Position numbers and translations under genes: made by a program
Notes under the pieces: generated by a model
What the model was told of the DNA's origin: nothing
Databases searched by the model: none
The model's input: only the letters and a program-made list of their open reading frames with translations
Shown here: one piece after another, positions 1 through 64,000 of the stretch
Position numbering within the stretch: the stretch's first letter is position 1
How the letters are laid out: each line of letters opens with the position of its first letter
Source of the DNA: a virus
Taxonomy: Duplodnaviria; Caudoviricetes
Virus record (IMG/VR): IMGVR_UViG_3300028886_000028
Coordinates: 128,001-192,000 of that record
Length of the DNA stretch: 64,000 nucleotides
Strand: one strand, 5' to 3'

Positions 1-2
1 AC

Positions 3-2216
3 TACATAAGAGAACTTGCCGAAAAGTTTTTCAAGCAGCAAAATATGATTCGTGTTGCTAATGAAATAATAAAAATAGCTGGAAAGGGAGATATTGAGAA
101 TTATGATAAATGTGTCGATATTTTAAATAAAGCATTAATACAAGGAACAAATGAAGATTTAGGATATTGTGTTTTTGATAACGAAAATGAAACATTATCT
201 GAGGAATATCGTGTGGCCATACCAACAGGAATAGGCAAGATTGACGAAACGCTTGAAGGTGGACTTGGAAAAGGAGAATTAGGAGTGATAGTTGGCTCTT
301 CTTCATTTGGTAAAGCCCAACCACTTGATGCTAGAATATTAACTCCAAATGGATATAAACTAATGGGAGAAATGTCTGTTGGCGATTATGTAATAGGTTC
401 TGACGGCAAGCCTCATGTTGTAAGTGGTATATATCCTCAAGGTAAAAGGCCAATATATAAAGTTTCATTTTCAAATGGCACTTCATGCGAATGTGATATA
501 GAACATTTATGGAATGTAAATTCTCTCTATCAAAGATGTGGTAAAAAATATGTCGCAGGAATTTCCAAAAACAGAGACGATAAAAGATATGTTCCTGACC
601 ATTCATTTAAAACTTTGTCTTTAAGAGAAATATTAGAAAAAGGACTAATTAAAAAAAGTTCTTCAAGATATAACTTCAAGGTTCCTGTGGTTAAACCTAT
701 TGAATTCGCCGGACAAGAAACTAAGTTTGACCCATATTTAGTAGGCTATTATATTGGTGATGGTTCTTTTAAAAGAGTTGAAATAACAGTTGGAAAAGAC
801 GATAAAGAATGTGTTGAATCAATTTTGAAACCAATTTTAAATGAAGATTTACATATTTTTTATAGAGAAAAAAGAAGCATCTATCAGTTTGATATTATAG
901 GGCAAACAAAAAAGAATTTAAAAGAATGTTTTTCTACAGAATGCAAGTCAGATGGTAAATTTATACCTAGAGAATATTTGTTTAATTCTATCGAAAAAAG
1001 AATTGCTGTTTTACAGGGTATAATGGATTCTGATGGCCACGCAAACAATAATGGTTCTTGCGAATTCTGTAGTAAGAGTAAACAACTCGCATTAGATGTG
1101 CAATTTCTTGTTCGTTCCCTTGGAGGTTTTGCAAGTTTAATAGAATCAAGTTCTTCATATTTTTCTAAAAAATATAATAAGAGAATAGATTGTGGCAAAC
1201 GTTATAGGGTTACTATAAGTATGTGTAACAACTCAATTCCATTATTTAGAATGGAAAGGAAACAAACAAGAGTTAAATATCGCACACGTGGGGCTGATGC
1301 TTTGTTTATGACAAACGTTGAATATGTTGGAGAAAAAGAAGCACAGTGTATAATGGTAGATTCTGATGAACATTTATATGTTACAGAAGATTTTATTGTA
1401 ACGCATAACACATCTTTGACCACAGCCATGTCGTCATTTGCTGCTACTTATCGTTCTCCGCAAAATAACAATGATGGGTATAAAGTTCTACAAATTGTTT
1501 TCGAAGACAGAGTTAAACAGATTCAAAGGAAACATTTTGGAAGAATTACAGGTTTTGAAGCAAAAGATTTATCAAAGCCGGGAATCATAGAACAAGTTAG
1601 AGAACAATTATCTAAATATCCTGATAGAGATTTATTGCAAAAAAATTTAAGGATAATAAGACTCCCAAGCGGAGAAAAAACTGCTGATGATATTAAAAGG
1701 CTTATTATTAAGCTTAAAAATAGTGGCTTTAGCCCAGACCTTGTTATTGTTGATTATTTCGAATGTTTACTTTGCAAAGGAGACTCAAGTGATGATAAAT
1801 GGGAAAAAGAAGGAAAAACCATGAGAAAGTTTGAGTCAATGGCAGGAGAACTTAATATAGGAATTTGGATACCAGTTCAAGGAACTAAAGATTCTCTTAA
1901 TGTGGAAGTTGTTACGATGGATAAAGCAGGAGGCTCTTTTAAGAAGATTCAAATTGCGCACATTGTTATGTCAATAGCAAGAACTGTTGCAGATATTGAA
2001 GAAAGTAAAGCAACAATAGCAATATTGAAAAATAGAGCAGGAAAAGCAGGAAAAGTGTTTAATAATGTGGAGTTTAACAATGGAACTTGCAGGATTAGTA
2101 CTGATAATGTTGATGAATTTAATGGCTTGTTGGCGTTCAATAAAAGCAAAGAAGAAGAAACAAAAAATATTCAAAAAACAATAGTTCAAGCAATAGCTAA
2201 TAGACAACAAAAATAG
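3..2216 (+). CDS. dnaB: Replicative DnaB/gp41-like SF4 helicase (5'-truncated by window) containing an intein
   Basis: Frame is open from base 3. PTGIGKIDETLEGGLGKGELGVIVG, Walker A GSSSFGK|T split by the intein, Walker B LVIVDY, ILKNRAG motif. Confidence 0.9.
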   Translation, partial: YIRELAEKFFKQQNMIRVANEIIKIAGKGDIENYDKCVDILNKALIQGTNEDLGYCVFDNENETLSEEYRVAIPTGIGKIDETLEGGLGKGELGVIVGSSSFGKAQPLDARILTPNGYKLMGEMSVGDYVIGSDGKPHVVSGIYPQGKRPIYKVSFSNGTSCECDIEHLWNVNSLYQRCGKKYVAGISKNRDDKRYVPDHSFKTLSLREILEKGLIKKSSSRYNFKVPVVKPIEFAGQETKFDPYLVGYYIGDGSFKRVEITVGKDDKECVESILKPILNEDLHIFYREKRSIYQFDIIGQTKKNLKECFSTECKSDGKFIPREYLFNSIEKRIAVLQGIMDSDGHANNNGSCEFCSKSKQLALDVQFLVRSLGGFASLIESSSSYFSKKYNKRIDCGKRYRVTISMCNNSIPLFRMERKQTRVKYRTRGADALFMTNVEYVGEKEAQCIMVDSDEHLYVTEDFIVTHNTSLTTAMSSFAATYRSPQNNNDGYKVLQIVFEDRVKQIQRKHFGRITGFEAKDLSKPGIIEQVREQLSKYPDRDLLQKNLRIIRLPSGEKTADDIKRLIIKLKNSGFSPDLVIVDYFECLLCKGDSSDDKWEKEGKTMRKFESMAGELNIGIWIPVQGTKDSLNVEVVTMDKAGGSFKKIQIAHIVMSIARTVADIEESKATIAILKNRAGKAGKVFNNVEFNNGTCRISTDNVDEFNGLLAFNKSKEEETKNIQKTIVQAIANRQQK
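315..1409 (+). mobile_element. Class 3 intein with LAGLIDADG homing endonuclease (365 aa) inserted in the helicase P-loop
   Basis: Starts AQPLDARILTPNG, block B ECDIEHLW, block F EAQCIMVD, ends FIVTHN followed by +1 Thr. LAGLIDADG-like motifs YLVGYYIGDG and LQGIMDSDG. Confidence 0.92.
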
Positions 2217-2391
2217 AAAAAATATTTTTTTAGCGGAAAATATTGGCTGTCATAATGTTATGCATGACAGCTAATTTTATTTTAATAAAAACTAACAATT
2301 TTATAAAAAATTAACATATTTATTCTTACATCAAGATGATAAATGGTTAACCGAAAAATGTAAAATAATGAAAATTTAAAGTTTTGCTTTA

Positions 2392-4587
2392 ATGGAAGTA
2401 AGAAAAAATGACAATTCTTTTGAGGATTTTGATGCCTCTAAGATTAAACGTGGCATTTGCGAAGCATATAATGCTGCAAAAGAAGTTTGCCCGGATGGAC
2501 TTATAGAATCGTTGGTAAAAAATTTATTTATTTACGACAAAATCAGTTCTCAAGAGATTAGAAGGCAAGTTGAAGAGGCTCTAATGTCTGTAAATAAGAA
2601 AGTTGCTAGAATATATATCAGAGCATATGAAGAAGAAGAAGGGAAAAATAAAACGTTAAAAAAAGATAGTGATTTTATAAAAGATTACATTAACGCATCA
2701 AATGCTTCTACTGGTTCCAAATATGACTCAAACGCAAATGTAGAAAACAAAAATGTTGTAACTCTTGGTCAAGAGCTTCATAAAGGTAAAAATATTCAGC
2801 AAAATAGATATATAATGCATAATAAGATTAAAGCGTTATATTCAAAAAGACTTGCAGACCAATATATTAAAGACCTTGAAAGTCATATACTTTATAAACA
2901 CGATGAAAGTGGTACACCTGGATATCCGTATTGTGTTGCAATAACAATGTATCCATTTCTTATTGATGGCTTAAAGAGTTTAGGCGGTCAGTCAAATGCC
3001 CCAACAGACCTCAAGTCATATTGTGGAGAGTTCATCAATTTGGTTTATTCCGTGTCATCACAATTCATGGGGGCTGTAGCTACACCAGAGTTTCTCATGT
3101 ACATGGATTACTTCATTAGAAAAGATTATGGTGACGATTATTTGAACAAATTAGGAGAAAAAGTTGAAATAAATAGAAAGGGAAGAACACTTGAGCAAGT
3201 AATAGAAAATTGTTTTCAACAAGTTGTCCATTCAATGAATATGCCGGCTGGTAATCGCGGCTACCAAACTGTTTTTTGGAATGTTGGCTATTTTGATAAA
3301 AATTATTTTGAAGGAGTTTTTAGTGGGTTTAAATTTCCGGATGGAACAGAACCAAAGTGGGAAACATTGTCTTGGCTTCAGAAGAAATTTATGAAATGGT
3401 TTAACGAAGAAAGAACAAAATATATTTTAACATTTCCTGTTGAAACGATGGCAATGCTTACTGATGGCCATGATATAGTTGATAAGGAATATGCAGATTT
3501 TACAGCAGAAATGTGGTCTGAAGGTCATTCATTCTTTTGTTATTTAAGTGATTCTCCCGATTCTTTGAGTTCGTGTTGCAGACTCCGAAACTCTCTTAAA
3601 GACGGCGAATTAGACGATGAACACAACCATACGACACATCAATTTTCTATGGGTACTGCTTCTGTGGCAACCGGTTCTAAATCTGTTATGACCATTAACC
3701 TTAATAGGGTCATTCAGAATGCTACAAGAATTTATTTCAAAGAGATAGAAAATATTGATATTGAAAATGGTGGGCAAATAGATATTAAAAATGTTAAAGA
3801 CAAAAAGTTGCTTTATTCATTCATTCAGGATGGTATTACTGAAATAACGGAAAGAGTTCATAAATATCAAAGAGCATTTAATGAAATTATAAAGGATTTT
3901 TTCAACGCCAATATGTTAGATGTTTATAGAGGTGGTTTTATAAATATGAAAAAACAATATTTAACTGTAGGCGTAAATGGATTAACAGATGCGGCAGAAT
4001 TTCTTGGTATAGAACCAAATATTAACGATGATTATAAAGAATTTGTAAATACTGTTCTTGAAACAATTAATGTTTCTAATAAAAAGGATAGAACAAGAGA
4101 TTGCATGTACAACACAGAATTTGTGCCAGGCGAAAATCTTTCTAATAAAAATTACAATTGGGATAAGAAAGATGGGTATTATGTTTCACCAAAGCATATA
4201 ATGTATAGCAGTTATTTCTTTAATCCTGAAGATGATAGTTTATCATTACTTGACAAAATGAAATTGCACGGAAATGATTTTGTTAAATATCTTGATGGGG
4301 GCCAAGCTGCGCATTTAAATATAAATGAGCATTTATCATTTGACCAATATAGGCAATTATTGAGAGTGGCTTCTGAATATGGCTGTAGTTATTTCACATT
4401 CAATTGCAGAAATACAGTTTGTAATGATTGTGGCTATATAAGTAAAGATACATTAGATGCTTGTCCAAAATGCGGAAGTAAAAATTTAGATTATCTTTCC
4501 AGAATAATTGGGTATTTGAAACGTATAAGCTCTTTTAACGAAGCAAGACAAGTTGAAGCAAAAATGAGATATTATAATAAAGAATAA
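2392..4587 (+). CDS. nrdD: Anaerobic (class III) ribonucleoside-triphosphate reductase with N-terminal ATP cone
   Basis: MEVRKND..FD..KI ATP cone, SSCCRLRN loop, C-terminal CNDCG...CPKCGS zinc site, glycyl-radical motif RIIGYL. Confidence 0.95.
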   Translation: MEVRKNDNSFEDFDASKIKRGICEAYNAAKEVCPDGLIESLVKNLFIYDKISSQEIRRQVEEALMSVNKKVARIYIRAYEEEEGKNKTLKKDSDFIKDYINASNASTGSKYDSNANVENKNVVTLGQELHKGKNIQQNRYIMHNKIKALYSKRLADQYIKDLESHILYKHDESGTPGYPYCVAITMYPFLIDGLKSLGGQSNAPTDLKSYCGEFINLVYSVSSQFMGAVATPEFLMYMDYFIRKDYGDDYLNKLGEKVEINRKGRTLEQVIENCFQQVVHSMNMPAGNRGYQTVFWNVGYFDKNYFEGVFSGFKFPDGTEPKWETLSWLQKKFMKWFNEERTKYILTFPVETMAMLTDGHDIVDKEYADFTAEMWSEGHSFFCYLSDSPDSLSSCCRLRNSLKDGELDDEHNHTTHQFSMGTASVATGSKSVMTINLNRVIQNATRIYFKEIENIDIENGGQIDIKNVKDKKLLYSFIQDGITEITERVHKYQRAFNEIIKDFFNANMLDVYRGGFINMKKQYLTVGVNGLTDAAEFLGIEPNINDDYKEFVNTVLETINVSNKKDRTRDCMYNTEFVPGENLSNKNYNWDKKDGYYVSPKHIMYSSYFFNPEDDSLSLLDKMKLHGNDFVKYLDGGQAAHLNINEHLSFDQYRQLLRVASEYGCSYFTFNCRNTVCNDCGYISKDTLDACPKCGSKNLDYLSRIIGYLKRISSFNEARQVEAKMRYYNKE

Positions 4588-4590
4588 GTT

Positions 4591-4869
4591 ATGGTTAAAA
4601 AAGTTTTAAAAATGTCAGCAAGCTGGTGTATGCCTTGCAAAGTTTATTCAAAAACGTTTAATGAAGTAAAAAGTGAAGAAAAATACAAAGATATTACTTT
4701 TGAAGAAATTGATGTGGAAGAAAATGAAGATTTAGCAATGAAATATGGCGTTAGAGCAGTACCGACAACAATTATACTTGGCGAAGAGGATAAAGTATTA
4801 TCTATGTTTAATGGCAACGTTCCAAAATCGTTTTTAGAAAATAAAATAGAGGAATCGAAAAATGGTTAA
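4591..4869 (+). CDS. Thioredoxin-family protein
   Basis: WCMPC active site, YGVRAVPT cis-Pro motif, 92 aa, between nrdD and nrdG. Confidence 0.9.
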   Translation: MVKKVLKMSASWCMPCKVYSKTFNEVKSEEKYKDITFEEIDVEENEDLAMKYGVRAVPTTIILGEEDKVLSMFNGNVPKSFLENKIEESKNG

Positions 4870-5371
4870 GTATTATAATGCTATGGTGGTATTCGAAGAA
4901 ATACCAAATGAAATAACATTGGCTATTAATATTACCAATTGCCCCTGTAAATGTTCAGGGTGTCATTCAAAGTTTTTATGGGAAAATATAGGAACTGAAC
5001 TTACAGTAGAAGAGCTTGATTTGTTAATTGAAAAAAATGACGGTATAACTACAGTATGTTTTATGGGTGGCGATGCTTCTCCTGATACAATATGCGCATT
5101 AGCTGAATACGTACACGAAGTTAAAAAATTGAAAGTTGGTTGGTATAGTGGTAAAGATGAATATTATAAAAATATAGAATTTAATTGGTTTGATTATATA
5201 AAATTAGGCCATTATGATGAAAAATTAGGGCCATTGAATAAAAACACCACAAACCAAAGGTTATATAAATTAAAACACGAAAAAGTACAAAATGATTCAA
5301 CCGGTGATAAATTAACTAATGTAAAACGTATTTTATTTGAAGATATAACTAATTTATTTTGGAAAAAGTGA
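4862..5371 (+). CDS. nrdG: Class III RNR activating radical-SAM enzyme
   Basis: CPCKCSGCHS (CxxxCxxC), FMGGD, DYIKLGHY, TTNQRLY; adjacent to nrdD. Confidence 0.92.
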   Translation: MVKYYNAMVVFEEIPNEITLAINITNCPCKCSGCHSKFLWENIGTELTVEELDLLIEKNDGITTVCFMGGDASPDTICALAEYVHEVKKLKVGWYSGKDEYYKNIEFNWFDYIKLGHYDEKLGPLNKNTTNQRLYKLKHEKVQNDSTGDKLTNVKRILFEDITNLFWKK

Positions 5372-5394
5372 CCATGTTTATGGCCACTTTTTTT
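5363..5394 (+). terminator. Intrinsic terminator after nrdG
   Basis: AAAAGTGACCAT-GTTT-ATGGCCACTTTT hairpin followed by T-run. Confidence 0.7.
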
Positions 5395-5424
5395 GTTTTC
5401 TATATTTATTAAAAAAACAGTAAT

Positions 5425-5754
5425 ATGAAAAAGTTAGTAGGTTTCTTATTAAGTATTTTAATTTTATCTTGTACTCCCAAAAAAATAATCACTGATGATG
5501 CAAAATATGGCGTTATGATTAATGAAATGAACGGGGTTTATTCTGTTGTTCAATTTGATTCTATGTGCATTGCAGATGCATTGCCAAAAGATTTTTCTAA
5601 ATGGGAAACTATTTTTATTGTAGATTATGAAACAAAAGAGAAGTACACATTATACCTTTATGTGAAAGAATATGGTATGTCAGAATCTGTGTATAAAGTA
5701 GAAAGTGTTTCTCAGGATAGCATAAAAATAATTAAAAGAGTAATTTCTGAATAA
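5425..5754 (+). CDS. Putative lipoprotein
   Basis: MKK + hydrophobic stretch + ILSC lipobox. Confidence 0.65.
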   Translation: MKKLVGFLLSILILSCTPKKIITDDAKYGVMINEMNGVYSVVQFDSMCIADALPKDFSKWETIFIVDYETKEKYTLYLYVKEYGMSESVYKVESVSQDSIKIIKRVISE

Positions 5755-5756
5755 CT

Positions 5757-6380
5757 ATGAATTATGGTTTTATACCGTCAAAAATAGATGGAACTGAGTT
5801 GGAATATAAGGAAGAAAAAGGAATGAAGATTCCTGAGTCTTATAATTATAAAAAATATTTACCGAAGGTAATTAATCAGGGTTCTAGGCCAATATGTGTT
5901 CCTTGTTCTATATCTGCATATATAAATTGGAGCAAAAATTTAGAAACAGGTGATAATAAAAAAGATAATAATGTTAATTTGAATGAAATATATAAAAGCA
6001 GAAGCAATGATGATGATAATGGTATGTCGTTCAAAGATGCATTTAAATTTTTAAGGCACGAAGGGGTTAATACAAGTAGTGGTATATATAAAATAAAGCG
6101 TTATGCTAAAATAGGCTCAATATTGGCTTTAAAACAAGCATTAATTGCTAATGGCCCATGTGTTGGTGGCTTGCCTGTTTACTGCACATATAATTGCGAA
6201 TTTTGGTATAAAATTCCCAGGGAAAGTTTTAAAGGAGGCCATGCTGTTTCTATTGTTGGCTATAATGAAAATGGTATAATTATAAGAAATTCATGGGGAG
6301 AAAGCTATTGTGATGATGGGTATGCTGTAATACCTTACGATGAGTTCCAAACATTTACTGAGTTATGGACAGTATTTTAA
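5757..6380 (+). CDS. Papain-like (C1 family) cysteine peptidase
   Basis: NQG..ICVPCS (Gln/Cys), GGHAVSIVGY (His), IRNSWG (Asn). Confidence 0.88.
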   Translation: MNYGFIPSKIDGTELEYKEEKGMKIPESYNYKKYLPKVINQGSRPICVPCSISAYINWSKNLETGDNKKDNNVNLNEIYKSRSNDDDNGMSFKDAFKFLRHEGVNTSSGIYKIKRYAKIGSILALKQALIANGPCVGGLPVYCTYNCEFWYKIPRESFKGGHAVSIVGYNENGIIIRNSWGESYCDDGYAVIPYDEFQTFTELWTVF

Positions 6381-6404
6381 TGGGTGGCGTTGCTACCCAT
6401 TTTT
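6379..6404 (+). terminator. Intrinsic terminator after the peptidase gene
   Basis: AATGGGTGGC-GTT-GCTACCCATT hairpin plus T-run. Confidence 0.7.
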
Positions 6405-6462
6405 GTTTACTAGGAAATGTAAAAAACTATTTTTTAAATAATTATATAGTAAAATTATTTTA

Positions 6463-6852
6463 ATGGCTAAAAAACAATTTTTTAATATAAAGTATCCTTT
6501 CACAACGAACGATTATCAAAATTTTTTCGTTGATGTTAACATGTCTGAAAAGGATAAAATAAGAAGTCAAATAATGCATGTTGTATTTACTCCTAAAGGG
6601 CAAAGAATAAGAAACCCTGAATTTGGAACTGACCTTATTAAATATATTTTCAGCCCAAATGATTCTCAAACATGGGAGGGCGTTAAAAATGAAATCATTT
6701 CTTCAGTTCAAAGGTTTGTGCCTGGTTGCGTAATAAATGACATAAGGGTTGTTCAAAGCGATGATGAGAGGGCTGAAATTTTTGTAAGGATGGATTATTC
6801 TATAAAACAAGGTAATAAAATAACTAATGACAGCATAATAACTCAAATATAA
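6463..6852 (+). CDS. Baseplate wedge protein, gp25-like
   Basis: VFTPKGQRIRNPEFGTDL..YIF motif of GPW/gp25 family; 129 aa; first gene of the structural block. Confidence 0.85.
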   Translation: MAKKQFFNIKYPFTTNDYQNFFVDVNMSEKDKIRSQIMHVVFTPKGQRIRNPEFGTDLIKYIFSPNDSQTWEGVKNEIISSVQRFVPGCVINDIRVVQSDDERAEIFVRMDYSIKQGNKITNDSIITQI

Positions 6853-8870
6853 TGGAAAAAAAAATAAATTATTTATCAAAAAACTTTGACGATTTTAAGT
6901 CGGAATTAATAAATTTTAGTAACAAGTATTATCCGGAATTATCTGATAGTTACAATGATTCAAGTGTAGGCGCTTGGTTCATTGATTTGGTTGCTGCTGT
7001 TAGTGATAATTTATCTTATCACATTGATAGAATGTATCAAGAGACAAATGTTAATAGCGCAACTTTAAAGAGCACAGTATTAAATATAGCTCGTACAAAT
7101 GGTTTAAAAGTTCCTGGCCCTAAGGCAAGCACTTGTGAAGTAGAATTAAGTTGTATTCTTCCTGTTGGAAATATAACAACTGGAAGCATATCTCAACCTA
7201 ATTGGAATTACGCCCCAATAATTAAAAGGAGCACTATAGTGTCAGCAGGAAATCTTAATTTTCAATTAATGGAAGATGTTGATTTTGGTGAACAGTTTAA
7301 TAGTGAAGGATATTCAAATAGAACTTTTGTTCCGATGAGGGATAGTAATAGTACTATAACGGCATATACTGTTACTAAATCAACTTTAGCTGTTAATGGT
7401 AGTACTAGAATTTATAAAAAGGTAATTCTTAAACAAGATTTAAAACCTTTTATGGAAGTTGTATTACCTGAAAAAGATGTTATGAATGTAGAATCAATAA
7501 TTTTTAAAGAAACTTCTAATTTTAAAAAAGAGCCTGAGGTTTCTGAATTTTATATTGATGCTGAACAATATAAGATGACTGAAGAAGCTGCTGATACGTT
7601 TAGGTTTTTCGAGGTTAATTCTTTAGCAGAACAGTATAGGTTTGCGACAGAAACAAAAATAGATAACGGTATTTTACAGGATTATTTTAACCCTGAATGG
7701 TATGATGATTATACAGAAAGTAATGATAGTGAAACTGGGTCAACAAGAACTACAAGATATTATAGAGGAAAGTGGAAGCCAATAACACAGAAATTCATTA
7801 CTGAATATACAGACAATGGGTACATGAAAATTATTTTTGGCAGCGGAGTATTATATGATGAACTTCCTAAAGTTAAAGAAAAATTTTCAGAGAGGATTAT
7901 GTCTAAAATCATTAATAATGATATGCTTGGAGTATTGCCAAGAGAAGGATGGACTATGTTTGTTCTTTATAGAGTAGGCGGCGGCGTATCAAGTAATATA
8001 GGAGTTGGTGCTATAAATTCTATAACTCTTACCGTAGCAGAATTTAAGCAAAACGTTACTGATGAGGAAGACTCACCTTCTATAAGGGGTCAAGTGCTTA
8101 ATTCTTTATCTGTTACAAATACAAGCCCTGCTGTTGCTGGTAAAGATGCGCCATCTAGCGAAGAAATAAAGTATCTTACAAAATATAATAATTCTTCTCA
8201 AGAAAGGTGCGTTACATTGAAAGATTACAAATATAGACTTATGATGATGCCTCCTAAGTATGGAGCACCTTATAGGGCAGCAGTAATAGAGGATAATAAT
8301 AAAATAACTATTAGTATATTAGGATTAAATGCTAATGGTAAATTAACTAAAGAATTGCCAGAAACGCTAGTAGAAAATATAGAAGAATATATGTCTCATT
8401 TTAGAACCGTTAGTGACTATATAGAAGGTAAGAGTGGAAAAATATACAACTTAGGTTTTTCTATAGATTTATTTGTCAGTAAAACATATGACGCTCCTAC
8501 TGTTTTAAGTAATGTTATAGAACGAATTAAAGATTATATGTCAGTTGACAAACATGATATGGGAGAAGATATTTTCCTAGGAGACCTTGAAAAGGAAATA
8601 ATGCTTGTTGATGGAGTTGTATCATTAATAAACTTTGATGTGTATAGTTTATATAACGGAGCATATAGTTCAGACAGATGCCCTTATCCAGAAGCAGATG
8701 TTACTGGATTGTGTGCAACTGCTGCTGTTGGTGTTTTTAAAGTTGATAACAGTGCTGATTCGTTTAAAATAAATCTGGATGCTATAGACCATGTGTTGTA
8801 TAGTGATTATAACAGTTGTTTTGAAATTTTCTCAGATTCAGATATTCAAATAAGATGTAAATTGATATAA
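6852..8870 (+). CDS. Baseplate wedge subunit, T4 gp6/P2 J-like
   Basis: NYLSKNFDDFKSEL, YHIDRMYQET, IIFGSG, YRVGGG..SNI, QERCVTLKDY motifs; follows gp25-like gene. Confidence 0.8.
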   Translation: MEKKINYLSKNFDDFKSELINFSNKYYPELSDSYNDSSVGAWFIDLVAAVSDNLSYHIDRMYQETNVNSATLKSTVLNIARTNGLKVPGPKASTCEVELSCILPVGNITTGSISQPNWNYAPIIKRSTIVSAGNLNFQLMEDVDFGEQFNSEGYSNRTFVPMRDSNSTITAYTVTKSTLAVNGSTRIYKKVILKQDLKPFMEVVLPEKDVMNVESIIFKETSNFKKEPEVSEFYIDAEQYKMTEEAADTFRFFEVNSLAEQYRFATETKIDNGILQDYFNPEWYDDYTESNDSETGSTRTTRYYRGKWKPITQKFITEYTDNGYMKIIFGSGVLYDELPKVKEKFSERIMSKIINNDMLGVLPREGWTMFVLYRVGGGVSSNIGVGAINSITLTVAEFKQNVTDEEDSPSIRGQVLNSLSVTNTSPAVAGKDAPSSEEIKYLTKYNNSSQERCVTLKDYKYRLMMMPPKYGAPYRAAVIEDNNKITISILGLNANGKLTKELPETLVENIEEYMSHFRTVSDYIEGKSGKIYNLGFSIDLFVSKTYDAPTVLSNVIERIKDYMSVDKHDMGEDIFLGDLEKEIMLVDGVVSLINFDVYSLYNGAYSSDRCPYPEADVTGLCATAAVGVFKVDNSADSFKINLDAIDHVLYSDYNSCFEIFSDSDIQIRCKLI

Positions 8871-9100
8871 TGAATTGTAATTGTAAAGAATTAAAGAATG
8901 GAAATGATATTGATGCGGAAATTATAAAACGAATTGAAAGTAAAGAATTAACATTTTTCACAAAACTTACTATAATTTACAATTTTTTAGAATTTTATTT
9001 TTATTTCGTCGCCACATCAATATTAAATTTTATGGCTACAGATAAGTTAGAGCCAAGCATACCTAAAAGGTTACTTAAGAAGTATAAAAGCAATGGATAA
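8870..9100 (+). CDS. Small hypothetical protein with hydrophobic segment
   Basis: Stop/start-coupled to both neighbours. Confidence 0.55.
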   Translation: MNCNCKELKNGNDIDAEIIKRIESKELTFFTKLTIIYNFLEFYFYFVATSILNFMATDKLEPSIPKRLLKKYKSNG

Positions 9101-12100
9101 AAGTTATAGAATTAAAGCCAATGTTGGTATTGACCAGGTTTTAAATGTTAACCTTAAACAAGATATAGATATATATGAAGTACTTTCGCTTAAATTAAAG
9201 CAAGAGAATTTATATAAATTACACTCTGCTGATTATGGTGTCATAGTTGGTAGAGTTCTTGCTAATGATGCGTTTGGAGTTCCTAATGCAAAGGTAACTG
9301 TGTTTATACCTTTGTCAGATGTTGACAAACTTAAAAAGGGTATTAGAGACATATACCCATATGATTTTGTAACGGACGTTGACAATAGAAATGTAAAATT
9401 CAATGCTTTACCTAACTATAAAAAATTTAGTTGCCATCAGGAAGTAGGTTCTTTCCCTAAAAAGCAGTTAGTTCTTGATGAGGACACTGTATTGGAAGTT
9501 TATGACAAATATTATAAATATACTACTATTACAAATAAATCTGGAGACTACATGATATTTGGTGTTCCAACAGGCGAACAAATTTTGCACGTAGATGTTG
9601 ATTTATCTGATATTGGTATAATTTCTCAAGAGCCTAGGGATTTTATTTATAAAGGATATTCTATTGATTTATTTGAAAGCCCAACTCAATTTAAAAAAAG
9701 TACTAATTTAGATGATTTGCCACAGATTCAGACTCAAAATGTATCTGTGACTATATATCCATTGTGGGGTGATAAGACAACAAATGAAATAGCAATTACA
9801 AGAAAAGATATAAATTTACAATATAAATTTGAAACCACTTGTGTATTCATTGGCTCTGTCATAACAGATAATGGCCCTAATAGTATGGGGCATAGTTGTA
9901 TTCCTGATGCAAATGTTGGAGAAGCTGGGCAGTTATCTCCAAGTAAGGGTAATATAGAAATGATTCGTAAAACCGTTGATGATAAAATTGAGGAATATCC
10001 TATAAAGGGAAATCAATTAATTGATGGCGATGGAACATGGTGCTACCAAATACCGATGAATTTGGACTATGTAGGAATGGATGAATATGGCAATATCGTG
10101 CCAACTAACAATCCAAATAAAGGTATACCAACTAGAGCAAGGGTAAGATTTAGATTTACATTAGACGAAACAGGCGAAGATGATTTAACAAGGCATAAAG
10201 CAAGATATTTAGTTCCTAATAATCCTGATATGTATGAAGGCCATCGTGAACCACATATGTATGATGATGTGATGGATAAGGATTTATATTATGAATTTGG
10301 CACTTTAACGCCTGAAGATTGCTTTAGAGATTTGTATTGGAATAAAGTTTATTCTGTTAAAAACTATATACCAAGAATACAAATGAGTAAGCATGAAAAG
10401 TCAGAGAATTATTTGGCTATTAAGGGTGTTAATAAAAAAGATGCGATGAAAAATAACCCTATACCTTTTAACAAATTAAATCTTAATATGAGCATACCTG
10501 CATATTATATGATTTATAGGTATAGTACTGGTGATAAAGGAGTATCGGGATTTTGGAGATTTTTAAGAACTTACTCAATTCTTTATAATGTTGATAATGT
10601 TAGAGAAAGAATAATAGAAGATTTAGATGCTATTGGCCTTGATTTTTATAATGATTGGCTAAATGGGTGTTTATATTTTCCATCTTGGTTTTGGCATATA
10701 AGGCAAAAGAAAAAATATAAAAAAGGAGAATCTGAATATGATAGTGTTTTTTGTGAGTGTAAGAATGTAGCTGATGATAATATACCTGATAGACTATATC
10801 TTTACAATAACTGTTCGTTAGTTTATGAAAACGACAATATGGTTATTAAAACATACAATAAAGTAACTGACAGTTATTTATATGATTCTTTTTATGACTT
10901 GTATACTGGAATACCATTCGGAAGCAAACAATTTTTTAGCGGTATCATTAAAAAAGTGAAAAATAAGGATGGAGCATATGCATATTATTATACTTTTGGA
11001 AATAAATTAGAAAATGATAAAGTTGAAGGTAATCCAGACTTTAATAAAAAATTTCCTGAAGAAATTAGGCCTAAAGATGGGGTTTATTATTATAGGTACG
11101 CAAGGCTTTATTCTACAGATATTATTTTACTTGGTAGTTTAAAAGATTGTGACTTAGATGGTGTTCCTAAAGTAAGTTATTCAATTCCATCCACAACCTC
11201 TAATATACCACCTATGGGTAGATATAAGCCTCAAAGTGAAGAGGTGCAAGGAGAAGCGAAAGAACAAGAACCGGATTACGATGCTGAAGATATTGAATCT
11301 AATTTAGTATCTCATAATGGCATGAGCTGGGGTTCTCATTGGAGGTCTAAGGGCGGTTTTTGGCAACAAATAGCTAAAAGCATAGTAGGAGGGTTTCCTA
11401 CTTATAAATACTATTTAGGAAGTGGCTTATTTTTTGGTTTATCAATACATAAAGTGTATCATGGAAGTGACTGGGCTACAATTGGGCTTATTGCCACATT
11501 GGGAGCATTTGGGGCACTTTTAAGTTCTATTTTTGGAACAGGAAGGCACCTAGATAGAATTGACATTGTTCCGTATAGTGATTTGAAAACTTGTGTTAAC
11601 GCTGAAAGAATAAGTGAACTTGGAGTTACGTTGGATAGTGAAGTGAATATAGAATATGACAGTATTGATGATTCTTCTGGGTATAGTTTTGTGTCTGAAA
11701 TTGATGGACTTATAACAAAGCGAGAAATAGAAGATATAGATACAAGAGCATTATTTGCTACATTGAATTTCAATAAACTTGTAGGGACTTCTGAAAATTA
11801 TATTACTGGTTATAAAAAATATGATTTAAAATATTTTTACCCAACAAACTTTGACGGAAGAATGGGCGATGAAATACGTTTAAAGAATAAAGATAATAAT
11901 AAATTTAACGTAAAATCAGCAATATCAGAATATTATACAAATAATGTTACAACAGATGATAGGAATAAAGATTATCTAGACTTTAGATTTGGCAATAGAA
12001 AAGAGAAATACAATCAAAATTATAGAACTCTTTCCGTTGGGTTTGATGGAAAACAAAGATGGGTATCGCCTTCGTTTAGTGACTTTGTAAAAACAGTAAA

Positions 12101-15100
12101 AAAAGTAAGCAATGATGAATATAATGAATATCGTATTGGCGATGGTTTTACTACTATTACTCGTTTTTGCAAACCAAAAAATAGGCATTTTTATGGGTAT
12201 TCTAAAAATACTGATGCAGTTTATCCTTTGAGAAAAAACCGTTTATATTTTGAGGACTATCCTTATTCATTTCCGTTATATGATAATTCTTTTTATTTTT
12301 ATTTTGGTATGAATCAAGGTAGTACTGCTATTGATAAATTTTATGAAAAATTTTATTCAGAATGCCCTGATAAAAATACCTCTCCATTTATTATGAATGT
12401 TTCTACTACTGCCGCAACTGCTTGTAATAGTAAAAGTGGTTCAATAAGGATTAATGTTGAAGAAATTAATATGCCATATTCCATTTTTCTATGGCATGGT
12501 GATGAAATTAGTGAAGAATATAGAGGCTTAAATGTTTATACTCATACATTTACTAATTTATCAAATGGCGAATATAGAATTGATGTAAAAGATGTATACG
12601 GAACAACTTTATCTGAAAATGTTGTACTTAAATATCAAAAAATATCCCTTAAAACAACTGTTGTTAGAGGAATAACCACGGAATATATAAATCAGGATTG
12701 TGAAGAAATATGTTCAAATGATTATTATGGTAAGTTAAGTATTGATTCTTATATTAATTACGGAACCAAATATAATGCAAATTTATCAAAAATAAGGGAA
12801 GGCATTTATAAAATTGGCGATGGGCAATATGGAGATATTAGAATAGAAATAAAACCAAACATCGGTAGCAATTTTTCAGATTATGTTTGTAAAAATGAAT
12901 GCGGAAAGCCTGAGTTTGAAGGCAATGTGATAAACATTAGCAAACCAGGCACATTTACTATTAGTGTATATGAAATGTGCAATGAAGAAATATCATCTAA
13001 CATATCTTATTATACAGTAACAATACCTGACACTAAGGGTCTTGAAATGTATATTAATGGAGTGCCATTGAAATATATTGTAGGTAGAGAAGAAGATTTA
13101 TTGCCTTACAACAAATGGTTTCATAATAATGGAGAACGAGTAACAGGAGTAACAGATACCTCAATAAAAGGATGGTTTGGAGTTCATAATCCTAAGTCAT
13201 ACGATGAACTATTTCAAACGCCACTTTCTACAGATGCAAATAAATTAACATGGTTAATTGATATTGTTAATGGAGGAAATCTTGATATAATTCATGAAAA
13301 GTTCAATTATATGTTTAACCTATCAGAAGGCGCATATGTTACTGCTAATGAACAGAGTTCGTTCGTAGTTAATATTGATGGTGCTTCTGGTGAATTGTTA
13401 TTAAGAAGTGCCGCCCCGGAATATAGTAAATTTAGCGAATATAACACTGAAATTTGCCCAAATAATTGTTTTAAAAGTTATCTAACTAACGAAAATAAAG
13501 AAGTTATTTGTAATGAATTTAATGCAAACATAGTTTCTGAAAATTATAGGTATGTTAATGACGATAAATTTCCAACAGGAAATCCAGTTCCAAATGGATA
13601 TGATTTCAATCCAAAATATAAAGATTCATTAGATAAAGCAGCAAACTATTTTGCTGGTTTTTCTAATAATGCTAATATTGTGCAATTAACAGAAAATGAA
13701 TGCGAACAGAGAACTGACTATAAGCCATATCAAGTGATACCTTATAAAGCGCATGACCTTTATAAGGAATATGGAATGTGTGTTTATGACGAAAAAGATG
13801 ACATTTTGCAAAAAGTGTATACTCCTGACAATTCATTAGGTACTAAAAGATATTTCAGAACAGAATTTATCGACAGAAGGTTTGATTATGATTTTGTGTA
13901 TATAACTGGAAGGAAGCCCAATCACTACGATGTTGAAAATTACGAATATGAAAGTGATGGTATTTGGAGAATGGCAAGAATTTCTGCATTAACATATAAT
14001 GGTATAGAAATGGAATATGATTCTTCAAAGAATATTATTTCTAGTAATAGTATTGATACAGAATATAATTACAACATTGATGATTGTACAGTCAAATTAA
14101 ACGATGGTATTAAAAGATTTTATGAATCTAAACTTTATTATGGCGATGGAAAATATGTTGATTTAGTGGATGGGTTTAAATCAACTAAAAATACAAACCC
14201 TAAAGCATATTATTATAACAACGATAATGCAAATGATAAAGTAACATGTGATTATTTAGTTTCAAACGATAATGATTCAAAAGTAAACGGAAATTTTGGG
14301 TTAAACGTTGATAATGGTAACGTAACTTATCCTACTTTGAGAAGTATTAGTTTCAATAATATACCTTATGGGGATAATTACACTTTTACAAATGTAAGTT
14401 GTTCGTATAATAAAATTGATATAATTCAAAATACACAATCAATTTTAGCAAAGGCTGCATATGGAGAAGAAGTATCTCATTCAATTGAAGGCGGAGAATT
14501 AGTAAAGATAGTATGTTCTGATTTTGAAAAATATTGCACAGATGGAAATTATAATGTTCATTTCATTGGAAGTTCAGGCACAAGTTCAGAACTTTATTGT
14601 GATAGAATAAATAGTATAGATTTTGTTATAGATGCAAAAAGCACTACTGGCTTTAGAAGTAAATTTGGAGAAATAGGAATAAAAATATGCGGTGATGATA
14701 TAAACCATACTTTTTTAAATGAAATAAAATCTAATGCATTAACTTCTTATCAATCAGTAGTAAATACCATTAACAACGCCCAAAAAATGTCAATACCAAC
14801 AGATACAAATTTCATGGATTCTGATATTGTAAGGAATAAAATTTATAAAATATCTTGCGATTGGAGTTCATCAAAATTTTTAAACATAGTGTTTGATAGA
14901 GAGTATTTTAGTCAAGCAGCAGATTCTTTAATGAAGAAAATAAAAGTAATAAATACATCGACAGTGTTTAACGTTAATAATTTTACTTTTTCATATGTTA
15001 GTCATCAAATAGTTAGGGACGAATTTGTCATACCAGGAGAAGACGTAAATATTGATGTGTCAGGCGATGTTACAATATGTGGAAATACTTCTAACTTGGA

Positions 15101-15479
15101 GAACACTGAGGTTGATGTACAAGATATTACCGGAGGAACTGAACGAGATTATACTGTTTTCGAATTTTCTTCTTCGAGTTTCTTAGTGCATTGTTTGGAT
15201 AATATATGTTTTAACGTTACTTATAAAGGAACATCTGTTAATTATATGCTAACTGACGATAATTTTGAAATTATACAAAGAACTTCTGATTCTATTAAAG
15301 TTGGCGTAAAATGGGATAGACACAATGTTTTATTAAAAAATGGTGGCGGTGACTCTGCTGTTGTTAAAGTATTTTTGAAAATAAAGAATGAAATAAAATC
15401 TCAAAACGGAGAAGGACATTTAGTTTTTGGGTATAGTTTTAAGATTACTGGCGAAAGTTTAAATATGAATTTTAATTAA
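9093..15479 (+). CDS. Giant (2128 aa) putative baseplate/tail structural protein
   Basis: Uninterrupted ORF in baseplate operon. N-terminal carboxypeptidase-regulatory-like beta motif (GVIVGRVLANDAFGVPNAKV); SprB-like repeat (FTNLSNGEYRIDVKDVYG). Confidence 0.65.
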   Translation: MDKSYRIKANVGIDQVLNVNLKQDIDIYEVLSLKLKQENLYKLHSADYGVIVGRVLANDAFGVPNAKVTVFIPLSDVDKLKKGIRDIYPYDFVTDVDNRNVKFNALPNYKKFSCHQEVGSFPKKQLVLDEDTVLEVYDKYYKYTTITNKSGDYMIFGVPTGEQILHVDVDLSDIGIISQEPRDFIYKGYSIDLFESPTQFKKSTNLDDLPQIQTQNVSVTIYPLWGDKTTNEIAITRKDINLQYKFETTCVFIGSVITDNGPNSMGHSCIPDANVGEAGQLSPSKGNIEMIRKTVDDKIEEYPIKGNQLIDGDGTWCYQIPMNLDYVGMDEYGNIVPTNNPNKGIPTRARVRFRFTLDETGEDDLTRHKARYLVPNNPDMYEGHREPHMYDDVMDKDLYYEFGTLTPEDCFRDLYWNKVYSVKNYIPRIQMSKHEKSENYLAIKGVNKKDAMKNNPIPFNKLNLNMSIPAYYMIYRYSTGDKGVSGFWRFLRTYSILYNVDNVRERIIEDLDAIGLDFYNDWLNGCLYFPSWFWHIRQKKKYKKGESEYDSVFCECKNVADDNIPDRLYLYNNCSLVYENDNMVIKTYNKVTDSYLYDSFYDLYTGIPFGSKQFFSGIIKKVKNKDGAYAYYYTFGNKLENDKVEGNPDFNKKFPEEIRPKDGVYYYRYARLYSTDIILLGSLKDCDLDGVPKVSYSIPSTTSNIPPMGRYKPQSEEVQGEAKEQEPDYDAEDIESNLVSHNGMSWGSHWRSKGGFWQQIAKSIVGGFPTYKYYLGSGLFFGLSIHKVYHGSDWATIGLIATLGAFGALLSSIFGTGRHLDRIDIVPYSDLKTCVNAERISELGVTLDSEVNIEYDSIDDSSGYSFVSEIDGLITKREIEDIDTRALFATLNFNKLVGTSENYITGYKKYDLKYFYPTNFDGRMGDEIRLKNKDNNKFNVKSAISEYYTNNVTTDDRNKDYLDFRFGNRKEKYNQNYRTLSVGFDGKQRWVSPSFSDFVKTVKKVSNDEYNEYRIGDGFTTITRFCKPKNRHFYGYSKNTDAVYPLRKNRLYFEDYPYSFPLYDNSFYFYFGMNQGSTAIDKFYEKFYSECPDKNTSPFIMNVSTTAATACNSKSGSIRINVEEINMPYSIFLWHGDEISEEYRGLNVYTHTFTNLSNGEYRIDVKDVYGTTLSENVVLKYQKISLKTTVVRGITTEYINQDCEEICSNDYYGKLSIDSYINYGTKYNANLSKIREGIYKIGDGQYGDIRIEIKPNIGSNFSDYVCKNECGKPEFEGNVINISKPGTFTISVYEMCNEEISSNISYYTVTIPDTKGLEMYINGVPLKYIVGREEDLLPYNKWFHNNGERVTGVTDTSIKGWFGVHNPKSYDELFQTPLSTDANKLTWLIDIVNGGNLDIIHEKFNYMFNLSEGAYVTANEQSSFVVNIDGASGELLLRSAAPEYSKFSEYNTEICPNNCFKSYLTNENKEVICNEFNANIVSENYRYVNDDKFPTGNPVPNGYDFNPKYKDSLDKAANYFAGFSNNANIVQLTENECEQRTDYKPYQVIPYKAHDLYKEYGMCVYDEKDDILQKVYTPDNSLGTKRYFRTEFIDRRFDYDFVYITGRKPNHYDVENYEYESDGIWRMARISALTYNGIEMEYDSSKNIISSNSIDTEYNYNIDDCTVKLNDGIKRFYESKLYYGDGKYVDLVDGFKSTKNTNPKAYYYNNDNANDKVTCDYLVSNDNDSKVNGNFGLNVDNGNVTYPTLRSISFNNIPYGDNYTFTNVSCSYNKIDIIQNTQSILAKAAYGEEVSHSIEGGELVKIVCSDFEKYCTDGNYNVHFIGSSGTSSELYCDRINSIDFVIDAKSTTGFRSKFGEIGIKICGDDINHTFLNEIKSNALTSYQSVVNTINNAQKMSIPTDTNFMDSDIVRNKIYKISCDWSSSKFLNIVFDREYFSQAADSLMKKIKVINTSTVFNVNNFTFSYVSHQIVRDEFVIPGEDVNIDVSGDVTICGNTSNLENTEVDVQDITGGTERDYTVFEFSSSSFLVHCLDNICFNVTYKGTSVNYMLTDDNFEIIQRTSDSIKVGVKWDRHNVLLKNGGGDSAVVKVFLKIKNEIKSQNGEGHLVFGYSFKITGESLNMNFN

Positions 15480-15491
15480 TTTTTTTAAAAA

Positions 15492-18400
15492 ATGGAATCA
15501 ACACAAAATATTTTACTTAATAGTTCAAAAAACAAAAAAGAAACTAATGAAAATGTTTCATTACAAATTGAATTTTCCGGTAATATGAAATTATTGCCGG
15601 AAGATACTGTTGAGGATTCACTAAATTCATACGATATATACCTTAATGAACGAAAGGAAAGTAATAAATTTAGATTAGTAGTTAATATCAATCCGTTTTG
15701 CAGTAATGTTCTCTTTAACCCATTTACTGAAATAGTAAAAAACGAAGGAACAGAATCTGTAGTATGTTTGAACTATGAAGATGGCTATACAGAAAATAAA
15801 AATAATTTAATAGGAAAAAGTGAATATTTTGTGTGGCATCAATATGATGCAATTAGAGACACGCAGCTTTCTAATGAAACTTGTGGATTTGAATATCATT
15901 GTGGAATTGATATTTTTAATAATCATATTTTAAGAAATAAAACTTTAAAAGCTGTTAATTTTAACGAAACTAATTCCCTAAAAACTTTAGGCATGTTAGA
16001 TTACACTACAGATGGAGATAAAATCTATGGAAAATCTTTTAAAAAAGTTAAGGTTAATGAATTAGGGGATACACCAGGCCATCAATGGCAATATTTCATA
16101 GAAACAGATTTTAATACAATAGATGATTATATGCGAGATAAAGATGGGTGGGTTATTTCTGAGCATTTTCCTAAGATAGTTAAAAAAGATTCTGTACGTA
16201 GTAATTTAGAGACAATTATTATGCCTCTTCATCTGTACCAAAATTATGACATACTTAGTTTTAGAGATTGCATTAAAGAAAAATTACTGGAGAATAATGG
16301 ATGGTATGGATTTAGTAACCCATCTACTCTTGGTATTACTGAAACAAAAAATGGAACTCATCAATCAACCACAGTAAATTCTACGTTTGATGTTGATAAA
16401 TTATCACTAAAAATTTGCCCTCCTGATACAAATGGCAATGTAAGCATAACTGCAATAAAAACAACGAGCGTTGATAATATAGATGCGTCAAGACTCGATA
16501 TAAATAAAACAATTAACAATAAGGAATATTGTGATTATATTGATATGTATCCAGGAAGAGATTTATACTCTTTCACCCCCAAGTATAACGAAGGCAGAAA
16601 ACGAATTGAAAAAAATTGGAATTATTGTTTAACTTATCCTAGTAAAAACGTCATTAAAAATGATGATATTGACTTTCCATTTTTTAGAATAGATGATAGA
16701 GGAAATACGTCTTTGAAAGTTTATATGTTTGATGAGGGAACTGTTGACGATGATGGTACTCAACTTTTGACAATATATACTGTATGCCAGCATGGACTTA
16801 TGGAAGGTGATGAAGTTAATATATACAAGTCGAATGATATATTTTACGATTCAGCTGAGGTTATTCATGTAATTGATAAATATATTTTTCAAGTTTTTAA
16901 GAATACTTCTAACATGTCAGATTATTGGATTGAGGTAGAAAATAGGAATGTTGTTGGAGTAGATATTCTTAACCCTTTTCAGTATAGTCCTGAAGAATCT
17001 CCTATTTTGCCTCAGAGAATATTAGACGGCATATTGCAAGTTGGTGGAAATTATTTTCCTATATGCGAAAGTAATAGATGTAATGTTGACCCTAACGCTC
17101 AAGATATTCACATAAGAAGGGTTGTTAGTGGTGTAGAATGTAAGTACTATGTAAGAAAATTTTCGAGATTGCCTAATTTTAAATTTAGGGATGAAGAGGT
17201 TAATGATTATACTTTATATGATGATTCGCACAATAAAAAGAAAAATAAAAAAGGAGAACTTACTTTAATAGAAAAATTTTCAAAACCAGGTGATAAAAAG
17301 ACAGAATTTGAGAGCCATATTTCTAAATTGGGATTTGCCAGCACATCATATGGCGATGATTCCACTGAAATAGTATTTACTGATGATATTAATACTTCAT
17401 TTATAAGAGATAATTTGGGCAGGCCGTTAAGTGATATATTTCTTACTATTATTAAAAATAACAAAGGATATAAAGAATGGTATGGAATTGGAAAGGGAAT
17501 AACAATTAATAGTATTGATGTAGAATATTCTCATTGTTTTGGTAAGGTTAATGGCAGTTTTTTGCTTTCAGATTATTACAGGGAATATTATTTAAATGGT
17601 AATAATAATGTAAATTTATATGATGTTAGGGATATAACAGCAAATAGTTTTCATAGCCTTCTAATTACTAACAAAGTTGATAAATCAACAAGTCCTGATT
17701 CTGACGAAATAGAATTTAGCAAGGATTGGGAGTATTATGGGGACATATGCTGTTTTTCTCCTATAGATTGTGATGAACAAAGTATTCAATATGCTATGCA
17801 TAGATTCAATACAGTCCAAAGAGAACTGGTAAATTATGATGCCGAAGATGCAAATAGAAAATTTAATAATGGCAAAATGTATTATGATGAAATACTTCAT
17901 GTAGAGAATTCATTACCATTTAGTAAAGCATACGATGGAGACCCGTATGAGCCATTTAAACGAGGTTCTTTACAAAGGAAAAAGAAAAAAGAGATATTAG
18001 CAACAAATCTTTATCACACTACTAAAGAAGAACTTAATTCTATGCTTAATTTCCAAGAAGGATATTATTATCAGCCTCATTATAGAATATCAGTTAAAAC
18101 TATATCTAGTGAATTAAGTAAAGATGAAAATGTAGAGTATGAGATTGTAGAAATTAGAGACCCATCTGCTACTACAGAAAACGATAGGACATTATATGAG
18201 TTAAAAACATCTGTTGATAACTTGTTCAGTGAAAATGAAAAAGCGGTATTATATAAAAAATCAATAAATAAATATTATTTTATAACTGTATATGCCATAA
18301 TAGATTTTAATAGATTTATTTGCACTATTTCTGATGAATCAGGTAATCATGATATAACAATTGATGGTATTTTTGATATTGAAAACATTAATGATTATAC

Positions 18401-18728
18401 ATTAGTGAAAAAACACGATGAAACTCCTGATTATGCAAGATTAATTAATGATGGTTCTTGCAGATATGTTTGGAGAAAAATACTTTCAAATGGCGTAGAG
18501 GATGGGGATTATGTATATCCATTTACTAATGGGGCATTTTACATTAATAGGCAAATTAATTTCTTTTTGAGAAGGCAAGACCCTAAAAAATTTAATTTAG
18601 GCTTTACCGGAGGAAACGGAGAGGAACATATAGACTTTGTTCCAGATGGAGAAAGTATAAGCAATTATCCTAATTTTAATGTAAACGAACAAACTAATTA
18701 CGAAGCAAACGAAATTAAAGAATGTTAA
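15492..18728 (+). CDS. Large putative structural protein (1078 aa)
   Basis: Co-oriented in baseplate block; RDNLGRPLSDIFLTIIKNN and YPFTNGAFY motifs; no firm family call. Confidence 0.55.
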   Translation: MESTQNILLNSSKNKKETNENVSLQIEFSGNMKLLPEDTVEDSLNSYDIYLNERKESNKFRLVVNINPFCSNVLFNPFTEIVKNEGTESVVCLNYEDGYTENKNNLIGKSEYFVWHQYDAIRDTQLSNETCGFEYHCGIDIFNNHILRNKTLKAVNFNETNSLKTLGMLDYTTDGDKIYGKSFKKVKVNELGDTPGHQWQYFIETDFNTIDDYMRDKDGWVISEHFPKIVKKDSVRSNLETIIMPLHLYQNYDILSFRDCIKEKLLENNGWYGFSNPSTLGITETKNGTHQSTTVNSTFDVDKLSLKICPPDTNGNVSITAIKTTSVDNIDASRLDINKTINNKEYCDYIDMYPGRDLYSFTPKYNEGRKRIEKNWNYCLTYPSKNVIKNDDIDFPFFRIDDRGNTSLKVYMFDEGTVDDDGTQLLTIYTVCQHGLMEGDEVNIYKSNDIFYDSAEVIHVIDKYIFQVFKNTSNMSDYWIEVENRNVVGVDILNPFQYSPEESPILPQRILDGILQVGGNYFPICESNRCNVDPNAQDIHIRRVVSGVECKYYVRKFSRLPNFKFRDEEVNDYTLYDDSHNKKKNKKGELTLIEKFSKPGDKKTEFESHISKLGFASTSYGDDSTEIVFTDDINTSFIRDNLGRPLSDIFLTIIKNNKGYKEWYGIGKGITINSIDVEYSHCFGKVNGSFLLSDYYREYYLNGNNNVNLYDVRDITANSFHSLLITNKVDKSTSPDSDEIEFSKDWEYYGDICCFSPIDCDEQSIQYAMHRFNTVQRELVNYDAEDANRKFNNGKMYYDEILHVENSLPFSKAYDGDPYEPFKRGSLQRKKKKEILATNLYHTTKEELNSMLNFQEGYYYQPHYRISVKTISSELSKDENVEYEIVEIRDPSATTENDRTLYELKTSVDNLFSENEKAVLYKKSINKYYFITVYAIIDFNRFICTISDESGNHDITIDGIFDIENINDYTLVKKHDETPDYARLINDGSCRYVWRKILSNGVEDGDYVYPFTNGAFYINRQINFFLRRQDPKKFNLGFTGGNGEEHIDFVPDGESISNYPNFNVNEQTNYEANEIKEC

Positions 18729-21700
18729 AGTATTCCATTAAACCTAATAAAAATATAGAATTGAAAGACTTTCCAATTAGAGAAATATTTGTTTCTCCTG
18801 ATTTAACATACATATCAGGCGTTACAGATATAAATAACGGTTTAGTAAATGGAGAAAAAATTCTCATTAGAAGTCCATATCTTATTGGTAATGAAATCAA
18901 TACTATAAATGTTGAAACCGTTAAAAGACAAGGTAGAGTAAATATTACTATTAAATTGCCAATAAAAAAAATCACTTTGCCGTTAAATTTTCAGATATAT
19001 AGTGATGATAATGGTGACAGTTATATATTAGCATTTAATAAAAAAACAATAGTTAATGATATTTCAGGTGATACTGTGGTAAGCAGTATTACTCAAAATT
19101 ATGTTGAATATAAAGGAGATATTTGTTATTTTTTTCATGGAACACCAAGTGGCTATTTAATTGACCATAAATTTTACGAGGCAAATGATAGTGATGAGTA
19201 TATTGAACTTGAAACATATACTTACATAGAAAATGGAAAAATGCAAATAGGAGATTATACATATTATGCTGATTATTCTAAAATAGATTCAGAAACTCCA
19301 CCTGAATTAAAATTAGGTAAAAATCATGAACCAATAAAAAAAGAAGATTTAATAGGCCTTATTGATGGTTGCGAGTGTTATATGGGTGATGTTTTAGATT
19401 ATGAGCCTATAAAATGGGAAAGAGTCGATAAGTTTTATATTCAAAAGGTAAAAAACCCAACTTTTAATGTGGATGATGTATTATACGGTGGCTATAAACA
19501 TTATGTGACATATAATGACGAAAATTATTATTTTAGGGACGTATATCAATATGATAAAGAGTTAGGAGAAGATGTATATATGGGGTATGGCACTGTTATT
19601 AATGATATGTTTCGTGAAGCATTATCTAATTATGGCAGCAACCTATATAAAACTTATCACGATGAACCTTTTATTGGAAGTTATTTATATATTGGAGAGT
19701 ATGAAGAATATTTAGAAGTGCATGATAGTTTAATAAGTCCTATTAATGGCGGCAGATTCGTAATTTTAATCGGCGCAGACGGCGGAAGTGATGTGTCACC
19801 TGGTAATTTTATAATAGCTGAAAGCAATTCTCCAATATCCATAAAAAGATATGTGGAAGAGGATAGCGATGTTGTAGAAAAAAACAAATATATTGTTTTT
19901 GGAGGAAAGAAATATTTAGTTGAAGCTCATTTGTGCGACACAGTTAATATATCAGATGAAGATTATGTTTTAACATATTTAAATGAAGAATTAAGTAGTG
20001 CTAGTACTGTTATAAATGGAGAAACAATGTATTTTGATATAGATGATAATAAAGCAGTTTTAAGCAATAAAATATATTACAAATCATCTAGTGAAGAAGA
20101 AGAAATTATAAAAGTTAAGTACGGCATTAAAGAAGAAGGGTATGAGATAACAGAGTCAAGTGGAGTAACAATAGGTGATAGAAAATATCCTGTTGTTACC
20201 GAAAGCGGATATACTAATGATGGAGAGGAAATTACATTTGATACTGTAACATTAAATGAAAATATAAAAATAACTTTAGAAGTAACAGATAAAAATGGCA
20301 TAAGTACTTATTTAGCATATCCCGTTACTGATGATGATTTTATTGATGAAACTTCAAATATATTATTACAAAGAGAGTATAGTGATGTGATAGTAAGCAA
20401 CTGGAAATCGTTTAATTTTACACTTAGAAAAGACACATTTGGAAAACGTCCTTTAACTGTTGAAAATGGTTTAATGGATTCTATGTCATCAATGTTTCCG
20501 TATTCTATTTCAGATGCTTATTTACTGGAAAATAAAATAGAATTATTAAGAATGCAAGATTATTTATCATTTAATTTTCCTTTACTTAATAAAATAGGTA
20601 CCGATATTAGACGTGAAGATATAATTAAAAATGATTTTGTTGACTATATAAAAAAGGAATCAATAAACACAATAGTCGATATGGAAAAGGACGTATATTA
20701 CCCAGTATGGATTAATAATGGGAAATATAGTCCTATACAACAAATTAGATTCAATTTGCATTTTAGAACAAGAAATTTTGATACATGGAAAACATATGAA
20801 GATGATAGGGAGTTTAAGGGGGTAGAGACACCAAACCATTTAAAATCAAATTGGTTCGTTACTGATTTAAGTTATTATAATGATATGGTTAATCAAGCAG
20901 AAAGTGCGGAAGAAAGAAGAGTTATTTTATCTAAATTACACGATTCTTCTGATTTACTAGGTTTGATGAACTTTACAATGGATGAAATTAAAAATCAAGC
21001 AACTAAAATAGGAAAATCTTTTTTAAGGCTTTCTTTTTATAGCACAAATGACCCTAAAACACAAGTATTACTTGCGACTTCAACAATTTTTTTAGACGAA
21101 AGTTTTTTATATAAAAAATATATTAATTCAAAAAGAAATTCAGACTTAACATTTGCGGATGTAAAAGTAATGCAACAATCAGGATATGAAACGTTTGCAA
21201 GTTATGCGGCAGACGCAGCGATAGGAAGAAGTGATTTTCAAGTGTCATCAAATACAATAACAGATGCTTCAGAAGTTTATATGGATAAATTTTTTAATGA
21301 TGATACAAGGTTAAGTAGTAGATTAGTTGTTAATGATAAATATAATACAGATACTTCATCAGAGGGATATTATATATATATGTTCAAAGAATACGCTAAA
21401 AAAATGCGTGAATCAACAATTTATATGAAAGTAGATTTTAACCATGCCGGTATTGGTCAGACAATGAGTTTTATGCTTCCTAGGACAATATTAGATAACG
21501 ATGTAGATGGTATAGGTAGCCCTTTGTATTTATATAATGATAATGACGTGAAAATTTTAAAAAATGGTTTCAATTTAACTGATATTTATAAGCAAACTCA
21601 TATCCCTATAAGAATAATTTACGATGAAGAAACAAATAAATATGTTTATTATTTACCAAATGAACTTAGAGAAAATAGCAGACTAGGGATAGATAATGAA

Positions 21701-21766
21701 ATAATGGAATTTAATTTATTCGAATTGAAATTTTCTAACGAATCAATAGTAGAAAACGAGTCATGA
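18722..21766 (+). CDS. Large acidic putative structural protein (1014 aa)
   Basis: Overlapping-start operon organisation; function from context only. Confidence 0.5.
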   Translation: MLKYSIKPNKNIELKDFPIREIFVSPDLTYISGVTDINNGLVNGEKILIRSPYLIGNEINTINVETVKRQGRVNITIKLPIKKITLPLNFQIYSDDNGDSYILAFNKKTIVNDISGDTVVSSITQNYVEYKGDICYFFHGTPSGYLIDHKFYEANDSDEYIELETYTYIENGKMQIGDYTYYADYSKIDSETPPELKLGKNHEPIKKEDLIGLIDGCECYMGDVLDYEPIKWERVDKFYIQKVKNPTFNVDDVLYGGYKHYVTYNDENYYFRDVYQYDKELGEDVYMGYGTVINDMFREALSNYGSNLYKTYHDEPFIGSYLYIGEYEEYLEVHDSLISPINGGRFVILIGADGGSDVSPGNFIIAESNSPISIKRYVEEDSDVVEKNKYIVFGGKKYLVEAHLCDTVNISDEDYVLTYLNEELSSASTVINGETMYFDIDDNKAVLSNKIYYKSSSEEEEIIKVKYGIKEEGYEITESSGVTIGDRKYPVVTESGYTNDGEEITFDTVTLNENIKITLEVTDKNGISTYLAYPVTDDDFIDETSNILLQREYSDVIVSNWKSFNFTLRKDTFGKRPLTVENGLMDSMSSMFPYSISDAYLLENKIELLRMQDYLSFNFPLLNKIGTDIRREDIIKNDFVDYIKKESINTIVDMEKDVYYPVWINNGKYSPIQQIRFNLHFRTRNFDTWKTYEDDREFKGVETPNHLKSNWFVTDLSYYNDMVNQAESAEERRVILSKLHDSSDLLGLMNFTMDEIKNQATKIGKSFLRLSFYSTNDPKTQVLLATSTIFLDESFLYKKYINSKRNSDLTFADVKVMQQSGYETFASYAADAAIGRSDFQVSSNTITDASEVYMDKFFNDDTRLSSRLVVNDKYNTDTSSEGYYIYMFKEYAKKMRESTIYMKVDFNHAGIGQTMSFMLPRTILDNDVDGIGSPLYLYNDNDVKILKNGFNLTDIYKQTHIPIRIIYDEETNKYVYYLPNELRENSRLGIDNEIMEFNLFELKFSNESIVENES

Positions 21767-24700
21767 AAGTAATTAGCAAAAAAATAGCATTGAATACTTT
21801 TCCGTCTAAACTTCCAGGAGTTGTATCATCAATAATGAATTCTTGGATTATACCACCTTTATATAATTGCGGAAAAATTGATGGTAGTGGTGAAACATTT
21901 TTCAGTTATGATTCAGCAGTTAAAAGGGCTTCTGAATATAATATAAACCCATCACAACTTGTGCATAAATCTCAATTTATTCAGTTTGATAAAAACAATC
22001 TTATAGAGTTTAAAGTGGGAAATTACGGACTTATACCAAGTGACGTTATAATACCAATTGATATAGCAGAAAATGTTACTGATTATACTGACTTTTACGT
22101 AAATTTGCCAGTAACAGATGATTTTTTAGAAACGTTGGATGATGAAGAAAAAAAATTGTACAATGAATTTTTTGATTTAACTTGGCCAATTAATAAAGAA
22201 AGAGACCCTCATTATGAAGGAAGAAATATAATAAGTGGAGATACAGAAATAAAGATACTTACTTACAGTACTCTTAATAAATGGTATTCTTTTTTCAAAA
22301 AATATTACAATTTAATACATAACCCTAGCAGCGCAAGGATTTATGAAACTGCGATTGATTATTATAATAAAGAAGTGTCGGTTAAAAACGAAGAATTATT
22401 AAATTATTATCAATCGCTTGATGACACGTTTGTCTCTCGTGGAGGCAAAGACATGTATAATTGGATTTCAAATAATTGTATTATACAATATCAAATACCT
22501 GAAAAATTTGTAGACGGATGGAATACTACTTATTTATATTATCCGGATGCTATTAAATGGTATCATTGGTTTAAAGAAAGAAGTGAAAATTACGAAAATG
22601 TTAGTATATTAGAAGATTGTGCAATAGTTGATTTAAAAGATGGCAATTGTTGCGATTGTACTGAATTTGTTAAACTAGGAGGTCATGAATTTTATGAAGG
22701 CTTGAAAGAATGGGTTGATAACGTTGAGATAGACAACAGCTCGTTCACAAATGCCGCTTCAATTACTATACCTATTAGTATTTCAACTTCTATTGATGAT
22801 TTAGGGGAAATGACTATTTTTTCTAATAAATGGAAAGATGAAGAAGATTACCACAATACTTTAAACGACAATGGTTTTGGGACAGTAGTTGATAGGCCAC
22901 ATATTAAATATTGTAAATGCAATGAGTGTGGATATAGTGCATCTGAAAATGAGTTTGAAAATGGTTGCCCTAAATGTGGAAGCAATAGTTTTACTCCTTT
23001 TGATGCAACGTTATATGATGTTTATATGATTAAACCTGGCGAAGAAAGAAAAGGATATGAATATAACAGATATTATGAAAATGCTTTCAAATGGAATGAA
23101 AATGATGAAAGCGAATGCATAGATGGCGTGTTTAAAAATGAAGATAATGAAACTGATTGGGTGAATTACACAGATTATTATATGTGTACTCATCCGGAAG
23201 AATTTATAACTCAAAATGAAAATTCTGAACAAGTTACAGCCTTTACTTATTCTCCCATCAATGGCAAAGTTATATATAATCCAACAGATGACGATTTAAT
23301 TAAAGATATAAAAATTAATGAAATTCCTAACGTTTGTATAAACGGTATAACATATAACGTAATTGATGGAAAATATGTTGAACTTTGTTATCCAGAATCA
23401 ATTACAGCAAATATAAAATATAGGAAAAACATTAAATTACAAATATTCAAAGATGGAGATATTGAATATACAGTTTTAAATGGAAAAAGAAAATATGTTG
23501 AAACTGACCCAGAAGACCCATCAAAAGAAATGATTTATTTCTTTAAAGAGTCAAATTGCAAAGACGAAGGATGCAAAGTTGATGAGGGAAAATATGTAAT
23601 ATACGATAATTATTTGTATTTAGTTGACGATAATAAAATTACAATAGAAGAAGATGAAACAAAAAAAATATATCCAGTTTTAGATGGATATTTTGATATA
23701 GGCGGTAGTAGATTTTATATTTCTGGTGATAGTATAGTAGTTCAAGATAAATGCGAGTACGAATCTGAAACTTACACTTTTAAGTTTAAAGAAATTAGCG
23801 AAGAAGAACTTGTACTATTTGGCGTAACAAGAATTATTATTAGTGACGATAAAACAAACGTAAAATTATATTATGACTATACTATAATCCCATTCGATGT
23901 GGTTAGTGGATATACTGATTCTAAGTTGAGCATATTAAGAAGAAAAGAAATAACTACTGATGATTTAGGTAATGAATTGCCTGGATATTTTAAATCTATT
24001 GTAGATATTACAAAAGGAGAAGGTCAATCAAAATATAATTTACCGTATGACGAATGTACGTTAGATATTCTATACAAAGTTGGCGAAGTATCAGGCTTAA
24101 AACAGATTGATTATGAAGAAAATAAATTTATAGGCAATATTATTACGGATATAAAGTTTTATTATGCAGATGATAATAGAACGCCAATTGAAGAAACAGT
24201 AAAACACGCTTTAGAAGACGATGCACTGAAAGCAATAGAAGATTGTGAAAATGCGTTTATTGAATTGGATGATGATACGATACCAGATATAATGTATTGC
24301 GACATTACTTATTACATTGGATGCGTCATAAATAAGCAAAATGACGAAAATAGTGGAGGAAAATATACATTAAATGAAACATTACATAAAGGAGTGAAAT
24401 ATGTAGATACAGTATATGTCTCAAAAAAAGTGGGTACATATTATTTAAATGATGATAAATATTTTACGTTTAAATATTATTTACTATCGCAAGGAATAAA
24501 TACAATTTCTATTACAGACTTTAATACTAATACAGTATGGGATGCTTCTACATATTTTGAATTTGAACCTATGATATATACTAAAGAAGGATTATATCAT
24601 GAAGAAGAATTTAATGGGTTTGAAAAAAATAATGGAATAGTATCTTCTCCATTAATAAGAACAGAATTTAATTTATCTTCATCCATGCCCCAAAATGTTG

Positions 24701-24828
24701 ATGCTGATATTTATATAGATAGAGGAATAAATGCTGCATTTGAAAAACTTTTAAAATTACAAGAGTTTAGAACAATGGAAGCACTTGAAAACTATGGAAA
24801 TGGTTGGTTTAAAATAAACAAATATTAA
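21763..24828 (+). CDS. Large putative structural protein (1021 aa) with an internal zinc ribbon
   Basis: C-terminal IYIDRGINAAFEK..KLQE..LENYGNGWF; internal CNECG...CPKCGS. Confidence 0.55.
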   Translation: MKVISKKIALNTFPSKLPGVVSSIMNSWIIPPLYNCGKIDGSGETFFSYDSAVKRASEYNINPSQLVHKSQFIQFDKNNLIEFKVGNYGLIPSDVIIPIDIAENVTDYTDFYVNLPVTDDFLETLDDEEKKLYNEFFDLTWPINKERDPHYEGRNIISGDTEIKILTYSTLNKWYSFFKKYYNLIHNPSSARIYETAIDYYNKEVSVKNEELLNYYQSLDDTFVSRGGKDMYNWISNNCIIQYQIPEKFVDGWNTTYLYYPDAIKWYHWFKERSENYENVSILEDCAIVDLKDGNCCDCTEFVKLGGHEFYEGLKEWVDNVEIDNSSFTNAASITIPISISTSIDDLGEMTIFSNKWKDEEDYHNTLNDNGFGTVVDRPHIKYCKCNECGYSASENEFENGCPKCGSNSFTPFDATLYDVYMIKPGEERKGYEYNRYYENAFKWNENDESECIDGVFKNEDNETDWVNYTDYYMCTHPEEFITQNENSEQVTAFTYSPINGKVIYNPTDDDLIKDIKINEIPNVCINGITYNVIDGKYVELCYPESITANIKYRKNIKLQIFKDGDIEYTVLNGKRKYVETDPEDPSKEMIYFFKESNCKDEGCKVDEGKYVIYDNYLYLVDDNKITIEEDETKKIYPVLDGYFDIGGSRFYISGDSIVVQDKCEYESETYTFKFKEISEEELVLFGVTRIIISDDKTNVKLYYDYTIIPFDVVSGYTDSKLSILRRKEITTDDLGNELPGYFKSIVDITKGEGQSKYNLPYDECTLDILYKVGEVSGLKQIDYEENKFIGNIITDIKFYYADDNRTPIEETVKHALEDDALKAIEDCENAFIELDDDTIPDIMYCDITYYIGCVINKQNDENSGGKYTLNETLHKGVKYVDTVYVSKKVGTYYLNDDKYFTFKYYLLSQGINTISITDFNTNTVWDASTYFEFEPMIYTKEGLYHEEEFNGFEKNNGIVSSPLIRTEFNLSSSMPQNVDADIYIDRGINAAFEKLLKLQEFRTMEALENYGNGWFKINKY

Positions 24829-24843
24829 TAAAAATATAGTAAA

Positions 24844-25752
24844 ATGAGTTCAGGAGTTTACGGAACAACAATACCGGCAAGAATTACAAGCGATGATATT
24901 GATATATTTTATGCTTATCATGAAACAAGGAATAGTGATAGCATAGAAAATTCAGTTTTTACAAAGTTACCATCATCTATTTTAAGCGATGTTGTTTACG
25001 ACGGGGAGACTGGGGCAACTGATAATATACTTGAAGGTTTGTATAATTTAAAGTTACCTTTGCAATATTTTAATAGAAAAGGTTTTTATACTGTTTATAT
25101 TAAACCTAAAGAGATACCAGCTGTTATAGCAGATGTTAGTACTCTTACGGCCTTTCCTAATATTAGAGGTATTGTTTTAGATAGCACAGCAAATGATATA
25201 GATAATTCATTGAAAAATAAAATCCAAACTAATAATGCATTAGTTGGCTATAGAGTTATATATCTTACCGATAATGGCGATAGAGAAGATTATTTTAGGT
25301 TAATAACAAGTAATAATAAGTGTGAACCAATTATTCAAACTTCTAATGATTCTAGCAATAAATCATACACTTACAGATATAATGAGAGTTCTACTTTATC
25401 GTTTTTAACTCTTACGCCATCGTCAGCCCCTAGTTTTAAGGCTAATTCATCGCCATTTATAGGAAAGCCAACACAAAGAATAATATTAGTCAATACACTT
25501 TTCGAACCAGTTATGCTTGATATAGAAATGACGGAGCATGATTTGGAAACAATGGCTTATATGCTTGAAGGCTCTCAATTAAGAGATTTGGATAATGGAT
25601 TGGTTACTACTTACGACGAAAATAACCAAATTTATCATCAGTCAGAACATTATACAGTTAAAGATGCAACAACAGGTAAACCAGTATTTGAAGTAAAAAG
25701 AAATAAGAACACTTCAATTGATTTTTCACAAACGCTAGAGGATAAACTTTAA
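24844..25752 (+). CDS. Putative baseplate/tail protein (302 aa)
   Basis: In structural operon; GLYNLKLP..YF..KGFYTVYIKP; context only. Confidence 0.5.
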   Translation: MSSGVYGTTIPARITSDDIDIFYAYHETRNSDSIENSVFTKLPSSILSDVVYDGETGATDNILEGLYNLKLPLQYFNRKGFYTVYIKPKEIPAVIADVSTLTAFPNIRGIVLDSTANDIDNSLKNKIQTNNALVGYRVIYLTDNGDREDYFRLITSNNKCEPIIQTSNDSSNKSYTYRYNESSTLSFLTLTPSSAPSFKANSSPFIGKPTQRIILVNTLFEPVMLDIEMTEHDLETMAYMLEGSQLRDLDNGLVTTYDENNQIYHQSEHYTVKDATTGKPVFEVKRNKNTSIDFSQTLEDKL

Positions 25753-25757
25753 TAGAA

Positions 25758-28700
25758 ATGGCAAAAAAATATATAAAATCACATAGCAATTATGTTTTAA
25801 AAACAAAACATCAACAAACTAATGATGGTATTATTTATGAAAGAGATATTACCACCATTGGAGGGCGTGACCAATTTGCAAAGGGCCAAGTACCAATTTA
25901 TCGTACTGGTAATTTTGTCATTACCACAAATAACGATTCAAACACATATAAAAAGGTTACTGAAAGAGATTGGCATAGGAGTGATGAAGGAGAAATATGG
26001 ACAATTAATACTCTTAAAGGATTTGAAAAAGATGAAAAATCCTCTTATGATAAAAAAATTGTAATTAAAAAAGATTATTTAGACCTTCGTGATTATGCTT
26101 ATTATGGTTCATGCTCTGAATTAATGAGAGTTTCTATTGAGGATATACTTAAAAATTATCCTGGAGAATTATTTATTCCTTATGAAACAATATATACAGG
26201 CACAACCACTGTAGATGAACAAAGCATCACCGGAGTTCAATATACAGAAGAAGCAGCTGAAGCTGCATTTGATAGTTACGCTTCAGTAAATACAGGTATT
26301 AAAGGATATTATACATCTTTAGAAGAAAGAAAATCACGTGTTGTTACAGATAGCTGTGGCAATGACATGATTATTAATTCAGTTTCTCTTATTGACCCTC
26401 TTACCGATGAAGAAAAGGAAGAATTAAAACAAGGAATACCTTATACAAGAGAATTTAAATACATTACAGATAAAAATGGTAATATAGTAGAAGAAAAAAG
26501 TCTTTCTTTGATTGATAATCCATTTGAAATAAATATACACGATAGGTCTATTCAAGATAAAGATAATCCATTGAAGTATTTTGCAAATGGAGGCATAGAT
26601 AATTATGTTGGATACCTTAAACTAGATGAAAACGACGAAATAAGCATTGATGGAGAATGGAAAATGGATTCTAAACATGAATATGCCATTTCCATAGAAG
26701 ATATTACTCTAGATGGATTAGGAGAACAAACCCAAGATACTGAAATATTTGATTACGAAGATTTAAGGCCAACAATTCAATGTAATGATGGAAGCTATAT
26801 TGTATCTGATGGCAAAATTCATATTTATGCATCTAGGAGCAAAAAAACAACAAACTCTTGCCTTCAAACTTGTATAGACCCTGGTAAATATATAGGAAAA
26901 GTTAAGTTATGCTTTAGAAAAATAGATTATTCATTTAAAACAACACCAGGACTTAAAAGAGACGATGATGGCAATCCAATGGAAATGTGCTGCAATGGTT
27001 CATTAAGTTTTCCTCCTGGAGGTGGAGAAGGAAAATTCCCATCATATAATGGAGGATTTGACACTCAAATTGATTCATATAGTACATCAGAGTGCAAATA
27101 TGAATTAACTATATATATGTTCATGGGAAATAATAACGAGATTAAATATCTTGTTGAAAATGCTGATTCTAATGGAGAATTTAAATGGGAAAATTTCGTA
27201 GCAAGAATAAGGCCAAACAAAAAAGTTATAAATGAATATTTCGATAAACTTGATTTATTCGAAAAAGTACTGTTAAATAGAGACACAGACCCTATATATA
27301 CAGCAAATTTTGAACTCATCAATGATGATGATTATGGCGCATATACATATACAAAACAATTTACATTCCCAACAACATATGGCGGATGGAATTTAGGGTC
27401 TAATAATCAAGCATTTGCCGAATATGTTTCTAGTTTATCAGATATTGGAGAATATTATGATAGTAAATTTACTGATAATTTATGGCGTTCTATGACGCAT
27501 GAATCAATAAAGAATTTTGATTGGACATATACAAGACATTATACGCCAGGAGAAGAAGAACCATTTATTGAAGGCGGAAACAAAATCAAAAAAACTATTA
27601 GAATTTACGGCAGAGAATTTGATGAAGTTAAGTCATATATTGATGCTATTGACGATTTAAATACAGTTACATACGATAATATAAATAATATTCCTGATTA
27701 TTTCTTTACAGATAAACTTGAAGAAAGCGGTTGGGATGTAACTTTAGTATACCCTCTAGAATTATCAGAATTTGTTAATGGGCATGATAACGTTCCTATT
27801 GATATACACCAGTTATTCGAAAATAAATATGATGAAGATGGTAATGAAATTACTACAGAAGATGCAGAAAAATTAAATTATTTCTATGATACAAAGGATG
27901 AAAACAAAAATAAAATAACAATACAAAGAGTTTTTAATCAAAAAAATACACACGTATTCCCTTATTCTATTTCTAATATTTCATCAGATGATACAGGAAA
28001 TACAGGCACTTACGAAAATGATTGCGGAGAAACCATAAAAATATATTCTGATGAAAATGATTATTCTTCTGCAAAGGTGAATAATGAATTCATAAAGAGA
28101 TTATATCTCAATAGTAAAGAAATATGGAAACATAAAGGAACTATTGAAGGAATAGAAATGCTGCTTTCTATTTTTGGCTTAAGGAGCAAAAGTAGAATTT
28201 ATACAGATGAAAAATATTTTGTAACAAAAAAAGATGAAGAAGGTGGTGACTGTCTGTCTTTAACGGAAAATGGAGAAAAATATTATAAAAATTATGAAGA
28301 TAAATTGTACAATCTTTATGATTATGATGTAAAAGAATATACTTTGTTTACCACGAGAGAAGAAGACGAATGGCTACCAACCAAAAACATGTATAAACTT
28401 GATTGGGTTAACTCTACAAAATTAGTTACTTATGCCAATGATAACGGTACTTATGAATCGTATAAAGGATTACCAGTTTCATATAGAGAAACTAAGGATT
28501 TAAACGAGAATAAAATAAGATATATATACCCACACTTCAATTCATATGTTGCATATGACGGAAATCCATATTATCAAATGGATGGAGGATGGATGCAGAA
28601 AAAACCATTTATGTTTGATAGCAAAAATAATATAGTTGTAGAAGATTCAGAAGCAGAAAATAGAAAAAATAAATCATTGTTTACTGAAACAATTAAAAAT

Positions 28701-30053
28701 ATTAAATGCGTAAACACTATTCAAGATTTGCTTTCAAATCCATCGTTAGCAGATAAAAGTGGAGATATATGCCAAGTAACAGATTTATCAGGAAGATTTG
28801 CAGTTATTGATGGTTTCGTATACCCACTGTTATCAGAAATAACAGAAAGCGAAGGAAGTGGAAATACATTCTTTTACGCAACAGTGCATAATAATTCGTT
28901 GTCAGTAGGAAATGCTTTGTTTACAGACTATGTTATAATCAGCAATCCTTATTTCCCTAATAATAAACAAAAAATTGATTTAACAAACGATTATTATTCA
29001 GACAGGGAAATTAAAATATATATACTTGAAAAAACTGATGAAGAAGAAAACGAAGAAACAGTAACAAATGAAAATGAAGAAGAACAAGAAACAGAAAAAA
29101 TAAAATATGATATTGATGTGTATTCTAAAAATATTTCAATAAGCACATTTACTGTTTTTGAAAATGGAAAATATATGGATGGCGATAATTATACCAACTA
29201 TTTCAGAATTAATAACGTAGATTTTTATAATGAATTAAGCGTTTTAGGCTGGCAACAACTGAAAGATGATGAATATGAATATTATAGAATGAATACATTA
29301 ACTGATTATAGAGAAGGTAATAATCCGCACACCGGCCATATGTCATATGATAATGGACATAAATATTTGACATATTTTCAAAGAATTTTTAAATATGTAA
29401 GCGATAATGATTTAATAGATTATAGGCAATATGACGAAAATGACCTAGAATATATTGATGATATGAACTCTTTCGGATTTAAAAACCTTATTGATGAAGA
29501 TGATTGTGAACCAGATTATGATAAATTCTTAAGAGAAGATAATAAATGCCACTTCTTTGGAACTATAATGTCTAAAATTAATGATGAATGCAATGATGAT
29601 AGAAAAGGCTTATCTTGTTTTGCTAAAAGAGAACTTGCAAATTCAGAAAAATATGAAAAAATAGATGATAAATGCGTAGAAAAACCAGACTCATATAAGA
29701 TTAGTGACATATTTAGAAAAAATGTAATATTAGACAATGAAGGAACTCCAAAAATTGAAAACCTTAAATATGGCGAAATATACAGCGGTTTAGGAGAGTC
29801 TATAGAAGAAGAGGTAAGCAAAGATAAAATAGATAACATTACAGACCAAATCGTTAATACAAAAAGAATGGAAATAGAATTTTTCATTCATAACGGTAAA
29901 GAATATTCAAAAGAATGGCTGGAAGAAGTTAAATATATTGATTCTGTAATATTGCCTTATTTAACTCAAATTATTCCTTCTTCAGTAATTTGGAGAGTTA
30001 AATACACAACAAGAGATAAAGAAGGTTGGAATAAACAAGAAAAAGAATGTTGA
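25758..30053 (+). CDS. Large putative baseplate wedge protein (1431 aa), P2 gpI/T4 gp7-like segment
   Basis: YAYYGSCSEL and IKRLYLNSKEIWKHKGTIEGIEMLLSIFGL (KGT motif of the tail protein I family). Confidence 0.6.
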   Translation: MAKKYIKSHSNYVLKTKHQQTNDGIIYERDITTIGGRDQFAKGQVPIYRTGNFVITTNNDSNTYKKVTERDWHRSDEGEIWTINTLKGFEKDEKSSYDKKIVIKKDYLDLRDYAYYGSCSELMRVSIEDILKNYPGELFIPYETIYTGTTTVDEQSITGVQYTEEAAEAAFDSYASVNTGIKGYYTSLEERKSRVVTDSCGNDMIINSVSLIDPLTDEEKEELKQGIPYTREFKYITDKNGNIVEEKSLSLIDNPFEINIHDRSIQDKDNPLKYFANGGIDNYVGYLKLDENDEISIDGEWKMDSKHEYAISIEDITLDGLGEQTQDTEIFDYEDLRPTIQCNDGSYIVSDGKIHIYASRSKKTTNSCLQTCIDPGKYIGKVKLCFRKIDYSFKTTPGLKRDDDGNPMEMCCNGSLSFPPGGGEGKFPSYNGGFDTQIDSYSTSECKYELTIYMFMGNNNEIKYLVENADSNGEFKWENFVARIRPNKKVINEYFDKLDLFEKVLLNRDTDPIYTANFELINDDDYGAYTYTKQFTFPTTYGGWNLGSNNQAFAEYVSSLSDIGEYYDSKFTDNLWRSMTHESIKNFDWTYTRHYTPGEEEPFIEGGNKIKKTIRIYGREFDEVKSYIDAIDDLNTVTYDNINNIPDYFFTDKLEESGWDVTLVYPLELSEFVNGHDNVPIDIHQLFENKYDEDGNEITTEDAEKLNYFYDTKDENKNKITIQRVFNQKNTHVFPYSISNISSDDTGNTGTYENDCGETIKIYSDENDYSSAKVNNEFIKRLYLNSKEIWKHKGTIEGIEMLLSIFGLRSKSRIYTDEKYFVTKKDEEGGDCLSLTENGEKYYKNYEDKLYNLYDYDVKEYTLFTTREEDEWLPTKNMYKLDWVNSTKLVTYANDNGTYESYKGLPVSYRETKDLNENKIRYIYPHFNSYVAYDGNPYYQMDGGWMQKKPFMFDSKNNIVVEDSEAENRKNKSLFTETIKNIKCVNTIQDLLSNPSLADKSGDICQVTDLSGRFAVIDGFVYPLLSEITESEGSGNTFFYATVHNNSLSVGNALFTDYVIISNPYFPNNKQKIDLTNDYYSDREIKIYILEKTDEEENEETVTNENEEEQETEKIKYDIDVYSKNISISTFTVFENGKYMDGDNYTNYFRINNVDFYNELSVLGWQQLKDDEYEYYRMNTLTDYREGNNPHTGHMSYDNGHKYLTYFQRIFKYVSDNDLIDYRQYDENDLEYIDDMNSFGFKNLIDEDDCEPDYDKFLREDNKCHFFGTIMSKINDECNDDRKGLSCFAKRELANSEKYEKIDDKCVEKPDSYKISDIFRKNVILDNEGTPKIENLKYGEIYSGLGESIEEEVSKDKIDNITDQIVNTKRMEIEFFIHNGKEYSKEWLEEVKYIDSVILPYLTQIIPSSVIWRVKYTTRDKEGWNKQEKEC

Positions 30054-30059
30054 TTAAAC

Positions 30060-31007
30060 ATGGAAACACAAGGATGGAGAGCAATTATATACGATGCTCC
30101 TTGGGCATTTTTTAAATCAGGGCAAACAGGAGTATATGTTTCAGAAGATGGGAAAGCATGCGAAACAATGAATGATGATAAATCAAACATAATAGTTTTC
30201 GCAGACCCTAACATGGGATTTACGGGCAGAGAAAATGGGCATATACTTTTCAGACAAAAAGGAAGCGATTTGTTTGATATTGTATGCTTAAGCCAAGACG
30301 AAGGAGGAACTTATAGTCTTGAAGTTGATAATTTGGAAATAGATGGCTGCGTAGGAGAGCCTTATGAATCATTTATTAGAAGTTTAACAATTCATGAAAT
30401 AATAAATGGAGAAAAAAGGCTTGTAACTAAATATGAAGACAAAAAACAAATGGTTACAAGCCCAACCGCAAACGATGATATAAGTAAAAATAAATTCAAA
30501 AATGACACAGATAGTGACATACCAGTTACTATAACAGTATCACGAGGAAACGCTACAGCCACAGCAACATTAACAATAATGTCAAGTGATAGCCAATCAG
30601 AGCAATATACAGGTACTGATATAGAAGGCGTTGATAATATTACTATAACTAAAAATAAAGATGAAGTCTATACAATTAGCAAAGAATCGGGAAATTTAAA
30701 TGGAGATTGCGAAGGTGGAGAATTAGTTATTAAACTTACAGAAGAACCTGCACAATATTTAATAGATTTAAGCCCCGTACAAATAACAAATAATTATAAT
30801 GTAACAAAATGTGGGGAAATAATAAGCACTACATCTTATACAGATACTATGTCTTTTGAAGTGGAAAATAAAACCGGCGTTGAAGTAGTTGATAACACTT
30901 CCAATACAGTGACAATATCAGTAAAAAGCGGTATAAGTACAGTTAAAATTATAATTACAACTACAAAAGGAATAAAAAAAGAAAAAACATTAACAATACC
31001 TTCTTAA
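30060..31007 (+). CDS. Putative tail/adhesin protein with BACON-like N-terminal domain
   Basis: W..W...ADPN..GRENG.I.FRQ pattern; Thr/Cys-rich beta-sandwich character. Confidence 0.45.
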   Translation: METQGWRAIIYDAPWAFFKSGQTGVYVSEDGKACETMNDDKSNIIVFADPNMGFTGRENGHILFRQKGSDLFDIVCLSQDEGGTYSLEVDNLEIDGCVGEPYESFIRSLTIHEIINGEKRLVTKYEDKKQMVTSPTANDDISKNKFKNDTDSDIPVTITVSRGNATATATLTIMSSDSQSEQYTGTDIEGVDNITITKNKDEVYTISKESGNLNGDCEGGELVIKLTEEPAQYLIDLSPVQITNNYNVTKCGEIISTTSYTDTMSFEVENKTGVEVVDNTSNTVTISVKSGISTVKIIITTTKGIKKEKTLTIPS

Positions 31008-31010
31008 AAT

Positions 31011-31535
31011 ATGTATGAATTTAGCGCAATAGTTAAAAACGATTATACGATAGAAATTAAATCTAATACCTACTGGAATTGTAAAGCAGTTGGTAATTTC
31101 AAATTGTCACAATATGATGGAAGTGGAGATACACAAATAGATATTGTAATACCAGAAGATGTGATGATAGCAGAAGGAAATGTGTATTTTTCATATGGCG
31201 ATGAACGATGCGAGTACCCGGTTGTCAGCGTAATGCTATCAAATCTTTGCTATATAACAACAAATCCAAGCTATACAATTTGTGACACAGAAGATGATAA
31301 TGAGGAAAAAGTAATAACATTTTTCTATAAAGAGCCACGAGAAATATTTAATGCATCAATATTCTGCTTCGATGGATGGACAGTAGAAAGTGACGGATTG
31401 AAATATATAACAAATAATAATGATGTTATGATAATTTCAAATGAAGAAGATGGGGAAATTAGAATAATACCAAATAACGAATGCGAAGACACAGATAATG
31501 TAATACATATAAAACTTGTTAAAATGCAGTCCTAA
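31011..31535 (+). CDS. Putative BACON-like structural protein
   Basis: IEIKSNTYW...SQYDGSGDTQIDIV pattern resembles BACON. Confidence 0.45.
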   Translation: MYEFSAIVKNDYTIEIKSNTYWNCKAVGNFKLSQYDGSGDTQIDIVIPEDVMIAEGNVYFSYGDERCEYPVVSVMLSNLCYITTNPSYTICDTEDDNEEKVITFFYKEPREIFNASIFCFDGWTVESDGLKYITNNNDVMIISNEEDGEIRIIPNNECEDTDNVIHIKLVKMQS

Positions 31536-31570
31536 AACGGCTGCATTTTTTGTTGTCTTAGATATTTATA
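31521..31570 (+). repeat. Cassette 5' element (hairpin + GATATTTATA), copy 1; second copy at 46911-46958
   Basis: AATGCAGTC-n-GGCTGCATTTTTTGTTG(T/C)CTTAGATATTTATA shared with 46911-46958. Confidence 0.85.
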
Positions 31571-31591
31571 AAGAAAGATATTATAAAAATT

Positions 31592-32929
31592 ATGGCAAAA
31601 TATTTAAAATTATTTAGTGCTCATACTGATTATGAAGCTGCTAAAAGTAGTTTAATCCTACCAAATGTATCAATATGCTCTGATGTGCCTGATGAGGTGC
31701 ATTATAATCCACTTAGATGCGAAGAAAGGAGTGTATATGAGGTTGTAGGTATGCCATATTATCCGGCTACTGTTGATGGTGCTGATACATCATTTGACAT
31801 TACCGTCAATTATATAAGAACTGACATTAGCTTGTATTGTCAAGAGACAGTTACAGAAGGTACAGATACTGTAACTGTTGAGATTGGTGTGAATCCAAGT
31901 ACAAGTAATACGAGGACTGTAACGGGTACAGTTGATTATTACGGTAATGAGATTGAGTATAGTGTCACTCAGAGTAAGTTTGAGGCAAAGGTAACAGCTA
32001 AGTTCGATGTAACAGATACAAGTAGTCCAACAAAGTTATTAAATAACACAAATCATTTCAGTTCAATTGAGATAGATGACGTTGTTCAACCATCAGTTGT
32101 CAGCGCATATACGTTCGATACACTTGGTGAACATACAGTTAAATATACATTGGTAGACCCAACAATTATAGGCAGTAAAGCTTTCAGTGGCTGTACTAGT
32201 CTTACAAGTATAGATATACCTGATGGTGTTACAAGTATTGGTACTGAGGCTTTCAGAGGTTGTAGTAGCCTTAGTAGTTGTACAATAGGTGATGGTGTAA
32301 TAAGTATTGGTAATAGTGCTTTCAATGGCTGTACTAGTCTTACAAGTATAGATATACCTGATAGTGTAACAACTATTGGTAATAATGTTTTCTATAATTG
32401 TAGTGGCCTTACAAGTTGTACAATAGGTAGTGGTGTAACAAGTATCGGTAGTAATGCTTTCCAAGATTGTACTAGTCTTACAAATATAGTTATACCTGAT
32501 AGTGTTACAAGTATTGGTAATAGCGCTTTCAATGGATGTAGAAGTCTTACAAGTTGTACAATAGGTAGTGGCGTGACAAATATTGGTGATAGTGCTTTCA
32601 GAAATTGTAGAAGTCTTACAAGCTGTACAATAGGTGATGGCGTTACAAGTATTGGTAATAATGCTTTCCAAAATTGTACTAGCCTTGCAAGTTGTACAAT
32701 AGGCAGTGGTGTTACAAGTATTGGTAATAATGCTTTCCAAGATTGTACTAGTCTTAGTAACATAACATGCAATGCAATGACAGCGCCTACAATAGATAAT
32801 AATACATTCCAAAATGTTAAAACTAATGGAACATTATACGTTCCGCAAGGTAGTACTAGCTATGATGTATGGATGGGAACAGGAAACTATTACTTAGGAA
32901 AGTATAGTTGGACAAAAGTTGAACAATAA
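31592..32929 (+). CDS. Leader-family modular protein: leader + BACON-like repeat + BspA-type leucine-rich repeats
   Basis: MAKYLKLFSAHTDYEAAKSSLILPNVS...EVHYNP leader; 23-aa repeats TSIG..AF..CTSLTSI.IPD.V. Confidence 0.88.
   Translation: MAKYLKLFSAHTDYEAAKSSLILPNVSICSDVPDEVHYNPLRCEERSVYEVVGMPYYPATVDGADTSFDITVNYIRTDISLYCQETVTEGTDTVTVEIGVNPSTSNTRTVTGTVDYYGNEIEYSVTQSKFEAKVTAKFDVTDTSSPTKLLNNTNHFSSIEIDDVVQPSVVSAYTFDTLGEHTVKYTLVDPTIIGSKAFSGCTSLTSIDIPDGVTSIGTEAFRGCSSLSSCTIGDGVISIGNSAFNGCTSLTSIDIPDSVTTIGNNVFYNCSGLTSCTIGSGVTSIGSNAFQDCTSLTNIVIPDSVTSIGNSAFNGCRSLTSCTIGSGVTNIGDSAFRNCRSLTSCTIGDGVTSIGNNAFQNCTSLASCTIGSGVTSIGNNAFQDCTSLSNITCNAMTAPTIDNNTFQNVKTNGTLYVPQGSTSYDVWMGTGNYYLGKYSWTKVEQ
32164..32760 (+). 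repeat. Tandem 69-bp coding repeats (BspA/LRR_5)
   Basis: Recurring GTTACAAGTATTGGT..TGCTTTC..TGTA..AGTCTTACAAG units. Confidence 0.9.
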
Positions 32930-32946
32930 CAGTAGTAAGTAATATA

Positions 32947-33019
32947 AGGAGTGATTACAGTAGTAGTTACTCCTTTTATTATACCACCTTATGATTGTGG
33001 TCATACCAATGGAAGTACA
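32947..33019 (+). repeat. Cassette 3' element type A (terminator hairpin + 54-bp tail), copy 1
   Basis: 32966-33019 matches 36735-36788 at 53/54 nt; AAGGAGT...ACTCCTT hairpin. Confidence 0.9.
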
Positions 33020-33030
33020 TCTAATTATTT

Positions 33031-33855
33031 TTAATAATTTAATAGTATTTCTTTATCATTATCAACGTCTTCCACATTTTTTATTTCAAAATCATACAGT
33101 GAATATTCATTTGATAAATCAATAAATTCATGGCTGTTTTTTTCCAAATCCCAAACAACAAATCCATGTTGCGTGACAGTTTCTCCAAATGTTTGTTGTA
33201 TTAATGACCCGGGATAAACAATTGTTACATCACCACGTTTTATTTCTTGACGTTTATGAATATCACCAGCAGCAACAAAGTCACATCCATAAAATTCGTC
33301 ACCATCTATTCCACTTTCAACAACAGTACCATTGTTTAATGTTGCGCCTACTATTGTTCCATGATAAAGTCCAATTATTGTATTATCAGGAAAATCTTTT
33401 TTTGCTTGCTCTATATTTGGTTTTCTATAATCTGTGAATATTGAATATAAAGCCCAACAAACATTGTCATCAGGTACAATACCACTATCATATCCCAAAT
33501 AGCTATCTAAATGTATTGAATTTGAAAATTTGGATGCTGTGAATATTGCTGTAAGCGTATCTACTCTTGACATATTGCCAACCATTAGGTCGTGATTTCC
33601 ACTTATAACAATAACCTTGCCAAATTCTTCAAGGCTTCTTATCCAGGAGCTAACAAATGCTATTAACTCATTTGATATTGAGTTTTTAGAATGGACAATA
33701 TCGCCAGATATAACAATTCTTATTTCATCATTGTTATAGCCTTTTGTTATTTCCTTTATTTTTTCATTTAGTTCATTAAGTTTTGATGTGTATTCTTCCA
33801 ACCTTTGAAAGTTTCTTATATGCACGTCTGCAATATGAATTATTTTTTTTATCAT
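33031..33855 (-). CDS. SbcD/Mre11/gp47-like metallophosphoesterase nuclease
   Basis: HIADVH, SGDIVH, SGNHD, GLYHG, GDIHKRQ, YPGSLIQQTFGE. Confidence 0.85.
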   Translation of the reverse strand: MIKKIIHIADVHIRNFQRLEEYTSKLNELNEKIKEITKGYNNDEIRIVISGDIVHSKNSISNELIAFVSSWIRSLEEFGKVIVISGNHDLMVGNMSRVDTLTAIFTASKFSNSIHLDSYLGYDSGIVPDDNVCWALYSIFTDYRKPNIEQAKKDFPDNTIIGLYHGTIVGATLNNGTVVESGIDGDEFYGCDFVAAGDIHKRQEIKRGDVTIVYPGSLIQQTFGETVTQHGFVVWDLEKNSHEFIDLSNEYSLYDFEIKNVEDVDNDKEILLNY

Positions 33856-33874
33856 GTCTTAAAAATGTTTTATA

Positions 33875-33882
33875 CAAATATA
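33875..33882 (-). promoter_or_regulatory. Bacteroidota sigma-A -7 element (TATATTTG)
   Basis: TTTTTTGTATATTTG on minus strand 20 nt upstream of the nuclease ATG. Confidence 0.65.
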
Positions 33883-33932
33883 CAAAAAAAATATAAAATA
33901 CAGAAATATTTATATTAAATTAAAATGTGAAA

Positions 33933-34745
33933 ATGGCAGAAAGTATAGAAAAAATAGGATGGACTGCTACAGCTGATAAAGATTGGATAAATGTAATACC
34001 TCCGCATGGTGAAGGTGACATGGATATTGAAATACAGGTTATTCCTTCATCAGCTGTAGGGGATACTAATACGGCAGGCACTGTTACAATAGCTTGTAAT
34101 GATTGTGACACGGGCCCTTATGAAATTAAAGTATATCGTTGCGCCCCATCTGATTGCGAATATAAGTTATATAAGATTGATAATGTAAATATACCTTGTA
34201 GTGGATGCAATGAAAATGATACGTTAAATATAACATGTCATTATAATAGTGAATATTGCGAAGAAACTTCTGCAACTGAGTCATATATTGTGACTCAAGC
34301 CATATCTTGTAATGATACTACATCTACTAAGACTTACACTAAAACTTATAATGGAATAAGTTTCACAATTACTCAGGCAGCAGGAAATTGTTGCTGTACT
34401 TGTGACAATTTAGAATTAAGTAAATATAGTGTTACATTAGAACCTGACGGAGAAGATACAGTTTCAATTAATGATTCTGAAAATTGTGGATTTAATAATT
34501 TTAATGTTACATCTAGTAATGCAAGTATTGCGACAGCCTCAATAAATGGAAATACCATAACAATAAATGGGGTATCTGATGGTAATGCTACAATAACAGT
34601 TAGTTATGAATTAGATGGAACTAACTGTTCAAAAAATATTAGTGTGGCAGTTTCAACAGAATGCAAAGGATATACAATATCTCCTAATATACAGGTAGAT
34701 TGTGAAGGCGGAACAGTAATATTCACGGCAAATCCTAAAAACTAA
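33933..34745 (+). CDS. Cys-rich protein with BACON-like and Big_2 Ig-like domains
   Basis: WTATADKDWINVIP..GEG (BACON); VTSSNASIATASINGNTITINGVSDGNATITV (Big_2). ATG at 33933 preferred. Confidence 0.65.
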   Translation: MAESIEKIGWTATADKDWINVIPPHGEGDMDIEIQVIPSSAVGDTNTAGTVTIACNDCDTGPYEIKVYRCAPSDCEYKLYKIDNVNIPCSGCNENDTLNITCHYNSEYCEETSATESYIVTQAISCNDTTSTKTYTKTYNGISFTITQAAGNCCCTCDNLELSKYSVTLEPDGEDTVSINDSENCGFNNFNVTSSNASIATASINGNTITINGVSDGNATITVSYELDGTNCSKNISVAVSTECKGYTISPNIQVDCEGGTVIFTANPKN

Positions 34746-34768
34746 TTTGATTAAAAAAATATTGAAAA

Positions 34769-35419
34769 ATGATAATTCTTATAGACAATGGACATGGTTC
34801 TAACACAGAACAAAATGGAAAGTTCAGTCCTTTATTGGAATCTGATATGAAAATTGGGTCAGAATTCACTAATGGAGGAAGGTTTCGTGAGTGGAAATAT
34901 AACAGGGTAATATCTAATATGATAGTAGATAAACTTGTTTCAATGGGATATGATGCGAGACTAGTTGTTCCTGAAGATAAAGATATATCTTTGTCAGAAA
35001 GAATACGCAGGATAAATACAATATGTAATAAGGTTGGAGCAGGCAATGTGTTATTAATTTCAGTTCATGCTAATGCGGTTGGAAATGGTTCTCAATGGAT
35101 GACAGGAAAAGGTTGGGAAGCATATACAACAAAAGGAAAAACAAAATCTGATATTTTAGCAGATTTCCTTTATAAAAGAGCTGATAAAAATATATCAGGT
35201 AGAAAAATTAGAGAAGATTGGTCAGACGGAGATAGAGATAAAGAATCTGATTTTTATATCATTAAAAAATCATATTGTCCGGCCGTTTTGACAGAAAACT
35301 TTTTTTACGACAATAAAGATGATTTAAAATATCTAACATCAGACGAAGGAATTCACGCTGTTGTAAGATTACATATAGAAGGAATTATTGACTTCATTAA
35401 TTATATTAATAAAAAGTGA
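34769..35419 (+). CDS. N-acetylmuramoyl-L-alanine amidase (Amidase_3), probable endolysin
   Basis: LIDNGHG, E, LISVHANA, PAVLTENFF zinc-amidase motifs. Confidence 0.92.
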   Translation: MIILIDNGHGSNTEQNGKFSPLLESDMKIGSEFTNGGRFREWKYNRVISNMIVDKLVSMGYDARLVVPEDKDISLSERIRRINTICNKVGAGNVLLISVHANAVGNGSQWMTGKGWEAYTTKGKTKSDILADFLYKRADKNISGRKIREDWSDGDRDKESDFYIIKKSYCPAVLTENFFYDNKDDLKYLTSDEGIHAVVRLHIEGIIDFINYINKK

Positions 35420-35431
35420 AAAAACGATATT

Positions 35432-36703
35432 ATGGGAATTTATTTAAAAAAATTTAGCGCTCATACTGATTATGAAGCAGCTAAAAGTAGTTTAATACTA
35501 CCAAATGTATCAATATGCTCTGATGTGCTTGATGAGGTGCATTATAATCCATATGTAGGTATAAGTAGTGTTACACTTAACAAGAGTGAATTAAGTCTTA
35601 ATAAGGGTGAAACTGAGACGTTGGTAGCCACTGTATTGCCAGCTAATGCAAGTAACAAGGGTGTTACTTGGTCATCAAGTGATGATAGCGTTGCCACTGT
35701 GAGCAGTAACGGTCTTGTGACTGCTATTGGTGGTGGTAATACCAATATTACTGTAACAACTGTTGATGGTGGCTTTACAGCGCAATGTTCATTAAACATC
35801 ATTGTAAATGTAGCAGGTGTTACACTCAATAAGAGCACACTTAGTCTTAGCAAAGGTGCAACTGAAACATTAGTTGCAACAGTATCACCAAGCGATGCTG
35901 GTAATAAGAACGTTATTTGGTCATCGAGTAATGATAGTGTTGCTACTGTTAATAGCAATGGTCTTGTAACGGCTATTGGCGATAGTGGTAGTGCTATTAT
36001 TACAGTTACAACAGTTGATGGTGGTTTTACTGCACAGTGTGGCTGTAGTGTAATTGACACTAATGGGCATGATTATGTTGAGATTGGTGGACTTAAGTGG
36101 GCAACAAAGAATGTTGGTGCAAGCAAAATTACTGATAATGGTTTATATTTCCAATGGGGTGATACCCAAGGCTACACTGTTGACCAAGTAGGTAGTGGAA
36201 GCGGCAAGAAAGCCTTTGATTGGCCAGATTATAAGTACATAAGTGGAGTAGGAACATCAAGTTCGGCATTTACAAAATACAATTCAACTGATGGTTTAAC
36301 AACTCTTGAGGCTGTTGATGATGCTGCAAGTGTTAATATGGGTGGTTCATGGCGTATGCCAACATCTGAAGAATTACAAGCTCTTGGTGCTGCTAGTGAT
36401 TTTATCACGTCTGGCGGAACAAAAATAACAACCAGTGATAAGTTAACAACCTTAAATGGTGTCAAGGGTATCTTAGTTGCAGATAAAAACGACTATTCCA
36501 AGAGATTATTCTTTCCTACTGCGGGCTACTGCGCCAACACAACTGTGAACGATAGAGGAAGTAAAGGCTTCTGCCGGACGAGTTCGCTTTACAGTGGCGA
36601 CGTGAGTAAAGCCTACACCTTGCTCTTATTCAGCTACGGAGTGTACTGGGGTAGCGGCGGCCCTCGCAGCAACGGCTATCCGGTTCGTGGCGTGATTGCT
36701 TAA
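35432..36703 (+). CDS. Leader-family modular protein: leader + 2x Big_2 + C-terminal CLec/DUF1566-like domain with variable-looking end
   Basis: Leader MGIYLKKFSAHTDY...VHYNP; two 83-aa Big_2 repeats (249-nt period); HDYVEIGGLKWATKNVGA, WRMPT, LFFP..G, GYPVRGV. Confidence 0.88.
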   Translation: MGIYLKKFSAHTDYEAAKSSLILPNVSICSDVLDEVHYNPYVGISSVTLNKSELSLNKGETETLVATVLPANASNKGVTWSSSDDSVATVSSNGLVTAIGGGNTNITVTTVDGGFTAQCSLNIIVNVAGVTLNKSTLSLSKGATETLVATVSPSDAGNKNVIWSSSNDSVATVNSNGLVTAIGDSGSAIITVTTVDGGFTAQCGCSVIDTNGHDYVEIGGLKWATKNVGASKITDNGLYFQWGDTQGYTVDQVGSGSGKKAFDWPDYKYISGVGTSSSAFTKYNSTDGLTTLEAVDDAASVNMGGSWRMPTSEELQALGAASDFITSGGTKITTSDKLTTLNGVKGILVADKNDYSKRLFFPTAGYCANTTVNDRGSKGFCRTSSLYSGDVSKAYTLLLFSYGVYWGSGGPRSNGYPVRGVIA

Positions 36704-36718
36704 TAAGCACTGCATACA

Positions 36719-36788
36719 AGGAGTAATCAAATAGGTTACTCCTTTTATTATGCCACCTTATGATTGTGGTCATACCAATGGAAGTACA
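36719..36788 (+). repeat. Cassette 3' element type A, copy 2
   Basis: Matches 32966-33019. Confidence 0.9.
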
Positions 36789-37011
36789 CCTTGTATATTT
36801 ATTCAGAAGGGGAATTTATTACCAACAGGTATATAGTTCCCTAAATTAATATTACACTCACATTCACATATTAAGCCTAAGTAATTATACCGTCGTTGTT
36901 ACTGCAACGATGGTTCTTTATTTATAAAGATAGTTATTTATTTGTTTATTTCAACAATTAATGCTATTTTTACATTAAAAAGATATTTATTAATATAAAA
37001 TTTAGTGAAGT

Positions 37012-37191
37012 ATGTTTAAGTTAGTAAGTAATATAAAAAACTCTAAATGGTCATTCATGAATGGCTACAATATATTTAATATGGAAACTGTTTGGCTATC
37101 AAAGAAAGAAGATGCACGTAAGTATTCTTTATTAGATGAAAATGGCAACAAACTTGATGTTAATGTTGAAGATTTTTTAGTTGATGAATAA
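37012..37191 (+). CDS. Small hypothetical protein (59 aa, not in ORF track)
   Basis: ATG 21 nt after GATATTTAT; MFKLVSNIK...FLVDE; stop overlaps next start. Confidence 0.55.
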   Translation: MFKLVSNIKNSKWSFMNGYNIFNMETVWLSKKEDARKYSLLDENGNKLDVNVEDFLVDE

Positions 37192-37843
37192 TAAATTAGA
37201 ATCATATATGATAAATAAAATAACAGATAAAGGCTTTAAATTTTCAAGTATTGTAAATAATGTTTTGAAAGAGTCTTTATCCAGATTGGCGTATCATTTC
37301 ACGTCTTTAAAGAAATTTTATCAAATGGTAGATTCTGATTCAATTATATTTTCCACAGCTCATGGCACTGATGAGTTAATAAATGCTGATTATGGTAGGG
37401 GTGCTCCTTATTATTTGTCAACAACAAGAGTTCGTGATGGAAGATTTGGGTATTCTAGTGGATTAAATACAAGAATAGAATTGAATTCTGATTTCTTCAA
37501 TAGTAGGTTTCATTCAGGGCCCGTTAATTTCTTTGTGCCTGACGAAAGGGAAAGAAATTACCACAGTAAGCAAAATGTAGGAAAAGCAGAAAACGAAGAT
37601 AGAATTTTTTCAAATGTAAAGGTTTTAGAAGGTTTATCTAAATGCATTAATAGGGTAGATATATATTTGAATATACCTAATGAGGAACTGCCTTTATTCA
37701 AGCAAAGATATTATGATATATATTTGATGCTTCGTGACATATATAATACAGGTATAGGTCTTAAAACCTTTATTTATAACGATGAAAAAGAATTTAATAG
37801 ACAAGGAAAAAATATAACAGAAATAATATTAAAAATGTTGTAA
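37184..37843 (+). CDS. Hypothetical protein, possible ADP-ribosyltransferase-like fold
   Basis: AYHFTS, YLSTTR and ENEDR motifs in ART-like order. Confidence 0.35.
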   Translation: MNNKLESYMINKITDKGFKFSSIVNNVLKESLSRLAYHFTSLKKFYQMVDSDSIIFSTAHGTDELINADYGRGAPYYLSTTRVRDGRFGYSSGLNTRIELNSDFFNSRFHSGPVNFFVPDERERNYHSKQNVGKAENEDRIFSNVKVLEGLSKCINRVDIYLNIPNEELPLFKQRYYDIYLMLRDIYNTGIGLKTFIYNDEKEFNRQGKNITEIILKML

Positions 37844-37850
37844 AAATCAT

Positions 37851-39332
37851 ATGGGAAGTTATATAAAAATATTTAATACTCATGAAGAGTATCTTGAATG
37901 GGTAGAAACTTCATTGGTAGAGCCTAACATTTCATTTTGTAAAGATAAGCCTCGCCAAGTACATTATCATCCATTGTCTGGATGTACAGAAGGTGTTGTG
38001 TATAAAATTACAAGCACGCCATCTTACCCTTCTATAATTGAAAACGATGTGACATCATTTGATATTAGCTTTGATTATAGAAAGGCTGATATAGATGAAC
38101 ATTGCAGAGAAACAGATATTGTAAACAGCGCTGATACTGTAACAGTTAATTGTGGCGCAAATACAGGCTCAACAGATAGAGTTGTATCAGGAGTCGTAAC
38201 ATGGAATAGAAACGATATTGAATATAACGTTGTTCAAAAAGGAGTTTGTGTTGATTCCACTGTATATGAACTTGTAGGAAATCCATCTTATCCGGCAACT
38301 ATTCAATATGACGTAACATCATTTGATATTAATTTCAATTATAAGAAAACTGTAACAACAAGTGATTGTCAAAAAACTGTTACAAACAGTGCAGATACTG
38401 TAACTGTTAATTGCGGAGCGAATACAGGTTCATCAGATAGAACAGTGTCAGGTACTGTAACATGGAATGGCATAAACATTGAGTATAGTGTTACGCAGAA
38501 AAAAGGTTGTACTGTTTCAACTGTATATGAGCTTGTAGGAAATCCATCTTATCCAGCAACAATTGAATACGATACAACATCATTTGTTATTAACTTTAAT
38601 TACAAAAAAACTGATACAAATGAGTATTGCCAAGAAACTGTTACAAACAGTGCAGATACTGTAACTGTTAATTGTGGCGCGAATACAGGTTCGTCAGATA
38701 GAACAGTATCCGGTACCGTAACATGGAATGGAATTAATATTGAATATAACGTTACACAAAGTGGCTATTCTGACCCGTATGGAGGCTATGAGTATGTTGA
38801 CTTAGGTCTTCCTAGTGGATTAAAATGGGCTAAATATAATATTGGTGCTTCCAATGAAAGCGAAGTAGGAATGTATTTTTCATACGGAAATATAGTCGGG
38901 CATTATAATTGTGACGGGTATGATTTTTCATCCGCTAGTTACAGTACAACAAACGGTTATAGATTAAGCGGAAATATACCTCAAAATTCACAGTATGATG
39001 CGGCTATTGCTATTTGGGGTAATGGATGGAGAATGCCGACGCGAGACGAATTTCAAGAATTAATAAATAATACAACTTGTTCTTATGATTCAAATACATA
39101 TACATTCACTATAACAAGTAAAATAAATGGTAAATCAATTAAAATAAAAGCTTCAGGATATTGGGATAATACTTCTTGCCCTAGCCTTACGACAACATCA
39201 ATATATATCATGTCTTCCACATTATCAGGAAAATATGGAGTATCATTGAATGCCTCTTCTTATGGCGATTATAAAATGCACGTATATGGTAATAGATTTA
39301 CAGGCTTACCAATTCGTCCTGTACATAGTTAA
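37851..39332 (+). CDS. Leader-family modular protein: divergent leader + 3x 87-aa BACON-like repeats + CLec/DUF1566-like domain
   Basis: MGSYIKIFNTHEEY...LVEPNISFC...QVHYHP; YEYVDLGLPSGLKWA, WRMPT, GLPIRPV. Confidence 0.85.
   Translation: MGSYIKIFNTHEEYLEWVETSLVEPNISFCKDKPRQVHYHPLSGCTEGVVYKITSTPSYPSIIENDVTSFDISFDYRKADIDEHCRETDIVNSADTVTVNCGANTGSTDRVVSGVVTWNRNDIEYNVVQKGVCVDSTVYELVGNPSYPATIQYDVTSFDINFNYKKTVTTSDCQKTVTNSADTVTVNCGANTGSSDRTVSGTVTWNGINIEYSVTQKKGCTVSTVYELVGNPSYPATIEYDTTSFVINFNYKKTDTNEYCQETVTNSADTVTVNCGANTGSSDRTVSGTVTWNGINIEYNVTQSGYSDPYGGYEYVDLGLPSGLKWAKYNIGASNESEVGMYFSYGNIVGHYNCDGYDFSSASYSTTNGYRLSGNIPQNSQYDAAIAIWGNGWRMPTRDEFQELINNTTCSYDSNTYTFTITSKINGKSIKIKASGYWDNTSCPSLTTTSIYIMSSTLSGKYGVSLNASSYGDYKMHVYGNRFTGLPIRPVHS
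37981..38760 (+). repeat. Three tandem 261-bp coding repeats
   Basis: C...VYE.VG.PSYPATI...NSADTVTVNCGANTGS.DR.VSG.VTWN..IEY.V.Q x3; copies 2 and 3 near-identical in DNA. Confidence 0.9.
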
Positions 39333-39333
39333 T

Positions 39334-39365
39334 AAAAGAGCAATCTTTGTTGATTGCTCTTTTTC
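39334..39365. terminator. Bidirectional terminator between convergent genes
   Basis: AAAAGAGCAATC-TTTGTT-GATTGCTCTTTT. Confidence 0.75.
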
Positions 39366-39368
39366 ATT

Positions 39369-40385
39369 TTAAAATAGTTCATATTCTTGCATTTTTTTTG
39401 CTTGTCTCAAACACATTACAATTCCTTTATATCCATATTTTTCATATATTTCGCTTGGGTCTTTTCCTAAATCTGTATTGATTAATTTTATTTTGCCGTA
39501 TAGTCTTCCATGATTTAATTCTTTGTATATATTTTTATTTTCATCCATTGTATCATTATCAAGCCATATATTTATGTTTGCGTTTGCATTTTTGATAATT
39601 TCCCAATATAATTTAAACTCTTTATTAATTGCTTTTCCCAATAAAGGAACTGAATTTGGAACTACTATATGGTCGAATGGGCCTTCTACTATCGTAATAT
39701 CTGCATCCCATTGAAGTTTATCTTCATTGAAAATTATATTTTTCCTTTCTGTTTTTGGATTGAAATATTTTACCATTCCTTTTCTATCAAGATAATCTCT
39801 TCCTGTCCAGTAATTTAAATCGCCATATAAATCATGTGATGGAATATATATTCTATATGATGAAATATATTCGTCTTTGTTGTATTCCGTGAAACCTATG
39901 TTAAATCTATCAATAATATCCCATCCAATTCCTCTATTGTTTAGATATTCAAGTGCTTTTTTTGGATAGTATTTATCTTTCCTAAACTGTTTAAAGGTTT
40001 TGGGCAGCATCAAATCTTCAATATCAATTGATTTTGTATCAATGTTAAATTCATCTTCCGAAAATTTTAATTTATATAGTTTACTTTCACGAAATGAACG
40101 TATTGCTTCTTTATAATCATTCAATAATTGTTCATTTCCATACAGTTTAATGAGCTTCAAAATAGAGCCACTCATTTGTTCCCCTTCATTAGAACACGAC
40201 CAACAGTGATAACGCTGAATCTGTAAATTAACTTCCAGATTAAATTTATGTGCTTCCTTTTCTCCTTTATTTTCTATACATTTTGGACATCCAAACTGTA
40301 GCTGCATGTTTTTACCATCAAATCCATTTTTTGCTTCTCCAAGAAATGATGCTAATATATTATACATTTTATCAAGTTCATCCAT
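39369..40385 (-). CDS. DNA primase (zinc finger + TOPRIM)
   Basis: CPKC...HCWSC zinc finger, YLNNRGI, IVEGPFD, WLDND. Start MDELDK at 40385 preferred. Confidence 0.85.
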   Translation of the reverse strand: MDELDKMYNILASFLGEAKNGFDGKNMQLQFGCPKCIENKGEKEAHKFNLEVNLQIQRYHCWSCSNEGEQMSGSILKLIKLYGNEQLLNDYKEAIRSFRESKLYKLKFSEDEFNIDTKSIDIEDLMLPKTFKQFRKDKYYPKKALEYLNNRGIGWDIIDRFNIGFTEYNKDEYISSYRIYIPSHDLYGDLNYWTGRDYLDRKGMVKYFNPKTERKNIIFNEDKLQWDADITIVEGPFDHIVVPNSVPLLGKAINKEFKLYWEIIKNANANINIWLDNDTMDENKNIYKELNHGRLYGKIKLINTDLGKDPSEIYEKYGYKGIVMCLRQAKKMQEYELF

Positions 40386-40404
40386 AATTAAATATTTTTG
40401 TAGG

Positions 40405-40412
40405 CAAATATA
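40405..40412 (-). promoter_or_regulatory. Bacteroidota -7 element upstream of primase
   Basis: TATATTTG 20 nt upstream of ATG. Confidence 0.65.
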
Positions 40413-40473
40413 CATAAAAATTTTAGAAAAACAAAGCTGAATAGATATTTATATTTAAAAAATATTATTTTAA

Positions 40474-40752
40474 ATGGATAAGAAAAAAGTAATTAGGGAT
40501 AGTGATATTTTGAGAGGAATGGAAATGATGGTTGATTATGAGCCTACTGTTTATGGCTATAATGGTCATTATTATTACACAAATCTTGCTGAAGAATCAG
40601 CAATAATTGATGACCACACACATAGATTTGATGAACATTCTCTTGATGATACTCAGGGAATTATTTGGCAAGATAATTCTTTAGATGAAAATAATTTGGA
40701 AGAAAAACAAGTTGAATGGCTTAAAAAGGCATTCTGGTTGTATTATTATTAA
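40474..40752 (+). CDS. Hypothetical protein
   Basis: Follows ATATTTAT motif. Confidence 0.55.
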   Translation: MDKKKVIRDSDILRGMEMMVDYEPTVYGYNGHYYYTNLAEESAIIDDHTHRFDEHSLDDTQGIIWQDNSLDENNLEEKQVEWLKKAFWLYYY

Positions 40753-40772
40753 ATAATTGAAAAATATATAAT

Positions 40773-41435
40773 ATGATGAAAAGGCAAATAAAATTAACAG
40801 AATCTGAATTTAAATCAGTTATAGAAGGAGCAGTTAGCAAATTGGTTAAAGAATATACTGATTTTGATAAACGAAAATTTTATGGCAGGGCGTCTTCAGA
40901 TGAAGATGATGATTTTAACGAGCAGCCGGCAAATAACATTGCTTCAGAAGGAAAACAGTATAAAGTGAATGAATCTCAGCTTTATTCAATTATAAAAGAG
41001 TCTGTAATGAAAATTTTGAAAGAATCAGGCGATACTCATAGATTCGGAGCAGGAAAGTATGGATTGGCTATGGATGCTGCCAGCAAAGCAAGGTCTTTAG
41101 GCAGAATTAGACAAAGTGATAATTTAAAATCATATGCAGCTGATGATTTTAATGAAAGATATGGCATGAATGGATTTGAAATGGATGAATATGGCACGTT
41201 AAGGCATAGAGGTGAAGATGGAAAAGAAAGAATGTATAGACCGTCCAGTATGATTAAAAATCTTGAAGCACAAAAAGGTTTGCAAGGAGGAAATGATAAA
41301 CTTGATAATGCTTTAAGGAATAATTCTTATATTAAAAATGCAGCTCAAATTGCAAAAGCATACCCAAGGAAAAAAATGACAAGCGGAATTGATACAATTG
41401 AAAAAGTTGATAACGGAATATATGGGAATCAATAA
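40773..41435 (+). CDS. Putative internal head protein (two LTES..IIKES-type motifs)
   Basis: IKLTESEFKSVIEGAVSKLVKE and KVNESQLYSIIKESVMKILKES. Confidence 0.5.
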   Translation: MMKRQIKLTESEFKSVIEGAVSKLVKEYTDFDKRKFYGRASSDEDDDFNEQPANNIASEGKQYKVNESQLYSIIKESVMKILKESGDTHRFGAGKYGLAMDAASKARSLGRIRQSDNLKSYAADDFNERYGMNGFEMDEYGTLRHRGEDGKERMYRPSSMIKNLEAQKGLQGGNDKLDNALRNNSYIKNAAQIAKAYPRKKMTSGIDTIEKVDNGIYGNQ

Positions 41436-41464
41436 AAGCGAGGTTAAGTAGCCTCGCTTTTTTA
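41434..41464. terminator. Terminator between convergent genes
   Basis: AAAAGCGAGGTT-AAGT-AGCCTCGCTTTT. Confidence 0.75.
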
Positions 41465-41538
41465 TATACTTTATTAAACCGCAATCGTATTTTTTATAAA
41501 ATTTCAATTTTACTCATGCAGCAAATATACAAAAAAAA

Positions 41539-42318
41539 TTAAATGTATGTTATTCTATGAACTTTTTTATCCCAATACTCAACATCATATTCAATTTTAG
41601 TCGGAGTTGTTTCATTTCCATCAGTTGATATTGAAGATGAAATTGAATCAACTTTCATTTCAAGTTCTCCGTATTTTTTTTTGTTTAAATACCCAAGACA
41701 AGCAACATAACTATCACTAGCATCGAAGTTTTCTTTCCTAAGTTCTCCTTTTTTGTCATAGACCCATTCAATATCAGGAAATAATTTTGCCACTTTATCT
41801 TGCATGACAGTTTTTTTATCGACCTCCCAACTATAGCTTCCAAATAATACAAATTTGCTATTTGTTATTTCGTTCATAATTTTTTTATATTCGTATTGTT
41901 TTCCGTCTTTTCCATATTTTCTTATTGCCATAAGTTCTGGGAAGGAGTATTTTCTTGCATCATAACTTGAAATATATTCTGGTACAATTCCTAATACATT
42001 ATAAATGCAATCAGAAATCATGCCGTTAAATCTAAGTAAAGTGCCGCAGGTATTGATATTGTTTGAGCGCAAAAGAGGCTCTTCAATTACTGCTTCATCT
42101 ATACCTATTCCTTTAAATTTCTCTATGAATTTTTCAAAAATTTGTTTTTTTAGAAATAATTGTTCTATTCCTTTTATTTTTGAAGAGACTTTTGGGCTTA
42201 TGTGAGTTAATTCAATTATTTTTCCATAATCTGAACCATCATCAAGAAGTAACGTTATGCCAATTGTTTGCGTTGATACGTCGCACCCTAGTATAATTTT
42301 ATTTCCGTTTTTATCCAT
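41539..42318 (-). CDS. RuvC-like Holliday junction resolvase
   Basis: ILGCDVSTQTIG, AVIEEP, FDASDSY acidic motifs. Confidence 0.7.
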   Translation of the reverse strand: MDKNGNKIILGCDVSTQTIGITLLLDDGSDYGKIIELTHISPKVSSKIKGIEQLFLKKQIFEKFIEKFKGIGIDEAVIEEPLLRSNNINTCGTLLRFNGMISDCIYNVLGIVPEYISSYDARKYSFPELMAIRKYGKDGKQYEYKKIMNEITNSKFVLFGSYSWEVDKKTVMQDKVAKLFPDIEWVYDKKGELRKENFDASDSYVACLGYLNKKKYGELEMKVDSISSSISTDGNETTPTKIEYDVEYWDKKVHRITYI

Positions 42319-42440
42319 GTATATTATATATTATTAATATTATTAACCGGAATATATACCGGATTTTTTTAAAAAATATATAATTTTAAATATTTTTAAA
42401 CATTAATTTAAAAAAATTACTTTTTTACATATTTTTTTTG

Positions 42441-42448
42441 TATATTTG
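42441..42448 (+). promoter_or_regulatory. Bacteroidota -7 element
   Basis: TTTTTTTGTATATTTG 17 nt before ATG 42466. Confidence 0.65.
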
Positions 42449-42465
42449 TAAAAATAATATATATT

Positions 42466-42825
42466 ATGTTTATAACCATACCTAGAGTATTAGAGAATGA
42501 TATAATGAATTTTGTTAGGTTAAACAATGTGGAAGATGTAAACAGTTTTCTTGCAAGTTGTTTACGTGATGGGTTTAATATAGCAAAATATGGTTATTCA
42601 CCACAAGATAATTTCAATAAAGAAAATAAACCATTTAAAATAGAAGAATATGGAACAGAAGAAAAAGTTGACATTGAAGGATTGGAGAAAAAAGAAACAA
42701 AGAAAAGAGGAAGGCCAAAAAAGCAGCAATCAACAGAGGAAGAAAATGTCAAATCAGTTGAAGAAAGAAAAGAAGAGCAGCAGCCAATAAAACCGAAGAA
42801 AACAATTAGAATAATTAAGAAATAA
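42466..42825 (+). CDS. Hypothetical protein with AT-hook-like KKRGRPKK
   Basis: Charged C-terminal half. Confidence 0.55.
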   Translation: MFITIPRVLENDIMNFVRLNNVEDVNSFLASCLRDGFNIAKYGYSPQDNFNKENKPFKIEEYGTEEKVDIEGLEKKETKKRGRPKKQQSTEEENVKSVEERKEEQQPIKPKKTIRIIKK

Positions 42826-42827
42826 TT

Positions 42828-45206
42828 ATGCTTAATATAAAAAATAATTCGAGAATAACTTTCCACTGGAAAGTATCTCCTTATGATTATTCAAAAGATA
42901 AAGTTAATAGTATTATTTCAAAAGCAAGTAAAAAATATGGCATACCAAAAGAGCATATAAGGGTTATTCCTGATTTTACCCTCGCTGATGAAAGTGGGTC
43001 AGAAATATCAATTAATAAAGATATTATACAAAATATTCAAGACCCAAATTTTCAAGTTAAATTATTTAAAGATTATCTCAAAATTAACAATATTGATAAT
43101 TGTGATTTTGATTTGATAAAAAAAATTGATTCAGAAATAAATGCAAAAATTGATTACCAAGTTTACGATAAATATAGGAAATATTCTATCAAGTGGATAC
43201 GATGGGATAATTTTCTGTCATATGGAACCGGCAACTATTTTGACTTTACAAATCTTAAAGACATTGTTCTATTAAGTGGAAAGCCAAGCAACCAAAGTGG
43301 TAAAACTACATTTGCTATTGATTTGCTACATTTCCTATTGTTTGGCAAAACAGAAAAAGCAGAGGTTCAAAGCAAAATTTTCAATAAACACATTCCGGAA
43401 GCAACAAATGTTATTGTTGAAGGATGTATAAATATTGATGGGGAAGATTACATAATTAAAAGAACTCTTTCAAGGCCTTCTTTAGATAAAAGAACTGAGA
43501 AAAGCAAAGTTACGCAAAAAGTAGAATACTATAAAATAGTAGGCGGTAATAAAGAAGAATTAGAAGAATATATAGACAATCAGCAGGAAGAAAACACAGC
43601 GAAAACAAATAAAGTAATAAAAGAAGCTTTAGGAAGAGAAAGTGATTTTGACCTTATAATGTCTATTACAGAGTCTAATCTTGATGCTTTAATAGGTATG
43701 AAAGAAACCGAAAGAGGCAGAATATTATCACGTTGGATAGGACTTTTGCCTATTGAGGAAAAAGATTCATTCGCTAGGGAAAAATATAATACAGAAATAA
43801 AACCTTATTTGCTATCTAACAGATATAATAGCGAAGCGTTAAAACAAGAAAAAACTGCTTATGAAATTAAAATAAAGTCCAATCAACAAGTCATAGAGGA
43901 AATAAACAAGTCAAATGCTGTTTTGGAAAAGGAAATTGAAAATCTTGAAAAAAATAAAAATGCACTTATTCAATCAAAACAAACAATAGATGAAACTTTA
44001 TTAAAAGTAGATATTTCAACTCTTAATGCAAAAATAGAAAGACTTACAAATGATGGCATTAAGAAAAAATATGAATTAGAAAAAGGAGAAAAGAGGATAA
44101 AAGAAATAGGCGATGTAGATTTTTCTGTTGAAAAATATGACAATGCAATCCAAGAGCTTTCAAATCTTAAAGAGAAAAGAGGAAGTTTACTGGCAATGCA
44201 CAATAATATAAAGCATAATTTAGAACATCTTAAAAGTAGTGAAATATGCCCGGTGTGTCATAGGAAACTTGACAATGTTGATAATAGTAAGCAAATAAAA
44301 GAAACTGAAAAAGAACTTTTGAATATTGTTGAAGAAGGCAAAAAAGTTTCAGAGAATATTTCTAAAGTTGAAAAATTAATAGTTTCAATGAAAGAAAACA
44401 GAGAACTTTATACAGAAAGGTCTAAACTTTCAATGTCAAATGCTGCTCTTGAGGTCTCAATGTCAAAATTAAGGGAAGAGTTAAGAGAATCAAGAAACGT
44501 CTTAAAAGAATATAATAAAAACAGTACAGCTATTGATAATAACAATAAATTAGATATTCAAATAAACAATAATGAAATTCATTTGAAGAATAAAAGAAAC
44601 CAGAAAGAAGTGAATTTAAAAAACATTCTTAATAAAGAAAACGAAATAAACAATTTCAAAAAAGACATTTCTGATAGGGTTGAGATTTTATCTAAAATGG
44701 ATGAAGAAGAAAAGTTGATAAGAAATTGGAAGATTTATCTTGAAATGGTAGGTAAAAACGGAATTTCAAAAATGGTATTTAGAAAAACGTTGCCTATTAT
44801 AAATGCTAAATTATCACACTTATTGAGTGATGTGTGTGATTTTGATGTTGAGGTTGGAATAAATGTTAAAAATGATGTCATGTTCTATTTGATTAAAGAT
44901 GGAGTGAAATCTGATTTGTCAAGTGGAAGTGGCTTTGAAAAAACAGCAGCATCTTTGGCATTAAGAACAGTTCTCGCAGAATTATCAACAATACCGAGAA
45001 ATTCATTTTTATTGTGTGATGAAATAACAGGTAGAGTTTCTGAAGAAAATTTGGAAAATATACATAATTTGCTTAATAAAATGTTAAAAAATTATGACCA
45101 TATATTTATAATATCACATTTAGACCAAATTAAATCATGGGCATCCAGCAATGTTATTGTTGAAAAAACAGATAATATAAGTAAAATTACTCTTATTAAA
45201 AAATAA
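42828..45206 (+). CDS. SbcC/Rad50/gp46-like ATPase with N-terminal extension
   Basis: WDNFLSYG, NQSGKTT (Walker A), coiled coil with CPVC zinc hook, SSGSGFE signature, LLCDE, IISH. Confidence 0.9.
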   Translation: MLNIKNNSRITFHWKVSPYDYSKDKVNSIISKASKKYGIPKEHIRVIPDFTLADESGSEISINKDIIQNIQDPNFQVKLFKDYLKINNIDNCDFDLIKKIDSEINAKIDYQVYDKYRKYSIKWIRWDNFLSYGTGNYFDFTNLKDIVLLSGKPSNQSGKTTFAIDLLHFLLFGKTEKAEVQSKIFNKHIPEATNVIVEGCINIDGEDYIIKRTLSRPSLDKRTEKSKVTQKVEYYKIVGGNKEELEEYIDNQQEENTAKTNKVIKEALGRESDFDLIMSITESNLDALIGMKETERGRILSRWIGLLPIEEKDSFAREKYNTEIKPYLLSNRYNSEALKQEKTAYEIKIKSNQQVIEEINKSNAVLEKEIENLEKNKNALIQSKQTIDETLLKVDISTLNAKIERLTNDGIKKKYELEKGEKRIKEIGDVDFSVEKYDNAIQELSNLKEKRGSLLAMHNNIKHNLEHLKSSEICPVCHRKLDNVDNSKQIKETEKELLNIVEEGKKVSENISKVEKLIVSMKENRELYTERSKLSMSNAALEVSMSKLREELRESRNVLKEYNKNSTAIDNNNKLDIQINNNEIHLKNKRNQKEVNLKNILNKENEINNFKKDISDRVEILSKMDEEEKLIRNWKIYLEMVGKNGISKMVFRKTLPIINAKLSHLLSDVCDFDVEVGINVKNDVMFYLIKDGVKSDLSSGSGFEKTAASLALRTVLAELSTIPRNSFLLCDEITGRVSEENLENIHNLLNKMLKNYDHIFIISHLDQIKSWASSNVIVEKTDNISKITLIKK

Positions 45207-45232
45207 TTTTTTAGAAAAAATGTTTAATTTTA

Positions 45233-45961
45233 ATGGCAAATCAATATGTTAATGATTTTAGCACCACCGTTAAAACGTATTATGACGAGTTAAAACGATA
45301 TAAACCAATATCTAGAAATAAAGAAAGAGAATTAATTTTAAGGGCAAAAATTGGTGATATTGAAGCACAAAATGAAATTCTCACATCAAATTTAAGATTT
45401 GTATTTAATGTTGCTAGTAGATATAAAGGTAATGGGGCATCAATGTCTGATTTAATATCAGAAGGAAATTTAGGACTAATTAAGGCAATACAAAAATTCG
45501 ACCCAAACAAAAATGTTAAGTTTATTTCTTATGCTGTGTGGTGGATAAGAAATGCAATGCAAGAATTTATTAAAAAAAGGCAAACATGCTTGAATATTGA
45601 AAAGGACGAAGAAGAATTAAATAGACCAGTAATGGTAACGAGCTTTCATTTTGATGAAGAAGATGAACGTGTAGTTAAGAAAGAAGTAGTTATGTCTAAT
45701 GAGGAAGAAGAAGAAAAAAGAGAAATACAAAAAAAACAAGGCATAATTATTAATAAAATCCTTTCAATTCTCTCTGATAGAGAAAGATATATAGTGGAAG
45801 ATTATTACGGCATTGATGGAAAAAAAGAAAAAAATCTTGAAGAAATAGGAAAAGTATTAGGTATAACAAAAGAACGTGTTAGACAAATTAAACAGGTGTC
45901 TTTAAATAAATTGCGTTCAGAAATATTACTTATCGAAGGAGCAGATTTTATTTTTAAATAA
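45233..45961 (+). CDS. Phage-encoded sigma-70 family factor
   Basis: DLISEGNLGLIKAIQKFDP..KFISYAVWWIR (region 2); LEEIGKVLGITKERVRQI (region 4). Confidence 0.92.
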   Translation: MANQYVNDFSTTVKTYYDELKRYKPISRNKERELILRAKIGDIEAQNEILTSNLRFVFNVASRYKGNGASMSDLISEGNLGLIKAIQKFDPNKNVKFISYAVWWIRNAMQEFIKKRQTCLNIEKDEEELNRPVMVTSFHFDEEDERVVKKEVVMSNEEEEEKREIQKKQGIIINKILSILSDRERYIVEDYYGIDGKKEKNLEEIGKVLGITKERVRQIKQVSLNKLRSEILLIEGADFIFK

Positions 45962-45985
45962 TATTTATTATAAAATATAATTATA

Positions 45986-46291
45986 ATGGCAGCAAAAAAA
46001 GAAACATCAAAGAAAAAAGATACTACTAAAAAACAAACAGTAAAAAAAATTACTAAAATGGTAGAAGAACCGATAAATCAAGTTATTGAAGAAAAAGATG
46101 ATGTAAAACAAAATGAAGAAATACCTACTGCTGATGTTGCAATAGATGAAGCAATTGCTAATACAATTGAAGAAGTTGTTGAAGCACCGGCTAAAGAAGT
46201 AGAAAAGGTTGAGAAAGGCGTTAAAAAAATAATTAAAAAGCTTAACCATAGTTTTGGTTATCTTTGGAATGGACAAATGATAGATTATTAA
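45986..46291 (+). CDS. Hypothetical protein
   Basis: Follows ATATTTAT; Lys/Glu-rich, ends GYLWNGQMIDY. Confidence 0.55.
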   Translation: MAAKKETSKKKDTTKKQTVKKITKMVEEPINQVIEEKDDVKQNEEIPTADVAIDEAIANTIEEVVEAPAKEVEKVEKGVKKIIKKLNHSFGYLWNGQMIDY

Positions 46292-46293
46292 AT

Positions 46294-46875
46294 ATGGGAA
46301 CAGATTTTACTAAGAAAATGCTTAAAACCATTAGGGAAGGAGTTGAAAAAACAAGAAAACAAACGGTCAATCCATTAATAGTTGAAACTACTATTGCTGA
46401 AGAAGACAATTTTTTGACACGTTCAAAAATATTAATGGAAGAAGCCGAGAAAAAAAATCAAAAAAAAAACTTAAATGAGGAAAAAGATTTTAATGATGAT
46501 AAACATGATAAATCTTTCCCTATAACGAAAAAAACTCCACAATTTGGTGACGTAAGAACATCACAAGAAGAATCAGTCTTGAAAACAATAGGAGAACAAG
46601 TAAAGTTTAATGATGATTCTTTATTATACTACCCGGACGCTGATGACCTTGTGCTTAATGGGGAAATCCCATCAATGAACACAACGTTTCAATTTAGATA
46701 TAATGACCCTTCAGGAGAAGGACTATACGTATGGTCTGAAGGACTACAATTAACCGATTCAAATTCAAGAACACTTGGAAAAATCAGGGATGCATATTTA
46801 AATTGGAAACAAACATTAGTAACTGATGGCGATTTGCTCGATAAGTTAAAGAAAGTTTCAGAAAGAAACAATTAA
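46294..46875 (+). CDS. Hypothetical protein
   Basis: ATG 46294 follows previous stop. Confidence 0.55.
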   Translation: MGTDFTKKMLKTIREGVEKTRKQTVNPLIVETTIAEEDNFLTRSKILMEEAEKKNQKKNLNEEKDFNDDKHDKSFPITKKTPQFGDVRTSQEESVLKTIGEQVKFNDDSLLYYPDADDLVLNGEIPSMNTTFQFRYNDPSGEGLYVWSEGLQLTDSNSRTLGKIRDAYLNWKQTLVTDGDLLDKLKKVSERNN

Positions 46876-46910
46876 GTAGGGAATTATATACCTGTTTACA
46901 ATAAACTATA

Positions 46911-46958
46911 GAATGCAGTCAGAAATGGCTGCATTTTTTGTTGCCTTAGATATTTATA
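46911..46958 (+). repeat. Cassette 5' element, copy 2
   Basis: Matches 31521-31570. Confidence 0.85.
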
Positions 46959-46990
46959 TAAAAAAATTAGATTTTAAAAAAGTAATAGCT

Positions 46991-48028
46991 ATGAAAAATT
47001 TTAAATTATTTAGTGCTCATACTGATTATGAGGCAGCTCAGAGCAGTTTAATACTACCAAATGTATCATTTTGTCTTGATACGCCAAATGAGGTACATTA
47101 TAATCCATTTGAGTGGTGTGAAGAAACTAGTATATATGAAGTAATAGGTAGTCCTTCATATCCATCTACAATAAATGGTGATATAACATCATTTGATATT
47201 GCAATTAGTTATAGAAGGACTGATACAAGTAGCTCTTGTACTGAAACTGTGACTGAAGGCACAGATACTGTTACCATTGAATGTGGTCAGAATCCAAGCA
47301 CAAGTGATACAAGGACTGTAAGTGGTACAGTTGATTATCATGGTAACGAGATTGAATATAGTGTTACTCAAAATAAGCTTAGTAATAATTCAGCAATTAC
47401 ATATTACGCAGAAAGTAAATTACTTGAGACAACTGATAGTAAATCAGATGGATTACGTACAAATGCGTTTAATGTATCAATTAAAAGCCATACATTCAGT
47501 AACGGTATAGGAACAATAACATTTAGTGGAACTTTAGGAACTATAGGTAGTTATGCTTTCCAAGGTTGTACTGGTCTTACAAGTATAGTTATACCAGATA
47601 GTGTAACAACTATTGGTTATGATGCTTTCAATAGATGTAGAAGCCTTACAAGTATAAATATACCTGATAGCGTTACAAGTATTGGTGACAATGCTTTCTA
47701 TAAATGTAGCGGCCTTACGAATATAGTTATACCTGATAGTGTTACAAGTATTGGTAGTAATGCTTTCGATAGTTGTTCTAATATGACAAGCTGTACAATA
47801 GGTAGTGGCGTAACAAGTATTAGTAATTATGCTTTCTATAATTGTAGTGGTCTTACAAGTATAACATGTAATGCAATGACAGCACCAACAGTAACATCAA
47901 ATTCATTTTACGGCGTCAAAAACGGTGGTACATTATATGTTCCTATAGGTAGCAGCGGTTATGACACTTGGATGGGAACAGGAAGTTATTACTTAGGAAG
48001 TATTAATTGGACTAAGGTAGAACAATAA
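46991..48028 (+). CDS. Leader-family modular protein: leader + BACON-like repeat + BspA-type LRRs
   Basis: Likely start MKNFKLFSAHTDY...EVHYNP at 46991; C-terminus GTLYVP.GS..YD.WMGTG.YYLG...WTKVEQ shared with 31592 gene. Confidence 0.88.
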   Translation: MKNFKLFSAHTDYEAAQSSLILPNVSFCLDTPNEVHYNPFEWCEETSIYEVIGSPSYPSTINGDITSFDIAISYRRTDTSSSCTETVTEGTDTVTIECGQNPSTSDTRTVSGTVDYHGNEIEYSVTQNKLSNNSAITYYAESKLLETTDSKSDGLRTNAFNVSIKSHTFSNGIGTITFSGTLGTIGSYAFQGCTGLTSIVIPDSVTTIGYDAFNRCRSLTSINIPDSVTSIGDNAFYKCSGLTNIVIPDSVTSIGSNAFDSCSNMTSCTIGSGVTSISNYAFYNCSGLTSITCNAMTAPTVTSNSFYGVKNGGTLYVPIGSSGYDTWMGTGSYYLGSINWTKVEQ

Positions 48029-48054
48029 TAAGCAATAAAAAGAAATAAATGTTT

Positions 48055-48080
48055 AACCCCTTTTTAAAAGGGGTTTTTTT
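48055..48080 (+). terminator. Intrinsic terminator
   Basis: AACCCCTTTT-T-AAAAGGGGTT palindrome plus T-run. Confidence 0.7.
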
Positions 48081-48114
48081 GTGTTTTAAAGATATTTATA
48101 TAAAAATATTGTAT

Positions 48115-48330
48115 ATGAATGAAAACGAGAAGAAATTACAACAAATAATAAGTGAGGAACTTAGTAAATCTGATGTCAATTCTATGATTAGTAATAAGTT
48201 AAATTCTGCTTTATCTTCTCGTGAATTTAAACAGAAGGTTAAAGAATTAAGTTCTGAGGTTGTAAGTGAATTATTTAAAATATTATGGCAGAGAAATAAT
48301 TTCTGGAAATCAAGTGTATCAAGAGCATAA
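48115..48330 (+). CDS. Small hypothetical protein
   Basis: ATG 48115 after GATATTTATA; KKLQQIISEEL. Confidence 0.55.
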   Translation: MNENEKKLQQIISEELSKSDVNSMISNKLNSALSSREFKQKVKELSSEVVSELFKILWQRNNFWKSSVSRA

Positions 48331-49157
48331 TGAAAATATATATAAATGAAAATAAATTGGTTCTTATAAAAGAAAGTGAGGATGAAAACGTTACATTTTT
48401 CAAATTTTTCACTGAGGTTAAGAATTTTATAAAGGATTTGCTTGATGACCCAATAGGCGCTAAACCAAGTGATTTTTTTGAAAAACATGGTATAAGCAAG
48501 AAAAGCCTTTTGAATAAAATGATGGATAAAGACATCATTACTAAAAAAGAAAATATTGATGAGCCTAATGATGCAGATGGAAAAATGAAGTCGAGGCATT
48601 ATTTACAATACAAAGTGCCAAGAAAAAATTTTGAGCAAAAAATAAAAAGGCTTTATAGTTACTATTTTGAAAACGAAAAGAGAAAAGAAAAAATAGACGA
48701 ATCCTTTGATAATATAGTAAGGCCTCAAAAATATGATTCTGTTGCAGTATATATATTTTGCAAAGATAATAAAGGTATTACATATGTATTAGGAGGAAAA
48801 AGGAGAGGAAGCAATAATGGAGGGTTATATAATGTTCCAACAGGGCAAGTTGGAGATAAAATATTCGATGAAACAGTAGAAGATGCTGCTGTAAGAGAAG
48901 TAAGAGAAGAAAGTGGATTATTTATTGACAAATCGTTATTAAACGATATTGGCGATGAAGAATATTCTAGCCGTTATGGAATTTGCCTTGGTAAGAATTA
49001 TATGGTAGTTTTAAATGGTACTATAGATAATAATAAACCTTCAAAAGGTGATGGTGAAAATGAACCATTCCAGTGGATTCCAATAGAAGCAGTTGGTTGC
49101 ATTGGATGGGCATTTGGGCAAGATAAAAATATATATAATATAATAAATTCATTATGA
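48330..49157 (+). CDS. Two-domain protein with C-terminal NUDIX hydrolase
   Basis: PTGQV...ETVEDAAVREVREESGL Nudix box; N-terminus MKIYINENKLVLIKES. Confidence 0.75.
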   Translation: MKIYINENKLVLIKESEDENVTFFKFFTEVKNFIKDLLDDPIGAKPSDFFEKHGISKKSLLNKMMDKDIITKKENIDEPNDADGKMKSRHYLQYKVPRKNFEQKIKRLYSYYFENEKRKEKIDESFDNIVRPQKYDSVAVYIFCKDNKGITYVLGGKRRGSNNGGLYNVPTGQVGDKIFDETVEDAAVREVREESGLFIDKSLLNDIGDEEYSSRYGICLGKNYMVVLNGTIDNNKPSKGDGENEPFQWIPIEAVGCIGWAFGQDKNIYNIINSL

Positions 49158-49807
49158 AGCAAATAATTAGATTAACAGAATCAGATTTACATAACATTAT
49201 AAAAAAATCTGTAAACAAAATATTAAAAGAAGCACATGGTGAGCCTGATGAATCTACTGCTTTGATTTATGACGGTATAATAGAAGATTACAAGGCTCAA
49301 GAAATTGCTGATGAACAAGGCATTTCAGAGGAAGAGGCTGCTGCTGAATGGTTTAAGGATGTTGCAGAGGATGGTAATTTCGAGGAAAACAGTATGCCAA
49401 TTCATAGAAAATATGTAATGGATATACCTGAAGCAGGCGCAGAAATGTATTATGATTATGGTGCAGGCTATTATTTTCTCGTTAAGCAAGAACGTATAGA
49501 TATGCCTGGTTTTGAAGGTACTTGGGATGCATTGGATAGTTTAACAAATCCATTTAACGAAAGTGTATTGAGAGAGGAAAATGGTGGTGGAGCTCCAAAT
49601 TGCGCAAGTGTAATGCAAACTGGTAGTGGTAAATCTCCATTGGGAACTAATCCTGAAGCCGGGCAATATACGGTAGCTTTTGGCGCTGATAAAGATACTT
49701 CTGATAGGCATGGAGGTTTTTCAGTTGATGGAAAAGCAAAATGGAATTCAAATCCCGGAAATGTTCAAAGAAGGCAAATTTATAATCCAAAAAGTGGAAA
49801 GAAATAA
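49154..49807 (+). CDS. Putative internal head protein (LTESDLHNIIKKSV motif)
   Basis: N-terminal motif shared with 40773 and 59897 genes. Confidence 0.5.
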   Translation: MKQIIRLTESDLHNIIKKSVNKILKEAHGEPDESTALIYDGIIEDYKAQEIADEQGISEEEAAAEWFKDVAEDGNFEENSMPIHRKYVMDIPEAGAEMYYDYGAGYYFLVKQERIDMPGFEGTWDALDSLTNPFNESVLREENGGGAPNCASVMQTGSGKSPLGTNPEAGQYTVAFGADKDTSDRHGGFSVDGKAKWNSNPGNVQRRQIYNPKSGKK

Positions 49808-49980
49808 TGATAGATTATTATAATGAAAAGGGTTATTTTGACGAAAAAAAAGTCATAAATGCTGTGAAGGAAATAGATGAAAAATTGAAAACTGAAACTG
49901 ATAAAGGAAAAAGAACACAGTTAATGTTTGAACAAATGCTTCGCGGGTTGTATTTAACTCAAGTACAAGAATATTTATAA
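49807..49980 (+). CDS. Small hypothetical protein (57 aa, not in ORF track)
   Basis: TAATG coupling; fills the gap exactly. Confidence 0.55.
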   Translation: MIDYYNEKGYFDEKKVINAVKEIDEKLKTETDKGKRTQLMFEQMLRGLYLTQVQEYL

Positions 49981-49982
49981 TT

Positions 49983-50237
49983 ATGAAAATATCTGAAAAT
50001 AAATTAAAAAAAATAGTAAGAGAATCAATTGATAATGTAATGGATGAATCAGTTGATGAAAATGCTATAATTGATAAAATTGGTGTTGAAGTAGAGCCAT
50101 TGTATAAAACTCTTGTTAAATTGTCTTATATATATGAAGAATATGCTAATAACAATAGTTTTCTAGGCTCTGTTGTTAAAGATGTAATTGAAGCCAAGGA
50201 TAGATTAGAGCATTTAATATACATAGTTAAGCATTAA
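49983..50237 (+). CDS. Small protein with ISENKLKKIVRES motif
   Basis: Variant of shared N-terminal motif. Confidence 0.5.
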   Translation: MKISENKLKKIVRESIDNVMDESVDENAIIDKIGVEVEPLYKTLVKLSYIYEEYANNNSFLGSVVKDVIEAKDRLEHLIYIVKH

Positions 50238-50263
50238 TTATTTTATATAAAAACAAATCATAT

Positions 50264-51094
50264 ATGAATAGAACGTATAATGTAGGCGAATTGAGAGCAA
50301 TTATCAAGGAAAGAGTAGAGGCAAAAAACGAGTTTGAACCAGTTTTTGGAGAAAATGTACCAAAGGATAATAAAAAAATCAACGACCAGGCCTATAATGA
50401 CATTAAGAAAGAGACTGAAGCGTATGATGGAGGTTTGGGAGCAAAGAATAAAAAGGGAAATGCTGTCACACCTGCTAATAACAGAGGTATGTCTGACCTT
50501 GATTATGATTCAATTTCAAAGCCGTTTAAGGACAGGGTAAAAGCTCAGATTAAAGGTTATCCTTCAGCAGAGAATGAAAAACTTCATAAAGAGGATAAAG
50601 AATTTGGTAATGCTTACTATGATTCAAATGAATTAAGTAAAGATATTGCCGACCATGCTAAAGAAGCCAAAAAAGAAAAAGATAAGAGTAAAACAGATGG
50701 TTTGGTTAGCAGCAAATATAAAGATGAGACAAAAAATAACAGTGACACCATGTTTGAATCAAAGAAAATTAGCAAAATCCAATTTAAGCACACTCAGTTC
50801 CTTTCAGAAGGCCACATGCTTTCAAAAGTGCCTGACGAATTTAAGGTAGAAGGAAAAAGATTTATCATGAAAGATACTGCTGATAATGAGTATCTTGTAG
50901 AATGGACTAATAAACAGCCTAATGTTACGAAAAAGTTAAATAAAACGCTTGTAAACGAAGAAATGAATAGAATTAAAGCTCTTTATGGCTATAAGAGCAA
51001 AGACTATTTCACAACAACTAATTCACAATCAAGAATGAATGAGAATAAAGAGTTTTCTGATATGATTAATAAGGCTAGAAAGTTAATGAAATAA
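50264..51094 (+). CDS. Hypothetical charged protein, possible head/scaffold component
   Basis: LVNEEMNRIKALYGY and multiple x-x-E-S/N sites. Confidence 0.45.
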   Translation: MNRTYNVGELRAIIKERVEAKNEFEPVFGENVPKDNKKINDQAYNDIKKETEAYDGGLGAKNKKGNAVTPANNRGMSDLDYDSISKPFKDRVKAQIKGYPSAENEKLHKEDKEFGNAYYDSNELSKDIADHAKEAKKEKDKSKTDGLVSSKYKDETKNNSDTMFESKKISKIQFKHTQFLSEGHMLSKVPDEFKVEGKRFIMKDTADNEYLVEWTNKQPNVTKKLNKTLVNEEMNRIKALYGYKSKDYFTTTNSQSRMNENKEFSDMINKARKLMK

Positions 51095-51126
51095 TAAACC
51101 CTTATAAAAGTATTTGAAAATTAAAA

Positions 51127-51930
51127 ATGAAAAAGAATAGTGAAATAGGAGGCAATAACATTATAAATGTTAATGTGCCGGCTTCAGATGGTGGTGCAGG
51201 AAAAAAAGGAGTTAATAAATACATAACAGCCTTTAAAGATACATTTGATTTTTTAGCAAGTGCATCTTTTGTATCTGTGGTTAAAGTTATTAGTATATTA
51301 ATTGTTTCTTCATTTATTGTAATATCAAGCGTGATGTGCTATAAAGCAGTCACAAGTGAGGCATTTATTGACGCTTTAGCTAAAAAAGTTACAGAAAAAC
51401 AAGATAAAGAAGAAGTTAAAAATCTTGATTTAAGAGACGATAAAGTTACTCCAAAAATTCAAAAGGAAATAGAAATTCTATGTTATACATTAAGTTCGGA
51501 TAGGGTTTTTATATTTGAAATGCATAACGGTAAAAAGAATTCTAGTGGCTTACCTTTTAGATATGCTGATATGTCATATGAAGAAGTAAATGATGCTAAA
51601 CATGTCGAAAGAATTGCTATGAAGTATCAAAACGTCCCATTGACATTATATAAATTCCCACATTATGTTGCGGAACATGGATATATGTTTGGAACAGTAC
51701 AAGACGTAGCAAAAGTTGATGTTGGTTTTGCAGATGAAATAAAGGATAGTGGAGGAAACTATATTGCTATTATATATATCACATCAAATGGTACGCCTTT
51801 GGGCTTTCTAGGTGTTGCTTTCCATGAAAGGCCATCATTTTCTGATGAATATATAAAAGGAATAATTGAAAGTCATTCAAGAGTTATTACGCCGCTTCTT
51901 GATTTAAGAATGCAAATTTATTGGTCTTAA
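51127..51930 (+). CDS. Putative T4 T-like holin (single TM + GAF-like domain)
   Basis: TM VISILIVSSFIVISSVMC followed by SDRVFIFEMHNG...PLGFLGVAF. Confidence 0.55.
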   Translation: MKKNSEIGGNNIINVNVPASDGGAGKKGVNKYITAFKDTFDFLASASFVSVVKVISILIVSSFIVISSVMCYKAVTSEAFIDALAKKVTEKQDKEEVKNLDLRDDKVTPKIQKEIEILCYTLSSDRVFIFEMHNGKKNSSGLPFRYADMSYEEVNDAKHVERIAMKYQNVPLTLYKFPHYVAEHGYMFGTVQDVAKVDVGFADEIKDSGGNYIAIIYITSNGTPLGFLGVAFHERPSFSDEYIKGIIESHSRVITPLLDLRMQIYWS

Positions 51931-51942
51931 AATATTAGTATT

Positions 51943-52623
51943 ATGATTACAAAAAAATGCATTATCGTTGTGTTGTCTTTATTGCTTTTATTAGCCGGGT
52001 TAATTTGTTTTACTCATTATAAAATGATTGAAACAAATAGGAAGATTGACGAAATTGAATTTAAAGATAGTACAAACACTTATAATAAGATTTATTATGA
52101 AACTAGTATCAAAGAATTAAAAAAGAAAAATAAACAACTTTACGATTCTTTAGCCGCTAGTAAAGATAAAATAGACTATCTCATTCAGTTTACTTCAAAA
52201 CAAGAATATAATACAGGCAAAGTAATAGTTAAAAAAGAGAAAGTACATGATACAATTTATGTTGATAGCATCAAATTTGCGAATGATAAAACATTTGAAT
52301 ACACAAATGTGAATCCAAATGATACTATGAATTATAAATTGCAAATTAACGCAAAAGAAGAACCAAATTGGTATTCCCTTAAAATTAACACAAGTACAAA
52401 ATACACAATTGTAAATAAAGAAGGGGAAAATGGGCAAAACCATATTACAATTGGAGAAGATACGCATTCTGCTGACATAACAGATGTAACAGTATTTAAA
52501 AAGGATAAAAAAACAGTTTGGAAAAGATTTTCAATCGGCCCTAGCGTTACAGGAGGATATGATTTAATAAATAAACAATTTGGCGTAATGGCGGGAGTAT
52601 CAATAACATATAATTTGAAATAA
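51943..52623 (+). CDS. Membrane-anchored protein, possible spanin
   Basis: N-terminal TM, coiled coil, VHDTIYVDS, C-terminal beta strands KRFSIGPSVTGGY...GVSITYNL. Confidence 0.5.
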   Translation: MITKKCIIVVLSLLLLLAGLICFTHYKMIETNRKIDEIEFKDSTNTYNKIYYETSIKELKKKNKQLYDSLAASKDKIDYLIQFTSKQEYNTGKVIVKKEKVHDTIYVDSIKFANDKTFEYTNVNPNDTMNYKLQINAKEEPNWYSLKINTSTKYTIVNKEGENGQNHITIGEDTHSADITDVTVFKKDKKTVWKRFSIGPSVTGGYDLINKQFGVMAGVSITYNLK

Positions 52624-52635
52624 TAAACAATAAGT

Positions 52636-53373
52636 ATGAAATATTTAAAATTATTTAATGACCATGCTGAATATGAAGTTGCTAAGAATGGTTTAATACT
52701 ACCTAATGTATCAAATTGTGTTAATACACAAAATGAAGTGCATTATAATCCTTATGACCCATATGCAGGCCATGAGTATGTTGAGATTGGCGGCTTGAAA
52801 TGGGCAACAATGAACATTGGTGCTTCGCAGCCAAGTGATTATGGTTTGTATTTCCAATGGGGTGACACACAAGGCTACACTGCTGAACAAGTAGGTAGTG
52901 GTGAAGGACAGAAATACTTTGGTTGGGAAGACTATAAATACGGTAATGGTACAAGTTCGCCAGGTGCTACAGGAATGACCAAGTATAACTCTACTGATGG
53001 CTTAACAACACTTGAGGCTGTTGATGATGCTGCTGTTGCTAATTGGGGTGGCAGTTGGCGTATGCCAACAACTGATGAATTCCAAGCTCTTGGTGCTGCC
53101 GTAAACACTGCATGGACTCAAGTTAACAACGTGTATGGTATGTTATGTACAGATAAGGAAGATAGTTCCAAGACATTATTCTTCCCTGCTGCTGGCAGCT
53201 GTCTCAATGGCAGTGTCAGATTCGTAGGCAATGACGGTGGCTATTGGTCTAGTTCTCTTGACACTGATGGTGGGCAGGACGCCTACGACTTGGACTTTTT
53301 CAGTAGCTATGCTGACTGGGGTAGCAGCGGCAGCCGCTGCTGCGGCTTCGCAGTTCGTCCTGTGGTTGGTTGA
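52636..53373 (+). CDS. Leader-family protein: leader + CLec/DUF1566-like domain, candidate DGR target
   Basis: MKYLKLFNDHAEY...EVHYNP; HEYVEIGGLKWATMNIGA, WRMPT, YWSSS, GFAVRPV; NNC-rich 3' end. Confidence 0.88.
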   Translation: MKYLKLFNDHAEYEVAKNGLILPNVSNCVNTQNEVHYNPYDPYAGHEYVEIGGLKWATMNIGASQPSDYGLYFQWGDTQGYTAEQVGSGEGQKYFGWEDYKYGNGTSSPGATGMTKYNSTDGLTTLEAVDDAAVANWGGSWRMPTTDEFQALGAAVNTAWTQVNNVYGMLCTDKEDSSKTLFFPAAGSCLNGSVRFVGNDGGYWSSSLDTDGGQDAYDLDFFSSYADWGSSGSRCCGFAVRPVVG

Positions 53374-53501
53374 GAATTCATCATCACCAATAAACCAAAA
53401 TAAACTTGATTGCCACAAGCGTCAGCCCAAGGCAATCAAGTTTTCTATTTATGCCACCTTGTTATGCATATACTAATGCCAACAGATATATAGTTTCCAA
53501 A
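53371..53501 (+). repeat. Cassette 3' element type B (~130 bp with 13-bp hairpin), copy 1
   Basis: Reverse complement of 62840-62970 with 5 mismatches; stem AAACTTGATTGCC/GGCAATCAAGTTT. Confidence 0.95.
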
Positions 53502-53591
53502 CTTAAAGCGAACTTTTCATGTTAAATTCTTTATTTATTAGTATTTTTTTTTATTTTTTATAAAAATAATAATTCAGAAAGCAAAAAGTAA

Positions 53592-54065
53592 ATGTTACAG
53601 GATGAAATAATGAAATTGGGAGATTACTTTAGAGGAATTGAATATTTCAATGATGCCCTAATTGTAAAAGTTAATTTCCCACCACGATGGCAAGTATATC
53701 CTTCAATAGATGGCAATATAAAGCCCGCCAGTGGAGAAAAAATAGCAGGTGAGTACTTTTATTATGGGGATATGAATAAAGTGTCTCTTGATGAAATTTT
53801 TGAACTGATTAAGGAAACAATTGATGCAAATAAGGATGCAGAATCTAAAATTCAATTGCTCAATGATAAAGTTAATGAACTTAAAGAGTTGTTTAAAAGA
53901 GAGCCATTAGATAGGCTTTTAAAATTGAATTTCATAATAGAAGAAGCGAAAGAAAAAAAACCAAAAAGAAAATACAATAAAAAAAAGAAAGTTGAAGATG
54001 TTAAAGTTGAATCAGATACTATTTTAACAGAACCGGTAATTATTGAAAATGAAAAGGAAGATTAA
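53592..54065 (+). CDS. Hypothetical protein
   Basis: 157-aa ORF starting an operon. Confidence 0.55.
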   Translation: MLQDEIMKLGDYFRGIEYFNDALIVKVNFPPRWQVYPSIDGNIKPASGEKIAGEYFYYGDMNKVSLDEIFELIKETIDANKDAESKIQLLNDKVNELKELFKREPLDRLLKLNFIIEEAKEKKPKRKYNKKKKVEDVKVESDTILTEPVIIENEKED

Positions 54066-54068
54066 AAT

Positions 54069-54419
54069 ATGATTTTATTAATTTATTTTTTATTAGCTTA
54101 TGGCATTTGTAATATTATAATTTTTGCAAATGGGCCGTTTCATATATTTAAAAAAATGCATTCATATTTAAAAGAAAACCATCCATTACTTGAGGAAATG
54201 AGTTCCTGTTTTATATGTTTGCCAACATGGGTGGGAATGTTTTTAAGTGCTGTTAATTTGGTATTATTTCCATTCATTCCATTCACTCCAATGAATTTTG
54301 TATTAGAAAGCAAAAGCCTATGGTTTATTATTATATTTTTTGATGGTTTAATAACATCTGGTGGATGTTGGCTGATGCATACATTGCAAGAGGCCATAGA
54401 ACGTAGTAATAATAGTTAA
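54069..54419 (+). CDS. Small membrane protein with CxxC..W motif (DUF1360-like)
   Basis: Three hydrophobic segments; CFICLPTWVG. Confidence 0.55.
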   Translation: MILLIYFLLAYGICNIIIFANGPFHIFKKMHSYLKENHPLLEEMSSCFICLPTWVGMFLSAVNLVLFPFIPFTPMNFVLESKSLWFIIIFFDGLITSGGCWLMHTLQEAIERSNNS

Positions 54420-54444
54420 AAAGGAATAATATTGTGAAATAAAA

Positions 54445-54696
54445 ATGGAATATGAATTAGTTAGAGAACTAAGGGGTTTGAAAAATGATAAATTAATGAC
54501 GGATAGAGCCGTTGATTTTGAAAAAAATCGTTGGGCTGAAATGCTTAAAGGCGATGTCGGACAAGATATTAAAGATGTTTTAAGTGGTAAGAAAAAAGTT
54601 AAATTGACGTTTAACGAAGTTATAAATTATAAATTGAAGTTTTATAAAAATAAAATTAAAAAAATGTTTACGAAAAATGAAAAGCACATTGTATGA
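54445..54696 (+). CDS. Hypothetical protein
   Basis: ORF in operon. Confidence 0.5.
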   Translation: MEYELVRELRGLKNDKLMTDRAVDFEKNRWAEMLKGDVGQDIKDVLSGKKKVKLTFNEVINYKLKFYKNKIKKMFTKNEKHIV

Positions 54697-55258
54697 AAAA
54701 GTTAAATATGTAATAGAAAGGCTGTTTTTCCACGGTAAAAGATTTGTAGAAGATACTGGAGAAATTTTTAAAGATAGAATTGACACAGCAGAAAAAGCAA
54801 GAGAACTGTTATCAACAGCAAGAGTTAATGATTTATTTGAAATAGAAAATGCAGTACGTGGAGTATATTTTTCAAATGGTAAAATTAATTCACATATGCC
54901 GGCTGATGAATATACATTAAATGATGATTATGGCTTTAAATTATATTATTTCAATAAACAAAAAGCAGATTTTATTCCTGATGAAGAAATGATAAAGGTA
55001 TCAAATGTAATTAATTCTTTGACAAACAAACCTAATATTGTGTTTGCAATAAGAAATGGATTTGGGTATCAATATTATTTTAGAATACACGAAGGGAAAA
55101 ATGGAAACGGAGATTTTGTCGATAATGATTTGAAAAATGTTGTTAAATATCTTGATTCAATGAAAGAAGCAGGCGCAACATGGAGAACAATAACTGATTT
55201 GTTAAACGATATTCAAGATGACGTTTCAAATTGGGTAATAACATTTACAGTATATTAA
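54677..55258 (+). CDS. Hypothetical protein
   Basis: ORF in operon. Confidence 0.55.
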   Translation: MKSTLYEKVKYVIERLFFHGKRFVEDTGEIFKDRIDTAEKARELLSTARVNDLFEIENAVRGVYFSNGKINSHMPADEYTLNDDYGFKLYYFNKQKADFIPDEEMIKVSNVINSLTNKPNIVFAIRNGFGYQYYFRIHEGKNGNGDFVDNDLKNVVKYLDSMKEAGATWRTITDLLNDIQDDVSNWVITFTVY

Positions 55259-55506
55259 TGGAACTTTCACTTAATAGTATCAAGATTTATGAACTTGGTG
55301 AATATATCACTAAATTCCTTGGAGAAAATGGTTTAACAAGAGAAAATGACCTCGTAATAAAGGTTACAAAAGAAGAATTAAAAAAAATAGATGAAGACCT
55401 TTATTATAGAAATAAACCAGAAGGAAAAGAATTTATACCATCAGATAATGATGTTGTGGTTAAATTTGAGAATCTAAATATCATATTTACAGTTGAAGAA
55501 AATTAA
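55258..55506 (+). CDS. Hypothetical protein
   Basis: TAATG coupling gives start MELSLN. Confidence 0.5.
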   Translation: MELSLNSIKIYELGEYITKFLGENGLTRENDLVIKVTKEELKKIDEDLYYRNKPEGKEFIPSDNDVVVKFENLNIIFTVEEN

Positions 55507-56189
55507 GGTCTTAATGAGTTTCTACGAATTTTTAAATCTGACCAGTTGGTCAGATTTTTTATTTTTTGAAACCAAGTTTTTCTAAGTTTGCTATGAAAAG
55601 CGTCTCCTGAAAAGAAAACATATTTAAGTTTATTTTTTTCGCATTCTCTTTCTAATTCATTAAATAGTCTTATGCAATCTGATTCATTTTTACACATAAC
55701 CATGTTAAGTGAATTTGTTGTAGAAATTAAAAGTTTATTTTGGTAAATTAATATTTGTTTGAAATTATATTTATTTGATTCATTTGATATTAAGTTACCA
55801 TATATCCATTCAAAATTTTTTCTTTGAAAAACTGGATGAAAGCCATATACCCAAAAAGTCTCTTCTTTATCATAGTTTTCCCTGTCATATATTATCCAAT
55901 TTTCATTATTTGTTTTATAATTAATTATTTTACCGTTCTCGTCTTTTAATTTGGTACTTTCAGTATTATCATCATTTCTTTTAATAATATACAATTCATA
56001 ATTTGCATTTATTAATTTTCCAACATTGATATATCTAACCGGAAATTTTATTTTTTTATTTTCTGAAATTAATTCTTCAAACTTTTTATTAACCAATTTT
56101 TCCGATGCGCAGTTATACAATGTTTTAATCATTTTTCCATTGCTTACTAATATAATATGATATATATTTTTTTTGGGTATTTTTTGCAT
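55503..56189 (-). CDS. Hypothetical protein
   Basis: 228-aa ORF, divergent from 56294. Confidence 0.55.
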   Translation of the reverse strand: MQKIPKKNIYHIILVSNGKMIKTLYNCASEKLVNKKFEELISENKKIKFPVRYINVGKLINANYELYIIKRNDDNTESTKLKDENGKIINYKTNNENWIIYDRENYDKEETFWVYGFHPVFQRKNFEWIYGNLISNESNKYNFKQILIYQNKLLISTTNSLNMVMCKNESDCIRLFNELERECEKNKLKYVFFSGDAFHSKLRKTWFQKIKNLTNWSDLKIRRNSLRP

Positions 56190-56228
56190 ATTTTAATTAA
56201 ATTATTTCTTTTTTTTAATATTTTTTTG

Positions 56229-56236
56229 TATATTTG
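56229..56236 (+). promoter_or_regulatory. Bacteroidota -7 element
   Basis: TTTTTTTGTATATTTG upstream of the 56294 operon. Confidence 0.6.
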
Positions 56237-56293
56237 TTGTGAATTATATAAAATATTTGTTAAAATAAGTTAAAATAAATAGAAATTATAGGT

Positions 56294-56752
56294 ATGAAAC
56301 TATTTGAGACATCACAAGACATTAAAGATTTGGTGCAAGAAAAATGGGAAGATACTGGTTTGGCTCAGGTTGGCATAGATTTAAAAGTAATTTCAACTCC
56401 AAAGGCTAAAACTATATTGAAGGCCCAAAGGTCAAACGCAACAACTCATTTTTTAACAAAAAAAGATGTAATAGTAACAGTGTTTGAGGAAGCATTTGAT
56501 AGATTATCTGACGAGCATAAAAATTTGCTTGTTGAAGGGGCGTTGAGCAATATAAATTATGATTCAGAAAAAGACAAAATAAGTGTAGATGGAGATTTTG
56601 CTAGAGAAGTTTTCAGAATGAGGCGTAAATATCCAAATTATGTTGATGTTGCTGAAGAATCATACATAGTTATTGAGCAAATAGAGGAAGAAGAAAAACG
56701 TAGAAAAGAAGAAGAACGTCTTGCAAAAAAAGAAAAGAAAAATAATAGATAA
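56294..56752 (+). CDS. Hypothetical protein (weak resemblance to phage metallopeptidase-like fold, no HExxH)
   Basis: VIVTVFEEAFDRLSDEHKNLLVEGALSNI. Confidence 0.45.
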   Translation: MKLFETSQDIKDLVQEKWEDTGLAQVGIDLKVISTPKAKTILKAQRSNATTHFLTKKDVIVTVFEEAFDRLSDEHKNLLVEGALSNINYDSEKDKISVDGDFAREVFRMRRKYPNYVDVAEESYIVIEQIEEEEKRRKEEERLAKKEKKNNR

Positions 56753-56765
56753 AATTATATAAGTA

Positions 56766-57455
56766 ATGAAAGATAAATTAATACATGTATGTTTCATAAT
56801 TGATTCTAGTGGGTCAATGGCGGGAAGCGAAAAAGATGTTATAGGAGGATTCAAGAAAACAATTGATGAACAAAAAGCAGTAAAGGATGGAGAGTGTATA
56901 GTTTCTTTGTATGATTTTGCTAGCGAAGTGAGACAAGTATATCTTGGTAAGTCTCTTGACGAAGTTGATAATATTGACTATAAGGTTGGAGGCATGACGA
57001 AGCTATACGATGGTATAGGGACTGCTATTGATGAAATTGGAAAATGGCTTTCTGATATGAAAGAGGAAGACAGACCAAGTAAAAATCTTATAGTAATCAT
57101 AACAGATGGCGGAGAAAATTCATCAATTGAATATTCTTTAAAAGACGTTAAAGACAGAATAAAAACTCAAACAGATGTATACTCATGGGATTTTATTTAT
57201 TTGGGTAATGACCTTTCTGATGCTAAAGATGCGAATGACTTAGGCTTTAAATTTAAAGGGTTCACAACAAAGAAAAAGTTCTATAACAATTATAATGCCA
57301 TTAGCACAGGCTTAACTGCTTTTAGGTGTGCAGCAACTGTTTCTGAAGCAAATTTGGCACTTACTAGTAGTATAGAATCTTCTATTAATTCCTTAAATGA
57401 AGAATATAAGGATGATACTGGCATAGATTTTACTAATAGTGATAATTATGATTGA
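56766..57455 (+). CDS. von Willebrand factor A domain protein
   Basis: FIIDSSGSM MIDAS, GGMTKLYDGIG, IITDGGENSS. Confidence 0.9.
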   Translation: MKDKLIHVCFIIDSSGSMAGSEKDVIGGFKKTIDEQKAVKDGECIVSLYDFASEVRQVYLGKSLDEVDNIDYKVGGMTKLYDGIGTAIDEIGKWLSDMKEEDRPSKNLIVIITDGGENSSIEYSLKDVKDRIKTQTDVYSWDFIYLGNDLSDAKDANDLGFKFKGFTTKKKFYNNYNAISTGLTAFRCAATVSEANLALTSSIESSINSLNEEYKDDTGIDFTNSDNYD

Positions 57456-57495
57456 AAGATATGGGAGTGGTAGAACACTCCCTTTTTGAATTAAA

Positions 57496-58311
57496 ATGGC
57501 AGAATATGATTTATATTTAGACGATTGCATTAGTAGAATGCAAAAATTAGTCAAAGAAGGCGTTAAAGTAGATTTAACTATAAGCAGCCCCCCTTATGAT
57601 GAAATATATGATTATAGTGGCACTCTGATATGGAATTATGATATATTTAAAGAAGTAGCAAAAAAACTATATGAAATCACAAAAGACGGTGGCATTGTTG
57701 TATGGGTTGTAAATGACCAAATGAAAAATGGGTCTGAATCAGGTACATCGTTTAAGCAAGCGTTATATTTTATGGAGGTTGGTTTTAAATTGCATGATAC
57801 TATGATTTATGCCAAGAATAACCCTGTTCCAAATGCAAAGACAAGATACCAACAGTCATTTGAATATATGTTTGTGCTTTCCAAAGGAAAGCCTAAAACA
57901 ACTAATATACTGACAGAGCCGCGTAGTAACAAATGGAACGATAAAAGGTGCTTCAGGAAAGAAAAAAGGTTCAACAGAGATAAAGATGGACAATTTTCTG
58001 TTAAAAAGGATTTTAAGTTTGACATTAACGAAGAAGTACCAAGAAGAAATATTTGGTATTATTCTGTTGGACTAAATGGTAGTACCAAAGATAAGGATGC
58101 ATTTAAGCATCCTGCTATTTTTCCTGAGAAATTAGCGCAAGACCACATATTAAGTTGGTCTAATGAAGGAGATTTGGTTTTAGACCCATTTATGGGAAGT
58201 GGAACGACTGGTAAAATGGCTATTATTAACAATAGGAATTTTATTGGTATTGAAAAAGTTGATGAATATTATAATATAGCCATTGAAAGAATTAGTCAGG
58301 CTACTAAGTAA
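57496..58311 (+). CDS. DNA methyltransferase (N4-C/N6-A, beta class)
   Basis: SSPPY, HPAIFP, VLDPFMGSGTT. Confidence 0.92.
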   Translation: MAEYDLYLDDCISRMQKLVKEGVKVDLTISSPPYDEIYDYSGTLIWNYDIFKEVAKKLYEITKDGGIVVWVVNDQMKNGSESGTSFKQALYFMEVGFKLHDTMIYAKNNPVPNAKTRYQQSFEYMFVLSKGKPKTTNILTEPRSNKWNDKRCFRKEKRFNRDKDGQFSVKKDFKFDINEEVPRRNIWYYSVGLNGSTKDKDAFKHPAIFPEKLAQDHILSWSNEGDLVLDPFMGSGTTGKMAIINNRNFIGIEKVDEYYNIAIERISQATK

Positions 58312-58327
58312 ATATATTTTTAGCATA

Positions 58328-59140
58328 ATGATTGATATAAATAAAATATATTGCGGCGATGCTGTAAAAATTCTTGAAAATATTGATAACGATAGTGTTG
58401 ACCTTGTTGTAACATCGCCGCCATATAGTAATCTTAGGAATTACGGTAACACTTTAATTGATTGGAATCATGATAAATTCAAAGAAATAGCCAATGAATT
58501 AAATAGGGTTTTAAAGCCGGGAGGGGTTATTGTATGGGTTGTTGGTGATAAAACAGAAAATGGCTCTGAAACTTGTATTCCTTTTAAGCAAACATTGTAT
58601 TTCAGAGATATAGGACTAAACCTTAACGATACGATGATATTCTTTAAAAGTAATCCTATGCCACAAGTTAAACAGCCAAGGTATAGAGATTGTTTTGAGT
58701 ATATGTTTGTTTTTTCTAAAGGGAAGCCAAGCACATTCAATCCTATCATGAGAAAATGTACTGAGAGTGGAAAACATTATAAATCAACTGTTAGAGTTAT
58801 AAACACAGATAATGATAGAAAAGATATTGATTATTTTGTAAGCGATGAAACAGTTGACTATAATGTATGGAGAATGTCCGTAGCGCAAAATAAAATTTTG
58901 TATGATTTAGGAGATAAAAAAATAAAACATCCGGCAGTATTTCCGTATGATATTCCGTTTAAACATATAAAAACCTGGACAAATGAAGGAGATTTAGTTT
59001 TAGACCCATTTATGGGAAGCGGAACCACAGCATTAGCAGCAATAAATTTGAAAAGGAATTATATAGGTATTGATGCTAATGAAGATTATTGTAAAATTGC
59101 TGACATTAGGATAAAAGCAAACGAAACATCTAAAAAATAA
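58328..59140 (+). CDS. DNA methyltransferase (N4-C/N6-A, beta class), paralog
   Basis: TSPPY, HPAVFP, VLDPFMGSGTT; start MIDINK at 58328. Confidence 0.92.
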   Translation: MIDINKIYCGDAVKILENIDNDSVDLVVTSPPYSNLRNYGNTLIDWNHDKFKEIANELNRVLKPGGVIVWVVGDKTENGSETCIPFKQTLYFRDIGLNLNDTMIFFKSNPMPQVKQPRYRDCFEYMFVFSKGKPSTFNPIMRKCTESGKHYKSTVRVINTDNDRKDIDYFVSDETVDYNVWRMSVAQNKILYDLGDKKIKHPAVFPYDIPFKHIKTWTNEGDLVLDPFMGSGTTALAAINLKRNYIGIDANEDYCKIADIRIKANETSKK

Positions 59141-59151
59141 AATTATAAGTA

Positions 59152-59826
59152 ATGGACAGTTTAATAAAAGATTTTAGAAAGTTCGCATTTGATAAAACAA
59201 ATGTAAGGCCATCAGCGTTAGATGCCAAAGTTAAATCAGTAGATAATATAATGCCATTTATTTTGGAAGAAAGAAAAATGAATGTCACCCAAATGGATGT
59301 TTTCAGTAGACTATTATTTGATAGAATTATTTATTTTTCCGGCGTGGTAGATGAAGATTCTTGTAATACAGTTATTGCACAATTGCTTTATTTATCATCT
59401 ACAGATAATAGGGATATAAACATATACATCAATAGTCCCGGTGGCTCAGTTGTAGATGGCCTTGGTGTAATTGACACTATTAATTTTGTTCCTTGTGACA
59501 TAACAACAACGTGTGTTGGAATGGCAGCATCAATGGGTGCAGTTTTGTTGAGTTGTGGCGCTAAAGGAAAAAGGCTTGTTTTGCCACATAGTAGAGTTAT
59601 GATTCATCAAGTATCTAGCAGCCAATCTGGTACTTTTTCAGACTTGGCAATTGAACTTGAACAAACTTTAAGATGCAAAAGGGATATATATAACATACTT
59701 GCTAAAAATACAGGCAAATCATATGAGCAGATAGAAAAAGATTGTGATAGAAACTTTTGGCTTATAGGTAAAGAAGCTGTAGATTATGGTATTGCTGATA
59801 AAGTTTTAAGTAAAGCTGAAAAATAA
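59152..59826 (+). CDS. clpP: ClpP protease subunit (Bacteroidales type)
   Basis: MDVFSRLLFDRII, YINSPGG, GMAASMG, SRVMIHQ. Confidence 0.93.
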   Translation: MDSLIKDFRKFAFDKTNVRPSALDAKVKSVDNIMPFILEERKMNVTQMDVFSRLLFDRIIYFSGVVDEDSCNTVIAQLLYLSSTDNRDINIYINSPGGSVVDGLGVIDTINFVPCDITTTCVGMAASMGAVLLSCGAKGKRLVLPHSRVMIHQVSSSQSGTFSDLAIELEQTLRCKRDIYNILAKNTGKSYEQIEKDCDRNFWLIGKEAVDYGIADKVLSKAEK

Positions 59827-59896
59827 AGGAGAATGAAACGTTTCTCCTTTATTTTTTAAACTAATATTATATTTATTAAAAAATAAAGTAGCAAAT

Positions 59897-60301
59897 ATGA
59901 TATTAAGGTTAATAGAATCTGATTTGCATAAGCTAATATCTTCTACAGTTAAGAAAATATTAAAGGAGAATTCAGAAAATAATGTAATATTAAGTAAAAT
60001 AGTTGAAGGCTTATCAATCTCTGGTATTCCATCAAAAATAGGGATGAATCAGGTAGACATCCCTCTTGATTACAATGGTAATGTTATCGCATGCATAGAT
60101 TATGAAATAGAAGAAAAACAAGGAGATTATAATGTGTTTATAACGTCTATTGTAATAGATGACGATGGTAAAGAATTCGAAATTGAAGATAATGGCATGG
60201 TTACGAATGCATTAAAAAATTTAATTGAACCGTGGACAGAAGATGTTGGATATTATGAAGAAGATGACGACCAATCTGGATGGAATGAAAATTGGAAATA
60301 A
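59897..60301 (+). CDS. Putative internal head protein (LIESDLHKLI motif)
   Basis: Shared N-terminal motif; ATATTTAT upstream. Confidence 0.5.
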   Translation: MILRLIESDLHKLISSTVKKILKENSENNVILSKIVEGLSISGIPSKIGMNQVDIPLDYNGNVIACIDYEIEEKQGDYNVFITSIVIDDDGKEFEIEDNGMVTNALKNLIEPWTEDVGYYEEDDDQSGWNENWK

Positions 60302-60333
60302 ATAATAATTATTATATAAAAACATTAAGAAAC

Positions 60334-60462
60334 ATGGCATGTGGATGTAAAAACAAGGCAGCAAATGCAAGTACAAATGTGGTAAAATCAGCCCCAACAC
60401 AGGAGTCTAAGCCTCAGAAGACTTCAAATGGAGCAAGAATAATCAAAAGAGAAATTAGATAA
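60334..60462 (+). CDS. Small basic protein MACGCK... (42 aa, not in ORF track)
   Basis: Fills intergenic gap, A-rich leader. Confidence 0.5.
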   Translation: MACGCKNKAANASTNVVKSAPTQESKPQKTSNGARIIKREIR

Positions 60463-60464
60463 TT

Positions 60465-60821
60465 ATGATTGACGCACCAAAAACAACATTATTAAATAAT
60501 ATAGATGACTTGGATTTAGTATTTCTTGAAGGGGAAAACGATTTAGAGTTTGAAATAGATGATTATTCATTTGTTGTAACATATTCCCTAGAAGAAGATG
60601 ATTTTTTCACTGAAGATGATGAGGAAATCAAAGGAGGAAAAAAACTGAAAATTTTATCAATAAACGCATATGATAATGTAGAGAATGAAGACATAAACGT
60701 TAACGTTGATGACGAAATGCAAAAATTATTCTCAGATTATTATAAAAATATGTTAAATGATGAAGGATATGAGCCATTAAATGTTAATTTTGGTGAATTT
60801 TCTGATTTTATGGATGAATAA
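60465..60821 (+). CDS. Highly acidic hypothetical protein
   Basis: Asp/Glu-rich, 118 aa. Confidence 0.55.
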   Translation: MIDAPKTTLLNNIDDLDLVFLEGENDLEFEIDDYSFVVTYSLEEDDFFTEDDEEIKGGKKLKILSINAYDNVENEDINVNVDDEMQKLFSDYYKNMLNDEGYEPLNVNFGEFSDFMDE

Positions 60822-60845
60822 TTTCTTTTTTTGATATTTTTTTTG

Positions 60846-60853
60846 TATCTTTG
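60846..60853 (+). promoter_or_regulatory. Bacteroidota -7 element driving tRNA cluster
   Basis: TTTTTTGTATCTTTG (TAnnTTTG). Confidence 0.7.
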
Positions 60854-60910
60854 CTAAAAGAAATTAATGGGGCAGAGCGTTACCTAAGAGACAACAGCCC
60901 CATTAAATTT

Positions 60911-60992
60911 GGCAGAATGGCGGAATTGGCAGACGCGCATCACTCAAAATGATGTATCTCATGGTGTAAGGGTTCAAGTCCCTTTTCTGCTA
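60911..60992 (+). tRNA. tRNA-Leu(CAA)
   Basis: Cloverleaf: GGCAGAA/TTCTGCT, D arm GGCGGAATTGGCAGACGC, CATCA-CTCAAAA-TGATG, long V arm, GGTTCAAGTCC. Confidence 0.9.
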
Positions 60993-61039
60993 CAATTATA
61001 AAAGTAGTCCAACCTTGGCAAAGGTTAAAATATAAAACA

Positions 61040-61180
61040 AGGAAAGTAACAGCAAGCATTTGTAATACGCGATGGCTCCGCTGACTAATATGGTCGTTTA
61101 GGTTCGAATCCTAACATATGAGGATAACTCGTAGTGTGGTGGAATTGGTAGACACGGCGGAATAATTAAAATTCTTTCCT
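61040..61180 (+). ncRNA. Circularly permuted tRNA-like RNA in an ACAGCAA stem (Y-RNA/YrlA-like architecture)
   Basis: Order is V arm, T arm (TTAGG-TTCGAAT-CCTAA), loop-closed acceptor stem, D arm (TGGTGGAATTGGTAGACAC). Closed by TCCGC/GCGGA and by outer AGGAAAG/CTTTCCT. Confidence 0.7.
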
Positions 61181-61188
61181 AAATAGAT

Positions 61189-61276
61189 GCTCTTGTGGTG
61201 GAATTGATAGACACCCCAGAATTAGAATCTGGTGCGAAATAATAGTAGCGTGTGGGTTTGAGTCCCTCCAGGAGCA
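61189..61276 (+). tRNA. tRNA-Leu(TAG), slightly atypical
   Basis: GCTCTTG/CAGGAGC, CCAGA-ATTAGAA-TCTGG, long V arm; T loop TTTGAGT and one T-stem mismatch. Confidence 0.75.
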
Positions 61277-61304
61277 CTTTTTTGAAATAAATAATATTTA
61301 TATT

Positions 61305-61457
61305 ATGAGTCCTTGTTGGCATTGCCCTTATTTCAATAAAATGGGAAAAAGGTATTTTTGCTCATTGAAGGGTATCTATTTAACAGAAAATGGTGTAGAT
61401 TTTTGCTCTGGGCCGAGTTACAAATATAAAAAGAAACATAAAAATAGAAAAAAATGA
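61305..61457 (+). CDS. Small Cys-rich basic protein (50 aa, not in ORF track)
   Basis: MSPCWHCPYF...FC...FC...KKKHKNRKK; four Cys. Confidence 0.45.
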   Translation: MSPCWHCPYFNKMGKRYFCSLKGIYLTENGVDFCSGPSYKYKKKHKNRKK

Positions 61458-61617
61458 AGAATATAACACGACAACAACAGCAACAAAGTTAAGTCGTATC
61501 AACCATATGGGAACGGTTGATACTGATATTGTATTAACCAATCCTATTTATATTATAATTATTTTTTACCTTAAGTTCCCATTAGTAACAATACTGATGG
61601 GATTTTTTGTTTTATAA

Positions 61618-61689
61618 TGGAGAGTGGTATAACGGCCATTACACGAGATTTTGGTCCTCGGAATCCGGGTTCGATTCCCGGCTCTCCAA
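61618..61689 (+). tRNA. tRNA-Gln(TTG)
   Basis: TGGAGAG/CTCTCCA with U1-A72, anticodon loop TT-TTG-GT, CCGGG-TTCGATT-CCCGG. Confidence 0.88.
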
Positions 61690-61696
61690 CAAAAAA

Positions 61697-61783
61697 TGGG
61701 AGTTGGCCGAGTGGTTTAAGGCGTGTGCCTCTGGAACACATGTAGACATAAATCTACCGTAGGTTCGAATCCTACATTCCCAA
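61697..61783 (+). tRNA. Long-variable-arm tRNA with CTG (Gln) anticodon
   Basis: TGGGAGT/ATTCCCA acceptor, D arm GGCCGAGTGGTTTAAGGC, loop CT-CTG-GA, V arm GTAGA-CATAAA-TCTAC, GTAGG-TTCGAAT-CCTAC. Confidence 0.75.
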
Positions 61784-61853
61784 CTTTGAAAAAATGTTTT
61801 TTAACGTTAGTATATATTTATTCAAAATAAGAAATTAATTTTGAATAAAGAAA

Positions 61854-62045
61854 ATGGAATATTTTGTAGATACAGAAAGAATTAGTTTGGATTATTCATA
61901 TGATAGAATATTTAAAGAAATACCAAAATATAGATTAACATTATATGATAAATATGGGCATTTTGATGCTGACGTTTATTTAACAGATGAACAAATTGAA
62001 GATTTGCTCACGGGACTTGAAAAAATAAAAAATAACATTAAATGA
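61854..62045 (+). CDS. Hypothetical protein
   Basis: 63 aa after ATATTTAT. Confidence 0.5.
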   Translation: MEYFVDTERISLDYSYDRIFKEIPKYRLTLYDKYGHFDADVYLTDEQIEDLLTGLEKIKNNIK

Positions 62046-62046
62046 T

Positions 62047-62295
62047 ATGGGTACATTATTTAATTTTGCAATGCATGTTATTTTATGGCCTATTGTTTTG
62101 TTTCTGGTCTTTACAGCGACTACGAATATTGATTTAATTTTTTATGCTATAAAGAAAGTATTAATTAAAATAAAAGAATATTATGAATTTATTAGAAAAC
62201 GTATTTGTAAAAAAAGCAATAAAGTCGATGATGACGGCGGAGCAATTCGAGACTATGCAGAATTTTATGACAGCAGTTCAGTCTGGGAAGATTGA
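62047..62295 (+). CDS. Small membrane protein
   Basis: N-terminal hydrophobic segment; overlaps next ORF. Confidence 0.4.
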   Translation: MGTLFNFAMHVILWPIVLFLVFTATTNIDLIFYAIKKVLIKIKEYYEFIRKRICKKSNKVDDDGGAIRDYAEFYDSSSVWED

Positions 62296-62392
62296 CCAAA
62301 ACAAACTTAAAAATGTTGGTGAAAAATTATCTAAAATATCGCCGGAAGAAGTGAATAATCTTTTGGACATAATAGACAAAAACTTGAAGTAG
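62183..62392 (+). CDS. Hypothetical helical protein
   Basis: Protein-like composition; ends at a hairpin. Confidence 0.5.
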   Translation: MNLLENVFVKKAIKSMMTAEQFETMQNFMTAVQSGKIDQNKLKNVGEKLSKISPEEVNNLLDIIDKNLK

Positions 62393-62438
62393 TAATTCAA
62401 CTACTCAAGTTTTTCTTTTTTTATAAAAACATTTTTAA

Positions 62439-62825
62439 ATGGTACATGTTATTAATATAAAAACTGATGATAAGACAATGGATGAAGGATATTTCTACGT
62501 AGGCCGTAGCAAATATAATAATTCTCCACTTGGAAACCCCTTTACATGTAAAGGAAAGCGAACAAGTTTAGCAAAACTATCATTTCCAACAGTTGAACAA
62601 GCAATAGAAGCCTACGAAATGTATTTTGATGCCATGTACGGTAAAGATGAAGATTTCACGAAGGCTTTTGATGAAATATACGAATATTATAAAACTGGAA
62701 AAGATGTATATCTTGGATGTTTTTGTGCACCGGGTAAATGCCATGCATCTATCATTGCTAAAAAATTGCAACAGAAATTAATAAAGGAAAAAATGGAAGA
62801 AAGAAAAAAGGAGAAGCTCAAATAA
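62439..62825 (+). CDS. DUF4326-like protein
   Basis: YVGR...SPLGNPF, LGCFCAPGKCHASII. Confidence 0.75.
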   Translation: MVHVINIKTDDKTMDEGYFYVGRSKYNNSPLGNPFTCKGKRTSLAKLSFPTVEQAIEAYEMYFDAMYGKDEDFTKAFDEIYEYYKTGKDVYLGCFCAPGKCHASIIAKKLQQKLIKEKMEERKKEKLK

Positions 62826-62839
62826 GCCTCTCCTTTTTA

Positions 62840-62970
62840 TTTGGGAACTATATATCTGTTGGCATTAGTATATGCATAATAAGGTAGTATAAATAGAAAA
62901 CTTGATTGCCTTGGGCTGACGCTTGTGGCAATCAAGTTTATTTTGGTTTATTGGCGATGATGAATTCTCA
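62840..62970 (-). repeat. Cassette 3' element type B, copy 2
   Basis: Reverse complement matches 53371-53501. Confidence 0.95.
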
Positions 62971-63627
62971 ACCTACCACAGGGCGAACCGAGAAGCCGTA
63001 GTAACGGTAGTCCTTGAACACGCCCTTGGCACCATTGAGAAAGAAGAAGCTGTAAGCGTTACCACTACCATTAGGAGAAGAACCCCAATAGTAACCGCTA
63101 TTGCCTACATCGCTCTGGCTACCATTGTACCAGCGGCCAACAGCAGGAAGAAATAAAACAGCCCCATTGGTGGCTGTGAATGTACCACCATTTATTCCAC
63201 TACCTTTGTAGTTTGTTACCCACTGATAAGTAGTATTAGCTGTCAATTCTTGCATTTGTACACTCGTTGGCATATGCCAAGAGCCACCCCACACTTGCAC
63301 TGCTGTATCTACAGAAGAATCTAATGGGTATTCTGTTCCACTATAGTTGCTATCGCCACTTGTTGCTGCATATTGAGCAGCGCCCTTACCGTATTGATAG
63401 TAATTACCATAATCCGTTTCTGATGAAGCACCCACGTTCATTGTAGCCCAAAGTGTACCACTTGGTAGACCAAGGTCAACATACTCATGGCCTGCATATG
63501 GGTCAACATAAGGATTATAATGCACTTCATTAGGCGTATCATTACATGTTGATACATTTGGTAGTATCAAATTACTCTGTGCTGATTCGTAATCAGTATG
63601 AGCATTAAATTTTTTTAAGTATTTCAT
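62968..63627 (-). CDS. Leader-family protein: leader + CLec/DUF1566-like domain, candidate DGR target
   Basis: MKYLKKFNAHTDY...EVHYNP; HEYVDLGLPSGTLWATMNVGA, WHMPT, YYWGSS, GFSVRPV; NNC-rich 3' end. Confidence 0.88.
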   Translation of the reverse strand: MKYLKKFNAHTDYESAQSNLILPNVSTCNDTPNEVHYNPYVDPYAGHEYVDLGLPSGTLWATMNVGASSETDYGNYYQYGKGAAQYAATSGDSNYSGTEYPLDSSVDTAVQVWGGSWHMPTSVQMQELTANTTYQWVTNYKGSGINGGTFTATNGAVLFLPAVGRWYNGSQSDVGNSGYYWGSSPNGSGNAYSFFFLNGAKGVFKDYRYYGFSVRPVVG

Positions 63628-63718
63628 AATTCTATTTTGTTTTTACTATAAATATCAGTTATATGTATAAATGAGCAATCCTTTGGTTGATTTTCTCATT
63701 ATTATAAACTAATAGATA

Positions 63719-64000
63719 TTACCAATAGGTATATAATTCCGTTTTGTTTTGCTTAAAGTAAAATGGATTATCTTTTAATGATTCTATAATATCCATTTTT
63801 TCATCACAGATGCTTTTAAAAGCCTCTGTATCGTTTTCAAACAACTCAAACCATTCTCCTATAATGTTGGATGAATTAAAGTGATTATGAAGCATCTTTT
63901 CAAGTTTGAAAGGATGGCTTGTTTCATAAAAGTCTTTTATATATAATTCATAAGAACTTCCAGTTTGAAGCTGTTTCAATCTTTTATTAATATCTTTCGA
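63719..64000 (-). CDS. GIY-YIG superfamily T5orf172/MUG113-like protein (5'-truncated by window)
   Basis: KRLKQLQTGS, LEKMLHNHF, GEWFEL; frame open to window end. Confidence 0.8.
   Translation of the reverse strand, partial: SKDINKRLKQLQTGSSYELYIKDFYETSHPFKLEKMLHNHFNSSNIIGEWFELFENDTEAFKSICDEKMDIIESLKDNPFYFKQNKTELYTYW

Follow-up and report, generated by a model that had tools for sequence, protein, structure and literature searches.

A 40-residue N-terminal leader shared by diverse adhesin-type proteins of a T4-like rumen phage

Leader genes and their payloads

The window, a 64-kb stretch of the 401,138-bp genome of a T4-like rumen phage, holds six genes whose products open with the same N-terminal module of ~40 amino acids (the leader) and continue into diverse payloads (Table 1). 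As an earlier note on this DNA had described, the K-F..VHY[NH]P leader was present in all six. K6, F8, H11, Y14, E15, L21, P24, N25, S27, C29, V36, H37, Y38 and P40 are invariant among them; the junction with the payload is fixed, behind ..VHYNP, and a Pro-rich linker often comes next. A run of very large ORFs (9093-31535), opened by the gp25-like and gp6-like genes, stops just before member 1, and most members sit amid non-structural genes (SbcCD, endolysin). Member 2, which lacks a promoter motif of its own, lies directly 3' of the endolysin gene (34769-35419). A longer ORF of member 4 begins at 46913, but this start was rejected, since the promoter-like motif sits inside that ORF and the leader aligns from Met27. 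The 3' blocks of members 5 and 6 are 94% identical, although the lectin bodies of the two proteins share only 44% identity.

Table 1 Positions of leader genes and associated features in the window
Feature	Position	Strand	Description
Baseplate wedge genes	6463-8870	+	gp25-like and gp6-like; context
ATATTTATA, late-promoter-like motif	31562-31570	+	22 nt 5' of member 1; hairpin and T-run before the motif
Member 1	31592-32929	+	445 aa: leader 31592-31711, one ~88-aa two-Cys repeat, middle segment, BspA-type LRR_5
Member 2	35432-36703	+	423 aa: leader 35432-35551, two Big_2, C-type-lectin-like domain
Member 3	37851-39332	+	493 aa: leader 37851-37973, three ~88-aa repeats, C-type-lectin-like domain
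ATATTTATA, promoter-like motif	46950-46958	+	5' of member 4, within the longer ORF
Member 4	46991-48028	+	345 aa from Met: leader 46991-47107, one ~88-aa repeat, middle segment (differs from that of member 1), LRR_5
Member 5	52636-53373	+	245 aa: leader 52636-52752, C-type-lectin-like domain; AF2 pLDDT 88
3' block, copy 1	53340-53501	+	Last codons, hairpin and ~130 nt downstream (member 5)
3' block, copy 2	62840-63001	-	Partner of copy 1 (member 6)
Member 6	62968-63627	-	219 aa: leader 63511-63627, C-type-lectin-like domain
ATATTTATA, promoter-like motif	63647-63655	-	20 nt 5' of member 6

The payloads proposed earlier held up for the leucine-rich repeats, the two Big_2 domains and the domain layouts. 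LRR_5 (PF13306; Pfam cut-off 27.7 bits) scored 257.6 bits (E 2e-77) in member 1 and 219.8 bits (E 1e-65) in member 4, and exceeded the cut-off by a wide margin in seven more members of the genome and narrowly in m33556 (29.6 bits). Big_2 (PF02368) matched two stretches of member 2 above its gathering cut-off (118.6 bits) and was also found in genome member 33556. The label 'BACON-like' for the ~88-aa repeat has weak support: its best score against BACON (PF13004) was a sub-threshold 18.1 bits (E 0.0026; cut-off 25 bits), two of the eight repeats taken in isolation matched, at E 0.012 or worse, and no sequence match was found in the PDB. The C-type-lectin-like assignment was supported at the level of fold. 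The scores against Lcl_C (PF07603, DUF1566) were 20-27 bits, below the Pfam cut-off of 34.9, and C-type-lectin-like domains dominated the list returned by the fold search (VIA), in which the Lcl C-terminal domain (Z 6.7), Bd2740 (6.5) and Mtd (5.6) were matched. Genome-wide, five or more payload architectures lie behind the leader; the types are LRR, C-type-lectin-like and Ig-like, with a GH2 glycosidase in relatives, and LRR_5 is dominant (48 of 101 public members).

These payloads are modules of adhesin type. Their homologues in cells are surface proteins that undergo export, and 13 of the 15 cellular homologues examined start with a signal peptide or lipobox. Consistent with the earlier claim that the leader proteins lack a signal peptide, a hydropathy scan did not show the N-terminal hydrophobic h-region of an export or lipoprotein signal; the maximum 11-residue hydropathy was at most 1.76, compared with 2.35-3.78 in the cellular homologues. 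The lectin-like payload was also considered as the target of a diversity-generating retroelement (DGR) and rejected: the complete genome contains no RVT_1 match (positive controls were detected), and no template-like copy of the 3' ends was found beyond the paralogues.

Distribution, exchange and context of the leader

The leader profile and member count that the earlier note proposed enlarged its six-member family; the six stand, but the total was too low. Thirteen genes of the genome matched the profile (E 1e-8 to 1e-27; next match E 0.16), each with the leader starting at residue 1-2, and two more (genome positions 211969 and 215120) carry a visibly divergent copy, so that the phage has at least 13 and probably 15 leader genes, scattered over 360 kb. 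Among 1.84 billion public protein representatives, 1,352 clusters (50% identity) matched, and the leader was N-terminal in nearly all of the best 150. No matching model was found in the copies of Pfam, PHROGs and NCBIfam that were searched, and the leader therefore deserves a family model of its own. No match to the leader was found in 50,697 GenBank phages, and all PDB sequences yielded two chance-level matches (E 0.8 and 1.6), neither from a phage. The carriers span three virion types, namely T4-like huge phages, a crAss-like contig and a temperate siphovirus of 34 kb, which the assembly of a Segatella isolate also contains. Payload homologues were present at 79 bacterial or archaeal loci, among which only a phage-sized Segatella contig of 34.5 kb had the leader. 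Judged from these sequence searches, the leader is phage-specific.

Selection on the leader acts, by sequence criteria, on the protein. Mean pairwise differences at codon positions 1, 2 and 3 were 0.17, 0.18 and 0.30, and among 136 leader sequences F7 and P23 were invariant, with at least 90% conservation at 10 more positions. The conserved polar residues are H10, C28 and H36, of which H10 and C28 covary.

The leaders of members 1 and 2 share 93% of their DNA; nine of the first 120 nucleotides differ, four of them in nucleotides 21-120, in agreement with the earlier count of about four differences per 100 nt in front of unrelated payloads. Identity stops exactly after codon 40, and the flanks are at random identity (32%). 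This pattern indicates, at the sequence level, that leader DNA has been exchanged between unrelated payloads at the leader/payload junction, as the earlier picture of a portable leader with interchangeable, recombining payloads had it. Because the leader is self-contained and joined at a fixed point, a crossover at the joint swaps payloads. Whole leader cassettes also move among genome positions and among phages of differing virion type. The description of the genes as scattered, moron-like cassettes likewise fits, given that they are dispersed, partly self-promoted and located at non-syntenic sites in relatives, rather than held in fixed, syntenic architectures.

Nine of the 15 leader genes have the motif ATATTTATA at 15-45 nt upstream, compared with 35 of 424 other genes (Fisher p 1.5e-6), and the motif also lies 5' of an operon with the gp23-like capsid gene and fibre-like genes. 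As a short, AT-rich bare word it is mildly enriched in the window (15 occurrences versus 7.7 expected), and we regard it as a putative late-type promoter-like motif. In the crAss-like contig, the leader gene is located between the ring and muzzle genes, and an 88-kb recoded phage has four tandem leader genes after lysozyme and M15 tail-type genes. In siphovirus-group phages of 24-34 kb, the leader gene is directly 5' of a gene for a fibre-like protein of 1046-1262 aa (1167 in G003); these two genes gave the only clear protein matches in common with the 401-kb phage. In the temperate siphovirus, the leader gene is outside the tail module. Both in this genome and in a relative, two divergent-leader LRR genes flank a gene for a GT2 glycosyltransferase.

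Predicted fold and possible roles

AlphaFold2 (AF2) predicted for the leader alone a strand, helix, strand, strand arrangement (a beta-alpha-beta-beta mini-domain; pLDDT 88.5, pTM 0.62) with the same elements as within the full protein, and on this model the leader is an autonomous, self-folding mini-domain. Its best structural match was the trimerisation domain of collagens XV and XVIII (multiplexins; PDB 3HON, 3N3F, 9BNB), likewise a small autonomous unit, with Z 4.2-4.8 and an rmsd of 2.0-2.4 A over 38-40 of 45 residues; it ranked top in an exhaustive aligner and was among Foldseek's top matches. Sequence identity is 2-10% and the collagen domain belongs to the animal extracellular matrix, so that the likeness is one of predicted fold only. 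Lower-ranked matches fell on the N-terminal ~45 residues of Mtd and of trimeric tailspikes or fibres from phages (Z 2.1-3.3). All Z values were below 5, weak in absolute terms, for a 45-residue model. As to oligomeric state, the best matches, at Z only 2-4.8, are trimerisation domains and the N-termini of trimeric tailspikes.

The best explanation, to which we assign a probability of roughly 0.45, is that the leader is a portable tag by which accessory adhesins or receptor-binding proteins are anchored and probably also trimerised. One N-terminal module precedes unrelated distal binding domains in the same phage (13 + 2 copies), as expected of an anchor module. The leader takes the place held by the signal peptide or lipobox in the cellular payload homologues; it would bring adhesin or receptor-binding modules together, probably in threes, and fix them to a virion site, for which a fibre or tail/baseplate position is favoured over the capsid. 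In this way the phage would gain 13-15 different accessory binding heads, of LRR, C-type-lectin-like and Ig-like type. We infer oligomerisation, virion attachment and the attachment site, the attachment by analogy and from genomic context. Against this explanation, a BLAST-level comparison of the siphovirus, the crAss-like locus and the T4-like phage revealed no structural protein present in all three, which is awkward for one conserved docking site. The window members amid non-structural genes, the siphovirus leader gene outside its tail module, the weak fold matches and the mild enrichment of the short motif also count against it.

A wider reading, which we consider somewhat unlikely, is that the leader could be a universal, horizontally portable docking-and-trimerising tag for combinatorial adhesin display on three virion architectures (siphovirus, crAss-like podovirus and T4-like huge myovirus) of Prevotellaceae phages. 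Either the receptor site would travel with the leader, for example on the co-occurring long fibre, or paralogues would co-assemble through the common leader into mixed trimers; in both cases the display would be combinatorial and reshuffled by a single crossover at codon 40.

That no conserved partner was found over three virion types would favour an oligomerisation (trimerisation) unit and nothing more, with the proteins freed at lysis as soluble multivalent lectins or adhesins that stay off the virion and might, for example, mask receptors, clump debris, or attach to mucus or to particles of feed. The best fold match, a dedicated trimerisation domain, and the many members amid non-structural genes agree with such a role. 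We nevertheless regard it, including these example functions, as unlikely: capsid and fibre genes have the same expression signals, the sites within tail-gene blocks of other phages better fit structural proteins, and phages usually hold binding modules on particles.

Attachment to the capsid, with the leader anchoring a mixed adhesin coat in the pockets of gp23-type hexamers in the manner of T4 Hoc, T5 pb10 or crAss001 gp21/gp29, appears improbable. The crAss001 head fibres do dock through residues 1-38 and 1-58 (PMC10172136), a gp23-like capsid protein is present, a 401-kb head would offer hundreds of equivalent sites to 13-15 competitors, and passages of PMC13370021 link Ig, BACON-like and lectin payload types to mucus or epithelium binding. 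However, two of the carrier types differ in capsid family (siphovirus major capsid protein, phrog_617, versus the gp23 type), leader genes adjoin tail and fibre genes rather than capsid genes, and no sequence match to the gp21 or gp29 chains in the PDB was found.

Decidedly improbable, in our view, is a tag recognised not by the virion but, for instance, by a chaperone or glycosyltransferase of the phage, by a route of export or packaging, or by a structure of the host, so that payloads would be delivered or modified rather than displayed. The leader stands in for the export signals of cellular homologues, the GT2 gene lies between divergent-leader LRR genes in this phage and in a relative, and H10, C28 and H36, of which the first two covary, hint at a specific binding or metal site. 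Yet the leader contains neither a hydrophobic nor any known secretion motif, the small siphovirus has no cleavage motif or partner enzyme to go with it, and the payload types act outside cells. That the similarity reflects a repeat in the DNA itself (an element of recombination or regulation) or recent duplication, devoid of protein function, as pairs as alike as members 1 and 2 might suggest, has a negligible probability and is already contradicted by the most variable third codon positions, the same residues kept in 1,352 diverged public clusters and the confident autonomous fold prediction.

Relation to known systems and significance

The earlier statement that no described system has such an architecture was overstated, since it is well known that tips can be swapped on a conserved N-terminal anchor. 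Such anchors are the norm both in branched tailspike complexes (PMC11414711, PMC10408124) and in the mosaic adhesive trimer (MAT) fibres of Bdellovibrio (PMC10769870). In PhicrAss001, short docking segments have been solved for gp21 (1-38), gp29 (1-58) and the tail fibre gp22 (1-26) (PMC10172136). As proposed for the leader, these similar-sized N-terminal segments mount distal binding domains in phages of gut or rumen Bacteroidota, and one leader gene sits in a crAss-like tail gene block. The leader differs in having no sequence similarity to them, in serving as one tag for 13-15 proteins per genome and over three virion types, and in that its docking is proposed from analogy and context, whereas that of PhicrAss001 is solved.

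Among the branched complexes, TSP1-4 of the Ackermannviridae phage CBA120 share with the leader family a conserved N-terminus, a variable C-terminus and boundary recombination, with several receptor-binding proteins per virion compared with several genes per genome. The CBA120 anchors are larger, consist of several domains and sit on trimeric beta-helix enzymes from a single locus; the leader is a 40-aa mini-domain on LRR, lectin and Ig-like payloads. The Bdellovibrio fibres likewise comprise many paralogues with a common N-terminal part and diverse tips, and the lectin-like payload matches the Bd2740 tip, but the fibres are bacterial, long, coiled and exported, with no sequence relation to the leader. 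Phage-borne combinations of Ig-like or BACON-type domains, akin to those proposed here, are also known from T4 Hoc and from the modular adhesins of crAss-like phages and an unassigned myovirus-like group (PMC13370021, PMC6949934); the passages of PMC13370021 retrieved by term searches do not mention a common N-terminal tag, and in the leader family the dominant payload is LRR_5.

By analogy, the leader arrangement is therefore most likely a known principle, N-terminal mounting, in a new form. What is new is the particular domain, its breadth over virion types and its copy number per genome, and public sequence data indicate an undescribed domain that is common in uncultured phages. If the leader mounts proteins on virions, it would be a natural 'plug' in use among many uncultured phages of gut and rumen. 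The uptake of host-type surface adhesins (LRR, lectin, Ig-like, glycosidase) by Bacteroidota phages would then be explained by 40 residues replacing an export signal. There would also be a rule for predicting which proteins of metagenomic phages are accessory receptor-binding proteins, and a ready handle for display when such phages are engineered. The presence of one leader over three tail architectures raises the testable question of what it binds.

Leader genes and their payloads in the 401-kb genome

The record from which the window (bases 128001-192000) derives is a genome of 401,138 bp (GC content 31%; CheckV, 100% complete), and its major capsid protein is T4 gp23-like (E = 6e-28 to solved gp23 chains). 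Only residues 379-652 of this 678-aa protein align to solved gp23, and it therefore has a long N-terminal part outside the aligned region. The earlier note had described six window genes that begin with a common leader of ~40 residues followed by differing payloads, and translation and alignment bore this out: 14 positions are invariant in the alignment of the first ~40 residues. The genome-wide count that it had called for gave 13 matches of the leader profile in the six-frame translation (E values of 1e-8 to 1e-27), all starting at residue 1-2 of the ORF; the next match had an E value of 0.16. Because two further LRR genes, at genome positions 211969 and 215120, open with a visibly related, diverged leader, the family comprises approximately 15 members, which are dispersed over 360 kb on both strands. 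The table lists the seven members beyond the window.

Positions of leader genes and associated features (window or whole-genome coordinates; L008-L012, stretches of the 401-kb genome; L005, a crAss-like contig)
Feature	Position	Strand	Remarks
Leader genes of the window	window 31592, 35432, 37851, 46991, 52636, 63627	(-) for 63627	
Leader member	genome 33556		Big_2 x2, lectin-like domain, LRR
Leader member	genome 36114		diverged leader, 956 aa, without known domain
Leader member	genome 216960		zero to two ~88-aa repeats, then LRR_5
Leader member	genome 314002	(-)	zero to two ~88-aa repeats, then LRR_5
Leader member	genome 323737	(-)	zero to two ~88-aa repeats, then LRR_5
Leader member	genome 327431	(-)	zero to two ~88-aa repeats, then LRR_5
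Leader member	genome 394357	(-)	zero to two ~88-aa repeats, then LRR_5
ATATTTATA sites	window 31562, 33906, 40445, 46950, 63647, others		
162-nt shared 3' block	window 53340-53501 and 62840-63001	(+) and (-)	94% identical
109-aa and 207-aa gene pair	window 5425-6380	(+)	207-aa product peptidase-like, phrog_16701; just upstream of wedge genes
Related gene pair, crAss-like contig	L005:14451-15397		adjoins muzzle gene
gp25-like and gp6-like baseplate wedge genes	window 6463-8870 (baseplate block, window 6463-31535)		
gp23-like major capsid gene	genome 27515-29551 (L008:7515-9551)		
Fibre-like family	genome 30944-43313, 60866-67852, 192284-211603 (L008-L011)		members at genome 30944, 39121, 60866, 63248, 192284 and 204784-211603; interleaved with leader genes
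GT2 glycosyltransferase gene	genome 213516-215066		within 211969-218165 (L012:969-7165)

LRR_5 (BspA-type) and Big_2 payloads score far over the Pfam cut-offs. The C-type-lectin-like assignment of four window genes has support at the level of fold, although their Lcl_C Pfam matches remained below cut-off; the best fold match of an AF2 model (52636 protein, pLDDT 88) was the C-terminal domain of Legionella Lcl (Z 6.7), followed by the tip of Bdellovibrio Bd2740 (Z 6.5), InvE, Mtd and many CTLDs. The ~88-aa repeat, in which two cysteines are invariant, had been called BACON-like; its likeness to BACON was marginal only, and its profile matched no PDB sequence. No member in the genome carries an export signal, as had been remarked for the six window genes.

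The leaders of 31592 and 35432 share 93% DNA identity over 120 nt, compared with 32% upstream and downstream, and the similarity ends exactly past codon 40 (..N-P). The payload of 35432 is nearest to that of the member at genome position 33556, which has a far more diverged leader, indicating that leader and payload have different histories. In two relatives, leader genes stand between conserved syntenic neighbours at places where the 401-kb genome has none, and the LRR cluster around the GT2 gene differs in order and content; the architectures, which had been proposed to be shuffled, were thus neither fixed nor syntenic in the two relatives compared. Differences among paralogous leaders are concentrated at third codon positions (0.30 versus 0.17 and 0.18), and selection has therefore acted on the leader peptide rather than on an element of the DNA or RNA.

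A 3' block that spans the last codons, a hairpin and ~130 nt downstream is common to the two lectin-only genes, while the bodies of these genes are 44% identical. A DGR reading of the lectin payloads was rejected for the 401-kb genome, which holds neither an RVT_1 reverse transcriptase nor a template repeat, so that the block resembles a footprint of recombination or duplication, or a relic.

The GT2 gene is located between the two diverged-leader LRR genes, whose products have long (Ser-Gly)n linkers, and an LRR gene with a canonical leader comes next; this placement may point to glycosylation of the adjoining leader LRR proteins. The genes of this cluster also occur, in another order, in the relative G001.

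The word ATATTTATA was found 15-45 nt upstream of 9 of the 15 leader genes, compared with 35 of 424 other genes (Fisher p = 1.5e-6), and leader genes without it abut a same-strand upstream gene. The same word stands ahead of the operon that includes the gp23-like capsid gene and several fibre-like genes. Genome-wide, it lies at most 80 nt upstream of 44 genes, which accounts for 48% of its 91 occurrences. Since the word is AT-rich and only mildly over-represented, we go no further than to term it late-promoter-like, a candidate for a late promoter element in this phage.

Distribution of the leader in public data

A 13-sequence leader profile matched 1,352 clusters at E <= 1e-3 among 1.84 billion representative proteins, 143 of them at E <= 1e-10. 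In the best 150 of the 1,352 matches, the leader begins at residue 1-2, except where a few genes had been called too long and in one repeat protein, an apparent false positive. No model in the searched copies of Pfam, PHROGs and NCBIfam matched the leader, and matches to PDB sequences were at chance level. In 50,697 GenBank phages, tblastn detected no leader; with the 52636 protein it found Lak megaphages matching the lectin part only (~30% identity), and megablast of window 31-54 kb returned no match. The leader fold gave nothing significant against BFVD viral models or the ESM Atlas, and a search for 'longer' homologues was empty. DUF8237 (PF26707) is annotated (precomputed) on two leader-plus-lectin proteins and is missing from most leader proteins, so it is not the leader; it is present neither in the local Pfam copy nor in the literature searched.

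Among 101 public members of at least 140 aa, the payload was LRR_5 in 48, Lcl_C in 3 and Big_2 in 2, with one each of a GH2 glycosidase (plus LRR), BACON, Fib_succ_major and others; the remainder had no family. As a locus query, an 8-sequence leader alignment retrieved 8 viral loci and none in cellular genomes. Homologues of the siphovirus leader-gene payload were found at 79 bacterial or archaeal loci, with the leader in a Segatella contig only, and 13 of the 15 cellular homologues examined start with a signal peptide or lipobox. The phage proteins thus resemble surface adhesin modules of host type in which the leader has taken the place of the export signal. As judged from these searches, the leader is a phage-specific module, common in uncultured phages and new to the libraries searched.

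Leader genes occur in three kinds of setting. Relatives of the 401-kb phage carry them on contigs of 86-300 kb and on IMG/VR fragments at 30-82% protein identity. Among TAG-recoded phages, a 108-kb crAss-like contig has a leader-plus-lectin gene and a diverged-leader LRR gene between its ring-protein and muzzle genes, and an 88-kb phage has four tandem leader genes after lysozyme and M15 tail-type genes. Temperate siphoviruses of 24-34 kb (with terminase, portal, protease, capsid, major tail, tape measure and serine integrase) have a leader gene whose immediate downstream neighbour is fibre-like and 1046-1262 aa long (1167 in the complete siphovirus G003); the isolate assembly of Segatella sinensis CLA-AA-H174 holds such a siphovirus as a phage-sized contig of 34.5 kb (L035), with a leader protein 64% identical over its full length to that of G003. 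Genes in the non-huge-phage contigs with several leader genes (L005 and L006/L007) are open only when TAG is read as Gln; the standard code applies in the 401-kb phage and in the 34-kb siphovirus.

The 401-kb phage has a second paralogous family, nine large fibre-like proteins of 430-1806 aa, which is homologous to the fibre adjoining the leader gene in the 34-kb siphoviruses. Several share the N-terminal motif GEIAVN..KN..G.VV; one matches a tail-fibre PHROG and several match phrog_13589.

Predicted fold and conservation of the leader

AF2 predicted a strand (4-7), a helix (10-19) and two further strands (24-28 and 34/35-38), both in the full protein and in the leader alone (136 sequences; pLDDT 88.5, pTM 0.62). 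In an exhaustive structural search of 48,161 chains, the top two matches were the trimerisation domains of collagen XVIII and XV (Z 4.3 and 4.2); Foldseek independently placed the same collagen domain among a few candidates (re-scored Z 4.8, rmsd 2.0 A, 40/45 residues), and lower rows (Z 2.1-3.3) repeatedly fell on the N-terminal ~45 residues of Mtd and of phage tailspikes or fibres that are trimeric. These modest Z scores show resemblance only. Co-folding of three leader copies, run without controls, scored 0.00 and was given no weight.

In the 136-sequence alignment, F7 and P23 are invariant, and Y3, Y13, N24, V25, S26, C28, V35, H36, Y37 and P39 are at least 90% conserved (His36, 94%). H10 and C28 are lost jointly in public leaders (Fisher p = 1e-9, relatedness ignored), with H changing to Q/T as C changes to T (public leader alignment A7), which suggests that H10, C28 and perhaps H36 form a contact or metal site.

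Possible role and partners of the leader

We propose that the leader would act as a portable tag that assembles and anchors accessory adhesins or receptor-binding proteins. This reading best explains the joint observation of an autonomous module, phage specificity, replacement of export signals and binding or glycan-cleaving payloads, together with expression signals common with structural genes, a fold like a trimerisation unit, and leader genes that, in four phage groups, lie within or beside those for tail and fibre proteins. On this analysis, anchoring on the virion at the tail, a fibre or an undefined site has a probability of roughly 0.45.

By BLAST, the siphovirus, the crAss-like locus and the T4-like phage have no common structural protein besides the leader proteins and the repetitive fibre-like protein, which leaves three readings: a receptor site that moves along with the tag, for which the fibre is the sole candidate; a tag that binds something generic; or soluble trimeric adhesins that would be freed at lysis. 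Soluble oligomers are, overall, unlikely. Capsid decoration is less probable still, and another recognition role slightly less so again. The 109-aa and 207-aa pair is 46-55% identical to its crAss-like counterpart, an unexpected tie between two very different phages; as a universal leader partner it was rejected, because it is missing from five further viral records with a leader, of which two are complete.

The principle of an N-terminal anchor with a variable distal part is already known. The head fibres of PhicrAss001 are seated in hexon pockets through the N-termini of gp21 (residues 1-38) and gp29 (residues 1-58), and its tail fibre is held in the tail hub through residues 1-26 of gp22 (PMC10172136); branched tailspike complexes combine conserved N-terminal anchors with exchangeable distal domains (PMC11414711, PMC10408124), and chimeric fibres form a family of paralogues in Bdellovibrio (PMC10769870). 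A conserved anchor with a swappable binding tip is therefore established logic; what is unusual is one leader on 13-15 proteins of a single genome and in three virion types.

Follow-up and report, generated by a model that had tools for sequence, protein, structure and literature searches.

Two apparently orphan DGR products in the complete genome of a rumen jumbo phage

Two DGR products, the variable regions VR2 and VR3, stand in a complete 401-kb phage genome, and their templates lie in other phages. Judged by their sequence, both are genuine DGR products, because their mismatches to real template repeats (TRs) sit on template adenines. The genome appears unable to diversify these tips by itself, since it is complete and yet has no reverse transcriptase (RT), no accessory gene of the X or Avd kind and no TR; VR2 and VR3 would thus be orphans. 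DGR surveys begin from the RT and then seek nearby VRs, so targets in RT-less genomes are missed.

Here we analyse a window of 64,000 nt, positions 128,001-192,000 of a 401,138-bp rumen jumbo phage record (IMG/VR IMGVR_UViG_3300028886_000028), and set it against the rest of the genome and against related phages.

RESULTS

Composition of three gene ends

The genes under study, with an internal control, are as follows.

35432..36703, + strand: g35432, 423 aa; N-terminal anchor, two Big_2 domains (1.1e-34) and a lectin-like domain (weak Lcl_C)
36513..36700, + strand: VR1, a VR-like stretch of extreme composition; no cognate template found
37851..39332, + strand: g37851, the same lectin-like C-terminal domain with no VR signature; internal control
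52636..53373, + strand: g52636, 245 aa; N-terminal anchor module of ~40 aa and a lectin-like (Lcl_C/DUF1566-type) domain
53182..53371, + strand: VR2, DGR variable region, homologous to TR2 of contigs L023 and L086-88
62968..63627, - strand: g63627, 219 aa; N-terminal anchor module and lectin-like domain
62970..63150, - strand: VR3, DGR variable region apparently written from a TR3-type template

The original prediction held that g35432, g52636 and g63627 switch abruptly to GC-rich, NNC-rich tails, and composition counts confirm it. C-ending codons in the final ~60 codons of the three genes stand 5-7 sd over the genome mean, and the tails are A-poor. The baseline is 9190 60-codon windows from all ORFs of at least 150 aa in the 401-kb genome, in which C-ending codons average 6.8 (sd 3.3); VR2 has 29 and VR1 28, and the sole higher score genome-wide belongs to an antisense frame across LRR genes outside our 64,000-nt window. 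The GC content of the last three 20-codon blocks is 0.50/0.52/0.67 in g35432, 0.50/0.55/0.58 in g52636 and 0.53/0.47/0.56 in g63627, with ~0.30-0.45 upstream. Third-position C occurs 8/9/11, 10/7/12 and 8/7/9 times in these blocks, and third-position A from 0 to 4 times per block. The GC of the lectin-like domain as a whole is somewhat above the genome level.

A hand count of the g52636 tail proved exact: 53191-53370 contains 27 C-ending and 3 A-ending codons. VR1 and VR2 do align without gaps (62.6% identity over 227 nt), as had been claimed; the alignment of VR2 with VR3 needs two. Block counts also agree that the paralogue g37851 is free of NNC bias, and a fifth paralogue (genome 33.5-35.9 kb) has none either.

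VR2 and VR3 differ from real templates at adenines

Compared with TR2 of L023, VR2 is changed at 29 of 57 template adenines and at 1 of 129 other bases (Fisher p 5e-17), and it shares the TGC and CGT variants specific to the L023 template. Six VR2 alleles repeat the adenine-specific pattern against TR2. Allele entropy is 2.25 bits at template-A codons and 0.37 bits elsewhere. For VR3, a full-length TR3 was not found, and the comparison is with the TR of L085, a TR2/TR3 chimera that resembles TR2 in the first ~63 nt and TR3 beyond; over the 3' 120 nt of VR3, 17 of 35 adenines and 4 of 85 other bases are changed (p 7e-8). Positions other than adenines have hardly decayed in either VR2 or VR3, and their identity to the TR is close to perfect.

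The alleles of related phages tell the same story. Orthologous VR2 and VR3 alleles vary at the template-adenine positions and almost nowhere else, and for both regions hypervariability among related genomes is confined to the VR. VR allele clusters number more than 1100 at 70-81% identity, with variability concentrated on template-A codons. VR3 alleles in L024, L025, L026, L027/28 and L036 differ at discrete codons. Genomes of roughly 400 kb with alleles include P0124, P0046, P0171, P0178 and P0198. In L084, which is closely related (96.6% identity over 4 kb), VR3 is another allele that differs by 3 nt in length, and the flanks of that allele diverge just at the background level.

The proposal that all three tails are DGR variable regions therefore stands for VR2 and VR3, whose match to real TRs is adenine-specific; for VR1 it agrees with the composition. 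VR1 differs from the TR of L077 at 31 of 54 adenines and 45 of 135 other bases, and from that of L023 at 32 of 57 and 44 of 132, so its mismatches are not adenine-specific with either template tried. A strict 'same base or A' template pattern for VR1 had 0 matches in viral contigs and genome contigs, and a search among homologues found no near-identical allele. The conserved W of YWSSS is replaced by R in VR1, and a plain terminator follows, with neither the spacer nor the loop element described below. Since template, near-identical allele and 3' element were all missing from these searches, VR1 is probably a decayed DGR relic.

A conserved element behind VR2 and VR3

Both VRs are followed by a similar arrangement.

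53372..53508, + strand: 3' element of VR2; spacer GAGAATTCATCATC..., hairpin, then motif ATGCCACCTT...CCAACAG
62833..62969, - strand: 3' element of VR3; spacer, hairpin at ~62898-62939, motif ATACTACCTT...CCAACAG

The 3' flanks of VR2 and VR3 share 91% identity over 175 nt. The VR2 hairpin (53402-53443) has a 13-bp stem and a 16-nt conserved loop, with a fold z of -6.9. The loop motif occurs just twice in the genome, behind VR2 and behind VR3. Spacer and loop are found also behind the cis-DGR VR of L077; the stems differ and the loop is kept. Hairpins of this type have AT-rich stems of 11-18 bp and loops of 16-17 nt, lie ~30-50 nt downstream of the VR and are followed by a T-run. The hairpin may be an IMH-like target-recognition element or, equally, a terminator.

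The genome has neither RT nor template

The record closes on itself through a 149-nt terminal overlap with 3 mismatches. No RT was found in the whole genome by a six-frame RVT_1 search, by tblastn with five DGR RTs or by a scan for the YxDD motif. Nor was accessory gene X or Avd (best genome-wide tblastn E-values 0.16 and 0.70), and neither blastn nor a mechanism-aware scan of the whole genome found a template repeat: the best template-compatible non-self site for any VR reaches ~77%, where a real TR would reach at least 97%. The earlier remark that RT and template repeat are missing nearby thus extends to the genome as a whole. At the syntenic site where relatives carry lectin-X-TR-RT (genome 44.4-47.4 kb, between a 156-aa and a 575-aa gene), the place is taken in this phage by a pair of 480-aa paralogues unrelated to the cassette.

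The TR2/VR2 pattern had 0 matches among species-representative bacterial genomes, so that collection holds no hint of a prophage copy or of a template borne by a host. Our read-level data are Logan contigs, which drop variants. Compared with 35400-53600, X1 (identical) and X3, X4 and X6 (~97-98%) show that the phage is present; the contigs break at ~52827-52887 and yield no VR haplotypes.

Templates and cassettes in related phages

Where, then, are the templates? In related rumen phages the cassette begins with the lectin target, followed by X, an accessory protein of ~185 aa that matches no Pfam or NCBIfam family, then TR and RT; the RT has an RVT_1 match and IGNLTSQ and YVDD motifs. TR2 adjoins a DGR reverse transcriptase in phage contig L023. 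The search for RT and TR, empty in this genome, succeeded in its relatives, and the finding named beforehand as fatal to a DGR origin, no TR or RT anywhere, holds inside this genome only. Depending on the phage, it is TR2 or a TR3-type template that fills this X-TR-RT cassette. Because the two are distinct, a single template cannot account for all the VRs, as the original prediction had argued.

The cassette of L077 is apparently intact and serves as a cis control: its VR is changed relative to its own TR at 19 of 54 adenines and 1 of 135 other bases. The cassettes of L073 and L012 are bAvd-type. Others look dead. The RT of L023 has an in-frame TAG and a frameshift; in L089-type contigs (n=16) a deletion fuses the TR to a truncated RT, and the resulting TR-ORF protein is also recorded on a 414 kb contig; the RT of P0264 is without its catalytic core; and in L074, which has no RT, a diversified copy stands in place of the TR. 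Dead cassettes thus appear common among the relatives, in a series from apparently intact (L077) to deleted. Relatives of the lectin or anchor genes also occur in genomes that have no RT though they are rated 96-100% complete (G000, G003, G013, G023 and G024).

We considered two further template sources and rejected both. Relatives of the L023 RT occur at 24 loci, every one with a lectin-type TR of its own, and VR1-3 are matched by none of these TRs. The RTs that lie close to homologues in G008, G011, G020 and L073 act on other targets from TRs of their own.

Lectin-like domains and a common anchor

The N-terminal anchor recurs on proteins of another kind in the window.

31592..32929, + strand: g31592, common N-terminal anchor fused to BspA-type LRRs (LRR_5 2e-77); not a DGR target
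46985..48028, + strand: g46913/46985, common N-terminal anchor fused to BspA-type LRRs

The proteins would be modular virion adhesins, in which a common anchor of ~40 aa carries swappable binding domains and the VR alleles would set ligand specificity. The lectin-like domains resemble Pfam Lcl_C (PF07603, the former DUF1566) without filed family membership: scores are 27.1 (g52636), 21.6 and 20.2 bits, all under the 34.9 cut-off, and a Pfam search with g63627 gave no Lcl_C match. Many homologues have precomputed PF07603/PF26707 matches. No NCBIfam family, TIGR02145/Fib_succ_major (FISUMP) included, matched at E<=0.01; several close homologues are labelled 'TIGR02145 family' by JGI. An AF2 model of the VR-bearing domain has a mean pLDDT of 64.5, with the VR below 50. 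Foldseek found nothing in the PDB at E<=0.001, a PDB profile search had 0 matches, and the best VIA-align rows, TaqVP (Z 3.5) and InvE adhesin (Z 2.6), are both weak. These comparisons did not confirm the CLec fold of DGR variable proteins such as Mtd, TvpA and TaqVP for the VR-bearing domain.

DISCUSSION

How did DGR products reach a genome without a DGR? We favour capture over rewriting in trans. VR2 and VR3 would be cDNA copies mutagenised at adenines, the former of TR2 and the latter of a TR3-type template. A lectin module with its pre-diversified VR and 3' element would then pass between co-infecting phages by homologous recombination, for which the lectin body and the 3' element, both nearly identical, would provide the flanks, and the alleles in this genome would remain frozen until exchanged again. 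VR1 would be an older product of the same sort that has drifted from any template and lost its 3' element. On this full account, from writing by a DGR through capture to freezing, with VR1 as the older product, our judgement is evenly balanced.

What speaks for capture is that similarity forms an island at the lectin gene. Phages with flanking genes that have no blastn match to the window are nevertheless ~97-99% identical in the 3' half of this gene, and retrohoming could not have produced the near-identity of the lectin body because TR homology begins only at 53182. The dead cassettes of the relatives also count for capture and freezing. Against it, VR2 and VR3 are almost undecayed at non-adenines and keep the full spacer and hairpin, which fits live targets equally well, and the L084 allele on its background-level flanks looks like an in-place replacement. 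No recombination breakpoint was seen directly.

It is possible, if rather doubtful, that VR2 and VR3 are instead live targets in trans, rewritten in a shared cell by the X-TR-RT of related phages or a prophage, different donors bringing different templates. The observations just raised against capture, among them the L084 allele with its 3-nt length difference, favour this reading, as do the L023-specific variants in VR2, the near-complete genomes without an RT and the laboratory precedent of avd-TR-brt supplied in trans to a phage lacking them. The spacer and conserved-loop hairpin, which recur behind the cis-active VR in L077, point the same way, and stems that differ around a kept loop may parallel the BPP-1 rule of 'stem structure, loop sequence'. 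Several TR2-linked RTs look broken, however, there is no sign of a donor phage in the same cell or sample, and the near-identical lectin body upstream of the VR requires recombination anyway. That a DGR-less jumbo phage keeps homing-competent VRs for co-infecting relatives' cassettes to rewrite strikes us as somewhat unlikely.

Could the phage have an RT and TR of its own, missed through incomplete assembly or excessive divergence of the RT? The record is labelled 'linear', and the same lectin protein lies on a 406,009 bp contig, slightly longer than this one. The overlapping ends, the negative RT searches, the gap between ~77% and a true TR and the other genes at the syntenic cassette site make this very improbable. 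A non-DGR origin, in which the tails reflect local codon bias or the recent transfer of a host-like domain, can appeal to the raised GC of the entire lectin domain and to the template-less VR1, but it cannot explain why VR2 and VR3 match TRs adjoining RTs in an adenine-specific way, nor same-domain paralogues without the bias; refuted for VR2 and VR3 and possible for VR1 only, it has hardly any claim as a general account.

If the alleles were captured, DGR-less phages benefit from receptor-binding diversity generated by DGR-carrying relatives. If they were rewritten in trans, this is natural retrohoming across phage genomes, so far shown only with laboratory plasmids, and targeted hypermutation would be a resource common to phage genomes, with donors bringing different templates. 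In both cases rumen jumbo phages would share their host-range diversity more widely than DGR counts suggest. The conserved-loop hairpin is a concrete candidate element for testing.

Among known systems the closest are the CLec2-type phage and prophage DGRs (Wu et al. 2018). Common traits are a C-terminal VR with a G-F/Y-x-V-R ending, an AAC-rich TR, mutation of adenines specifically and of about half of them, an RT with RVT_1, IGNLTSQ and YVDD, and Big_2 extensions on some targets. The same authors' category 'd' comprises VRs overlapping DUF1566/DUF823/Fib_succ_major, with Legionella LdtA as exemplar. Unlike CLec2-type DGRs, the targets here sit in a genome without RT, TR or accessory gene, and the accessory gene of the relatives is the unannotated X (~185 aa), not Avd. 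Single retrohoming events in Bacteroides DGRs are reported to change about half of the template adenines, as in VR2 and VR3.

The DGR of Bordetella phage BPP-1 is mtd-avd-TR-brt, the subject of trans-complementation and target-site work (Guo et al. 2011); in the laboratory a plasmid with avd-TR-brt rewrites a phage lacking them. The candidate element here resembles that of BPP-1 in that an IMH-like VR 3' end is followed by an inverted repeat with variable stem and conserved loop. The BPP-1-type hairpin has a GC-rich 7-10 bp stem and a 4-nt GRNA loop 4-34 bp past the VR, whereas the candidate here, possibly a terminator, has an AT-rich 11-18 bp stem and a 16-17 nt loop ~30-50 nt downstream. Treponema denticola TvpA and its paralogues, like the present genes, have VRs far from an RT and in more than one target gene; for phage DGRs, Wu et al. 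expected no remote targets >100 kb away. Such remote targets share their genome with their RT and TR, whereas the template here lies in the genomes of other phages.

RESULTS AND DISCUSSION

VR2 and VR3 differ from templates of other phages at adenines

VR2, the C-terminal tip of g52636, is the product of a diversity-generating retroelement (DGR). Orthologues of g52636 on five contigs from other phages (L001, L002, L021, L073 and L074) share ~97-99% identity across the ~300 nt preceding the variable region (VR); within it they vary at discrete first and second codon positions, and the scaffold bases are unchanged. A template repeat (TR2) was inferred from the VR2 alleles and used to search metagenome contigs. 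The search led to one contig, L023 (NFZD01001081.1), where TR2 is preceded by the end of an accessory gene and followed by a reverse transcriptase (RT) with IGNLTSQ and YVDD motifs. Compared with this TR, the window's VR2 is changed at 29 of 57 adenines and at 1 of 129 other bases (Fisher, P = 5e-17), a mutation density similar to that reported for Bacteroides DGRs, about half of adenines. Five other VR2 alleles give P values of 1e-8 to 1e-13 against the same TR. Codons whose first or second position is an A in the template have an entropy of 2.25 bits over 32 protein alleles, compared with 0.37 bits for the remaining codons (P = 6e-10). The ~245-aa VR2-type protein is represented by >1100 clusters at 70-81% identity in the protein database.

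VR3, the tip of g63627, was likewise written by a DGR, from a second template. Its alleles in L024, L025, L027/28, L026 and L036 show a pattern like that of the VR2 alleles. An ORF at the template position of another contig (P0218, L085) is TR2-like for its first ~63 nt and matches the VR3 scaffold in the remainder. The full TR3 was not found; over the 120 nt of L085 on which the comparison rests, VR3 is changed at 17 of 35 adenines and 4 of 85 other bases (P = 7e-8). Given TR2 and this template, different phages carry at least two templates in the same cassette, and the 'multi-template' part of the original prediction holds. The predicted DGR origin of the tips is likewise borne out for VR2, by adenine-specific differences from a real TR beside an RT, and for VR3.

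Composition of the tips and the status of VR1

The abrupt GC-rich, NNC-dominated tips that had been described, and the gap-free alignment of VR1 with VR2, were both reproduced. In g35432, g52636 and g63627 the final ~60 codons have a GC content of 0.47-0.67 and include 24-29 C-ending codons, with very few ending in A. Among 9190 60-codon windows from the genome's long ORFs, the mean is 6.8 C-ending codons (sd 3.3); VR2 has 29 and VR1 28. Codon and GC counts confirmed the claimed lack of bias in g37851, and a paralogue at genome 33.5-35.9 kb with the same lectin-like domain has none either. The sole region with a higher C-ending count than the VRs lies outside the window (genome 206.4-207.2 kb, minus strand); its frame, antisense to an LRR paralogue cluster, is probably not a gene.

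As a DGR product VR1, the tip of g35432, is unproven: of the three DGR-like regions predicted, VR2 and VR3 stand by template match and VR1 by composition only. Other members of its lectin subfamily have hypervariable tips. Several results argue against VR1 as a current target: no near-identical allele was found, a third of non-adenine positions differ from the two TRs tried, and strict 'same base or A' scans gave no template. In addition, another residue stands in place of the W conserved in YWSSS, and VR1 is followed by a plain terminator and not by the 3' element of VR2 and VR3. We read VR1 as an older DGR product whose refreshing has ceased, or as the product of an unsampled template.

An adhesin family with a common anchor

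Five window genes begin with a ~40-aa module (MKYLKxF..H..YE.A...LILPNVS.C......VHYNP) and differ in their C-terminal binding domains.

Copies of the anchor module (75-93% DNA identity)
Window 31592-31711
Window 35432-35551
Window 46985-47107
Window 52636-52752
Window 63507-63627, minus strand
Genome 33.5 kb, outside the window

Architecture of the family
g31592: anchor and BspA-type LRRs (LRR_5, 2e-77)
g46913: anchor and BspA-type LRRs (LRR_5, 8e-66)
g35432: anchor, two Big_2 domains, lectin-like domain
g52636 and g63627: anchor and lectin-like domain alone
g37851: more divergent anchor, three internal repeats, lectin-like domain
Genome 33.5-35.9 kb: sixth member

DGR targets on contig L012 begin with the same module, which appears to be a shared adaptor that docks exchangeable adhesin heads on the virion. 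The lectin-like domain gave only sub-threshold matches to Lcl_C (DUF1566) and none in NCBIfam; close homologues are named 'TIGR02145 family' by JGI. Its structural model (mean pLDDT 64.5) best matches a Thermus DGR variable protein, at a weak Z of 3.5 that leaves the CLec fold a candidate.

A shared 3' element

The 175 nt behind VR2 and behind VR3 are 91% identical; the element has, in order, a spacer (GAGAATTCATCATC...), a hairpin and a T run. The hairpin has an 11-18-bp stem and a 16-17-nt loop with the consensus ACAAGCNNCAGCNCAA(G), which occurs only twice in this phage's genome. This spacer and loop recur behind the VR of L077, a locus with its own TR and RT, and behind alleles in L001, L024, L074 and L089. 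The four different stems are each perfectly complementary (fold z -5.3 to -8.7). BPP-1 follows a comparable rule, with the structure of the stem and the sequence of the loop being important; the form seen here differs from BPP-1's, and the element could be simply a terminator.

A further motif, ATRCYACCTT ... CCAAYRG, often followed by TATATAGTTYCC, has five copies in the 401-kb genome. The four in the window lie directly behind terminators of anchor-family adhesin genes; it also follows alleles in L001 and L004.

Copies of the motif
Window 32981-33012
Window 36750-36781
Window 53451-53485
Window 62856-62890, minus strand
Genome 325578-325643, minus strand

The genome has no DGR, and relatives carry apparently intact and dead cassettes

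The phage record is 401,138 bp long with ~30% GC, and the window covers its bases 128001-192000. IMG/VR labels the record linear; its ends (genome 1-149 and 400990-401138) repeat one another over 149 nt with 3 mismatches. The assembly is thus self-closing, and we take the genome as complete. The absence of an RT or template, claimed for the vicinity of the VRs, extends to the whole genome: a six-frame RVT_1 search was negative with positive controls, the best tblastn E for five DGR RTs, Avd and accessory protein X was 0.16, blastn found no TR, and a per-position template scan ('same base or A') reached ~77% at the best non-self site.

Bovine, sheep and other gut metagenomes are the sources of the sequencing runs in which this stretch occurs. 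Table 11 reads the window genes well. AT-rich repeated upstream blocks (window 42373-42448, 56161-56236 and 60778-60853) have TTTTTTGTATATTTG at their end, a sequence similar to the -7 promoter box of Bacteroidota (TAnnTTTG); this hints at a Bacteroidota host.

Related phages carry the cassette in the order lectin - X - TR - RT. X (183-189 aa, acidic or serine-rich) occupies the usual Avd position and has no Pfam or NCBIfam match; a bAvd-type protein replaces it in L073 and L012.

Locations of the X gene
L086 430-999
L077 6220-6771
L074 7309-7878
L089 9418-9987

On L089-type contigs the genes flanking the cassette encode a 158-aa protein and a 598-aa fibre-like protein, and the tail sheath gene lies downstream; L023 has the matching order X-TR-RT-598-aa-sheath, and in L077 the setting is different. 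In the window genome the homologous neighbours (genome 43980-44450 and 47430-49157) flank two unrelated 480-aa paralogues instead. In G017 (contig L021, 98791-100969) a VR2 allele fused to a long coiled-coil fibre ends 172 nt ahead of the 598-aa gene, the exact TR/RT site of L023.

The cassettes of L077 and L078 appear intact, with their own VR changed at 19 of 54 adenines and 1 of 135 other bases. The L089-type DGR (L089 10001-11012, also L090-L094) belongs to a widespread lineage (16 contigs read; a 414-kb contig is on record with the same TR-ORF protein) and is dead, because a deletion fuses TR position ~63 to RT residue ~125; the adjoining lectin gene retains a diversified VR2 allele, and 3 kb upstream lies another, different RT gene (483-611 aa). 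P0264 lacks the RT catalytic core. In L074 a stop-terminated, diversified VR-like copy occupies the template position behind X (7892-8179) with no RT after it; either the template itself was overwritten or recombination with a VR replaced it. Five genomes rated 96-100% complete (G000, G003, G013, G023 and G024) carry relatives of the lectin/anchor genes and have no RT. The L023 RT has an in-frame TAG (about 10226; Q in L089) and a frameshift in an A8 run. L002 has TAG TAG at 10082-10087 in the anchor module of its lectin gene, where others have VQ or TQ codons; these in-frame TAGs suggest that some relatives may recode TAG to Q.

Origin of the alleles

Two routes fit the VR alleles, and both import diversity from outside the window genome. 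The first, to which we give about an even chance, is capture: a lectin gene with an already diversified VR would arrive by recombination, and its alleles would then be frozen. In L070 and L073 the lectin gene is the sole match to the window apart from LRR repeats, and over its 3' half, ahead of the point at which TR homology starts, identity is 97-99%. This island favours capture, since retrohoming cannot cause identity there; the frequent dead cassettes of relatives likewise favour it.

The second route, possible although we doubt it, is that the VRs are live targets of retrohoming in trans. The intact 3' element behind VR2 and VR3, the near absence of decay at their non-adenine positions and the presence in VR2 of variants specific to the L023 template all speak for it, as does L084, a close relative (96.6% identity over 4 kb) with a different VR3 allele and a 3-nt length change between flanks diverged at background level only. 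The similarity island, beyond the reach of retrohoming, argues against it. A missed RT or TR, or a cause other than a DGR, is very improbable after the genome-wide searches and the adenine-specific changes.

Comparison with known DGRs

The VR class found here matches category 'd' / CLec2 (DUF1566/Fib_succ_major) of Wu et al., who did not expect remote targets of phage DGRs; Roux et al. state that their own survey was unable to detect VRs distant from the RT. Action of avd-TR-brt in trans on phage without them is a laboratory result. The orphan VRs of the window phage represent no new mechanism.

Follow-up and report, generated by a model that had tools for sequence, protein, structure and literature searches.

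Passenger-carrying members of the IS1595 family of insertion sequences are known as transporter IS, or tIS (Siguier, Gagnevin and Chandler 2009, as cited in PMC3129680 and PMC8101967). Members of the family create 8-bp target duplications, encode a transposase with a zinc ribbon and a DDE domain, and have both passenger-carrying and transposase-less derivatives (PMC8101967, PMC7835479, PMC3129680); the zinc ribbon occurs in all IS1595 subgroups but IS1016 (PMC8101967). Mobile insertion cassettes (MICs) are a second related kind, represented by MIC231 of Bacillus cereus (De Palmenaer et al. 2004, as cited in PMC3129680 and PMC3281130). We find that a short repeat in a rumen phage genome is very probably the terminal inverted repeat (TIR) of a passenger-carrying IS1595-family element, with the phage copies being transposase-deleted cassettes and remnants. 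The kind is known, in the form of tIS and MICs; the novelty lies in what is carried and in the phage setting.

Two other kinds of system are relevant to repeats of this sort. Adhesins and tail fibres are switched by inversion systems such as the R64 shufflon with Rci, Mu Gin, P1 Cin and Salmonella Hin, in which a tyrosine or serine recombinase encoded by the system exchanges the C-terminal segments of genes read from a fixed promoter. T4-type phages reportedly carry 'mobile regulatory cassettes' called PeSLs, repeated hairpin-plus-promoter modules at gene boundaries in variable regions, which are said to act via homologous recombination, without a transposase or target duplication.

Repeat copies and the full elements of relatives

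A search for GGGAAYTATATAYCTRTTGG with up to three mismatches located five sites in the window, the whole 64,000-nt stretch analysed here, at 36822-36841 (-), 46879-46898 (+), 53479-53498 (-), 62843-62862 (+) and 63722-63741 (-). These are exactly the five copies listed by an earlier sequence-only reading of this DNA. The number expected by chance is 0.04; shuffled windows held a mean of 0.04 matches and never reached five. Three further copies lie outside the window, at genome positions 310012 (-), 325565 (+) and 327538 (-), giving eight in the 401,138-bp genome. A weight matrix derived solely from elements of other genomes recovered the same eight sites across the whole phage genome, at 14-39 bits and all above the shuffled-genome maximum (12.7 bits or less); a weaker copy proposed at 42349 fell below threshold. 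Seven of the eight adjoin genes of an adhesin family with the leader 'MKYLKKF..LPNVS..VHYNP', and in those seven the TTGG end faces the gene, the same polarity that had been read from the window. The ~21-nt consensus of 60 ends is GGGAAC[T/G]ATATAC[C/T]TGTTG[G/A/T]C, and mutual homology between cassette copies ends at the outer G of GGGAA. The end resembles 'ggnnatTAT', which we take to be the form of the ends in the ISNwi1 subgroup.

The enzyme that belongs to this repeat is found in relatives. A sister phage (G002) encodes a 340-aa protein between the hairpin of an adhesin gene and the motif, and this protein matches DDE_Tnp_IS1595 (PF12762; 3e-43) and Zn_ribbon_IS1595 (PF12760; 2.2e-9, 37.6 bits, cut-off 25.4). 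The NCBIfam IS1595 transposase model NF033547 scores 201.8 and 200.3 bits for the transposases of G002 and of a 2,118-bp full element, L017 (cut-off 75). Searching with the G002 transposase retrieved 53 loci in rumen Prevotella/Bacteroidales genomes and a further 19 in phage contigs; relatives with up to 93% identity are present in rumen Prevotellaceae genomes and sister phages. At 30 of those loci, some bacterial (Prevotella/Bacteroidales) and some phage-borne, an inverted pair of motifs encloses the transposase with its cargo.

These 30 complete elements are 1.6-4.2 kb in size, and cargo ORFs are present in all. Within each element, the transposase-side repeat (IRL) and the cargo-side repeat (IRR) share 21-25 of their first 25 nt. 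Target duplications of 8 bp are perfect in 25 of the 30 and match at 7/8 positions in 3 more; all are AT-rich, and comparison of the insertion sites found them to differ, each with its own duplication. The adhesin-leader family is the cargo in 7 of 30, always convergent with the transposase. Some sister elements carry proteins with an 'RLTESDLH..' leader, and some elements in Prevotella chromosomes, between dcuB and pgm, carry unrelated cargo. The sequence-only reading had proposed TIRs of non-autonomous cassettes whose enzyme lies outside the window. This is borne out, as the same repeats enclose an IS1595 transposase in related phages and Prevotella, with 8-bp duplications. Cassette boundaries in relatives also coincide with the motif, the point on which that reading had staked itself.

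The elements share with tIS a single transposase gene with a DDE_Tnp_IS1595 domain and an N-terminal zinc ribbon, short terminal inverted repeats beginning GG, 8-bp AT-rich target duplications, and genes unrelated to transposition between the repeats (true of the 30 full elements). They differ in their cargo, which is phage-type and adhesin-like with a common N-terminal leader or, in sister elements, with the 'RLTESDLH..' leader; in residing in jumbo-phage genomes as well as Prevotella chromosomes; and in the phage genome's copies being without a transposase. A full element comprises an IRL, a ~200-nt leader, the DDE transposase, a two-way hairpin, at least one cargo gene and an IRR. The cargo is often an adhesin gene that converges on the transposase gene and has a predicted promoter and an insulating hairpin of its own, and the element inserts in AT-rich DNA with duplication of 8 bp.

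Transposase-less cassettes and remnants in the phage

The clearest copy in the window is a complete, MIC-like, transposase-less cassette of 899 bp at 62843-63741 (-). It aligns end to end with L017 except for a ~1.2-kb gap that corresponds to the removed transposase, and is homologous over its whole length to L092, a 1,028-bp transposase-less cassette with a perfect duplication in another phage. As had been read, the repeat pair brackets a single gene. The cassette begins with the IRL (GGGAACTATATATCTGTTGG, 62843-62862, +, 32.5 bits), followed by a type B deletion scar (62863-62892, +) that consists of the last ~10 transposase codons and stop, identified by motif scan and by local alignment with the L017 transposase gene, at its 3' end. 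A G+C-rich hairpin at 62898-62939, near-identical in L092, presumably serves as a terminator in both directions, lying between the adhesin gene and the former, convergently oriented transposase gene. The passenger (62968-63627, -) encodes a 219-aa adhesin-family protein with an N-terminal 'MKYLKKFNAHTDYESAQSNLILPNVS..EVHYNP' leader and a lectin-like payload; its homologue in L017 has a weak Fib_succ_major match. Upstream of this gene lies a promoter-like GATATTTATA on the minus strand (63647-63656), and the cassette closes with a degenerate IRR (CGGAATTATATACCTATTGG, 63722-63741, -, 14.3 bits) that matches the IRL at 16 of 20 positions. Within 80 nt upstream of genes, ATATTTATA is on the sense strand at 44 and on the antisense strand at 18, most often 20-40 nt ahead of the ATG, and the motif in the cassette probably acts as a promoter.

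The flanks of this cassette carry the marks of insertion. The 8-bp target duplication, TTTTATTT on the left (62835-62842) and TTTTGTTT on the right (63742-63749), matches at 7/8 positions. A T5orf172/MUG113 (GIY-YIG-like) gene at 63719-64000 (-), continuing to window position 64066, takes its final codons (ELYTYW) and stop from the IRR, just as had been noticed from the window, and comparison of C-termini found that its homologue in L010 ends in NPFY and a stop, with no ELYTYW-like tail. No clean empty site for the phage's cassettes was found in relatives. Because its IRR is degenerate, at least this cassette is probably a fossil.

A second complete transposase-less cassette occupies genome positions 325565-327557 and has no target duplication. 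Like MICs and MITEs, these phage cassettes are non-autonomous and presumably mobilised in trans, and in both complete cassettes (62843-63741 in the window and 325565-327557 in the genome) cognate-IS inverted repeats surround passenger DNA with no transposase between them; perfect target duplications, as in MICs, are present in sister cassettes. However, tblastn found no IS1595 transposase in the 401-kb phage genome, so a cognate transposase in the same genome is absent. The cassettes also differ from MIC231 in deriving from IS1595 rather than IS4/IS231, in residing in a phage, and in having internal scars that show an origin by transposase deletion from a cargo-carrying IS. Beside each IRL in the phage, the last 10-14 transposase codons and the stop are kept, as KVYFHWYDHNHKVA versus KVYYEWYTRNSVA, each ending at the stop.

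The full inventory is two complete transposase-less cassettes, four one-ended remnants by adhesin genes, one solo end and one repeat-less scar. Downstream of an adhesin-family gene of 423 aa (35432-36703, +; leader, Ig-like repeats and lectin-like C-terminus; PHROG Ig-domain structural proteins), the IRL of a one-ended, transposase-deleted element (36822-36841, -, 32.5 bits) adjoins a type A scar (36748-36821, -). Local alignments with L017 resolve this scar into the last ~14 transposase codons (36748-36790) and 31 nt of the element's 5' leader (36791-36821). Another gene of the family (52636-53373, +; 245 aa, leader plus lectin-like domain with a weak Lcl_C match) is followed by a type B scar (53449-53478) and an IRL (53479-53498), together spanning 53449-53498 (-); a 74% identical homologue of the gene adjoins the motif in sister phage G003. 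A transposase 3'-end scar without any TIR lies at 32979-33021 (-), outside the range considered in the sequence-only reading, downstream of the adhesin gene 31592-32929, and is 96% identical to 36735-36791.

At 46879-46898 (+), a cargo-side, IRR-type TIR (GGGAATTATATACCTGTTTA) precedes a hairpin (46913-46934), GATATTTATA (46949-46958) and an adhesin-family gene of 345 aa with the leader and 23-aa leucine-rich repeats (46991-48028, +). The same order of end, hairpin, promoter and gene is present at the IRR of L017 and L070. Such cassettes resemble PeSLs in carrying a hairpin and a promoter-like motif; the motif studied here differs in being a transposon end outside the hairpin-promoter module. 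The interval 46879-53498 had been read as a bracketed 6.6-kb block, but it lacks a target duplication and is not variable as a whole: a sister strain differs in the right-hand adhesin cassette only. Among the joints listed for assembled contigs, a minority of all joints, none was a strand switch at a motif.

Transposition, copying, inversion and regulation

It is unlikely, but conceivable, that every phage copy is a fossil that multiplied solely as adhesin genes, flanks included, were duplicated or underwent homologous recombination, with no transposition within the genome and one ancestral insertion or none. Four of the five TIR-associated adhesin genes are one-ended, the cassette at genome 325565-327557 has no duplication, and the leaders of the adhesin genes are recombination-prone (75-93% DNA identity). 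Each scar type has two copies that share their deletion junction, type A at 36748-36841 and genome 325565-325645 and type B at 53449-53498 and 62843-62892, consistent with copying of already deleted forms. However, the cassette at 62843-63741 shows its 7/8 duplication and is fused to the adjacent gene in the manner of an insertion, and in other phages transposase-less cassettes built in the same way sit at unrelated sites with perfect duplications, so that transposition of deleted forms, junction included, does occur. A motif-first scan of IMG/VR found 16 transposase-less pairs (including the lectin-adhesin cassette L092), 13 of them with perfect duplications.

We strongly favour TIRs of an IS1595-family element, and infer that the phage copies arrived by transposition and that mobilisation occurs in trans. 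The transposase has been deleted from every copy in the phage, and any movement would require the enzyme to be supplied by a Prevotella host or a co-infecting phage. Against this, only 62843-63741 of the two complete cassettes has a duplication, and an imperfect one. Four phage adhesin genes are flanked by the repeat on a single side; transposition into their present sites hence cannot be demonstrated for those copies, which may have spread along with their genes by recombination.

It is highly improbable that the motifs are crossover sites of a shufflon or Gin/Hin-type system that flips adhesin genes or blocks for host-range switching. The likeness lies in short inverted repeats beside variable adhesin or fibre genes, strictly alternating in orientation in both clusters (-,+,-,+,- and -,+,-), and in both fully bracketed adhesin genes being on the minus strand inside plus-strand gene runs. 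However, tyrosine (PF00589) and serine (PF00239) recombinases gave 0 matches in the 401 kb at E<=1, with controls positive in 14/14 and 13/14 genomes. The bracketed units are whole genes with predicted promoters of their own, so that flipping would switch nothing, and elsewhere the same repeat brackets a DDE transposase with 8-bp duplications, which inversion sites do not create. The sequence-only reading had stated that the window lacks a recombinase, which holds for the tyrosine and serine types throughout the genome; of the enzymes it named as candidates, a transposase (DDE, IS1595) was found in relatives, while neither recombinase type was found in the phage. Its inversion half is unsupported, and the inverted orientation is that of the two ends of a transposon.

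A role in co-regulating adhesin genes, as operator or promoter, is equally hard to credit: the motif lies 95-113 nt 5' of three adhesin start codons and is kept beside an adhesin gene in phages that share only ~60% identity in the neighbouring proteins, but it also lies, oppositely oriented, downstream of four adhesin genes, has the reverse orientation to the hairpin-promoter module at 310012, is missing from 8 of the 13 adhesin-family genes of the phage, and flanks unrelated cargo in other genomes, including Prevotella chromosomes between dcuB and pgm.

Adhesin cargo in rumen phages and Prevotella

Insertion sequences are generally regarded as uncommon in lytic phage genomes, and exchange of receptor-binding genes is usually attributed to homologous recombination. 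Identity with an IS1595 TIR accounts fully for the motif in the phage genome, and genes for cell binding appear to travel among jumbo phages and their Prevotella hosts on a transposon of known kind. The cargo proteins are likely virion adhesins. Degeneracy of the repeats, together with the presence of at least one insertion in a sister strain from another study as well, marks the adhesin cassettes as old insertions. Adhesin-type genes are carried, in Prevotella chromosomes and in rumen phages of 90-410 kb, by a defined transposon family whose enzyme class is known and whose 21-bp end is recognisable. IS1595-type elements offer a concrete, testable route for the movement of host-binding modules, and the repeat with its 8-bp duplication is a sequence tag for finding such cargo in metagenomes.

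More tentatively, this IS1595 lineage could be a dedicated shuttle of virion-addressed cargo between Prevotella chromosomes and rumen jumbo phages, with the adhesin repertoire largely built by transposition. The leader on its cargo proteins would be of the adhesin 'anchor' kind or of the 'RLTESDLH' capsid type, and Prevotella chromosomes would serve as reservoir and transposase source. After insertion, the transposase and repeats would decay and the adhesin gene would become fixed. If so, much of the 13-member adhesin repertoire, and hence the host-binding range of the phage, would come from transposition and not from duplication alone.

Repeat copies and the adhesin genes that they adjoin

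The ~21-bp motif (GGGAA at its outer end, TTGG at its inner end) is explained as the terminal repeat of a cargo-carrying transposon of the IS1595 family, which this phage retains in the form of transposase-less cassettes and decayed remnants. The window comes from a single contig of 401,138 bp and 31% G+C, in a record labelled as a complete virus. A search for GGGAAYTATATAYCTRTTGG with at most three mismatches recovered exactly five sites in the window, as claimed by the sequence-only reading, against an average of 0.04 in shuffled sequence. Genome-wide there are eight good copies, at genome positions 164822(-), 174879(+), 181479(-), 190843(+), 191722(-), 310012(-), 325565(+), and 327538(-), confined to two regions rich in adhesin-family genes (putative virion adhesins). 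These genes number 13 by tblastn of the 401-kb genome and have the leader 'M.KYLK.F..H.DYE.A.SSLILPNVS.C...P.EVHYNP' in common. The whole-genome matrix scan that had been proposed returned the same eight sites at 14 to 39 bits (shuffled genomes, maximum 12.7 bits), using a weight matrix built only from the ends of elements in other genomes, with this phage's copies left out.

Both the association with leader-family genes and the polarity that had been described were borne out. Five adhesin-family genes have seven of the eight copies within ~135 bp of their start or stop; read from GGGAA to TTGG, these copies point TTGG toward the adhesin gene and GGGAA toward unrelated neighbors. The outer G of the motif is also the limit of similarity between cassette copies. 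Two adhesin genes, both on the minus strand, are bracketed on both sides (window 62968-63627 and genome 325695-327431), and the copy at genome 310012 is a solo end.

The transposase and complete elements in relatives

Sister phages of ~410 kb, reached via the DUF4326 neighbor and with ~60% protein identity, have one motif copy each. In one (G003), it lies directly downstream of a homolog of the 52636 adhesin (74% identical). In another (G002), the motif is separated from the terminator hairpin of the adhesin gene by an ORF of 340 to 355 amino acids. This ORF encodes an IS1595-family transposase, as shown by its matches to Pfam DDE_Tnp_IS1595 (3e-43) and Zn_ribbon_IS1595 (2e-9) and to NCBIfam NF033547 (201.8 bits; cut-off, 75). 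The family is marked by 8-bp duplications, a zinc ribbon, and a DDE domain (PMC8101967); an AT-rich 8-bp duplication has been demonstrated by experiment for ISEc69 (PMC7835479). Recognized derivatives include passenger-carrying 'transporter IS', mobile insertion cassettes, and solo repeats (PMC3129680). The element type, IS1595 with cargo, is already known; our literature search found no paper that describes phage adhesin genes as IS1595 cargo.

The search for a recombinase or transposase suggested earlier succeeded for the IS1595 transposase of G002 and found no tyrosine or serine recombinase in this 401-kb genome. Nor did tblastn with the transposase from relatives find an IS1595 transposase in it. 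The sequence-only reading was right to take the copies for terminal inverted repeats that bound non-autonomous cassettes; its suggestion of inversion is without support.

With the G002 transposase as the query, we found 53 loci in assemblies of rumen Prevotella, Prevotellaceae, and other Bacteroidales and 19 in IMG/VR phage contigs. At 30 loci, the motif forms an inverted pair around the transposase and one to four further ORFs. These complete elements are 1.6 to 4.2 kb long, and the two ends of each are identical at 21 to 25 of the first 25 nt (consensus of the 60 ends, GGGAAC(T/G)ATATAC(C/T)TGTTG(G/A/T)C). The flanking eight bases, all AT-rich, are a perfect duplicate in 25 of the 30 and agree at seven of eight positions in three more. 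Some of the complete elements have the surroundings of an ordinary bacterial chromosome: L018 (flanks, 52% G+C) has genes for a DcuA/DcuB transporter and a phosphoglucomutase on its two sides, and L023 adjoins a rhamnosidase gene. Other complete elements are in phage contigs, with flanks of 32 to 38% G+C.

The adhesin leader occurs in the cargo of 7 of the 30 elements, with a BspA-type leucine-rich-repeat or lectin-like payload, and cargo beginning '..IRLTESDLHRIVKESV..' occurs in at least five. Small cargo proteins starting '..(I/V)RLTESDLH.IVKES(V/I)..' were seen in many sister elements: L019, L030, L032, L035, L036, L098, L101, L114, and L141. The same transposon family thus appears to move cargo tagged with either the adhesin leader or the RLTESDLH-type leader.

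Cassettes and scars in this genome

What separates each adhesin terminator from the adjoining repeat is a remnant of the transposase gene. The repeat, 31 nt of element leader, and the final ~14 codons, stop included, survive in type A scars (window 36748-36841 and genome 325565-325645); the residual coding sequence gives KVYFHWYDHNHKVA before the stop, compared with KVYYEWYTRNSVA in G002. In type B scars (window 53449-53498 and 62843-62892), the repeat is joined directly to the last ~10 transposase codons. A scar without a repeat lies at window 32979-33021, 3' of the adhesin gene at 31592-32929. On the cargo side, the order is repeat, hairpin, GATATTTATA, and adhesin start, as in the full elements L017 and L070. 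In this phage, ATATTTATA is enriched on the sense strand 20 to 40 nt upstream of genes (44 versus 18), so the transposon probably brings a phage promoter element with it in this sequence.

Other readings of the motif were rejected. A diversity-generating retroelement was suggested by the lectin-like C termini and a G+C-rich hairpin, but no template repeat is present, and the hairpin proves to be the terminator conserved where the adhesin gene meets the transposase gene. An RNase III site formed by long-range pairing of the upstream and downstream copies in RNA does not fit, because most genes have one copy only and the hairpin-promoter unit of the gene does not include the upstream copy. The small ORF MPPYDCGHTNGSTPCIFIQKGNLLPTGI, which ends in the 36822 copy, keeps neither its start codon nor its frame in the other copies; it is the antisense of the transposase scar. 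A promoter can be dismissed, since neither orientation of the motif fits the direction of the downstream genes.

As had been proposed for the inverted pair, window 62843-63741 is one complete cassette, of 899 bp, flanked by TTTTATTT and TTTTGTTT. Its insertion site would be the 3' end of a T5orf172/MUG113 (GIY-YIG-like) gene, and the product of this gene does end inside the repeat (...FKQNKTELYTYW and stop); in the comparison of C termini that had been called for, the homolog on L010 ends ...NPFY. This cassette has probably lost its mobility, since just 16 of 20 positions agree between its two repeats. A similar tail was seen in an unrelated T4-like phage fragment (L001:4977-5633, minus strand), where a 218-amino acid membrane protein ends ...RELYTCWQ inside a solo repeat, paralleling ELYTYW here; in that frame, the repeat terminates a gene within seven to eight codons. 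In phage G001 (L015:5128-5724), the repeat has an HNH/NUMOD-like homing-endonuclease ORF (MEIWKDIKGYEGLYQVSNEGRIKSL..) immediately on its outer side, as the 63722 repeat has the GIY-YIG-like gene. The same repeat junctions seem to be where selfish nuclease genes collect.

The second bracketed cassette, at genome 325565-327557, has near-perfect ends and no target duplication. The 6.6-kb block at window 46879-53498 has no target duplication either. Relatives of the DUF4326 neighbor offered no clean empty site, their downstream gene content being different, and IMG/VR holds no relative of the protein encoded by the gene at genome 327590.

Strains were compared by assembled contigs only (Logan contigs, four runs); the contig joints listed were mostly short-sided repeat artifacts, with none at the motif. 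In X3, which belongs to another study, window positions 52625 and 53590 are linked on a 10-kb contig by 390 nt, compared with 964 nt here, so the 52636 adhesin, scar, and repeat are replaced or absent in that sister strain. The 62843 insertion is common to both strains, since another X3 contig covers 58996 to 63522 without a break. An X3 contig also has a strain-specific insertion of ~1,050 nt between window 54414 and 54420.

Several other features of the window were recorded. An AT-rich intergenic module ending TTTTTTTGTAT(A/C)TTTG occurs at 42373-42448, 56161-56236, and 60778-60853 and, inverted, at 33860-33922. It resembles the Bacteroidota TAnnTTTG -7 promoter element and probably represents a class of host-type (early?) promoters, a hint of a Bacteroidota host. 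Four tRNA genes (Leu-CAA, Leu-TAG, Gln-TTG, and Gln-CTG) cluster at 60911-61784. Arrays of 69-bp units (23 amino acids, leucine-rich-repeat type) lie in two adhesin genes (32095-32877 and 47401-47907), and 261-bp repeats occur at 38110-38760, within the gene at 37851-39332. Such repeat-array payloads may expand and contract by repeat number.

Transposase-less cassettes in other phages and decay of element ends

Scanning IMG/VR with the consensus end gave 54 stretches. When the degenerate pattern of the window itself was searched for exactly, it hit a single foreign contig, since in most ends position 7 is G or position 20 is A/T. Four motif pairs in IMG/VR enclose a transposase and sixteen do not; the latter range from 165-bp MITE-like forms to 2.8-kb cassettes, and 13 of the 16 have perfect 8-bp duplications. 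Among the cassettes is L092 (1,028 bp), which carries a lectin-type adhesin gene and has a perfect duplication (ATAAAATA). Homology to window 62843-63741 extends over all of L092, hairpin and transposase scar included, which indicates that transposase-less forms of this cassette do insert into phage DNA. In three rumen phage loci (L099:9438-11553, L117:10572-12129, and L132:11438-12810), IS1595-type repeats surround a TnpB/OrfB-like ORF (MLKAYKYKIKPN..) without an IS1595 transposase, with perfect 8-bp duplications in two of the three. The IS1595-type family appears to carry the nuclease of another transposon family.

The G002 element (L014:5757-5897; L071:5280-5340) has kept its transposase, and its cargo-side repeat is reduced to the inner 7 nt (TCAACAA), so it should no longer be excisable as a unit. 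The element at L070, 97% related to it, is intact and has a perfect duplication. We see in G002 a snapshot of a transposon-borne adhesin gene becoming fixed, with the decay of its end directly visible.

What the first reader, a model, noticed from the sequence alone, without database searches (positions are those of the whole stretch)
61040..61180. Circularly permuted tRNA mimic in the tRNA cluster (Y-RNA/YrlA-like with an ACAGCAA stem)
Seen, 5' to 3': AGGAAAG, TAACAGCAA, spacer, TCCGC (3' anticodon strand, 61077), variable arm GACT-AATAT-GGTC, perfect T arm (61098-61114), acceptor strands CATATGAG/CTCGTAGTG joined by a 5-nt GATAA loop, Leu-type D arm (61137-61155), GCGGA (5' anticodon strand), CTTTCCT. 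So the 3' half precedes the 5' half, there is no anticodon and no free CCA end. Established: bacterial YrlA Y RNAs have this T-arm/closed-acceptor/D-arm topology on a terminal Ro60-binding stem. This RNA has a class II variable arm and lacks the usual Ro60 motif, and no Ro60/TROVE gene is in the window. Inference: a new phage tRNA-mimic RNA, perhaps a decoy against anticodon nucleases or a Ro60/RtcB-linked RNA. tRNA finders would probably miss it.
Basis: partly seen in the sequence, partly recalled or inferred. Interest (0 to 1): 0.85.

Follow-up and report, generated by a model that had tools for sequence, protein, structure and literature searches.

The report
Phage tRNA-mimic RNA with Ro60-type handle
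This 141-base stretch of a 401-kb cattle-gut phage is a gene for a small RNA shaped like a leucine tRNA written in rotated order and clamped by a conserved "handle"; the same handle marks many RNAs encoded beside a Ro60-like ring protein in unrelated phages, so it is most likely a new kind of Y RNA and not a broken tRNA.

Summary
ARAGORN and all Rfam families, YrlA included, miss it. It is not a junction of two broken tRNA genes. It is one of 10 same-strand units in this phage that share a 6-8 bp closing helix followed by NN-ACAGCAA. The same design occurs in well over 100 viral contigs around rotated tRNA bodies of many isotypes. In these, the closing helix, T arm and sealed acceptor stem all show compensatory changes.

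The phage has no TROVE gene. It does encode a DUF2828/DUF7788 protein whose model matches only Ro60 structures over its full length. That domain occurs in 37 of 46 handle-bearing records, against 5 of 50 tRNA-bearing controls. In many loci the units flank the gene on the same strand, for example in E. coli phage LinBro and Mycobacterium phage Wilder. RtcB is not generally linked (0 of 46).

Best reading (0.65): a Y-RNA-like partner of the phage Ro60-like protein with a class II tRNA-Leu mimic as its variable module. It lacks YrlA's GNCGAA motif and its Rfam match, so it is a new variant, not a YrlA member. Binding, a discrete RNA and function are untested. This scan reached the same reading earlier on other genomes and on paralogues in this genome.

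The parts
61040..61180 (+). Whole unit: handle-clamped, circularly permuted class II tRNA-Leu mimic (about 141 nt)
   Evidence: Sequence. One of 10 paralogous units in the genome. Syntenic ortholog in L229. Missed by ARAGORN and Rfam.
61040..61046 (+). Closing helix, 5' strand (AGGAAAG)
   Evidence: Perfect complement of 61174-61180. Paralogues keep the helix through paired changes: AGGAATC/GATTCCT, AGGAAAC/GTTTCCT, AGGGAAC/GTTCCCT. In the family all 7 pairs show double changes. Control.
61047..61055 (+). Conserved unpaired motif UAACAGCAA (NN-ACAGCAA), directly 3' of the closing strand
   Evidence: Invariant in the 34-sequence alignment. Present in all 10 own units, in E. coli phage LinBro and in Mycobacterium phage Wilder.
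61058..61066 (+). Putative second helix P2, 5' strand (ATTT-G-TAAT); weak
   Evidence: Can pair with 61165-61172. L046 has a different pair of strands at the same place (TATT-T-AAAAC / GTTTTAATA; read). A/T-rich, not tested statistically; inferred.
61077..61081 (+). 3' strand of the anticodon-stem equivalent (TCCGC)
   Evidence: Pairs with GCGGA at 61157-61161. L046 keeps it as TCCGT/ATGGA, but the ortholog L229 does not, so this helix is the least secure.
61082..61096 (+). Class II variable arm (GACT-AATAT-GGTC)
   Evidence: Sequence. In L229 it is replaced by a different hairpin, GGAAAT...ATTTCC.
61098..61114 (+). T arm (TTAGG-TTCGAAT-CCTAA)
   Evidence: Sequence. The T arm is predicted by RNAalifold with compensatory changes across the family.
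61115..61136 (+). Closed acceptor hairpin (CATATGAG-GATAA-CTCGTAGTG), no CCA
   Evidence: Sequence. The ortholog L229 has entirely different but complementary strands, AGAGACT/GGTCGCT. Family acceptor hairpin: 7 pairs, all with double changes; 34 of 83 units pair 7/7 and 56 pair at least 6/7 in the tRNA register.
61137..61155 (+). U8-G9 plus Leu-type D arm
   Evidence: Differs at one base (G61147 vs A) from the D arm of the neighbouring tRNA-Leu(TAG). Matches the tRNA-Leu(TAA) gene elsewhere in the genome at 80%. Nearly unchanged (two differences) in L229.
61157..61161 (+). 5' strand of the anticodon-stem equivalent (GCGGA)
   Evidence: Pairs with 61077-61081.
61165..61172 (+). Putative P2, 3' strand (ATTAAAAT), part of the A-rich tract before the closing strand
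   Evidence: Family consensus before the 3' closing strand is A-rich (87% A, 65% A, 67% T at the last three positions). Identical in L229.
61174..61180 (+). Closing helix, 3' strand (CTTTCCT), followed by AAA
60911..60993 (+). Upstream neighbour tRNA-Leu(CAA); same strand, probably the same transcript
   Evidence: ARAGORN and Rfam. Same neighbour in L229.
61189..61277 (+). Downstream neighbour tRNA-Leu(TAG), 8 nt after the unit
   Evidence: ARAGORN and Rfam. Metatranscriptome contigs run from the unit into this gene.

Best explanation
The element is a gene for a small non-coding RNA of a widespread, uncatalogued phage family that works like a Y RNA.

- Handle: the two ends pair in a 7-bp closing helix. 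Together with the adjacent unpaired UAACAGCAA and an A-rich opposite strand, this forms a conserved handle. The handle is inferred to dock on the phage's own Ro60-like ring protein (DUF2828/DUF7788, G000:246215-247882, outside the window).
- Variable module: here a class II tRNA-Leu body in rotated order (3' half, sealed acceptor stem, 5' half) with no anticodon loop and no free CCA end. It cannot decode.
- Maturation (inferred): it is transcribed with the neighbouring tRNAs and freed by their RNase P and 3'-end processing.
- Function (by analogy with Rsr/YrlA): the tRNA-like module would present a tRNA shape to tRNA-binding enzymes or nucleases while the ring protein acts on RNA. This would serve RNA surveillance or counter-defence during infection.

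Shown: the architecture, its conservation and covariation, the Ro60 fold of the protein, and the genomic coupling of handle and gene. Inferred: physical binding, a discrete RNA, and the function.
For: 1. Ten units with the same handle lie in this phage, all on the + strand and interleaved with tRNAs. Their closing helices differ by paired changes. Five carry no tRNA body, so the handle is the constant part.

2. Family-wide, a pattern of motif plus T loop hit more than 118 viral contigs. The 6-mer before the motif has its exact complement downstream in 76 of 117 hits, against 8-12 of 117 for shifted controls. RNAalifold on 34 units predicts the closing helix, T arm and closed acceptor, with 18 of 19 pairs kept through double changes. 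That alignment was chosen partly by these features.

3. A syntenic ortholog (L229) keeps the handle, T loop, D arm and 3' part. It has a fully different yet complementary acceptor hairpin.

4. The genome has no TROVE match. A 555-aa ORF carries DUF7788 (E 1e-20), a weak DUF2828 match and PHROG 850 'RNA-binding protein'. Its AlphaFold model (pLDDT 85) has Ro60 chains as its 12 best PDB matches, over the full length. A DTSGS stretch that fits the DxSxS MIDAS pattern of vWA domains has four of its five residues invariant in the family alignment.

5. DUF7788 occurs in 37 of 46 handle-bearing records (14 of 14 that are at least 90% complete), against 5 of 50 tRNA-bearing control records (1 of 9 complete). 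Fisher p = 1e-12.

6. In loci fetched by the RNA pattern alone, units lie within about 350 nt of the gene on the same strand in 10 loci. Several more loci have runs of short units on both sides of the gene.

7. Cultured phages show the same:
- E. coli phage LinBro (Felixounavirus) has 3 units just after the gene.
- Mycobacterium phage Wilder's 'Ro-like RNA binding protein' is DUF2828+DUF7788 and is followed at once by 3 tandem units.

8. Design parallel from the literature: Y RNAs bind Ro60 through the stem formed by their ends plus a conserved 5'-side motif, and YrlA carries a tRNA-like domain (PMC4201824). A TROVE-type phage Ro60 binds adjacent Y-like RNAs and host PNPase (PMC12135203). The Ro60-like gp130 of phage Bas63 sits upstream of its tRNA array and counters the Ppl defence (preprint 10.1101/2024.10.10.617714).
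Against: - No binding, no discrete RNA and no ends are shown. The only expression data are metatranscriptome contigs that also cover neighbouring genes and could be DNA carry-over.
- In this phage the finding lies 57 kb from the Ro60-like gene, and no unit abuts the gene.
- The handle differs from every Ro60-binding motif described (GGUCCGA, GNCGAAN0-1G, CGAA).
- 9 of 46 handle-bearing records lack the gene; all nine are incomplete.
- The element's own fold is only marginally better than shuffles. The ortholog's is no better than shuffles and has lost the GCGGA/TCCGC pairing.
- Many family members keep complete anticodon loops and an encoded CCA. A pure protein-docking role does not explain this.
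Confidence: 0.65

Rival explanations
1. It is a circularly permuted tRNA gene. The transcript is cut at the handle and its ends are joined (for example by the phage's RtcB). RNase P and 3' processing then open the acceptor loop to give a working tRNA, as in red-algal permuted tRNAs.
For: - After rotation at the acceptor loop, ARAGORN of 56 family units as tRNA plus 'intron', of many isotypes with plausible anticodon loops.
- Several units encode discriminator plus CCA inside the acceptor loop.
- This phage encodes RtcB.
Against: - The window's unit has no anticodon loop. Joining the ends would leave a 13-nt junction, and ARAGORN rejects the rotated form.
- There is no bulge-helix-bulge motif, and no such endonuclease is known in bacteria (established knowledge).
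- RtcB is absent from 46 of 46 other handle-bearing records.
- Half of the handles in this genome carry no tRNA body.
- The Thr(TGT) mimic duplicates an ordinary tRNA-Thr(TGT) of the same phage.
- The handle tracks a Ro60-like gene, not a ligase.
Confidence: 0.07
2. The handle is a processing or punctuation signal of phage tRNA operons (an RNase site, a small ribozyme, or a mobile cassette boundary). Its link to the Ro60-like gene is only shared genomic neighbourhood.
For: - Units sit in tRNA arrays. Two (268128, 274467) begin directly after the encoded CCA of the upstream tRNA, and most end a few bases before the next one.
- The handle encloses cargo of many kinds and topologies.
- No binding has been shown.
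Against: - No known self-cleaving ribozyme family matches.
- The association holds against controls that also carry tRNA clusters (5 of 50).
- In phage Wilder three units follow the gene where the stretch viewed has no other tRNA.
- In several loci short units without any tRNA flank the gene on both sides.
Confidence: 0.15
3. It is a canonical YrlA-type Y RNA that serves a TROVE Ro60 (Rsr), for instance that of the host.
For: Same overall topology as YrlA: T arm, closed acceptor-like stem, D arm, paired ends (PMC4201824). Some Bacteroidota carry TROVE genes (control line).
Against: No Rfam YrlA match even at E<=10. No GNCGAAN0-1G motif. No TROVE gene in the phage. The handle co-occurs with DUF2828/DUF7788 genes.
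Confidence: 0.05
4. It is a decayed junction of two truncated tandem tRNA-Leu genes with no function.
For: It lies between two tRNA-Leu genes, and its D arm resembles theirs.
Against: - The same order with a conserved handle recurs in 10 paralogues, a syntenic ortholog and well over 100 unrelated contigs.
- The acceptor strands covary.
- The two 'halves' complement each other and are bracketed by a specific motif.
Confidence: 0.02

Closest known systems
YrlA, the tRNA-like bacterial and phage Y RNA bound by Rsr/Ro60 (Rfam RF02553; Chen et al. 2014, PMC4201824)
   Same: A small RNA whose 5' and 3' ends pair in a stem, with a conserved motif on the 5' side. The rest mimics a tRNA, with T arm, D arm and a loop-closed acceptor-like stem. 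It is encoded with a Ro60-type ring protein. Some members (M. smegmatis YrlA) are cut by RNase P and receive CCA.
   Different: - The motif is NN-ACAGCAA, not GNCGAAN0-1G.
- There is no Rfam match.
- The partner gene is DUF2828/DUF7788, not TROVE.
- The family is multicopy (10 per genome here).
- Its modules are interchangeable: full tRNA mimics of many isotypes, anticodon hairpins, or non-tRNA inserts.
- This member has a class II variable arm.
Thermus phage phiLo Ro60 with Yrl1/Yrl2 (PMC12135203; PDB 9L5Y)
   Same: A phage-encoded Ro60 ring with adjacent small RNAs that have a 5'-3' stem and a conserved bulge motif. It assembles with host PNPase. The phiLo structure is the third-ranked (chain A; chain B is fifth) of the 12 Ro60 fold matches of the protein here.
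   Different: phiLo Ro60 is reported as a UniProt-identified Ro60 homolog (its Pfam family was not tested here), and its RNAs carry the CGAA motif. The paper describes no tRNA-mimic module.
Class I RNAs of dictyostelid social amoebae (PMC7919456; search pattern in PMC5054030)
   Same: Same handle design: a 6-bp stem joining the ends, followed on the 5' side by CTTACAGCAA. The published search pattern is GTTGRC-CTTACAGCAA ... GTCAAC-TG. The invariant positions T3, C6, C9, A10, A11 all agree with UAACAGCAA. The part between is variable.
   Different: Eukaryotic, 42-65 nt, with its own promoter element and no tRNA mimic. No Ro60-like partner is reported. Common descent or a common partner was not tested here.
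Circularly permuted tRNA genes of red and green algae and some archaea
   Same: The 3' half lies upstream of the 5' half, with the acceptor ends joined by a short linker.
   Different: Those genes have a bulge-helix-bulge junction and yield decoding tRNAs. This unit has neither that junction nor an anticodon loop.

Membership tests
YrlA (Rfam RF02553) | Match to the Rfam covariance model | tested here: not met
   No Y-RNA family match on 60800-61900 at E<=10, on the whole window at gathering scores, or in the main handle cluster.
YrlA (Rfam RF02553) | GNCGAAN0-1G motif near the 5' end (the proposed Rsr-binding site) | tested here: not met
   Absent from 61040-61180. UAACAGCAA occupies that position. 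The motif definition comes from PMC4201824.
YrlA (Rfam RF02553) | tRNA-like domain (T arm, D arm, loop-closed acceptor-like stem) on a stem formed by the RNA's ends | tested here: met
   Sequence. Covariation across the family and in the ortholog.
YrlA (Rfam RF02553) | Encoded next to a TROVE-domain Ro60 gene | tested here: not met
   No TROVE match in the 401-kb genome. The Ro60-fold gene is DUF2828/DUF7788 and lies 57 kb away.
ACAGCAA-handle RNAs of phages with Ro60-like DUF2828/DUF7788 genes (uncatalogued; defined in this scan) | 6-8 bp closing helix of the two ends, covarying between copies | tested here: met
   AGGAAAG/CTTTCCT here. Paired changes in paralogues. 76 of 117 against 8-12 of 117 in controls.
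ACAGCAA-handle RNAs of phages with Ro60-like DUF2828/DUF7788 genes (uncatalogued; defined in this scan) | NN-ACAGCAA directly 3' of the 5' closing strand, and an A-rich tract before the 3' strand | tested here: met
   61047-61055 and 61168-61173. Family consensus.
ACAGCAA-handle RNAs of phages with Ro60-like DUF2828/DUF7788 genes (uncatalogued; defined in this scan) | The same genome encodes a DUF2828/DUF7788 Ro60-fold protein | tested here: met
   for this genome. 37 of 46 against 5 of 50 across records.
ACAGCAA-handle RNAs of phages with Ro60-like DUF2828/DUF7788 genes (uncatalogued; defined in this scan) | The RNA is bound by that protein | not testable with these tools
   Needs RIP, CLIP or gel-shift. 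The complex predictor offered here handles proteins and small ligands only.
Ro60 / TROVE-type ring proteins (for the partner protein) | Helical-repeat ring plus C-terminal vWA domain with a MIDAS motif | tested here: met
   The model matches Ro60 chains over about 560-590 aligned columns, TM 0.41-0.58. A DTSGS stretch fitting the MIDAS DxSxS pattern is largely invariant: D329, T330, S331 and S333. The Pfam TROVE profile itself does not match.
Circularly permuted tRNA genes (algal/archaeal type) | Termini form a bulge-helix-bulge, and joining them restores a 7-nt anticodon loop | tested here: not met
   Joining would leave AUA plus ACGCGAUGGC, 13 nt. ARAGORN rejects the rotated sequence.
Dictyostelid Class I RNAs | Short terminal stem plus an 11-nt motif ending ACAGCAA | tested here: met
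   Motif positions compared with PMC7919456 and PMC5054030. Resemblance of design only. The taxon, size (42-65 nt) and promoter features are not shared, so it is not filed as a member.

The most novel reading that the evidence does not exclude
The handle RNAs form a modular adaptor set for a viral Ro60-like ring. One docking handle is fused to interchangeable mimics of whole tRNAs of many isotypes, here a tRNA-Leu body without an anticodon. The ribonucleoprotein would bait, sponge or degrade the products of host tRNA-targeting defences, or steer host tRNA enzymes or PNPase. The same stem-plus-ACAGCAA handle in dictyostelid Class I RNAs and in giant-virus relatives of the protein would mean an ancient ribonucleoprotein shared across domains, whose eukaryotic partner protein is still unrecognised.
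Probability: 0.25. Interest if true: 0.9.

Novelty: new variant of a known kind. Interest (0 to 1): 0.8.

Why it matters
Ro60 with a tRNA-like Y RNA is a known pairing, but its function is still poorly understood. Several things here go beyond what I found in the literature.

- A second, much larger branch of that pairing appears in viruses. It has its own protein clade (DUF2828/DUF7788), with homologs in 646 cultured phage records.
- It has its own RNA signature, which no Rfam family matches on the stretches scanned here and which genome annotation misreads.
- Its RNAs are multicopy and carry whole-tRNA mimics of many isotypes.

The family occurs in phages of laboratory hosts: Felixounavirus in E. 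coli, and phage Wilder in M. smegmatis. A Felixounavirus Ro60-like gene already has a counter-defence phenotype (preprint 10.1101/2024.10.10.617714). The question of what tRNA-like Y RNAs do therefore becomes directly testable in phage-host pairs.

Practically, these units corrupt annotation. In Wilder part of one unit is annotated tRNA-Asn. In LinBro small 'hypothetical proteins' overlap a unit. ARAGORN calls one unit of this genome tRNA-Leu.

The shared handle with the orphan Class I RNAs of social amoebae is an unexplained lead.

Tried and rejected
- Rfam at permissive thresholds. It gave no YrlA, Y RNA, ribozyme or permuted-tmRNA match on the element. The weak rli38, RsaOG and snoRNA matches nearby are chance-level and lie outside the element.
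- Hammerhead, HDV-like or hatchet-type ribozyme readings of the handle. I considered these by eye because AACAG can pair with CUGUU after the 3' closing strand in some units. I dropped them: that tail is absent here (AAA follows the helix) and nothing in Rfam supports them.
- Permuted group I intron halves. Rejected because only 46 nt and 8 nt of flank are available between the unit and its tRNA neighbours.
- RtcB as a family-wide partner. 0 of 46 handle-bearing and 0 of 50 control records carry it.
- A permissive whole-genome scan allowing one mismatch in the motif. It returned hundreds of chance hits and was discarded. The strict scan is.
- My first pattern for handles in the five DUF7788-positive control records used too long a gap and found nothing. 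The corrected pattern found units in 2 of the 5. The other three were not resolved; L075 showed no unit within 3.9 kb.
- Sequence search of the protein against PDB chains found no Ro60. Only the fold comparison did.
- Metatranscriptome contigs from two bovine-gut studies cover 61019-61225 and 61076-61210 without mismatch. They also cover flanking genes, they are contigs rather than reads, and DNA carry-over cannot be excluded. No claim about a discrete RNA or its ends is made from them.
- The protein atlas look-up showed viral clusters only (Uroviricota, Nucleocytoviricota). It could not address a dictyostelid homolog.
- No handle unit lies directly beside the Ro60-like gene in this genome.

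Full report
**What is there.** The window is bases 128001-192000 of a 401-kb virus record (31% G+C) from bovine gut. The genome carries 34 tRNA calls, a tmRNA and a CUA suppressor tRNA.

- AGGAAAG
- UAACAGCAA
- a 21-nt spacer
- UCCGC
- a class II variable arm (GACU-AAUAU-GGUC)
- a perfect T arm
- an acceptor hairpin, CAUAUGAG-GAUAA-CUCGUAGUG
- U8-G9 and a Leu-type D arm
- G26
- GCGGA
- a 12-nt A/U tract
- CUUUCCU

The unit lies 46 nt after tRNA-Leu(CAA) and 8 nt before tRNA-Leu(UAG), on their strand. ARAGORN and every Rfam family miss it, even at E<=10. Alone, its fold energy is only modestly better than shuffles (z = -1.94). The case for it therefore rests on comparison.

**It is a member of a large family, not a gene wreck.** A pattern that joined a T loop to a Leu-type D arm found one further case with the same rotated order (L046). 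That case showed which parts are constant: a 7-bp closing helix with a different sequence (AGAAUAC/GUAUUCU) and the identical UAACAGCAA next to it.

- The 6-mer before the motif has its exact reverse complement 50-290 nt downstream in 76 of 117 non-redundant hits. For 6-mers taken 8-24 nt further upstream the figure is 8-12 of 117.
- Inside the helix most units hold a tRNA body in rotated order: anticodon region, variable region, T arm, 3' acceptor strand, a 1-20 nt loop that sometimes begins with discriminator plus CCA, 5' acceptor strand, D arm.
- 34 of 83 units pair 7 of 7 in the exact tRNA register.
- After rotation at the acceptor loop ARAGORN accepts 44 of 56 as tRNAs of many isotypes. 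The window's unit is not accepted.
- RNAalifold on 34 units predicts the closing helix, T arm and closed acceptor, with 18 of 19 pairs kept through changes on both sides. I note that the set was chosen partly by these features. The shifted-6-mer control is the unbiased test for the closing helix.

**In this genome.** Ten units share the handle, all on the + strand: the finding, and nine more between 256.4 and 274.6 kb, interleaved with tRNAs.
- Their helices differ by paired changes: AGGAAUC/GAUUCCU, AGGAAAC/GUUUCCU, AGGGAAC/GUUCCCU and others.
- Five carry no tRNA body.
- One holds a non-rotated tRNA-Leu-like body.
- Two (268128 and 274467) start directly after the CCA of the preceding tRNA.

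The handle is therefore the constant element and the tRNA mimic is an exchangeable module. Maturation by the tRNA-processing enzymes of the neighbouring genes is a reasonable inference.

**The ortholog.** A related phage contig, whose neighbouring protein is 88% identical, has a unit at the same place between the same two tRNA-Leu genes (L229).
- The handle, T loop and A/U tract are unchanged, and the D arm differs at only two positions; the 3' closing strand is identical while the 5' strand differs at two positions and keeps six pairs.
- The acceptor strands differ at almost every position yet still pair (AGAGACU/GGUCGCU).
- The stretch between motif and T arm has diverged, and the GCGGA/UCCGC pairing is lost. 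The anticodon-stem equivalent is thus the least secure helix, and the L229 fold is no better than shuffles.

**The protein link.** Notes from earlier runs of this scan suggested a Ro60-like partner, and I tested this.
- The genome has no TROVE match.
- A 555-aa ORF at G000:246215-247882 carries DUF7788 (E 1e-20), a weak DUF2828 match and PHROG 850 'RNA-binding protein'.
- Its AlphaFold model (48-sequence alignment, pLDDT 85, pTM 0.83) has Ro60 chains as its 12 best PDB matches: Xenopus, human, Deinococcus Rsr and Thermus phage phiLo. The alignments run full length, with E from 1e-5 to 7e-4.
- A DTSGS stretch fitting the DxSxS MIDAS pattern is largely invariant in the family alignment: D329, T330, S331 and S333.

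Across records:
- DUF7788 occurs in 37 of 46 handle-bearing records, including all 14 that are at least 90% complete.
- It occurs in 5 of 50 tRNA-bearing control records fetched without regard to the handle (1 of 9 complete). Fisher p = 1e-12.
- Two of the five control positives do hold NN-ACAGCAA units.

In loci fetched by the RNA pattern alone, a unit lies within about 350 nt of the gene on the same strand in ten loci. Others have runs of short units on both sides of the gene.

The protein has homologs in 646 cultured phage records.
- In E. coli phage LinBro (Felixounavirus) three units follow the gene inside the tRNA array.
- In Mycobacterium phage Wilder the annotated 'Ro-like RNA binding protein' is DUF2828+DUF7788. 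It is followed at once by three tandem units. The middle one is a rotated tRNA mimic whose first part is annotated tRNA-Asn.
- Neither locus has a YrlA match.

RtcB, present in this phage, is absent from all 46 handle-bearing and all 50 control records. It is not a general partner.

**Mechanism.** I commit to the Y-RNA reading at 0.65. The closing helix plus UAACAGCAA would dock on the Ro60-like ring. The tRNA-Leu mimic would be the effector module, as in YrlA (PMC4201824). The RNA would be released from the tRNA operon transcript by RNase P and 3'-end processing.

The function is unknown. Published hints are:
- the assembly of a phage Ro60 and its Y-like RNAs with host PNPase (PMC12135203);
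- the finding that the Ro60-like gp130 of Felixounavirus Bas63 counters the Ppl defence. The authors of that work guessed that some of the adjacent 'tRNAs' are Y RNAs (10.1101/2024.10.10.617714).

Binding, a discrete RNA and function are all inferred. The only expression data are metatranscriptome contigs covering the unit without mismatch in two studies, and these are weak.

The main rival for the family, real permuted tRNA genes matured by cleavage and ligation, fits the complete anticodon loops and encoded CCA of many members. It fits this unit poorly: there is no anticodon loop, no bulge-helix-bulge, and the ligase is not conserved.

**Comparison and novelty.** The element works like YrlA but fails three of YrlA's four defining features: the Rfam model, the GNCGAA motif and a TROVE neighbour. 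I therefore file it as a new variant of the Y-RNA kind, not as a YrlA member.

The handle design equals that of the orphan Class I RNAs of dictyostelids (GUUGRC-CUUACAGCAA ... GUCAAC-UG; PMC5054030, PMC7919456). This resemblance is unexplained, and I did not test it beyond the motif.

I found no paper describing the ACAGCAA handle in phages. This scan has flagged the same family on other genomes and on two paralogues in this genome. My tests agree with those notes except on RtcB.

Noticed in passing
window 61697-61784 (+): A tRNA with a Gln anticodon (CUG) on a class II body: an 88-nt gene with a long variable arm and a Ser/Leu-type D arm. It sits next to an ordinary tRNA-Gln(UUG) and is conserved in the related contig L229 (3939-4027). 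It may be a recoding or mis-charging tRNA. The genome also has a CUA suppressor tRNA.
   Followed up: partly
window 61305-61457 (+): A 50-codon ORF rich in Cys and Lys lies inside the tRNA cluster, followed by a strong terminator-like hairpin at 61577-61602. Not examined further.
   Followed up: no
window 61010-61039 (+): The hairpin CCAACCUUGGCAAAGGUU and the A-rich run up to the unit's first base are almost unchanged in the ortholog L229, while sequence just upstream is deleted there. This may be a promoter or a processing element for the unit.
   Followed up: no
G000:C1:248200-248500 (L227:3216 onward): The gene after the Ro60-like gene begins with a class I aminoacyl-tRNA synthetase signature (...DSLHLGHL...). 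By eye it looks like a tyrosyl-tRNA synthetase. The promoter-like TTTG motifs upstream suggest a Bacteroidota host.
   Followed up: no
G000:C1:265681-266520, 268517-268925 and 270569-270646: ARAGORN reports a tRNA-Ser(UGA) with a 751-nt insertion in the anticodon loop, a tmRNA and a CUA suppressor tRNA, all in the main tRNA and handle cluster.
   Followed up: no
L231:2722-2792 (Mycobacterium phage Wilder) and L230:6313-6550 (E. coli phage LinBro): Public annotation misreads handle units. Wilder's 'tRNA-Asn' is the first part of a rotated tRNA mimic and does not match the Rfam tRNA model. Two small 'hypothetical protein' CDSs in LinBro overlap a unit.
   Followed up: partly
window 61076: One metatranscriptome record (run X13) carries Illumina adapter sequence directly before 61076-61077, the first base of the UCCGC strand. 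A cDNA fragment therefore ended there. This is a single record and may be random fragmentation.
   Followed up: no
L175:3060-5285 and L111:3741-4509: Some phages carry runs of 5-8 very short handle units (50-130 nt) packed on both sides of the Ro60-like gene, most with no tRNA body.
   Followed up: partly
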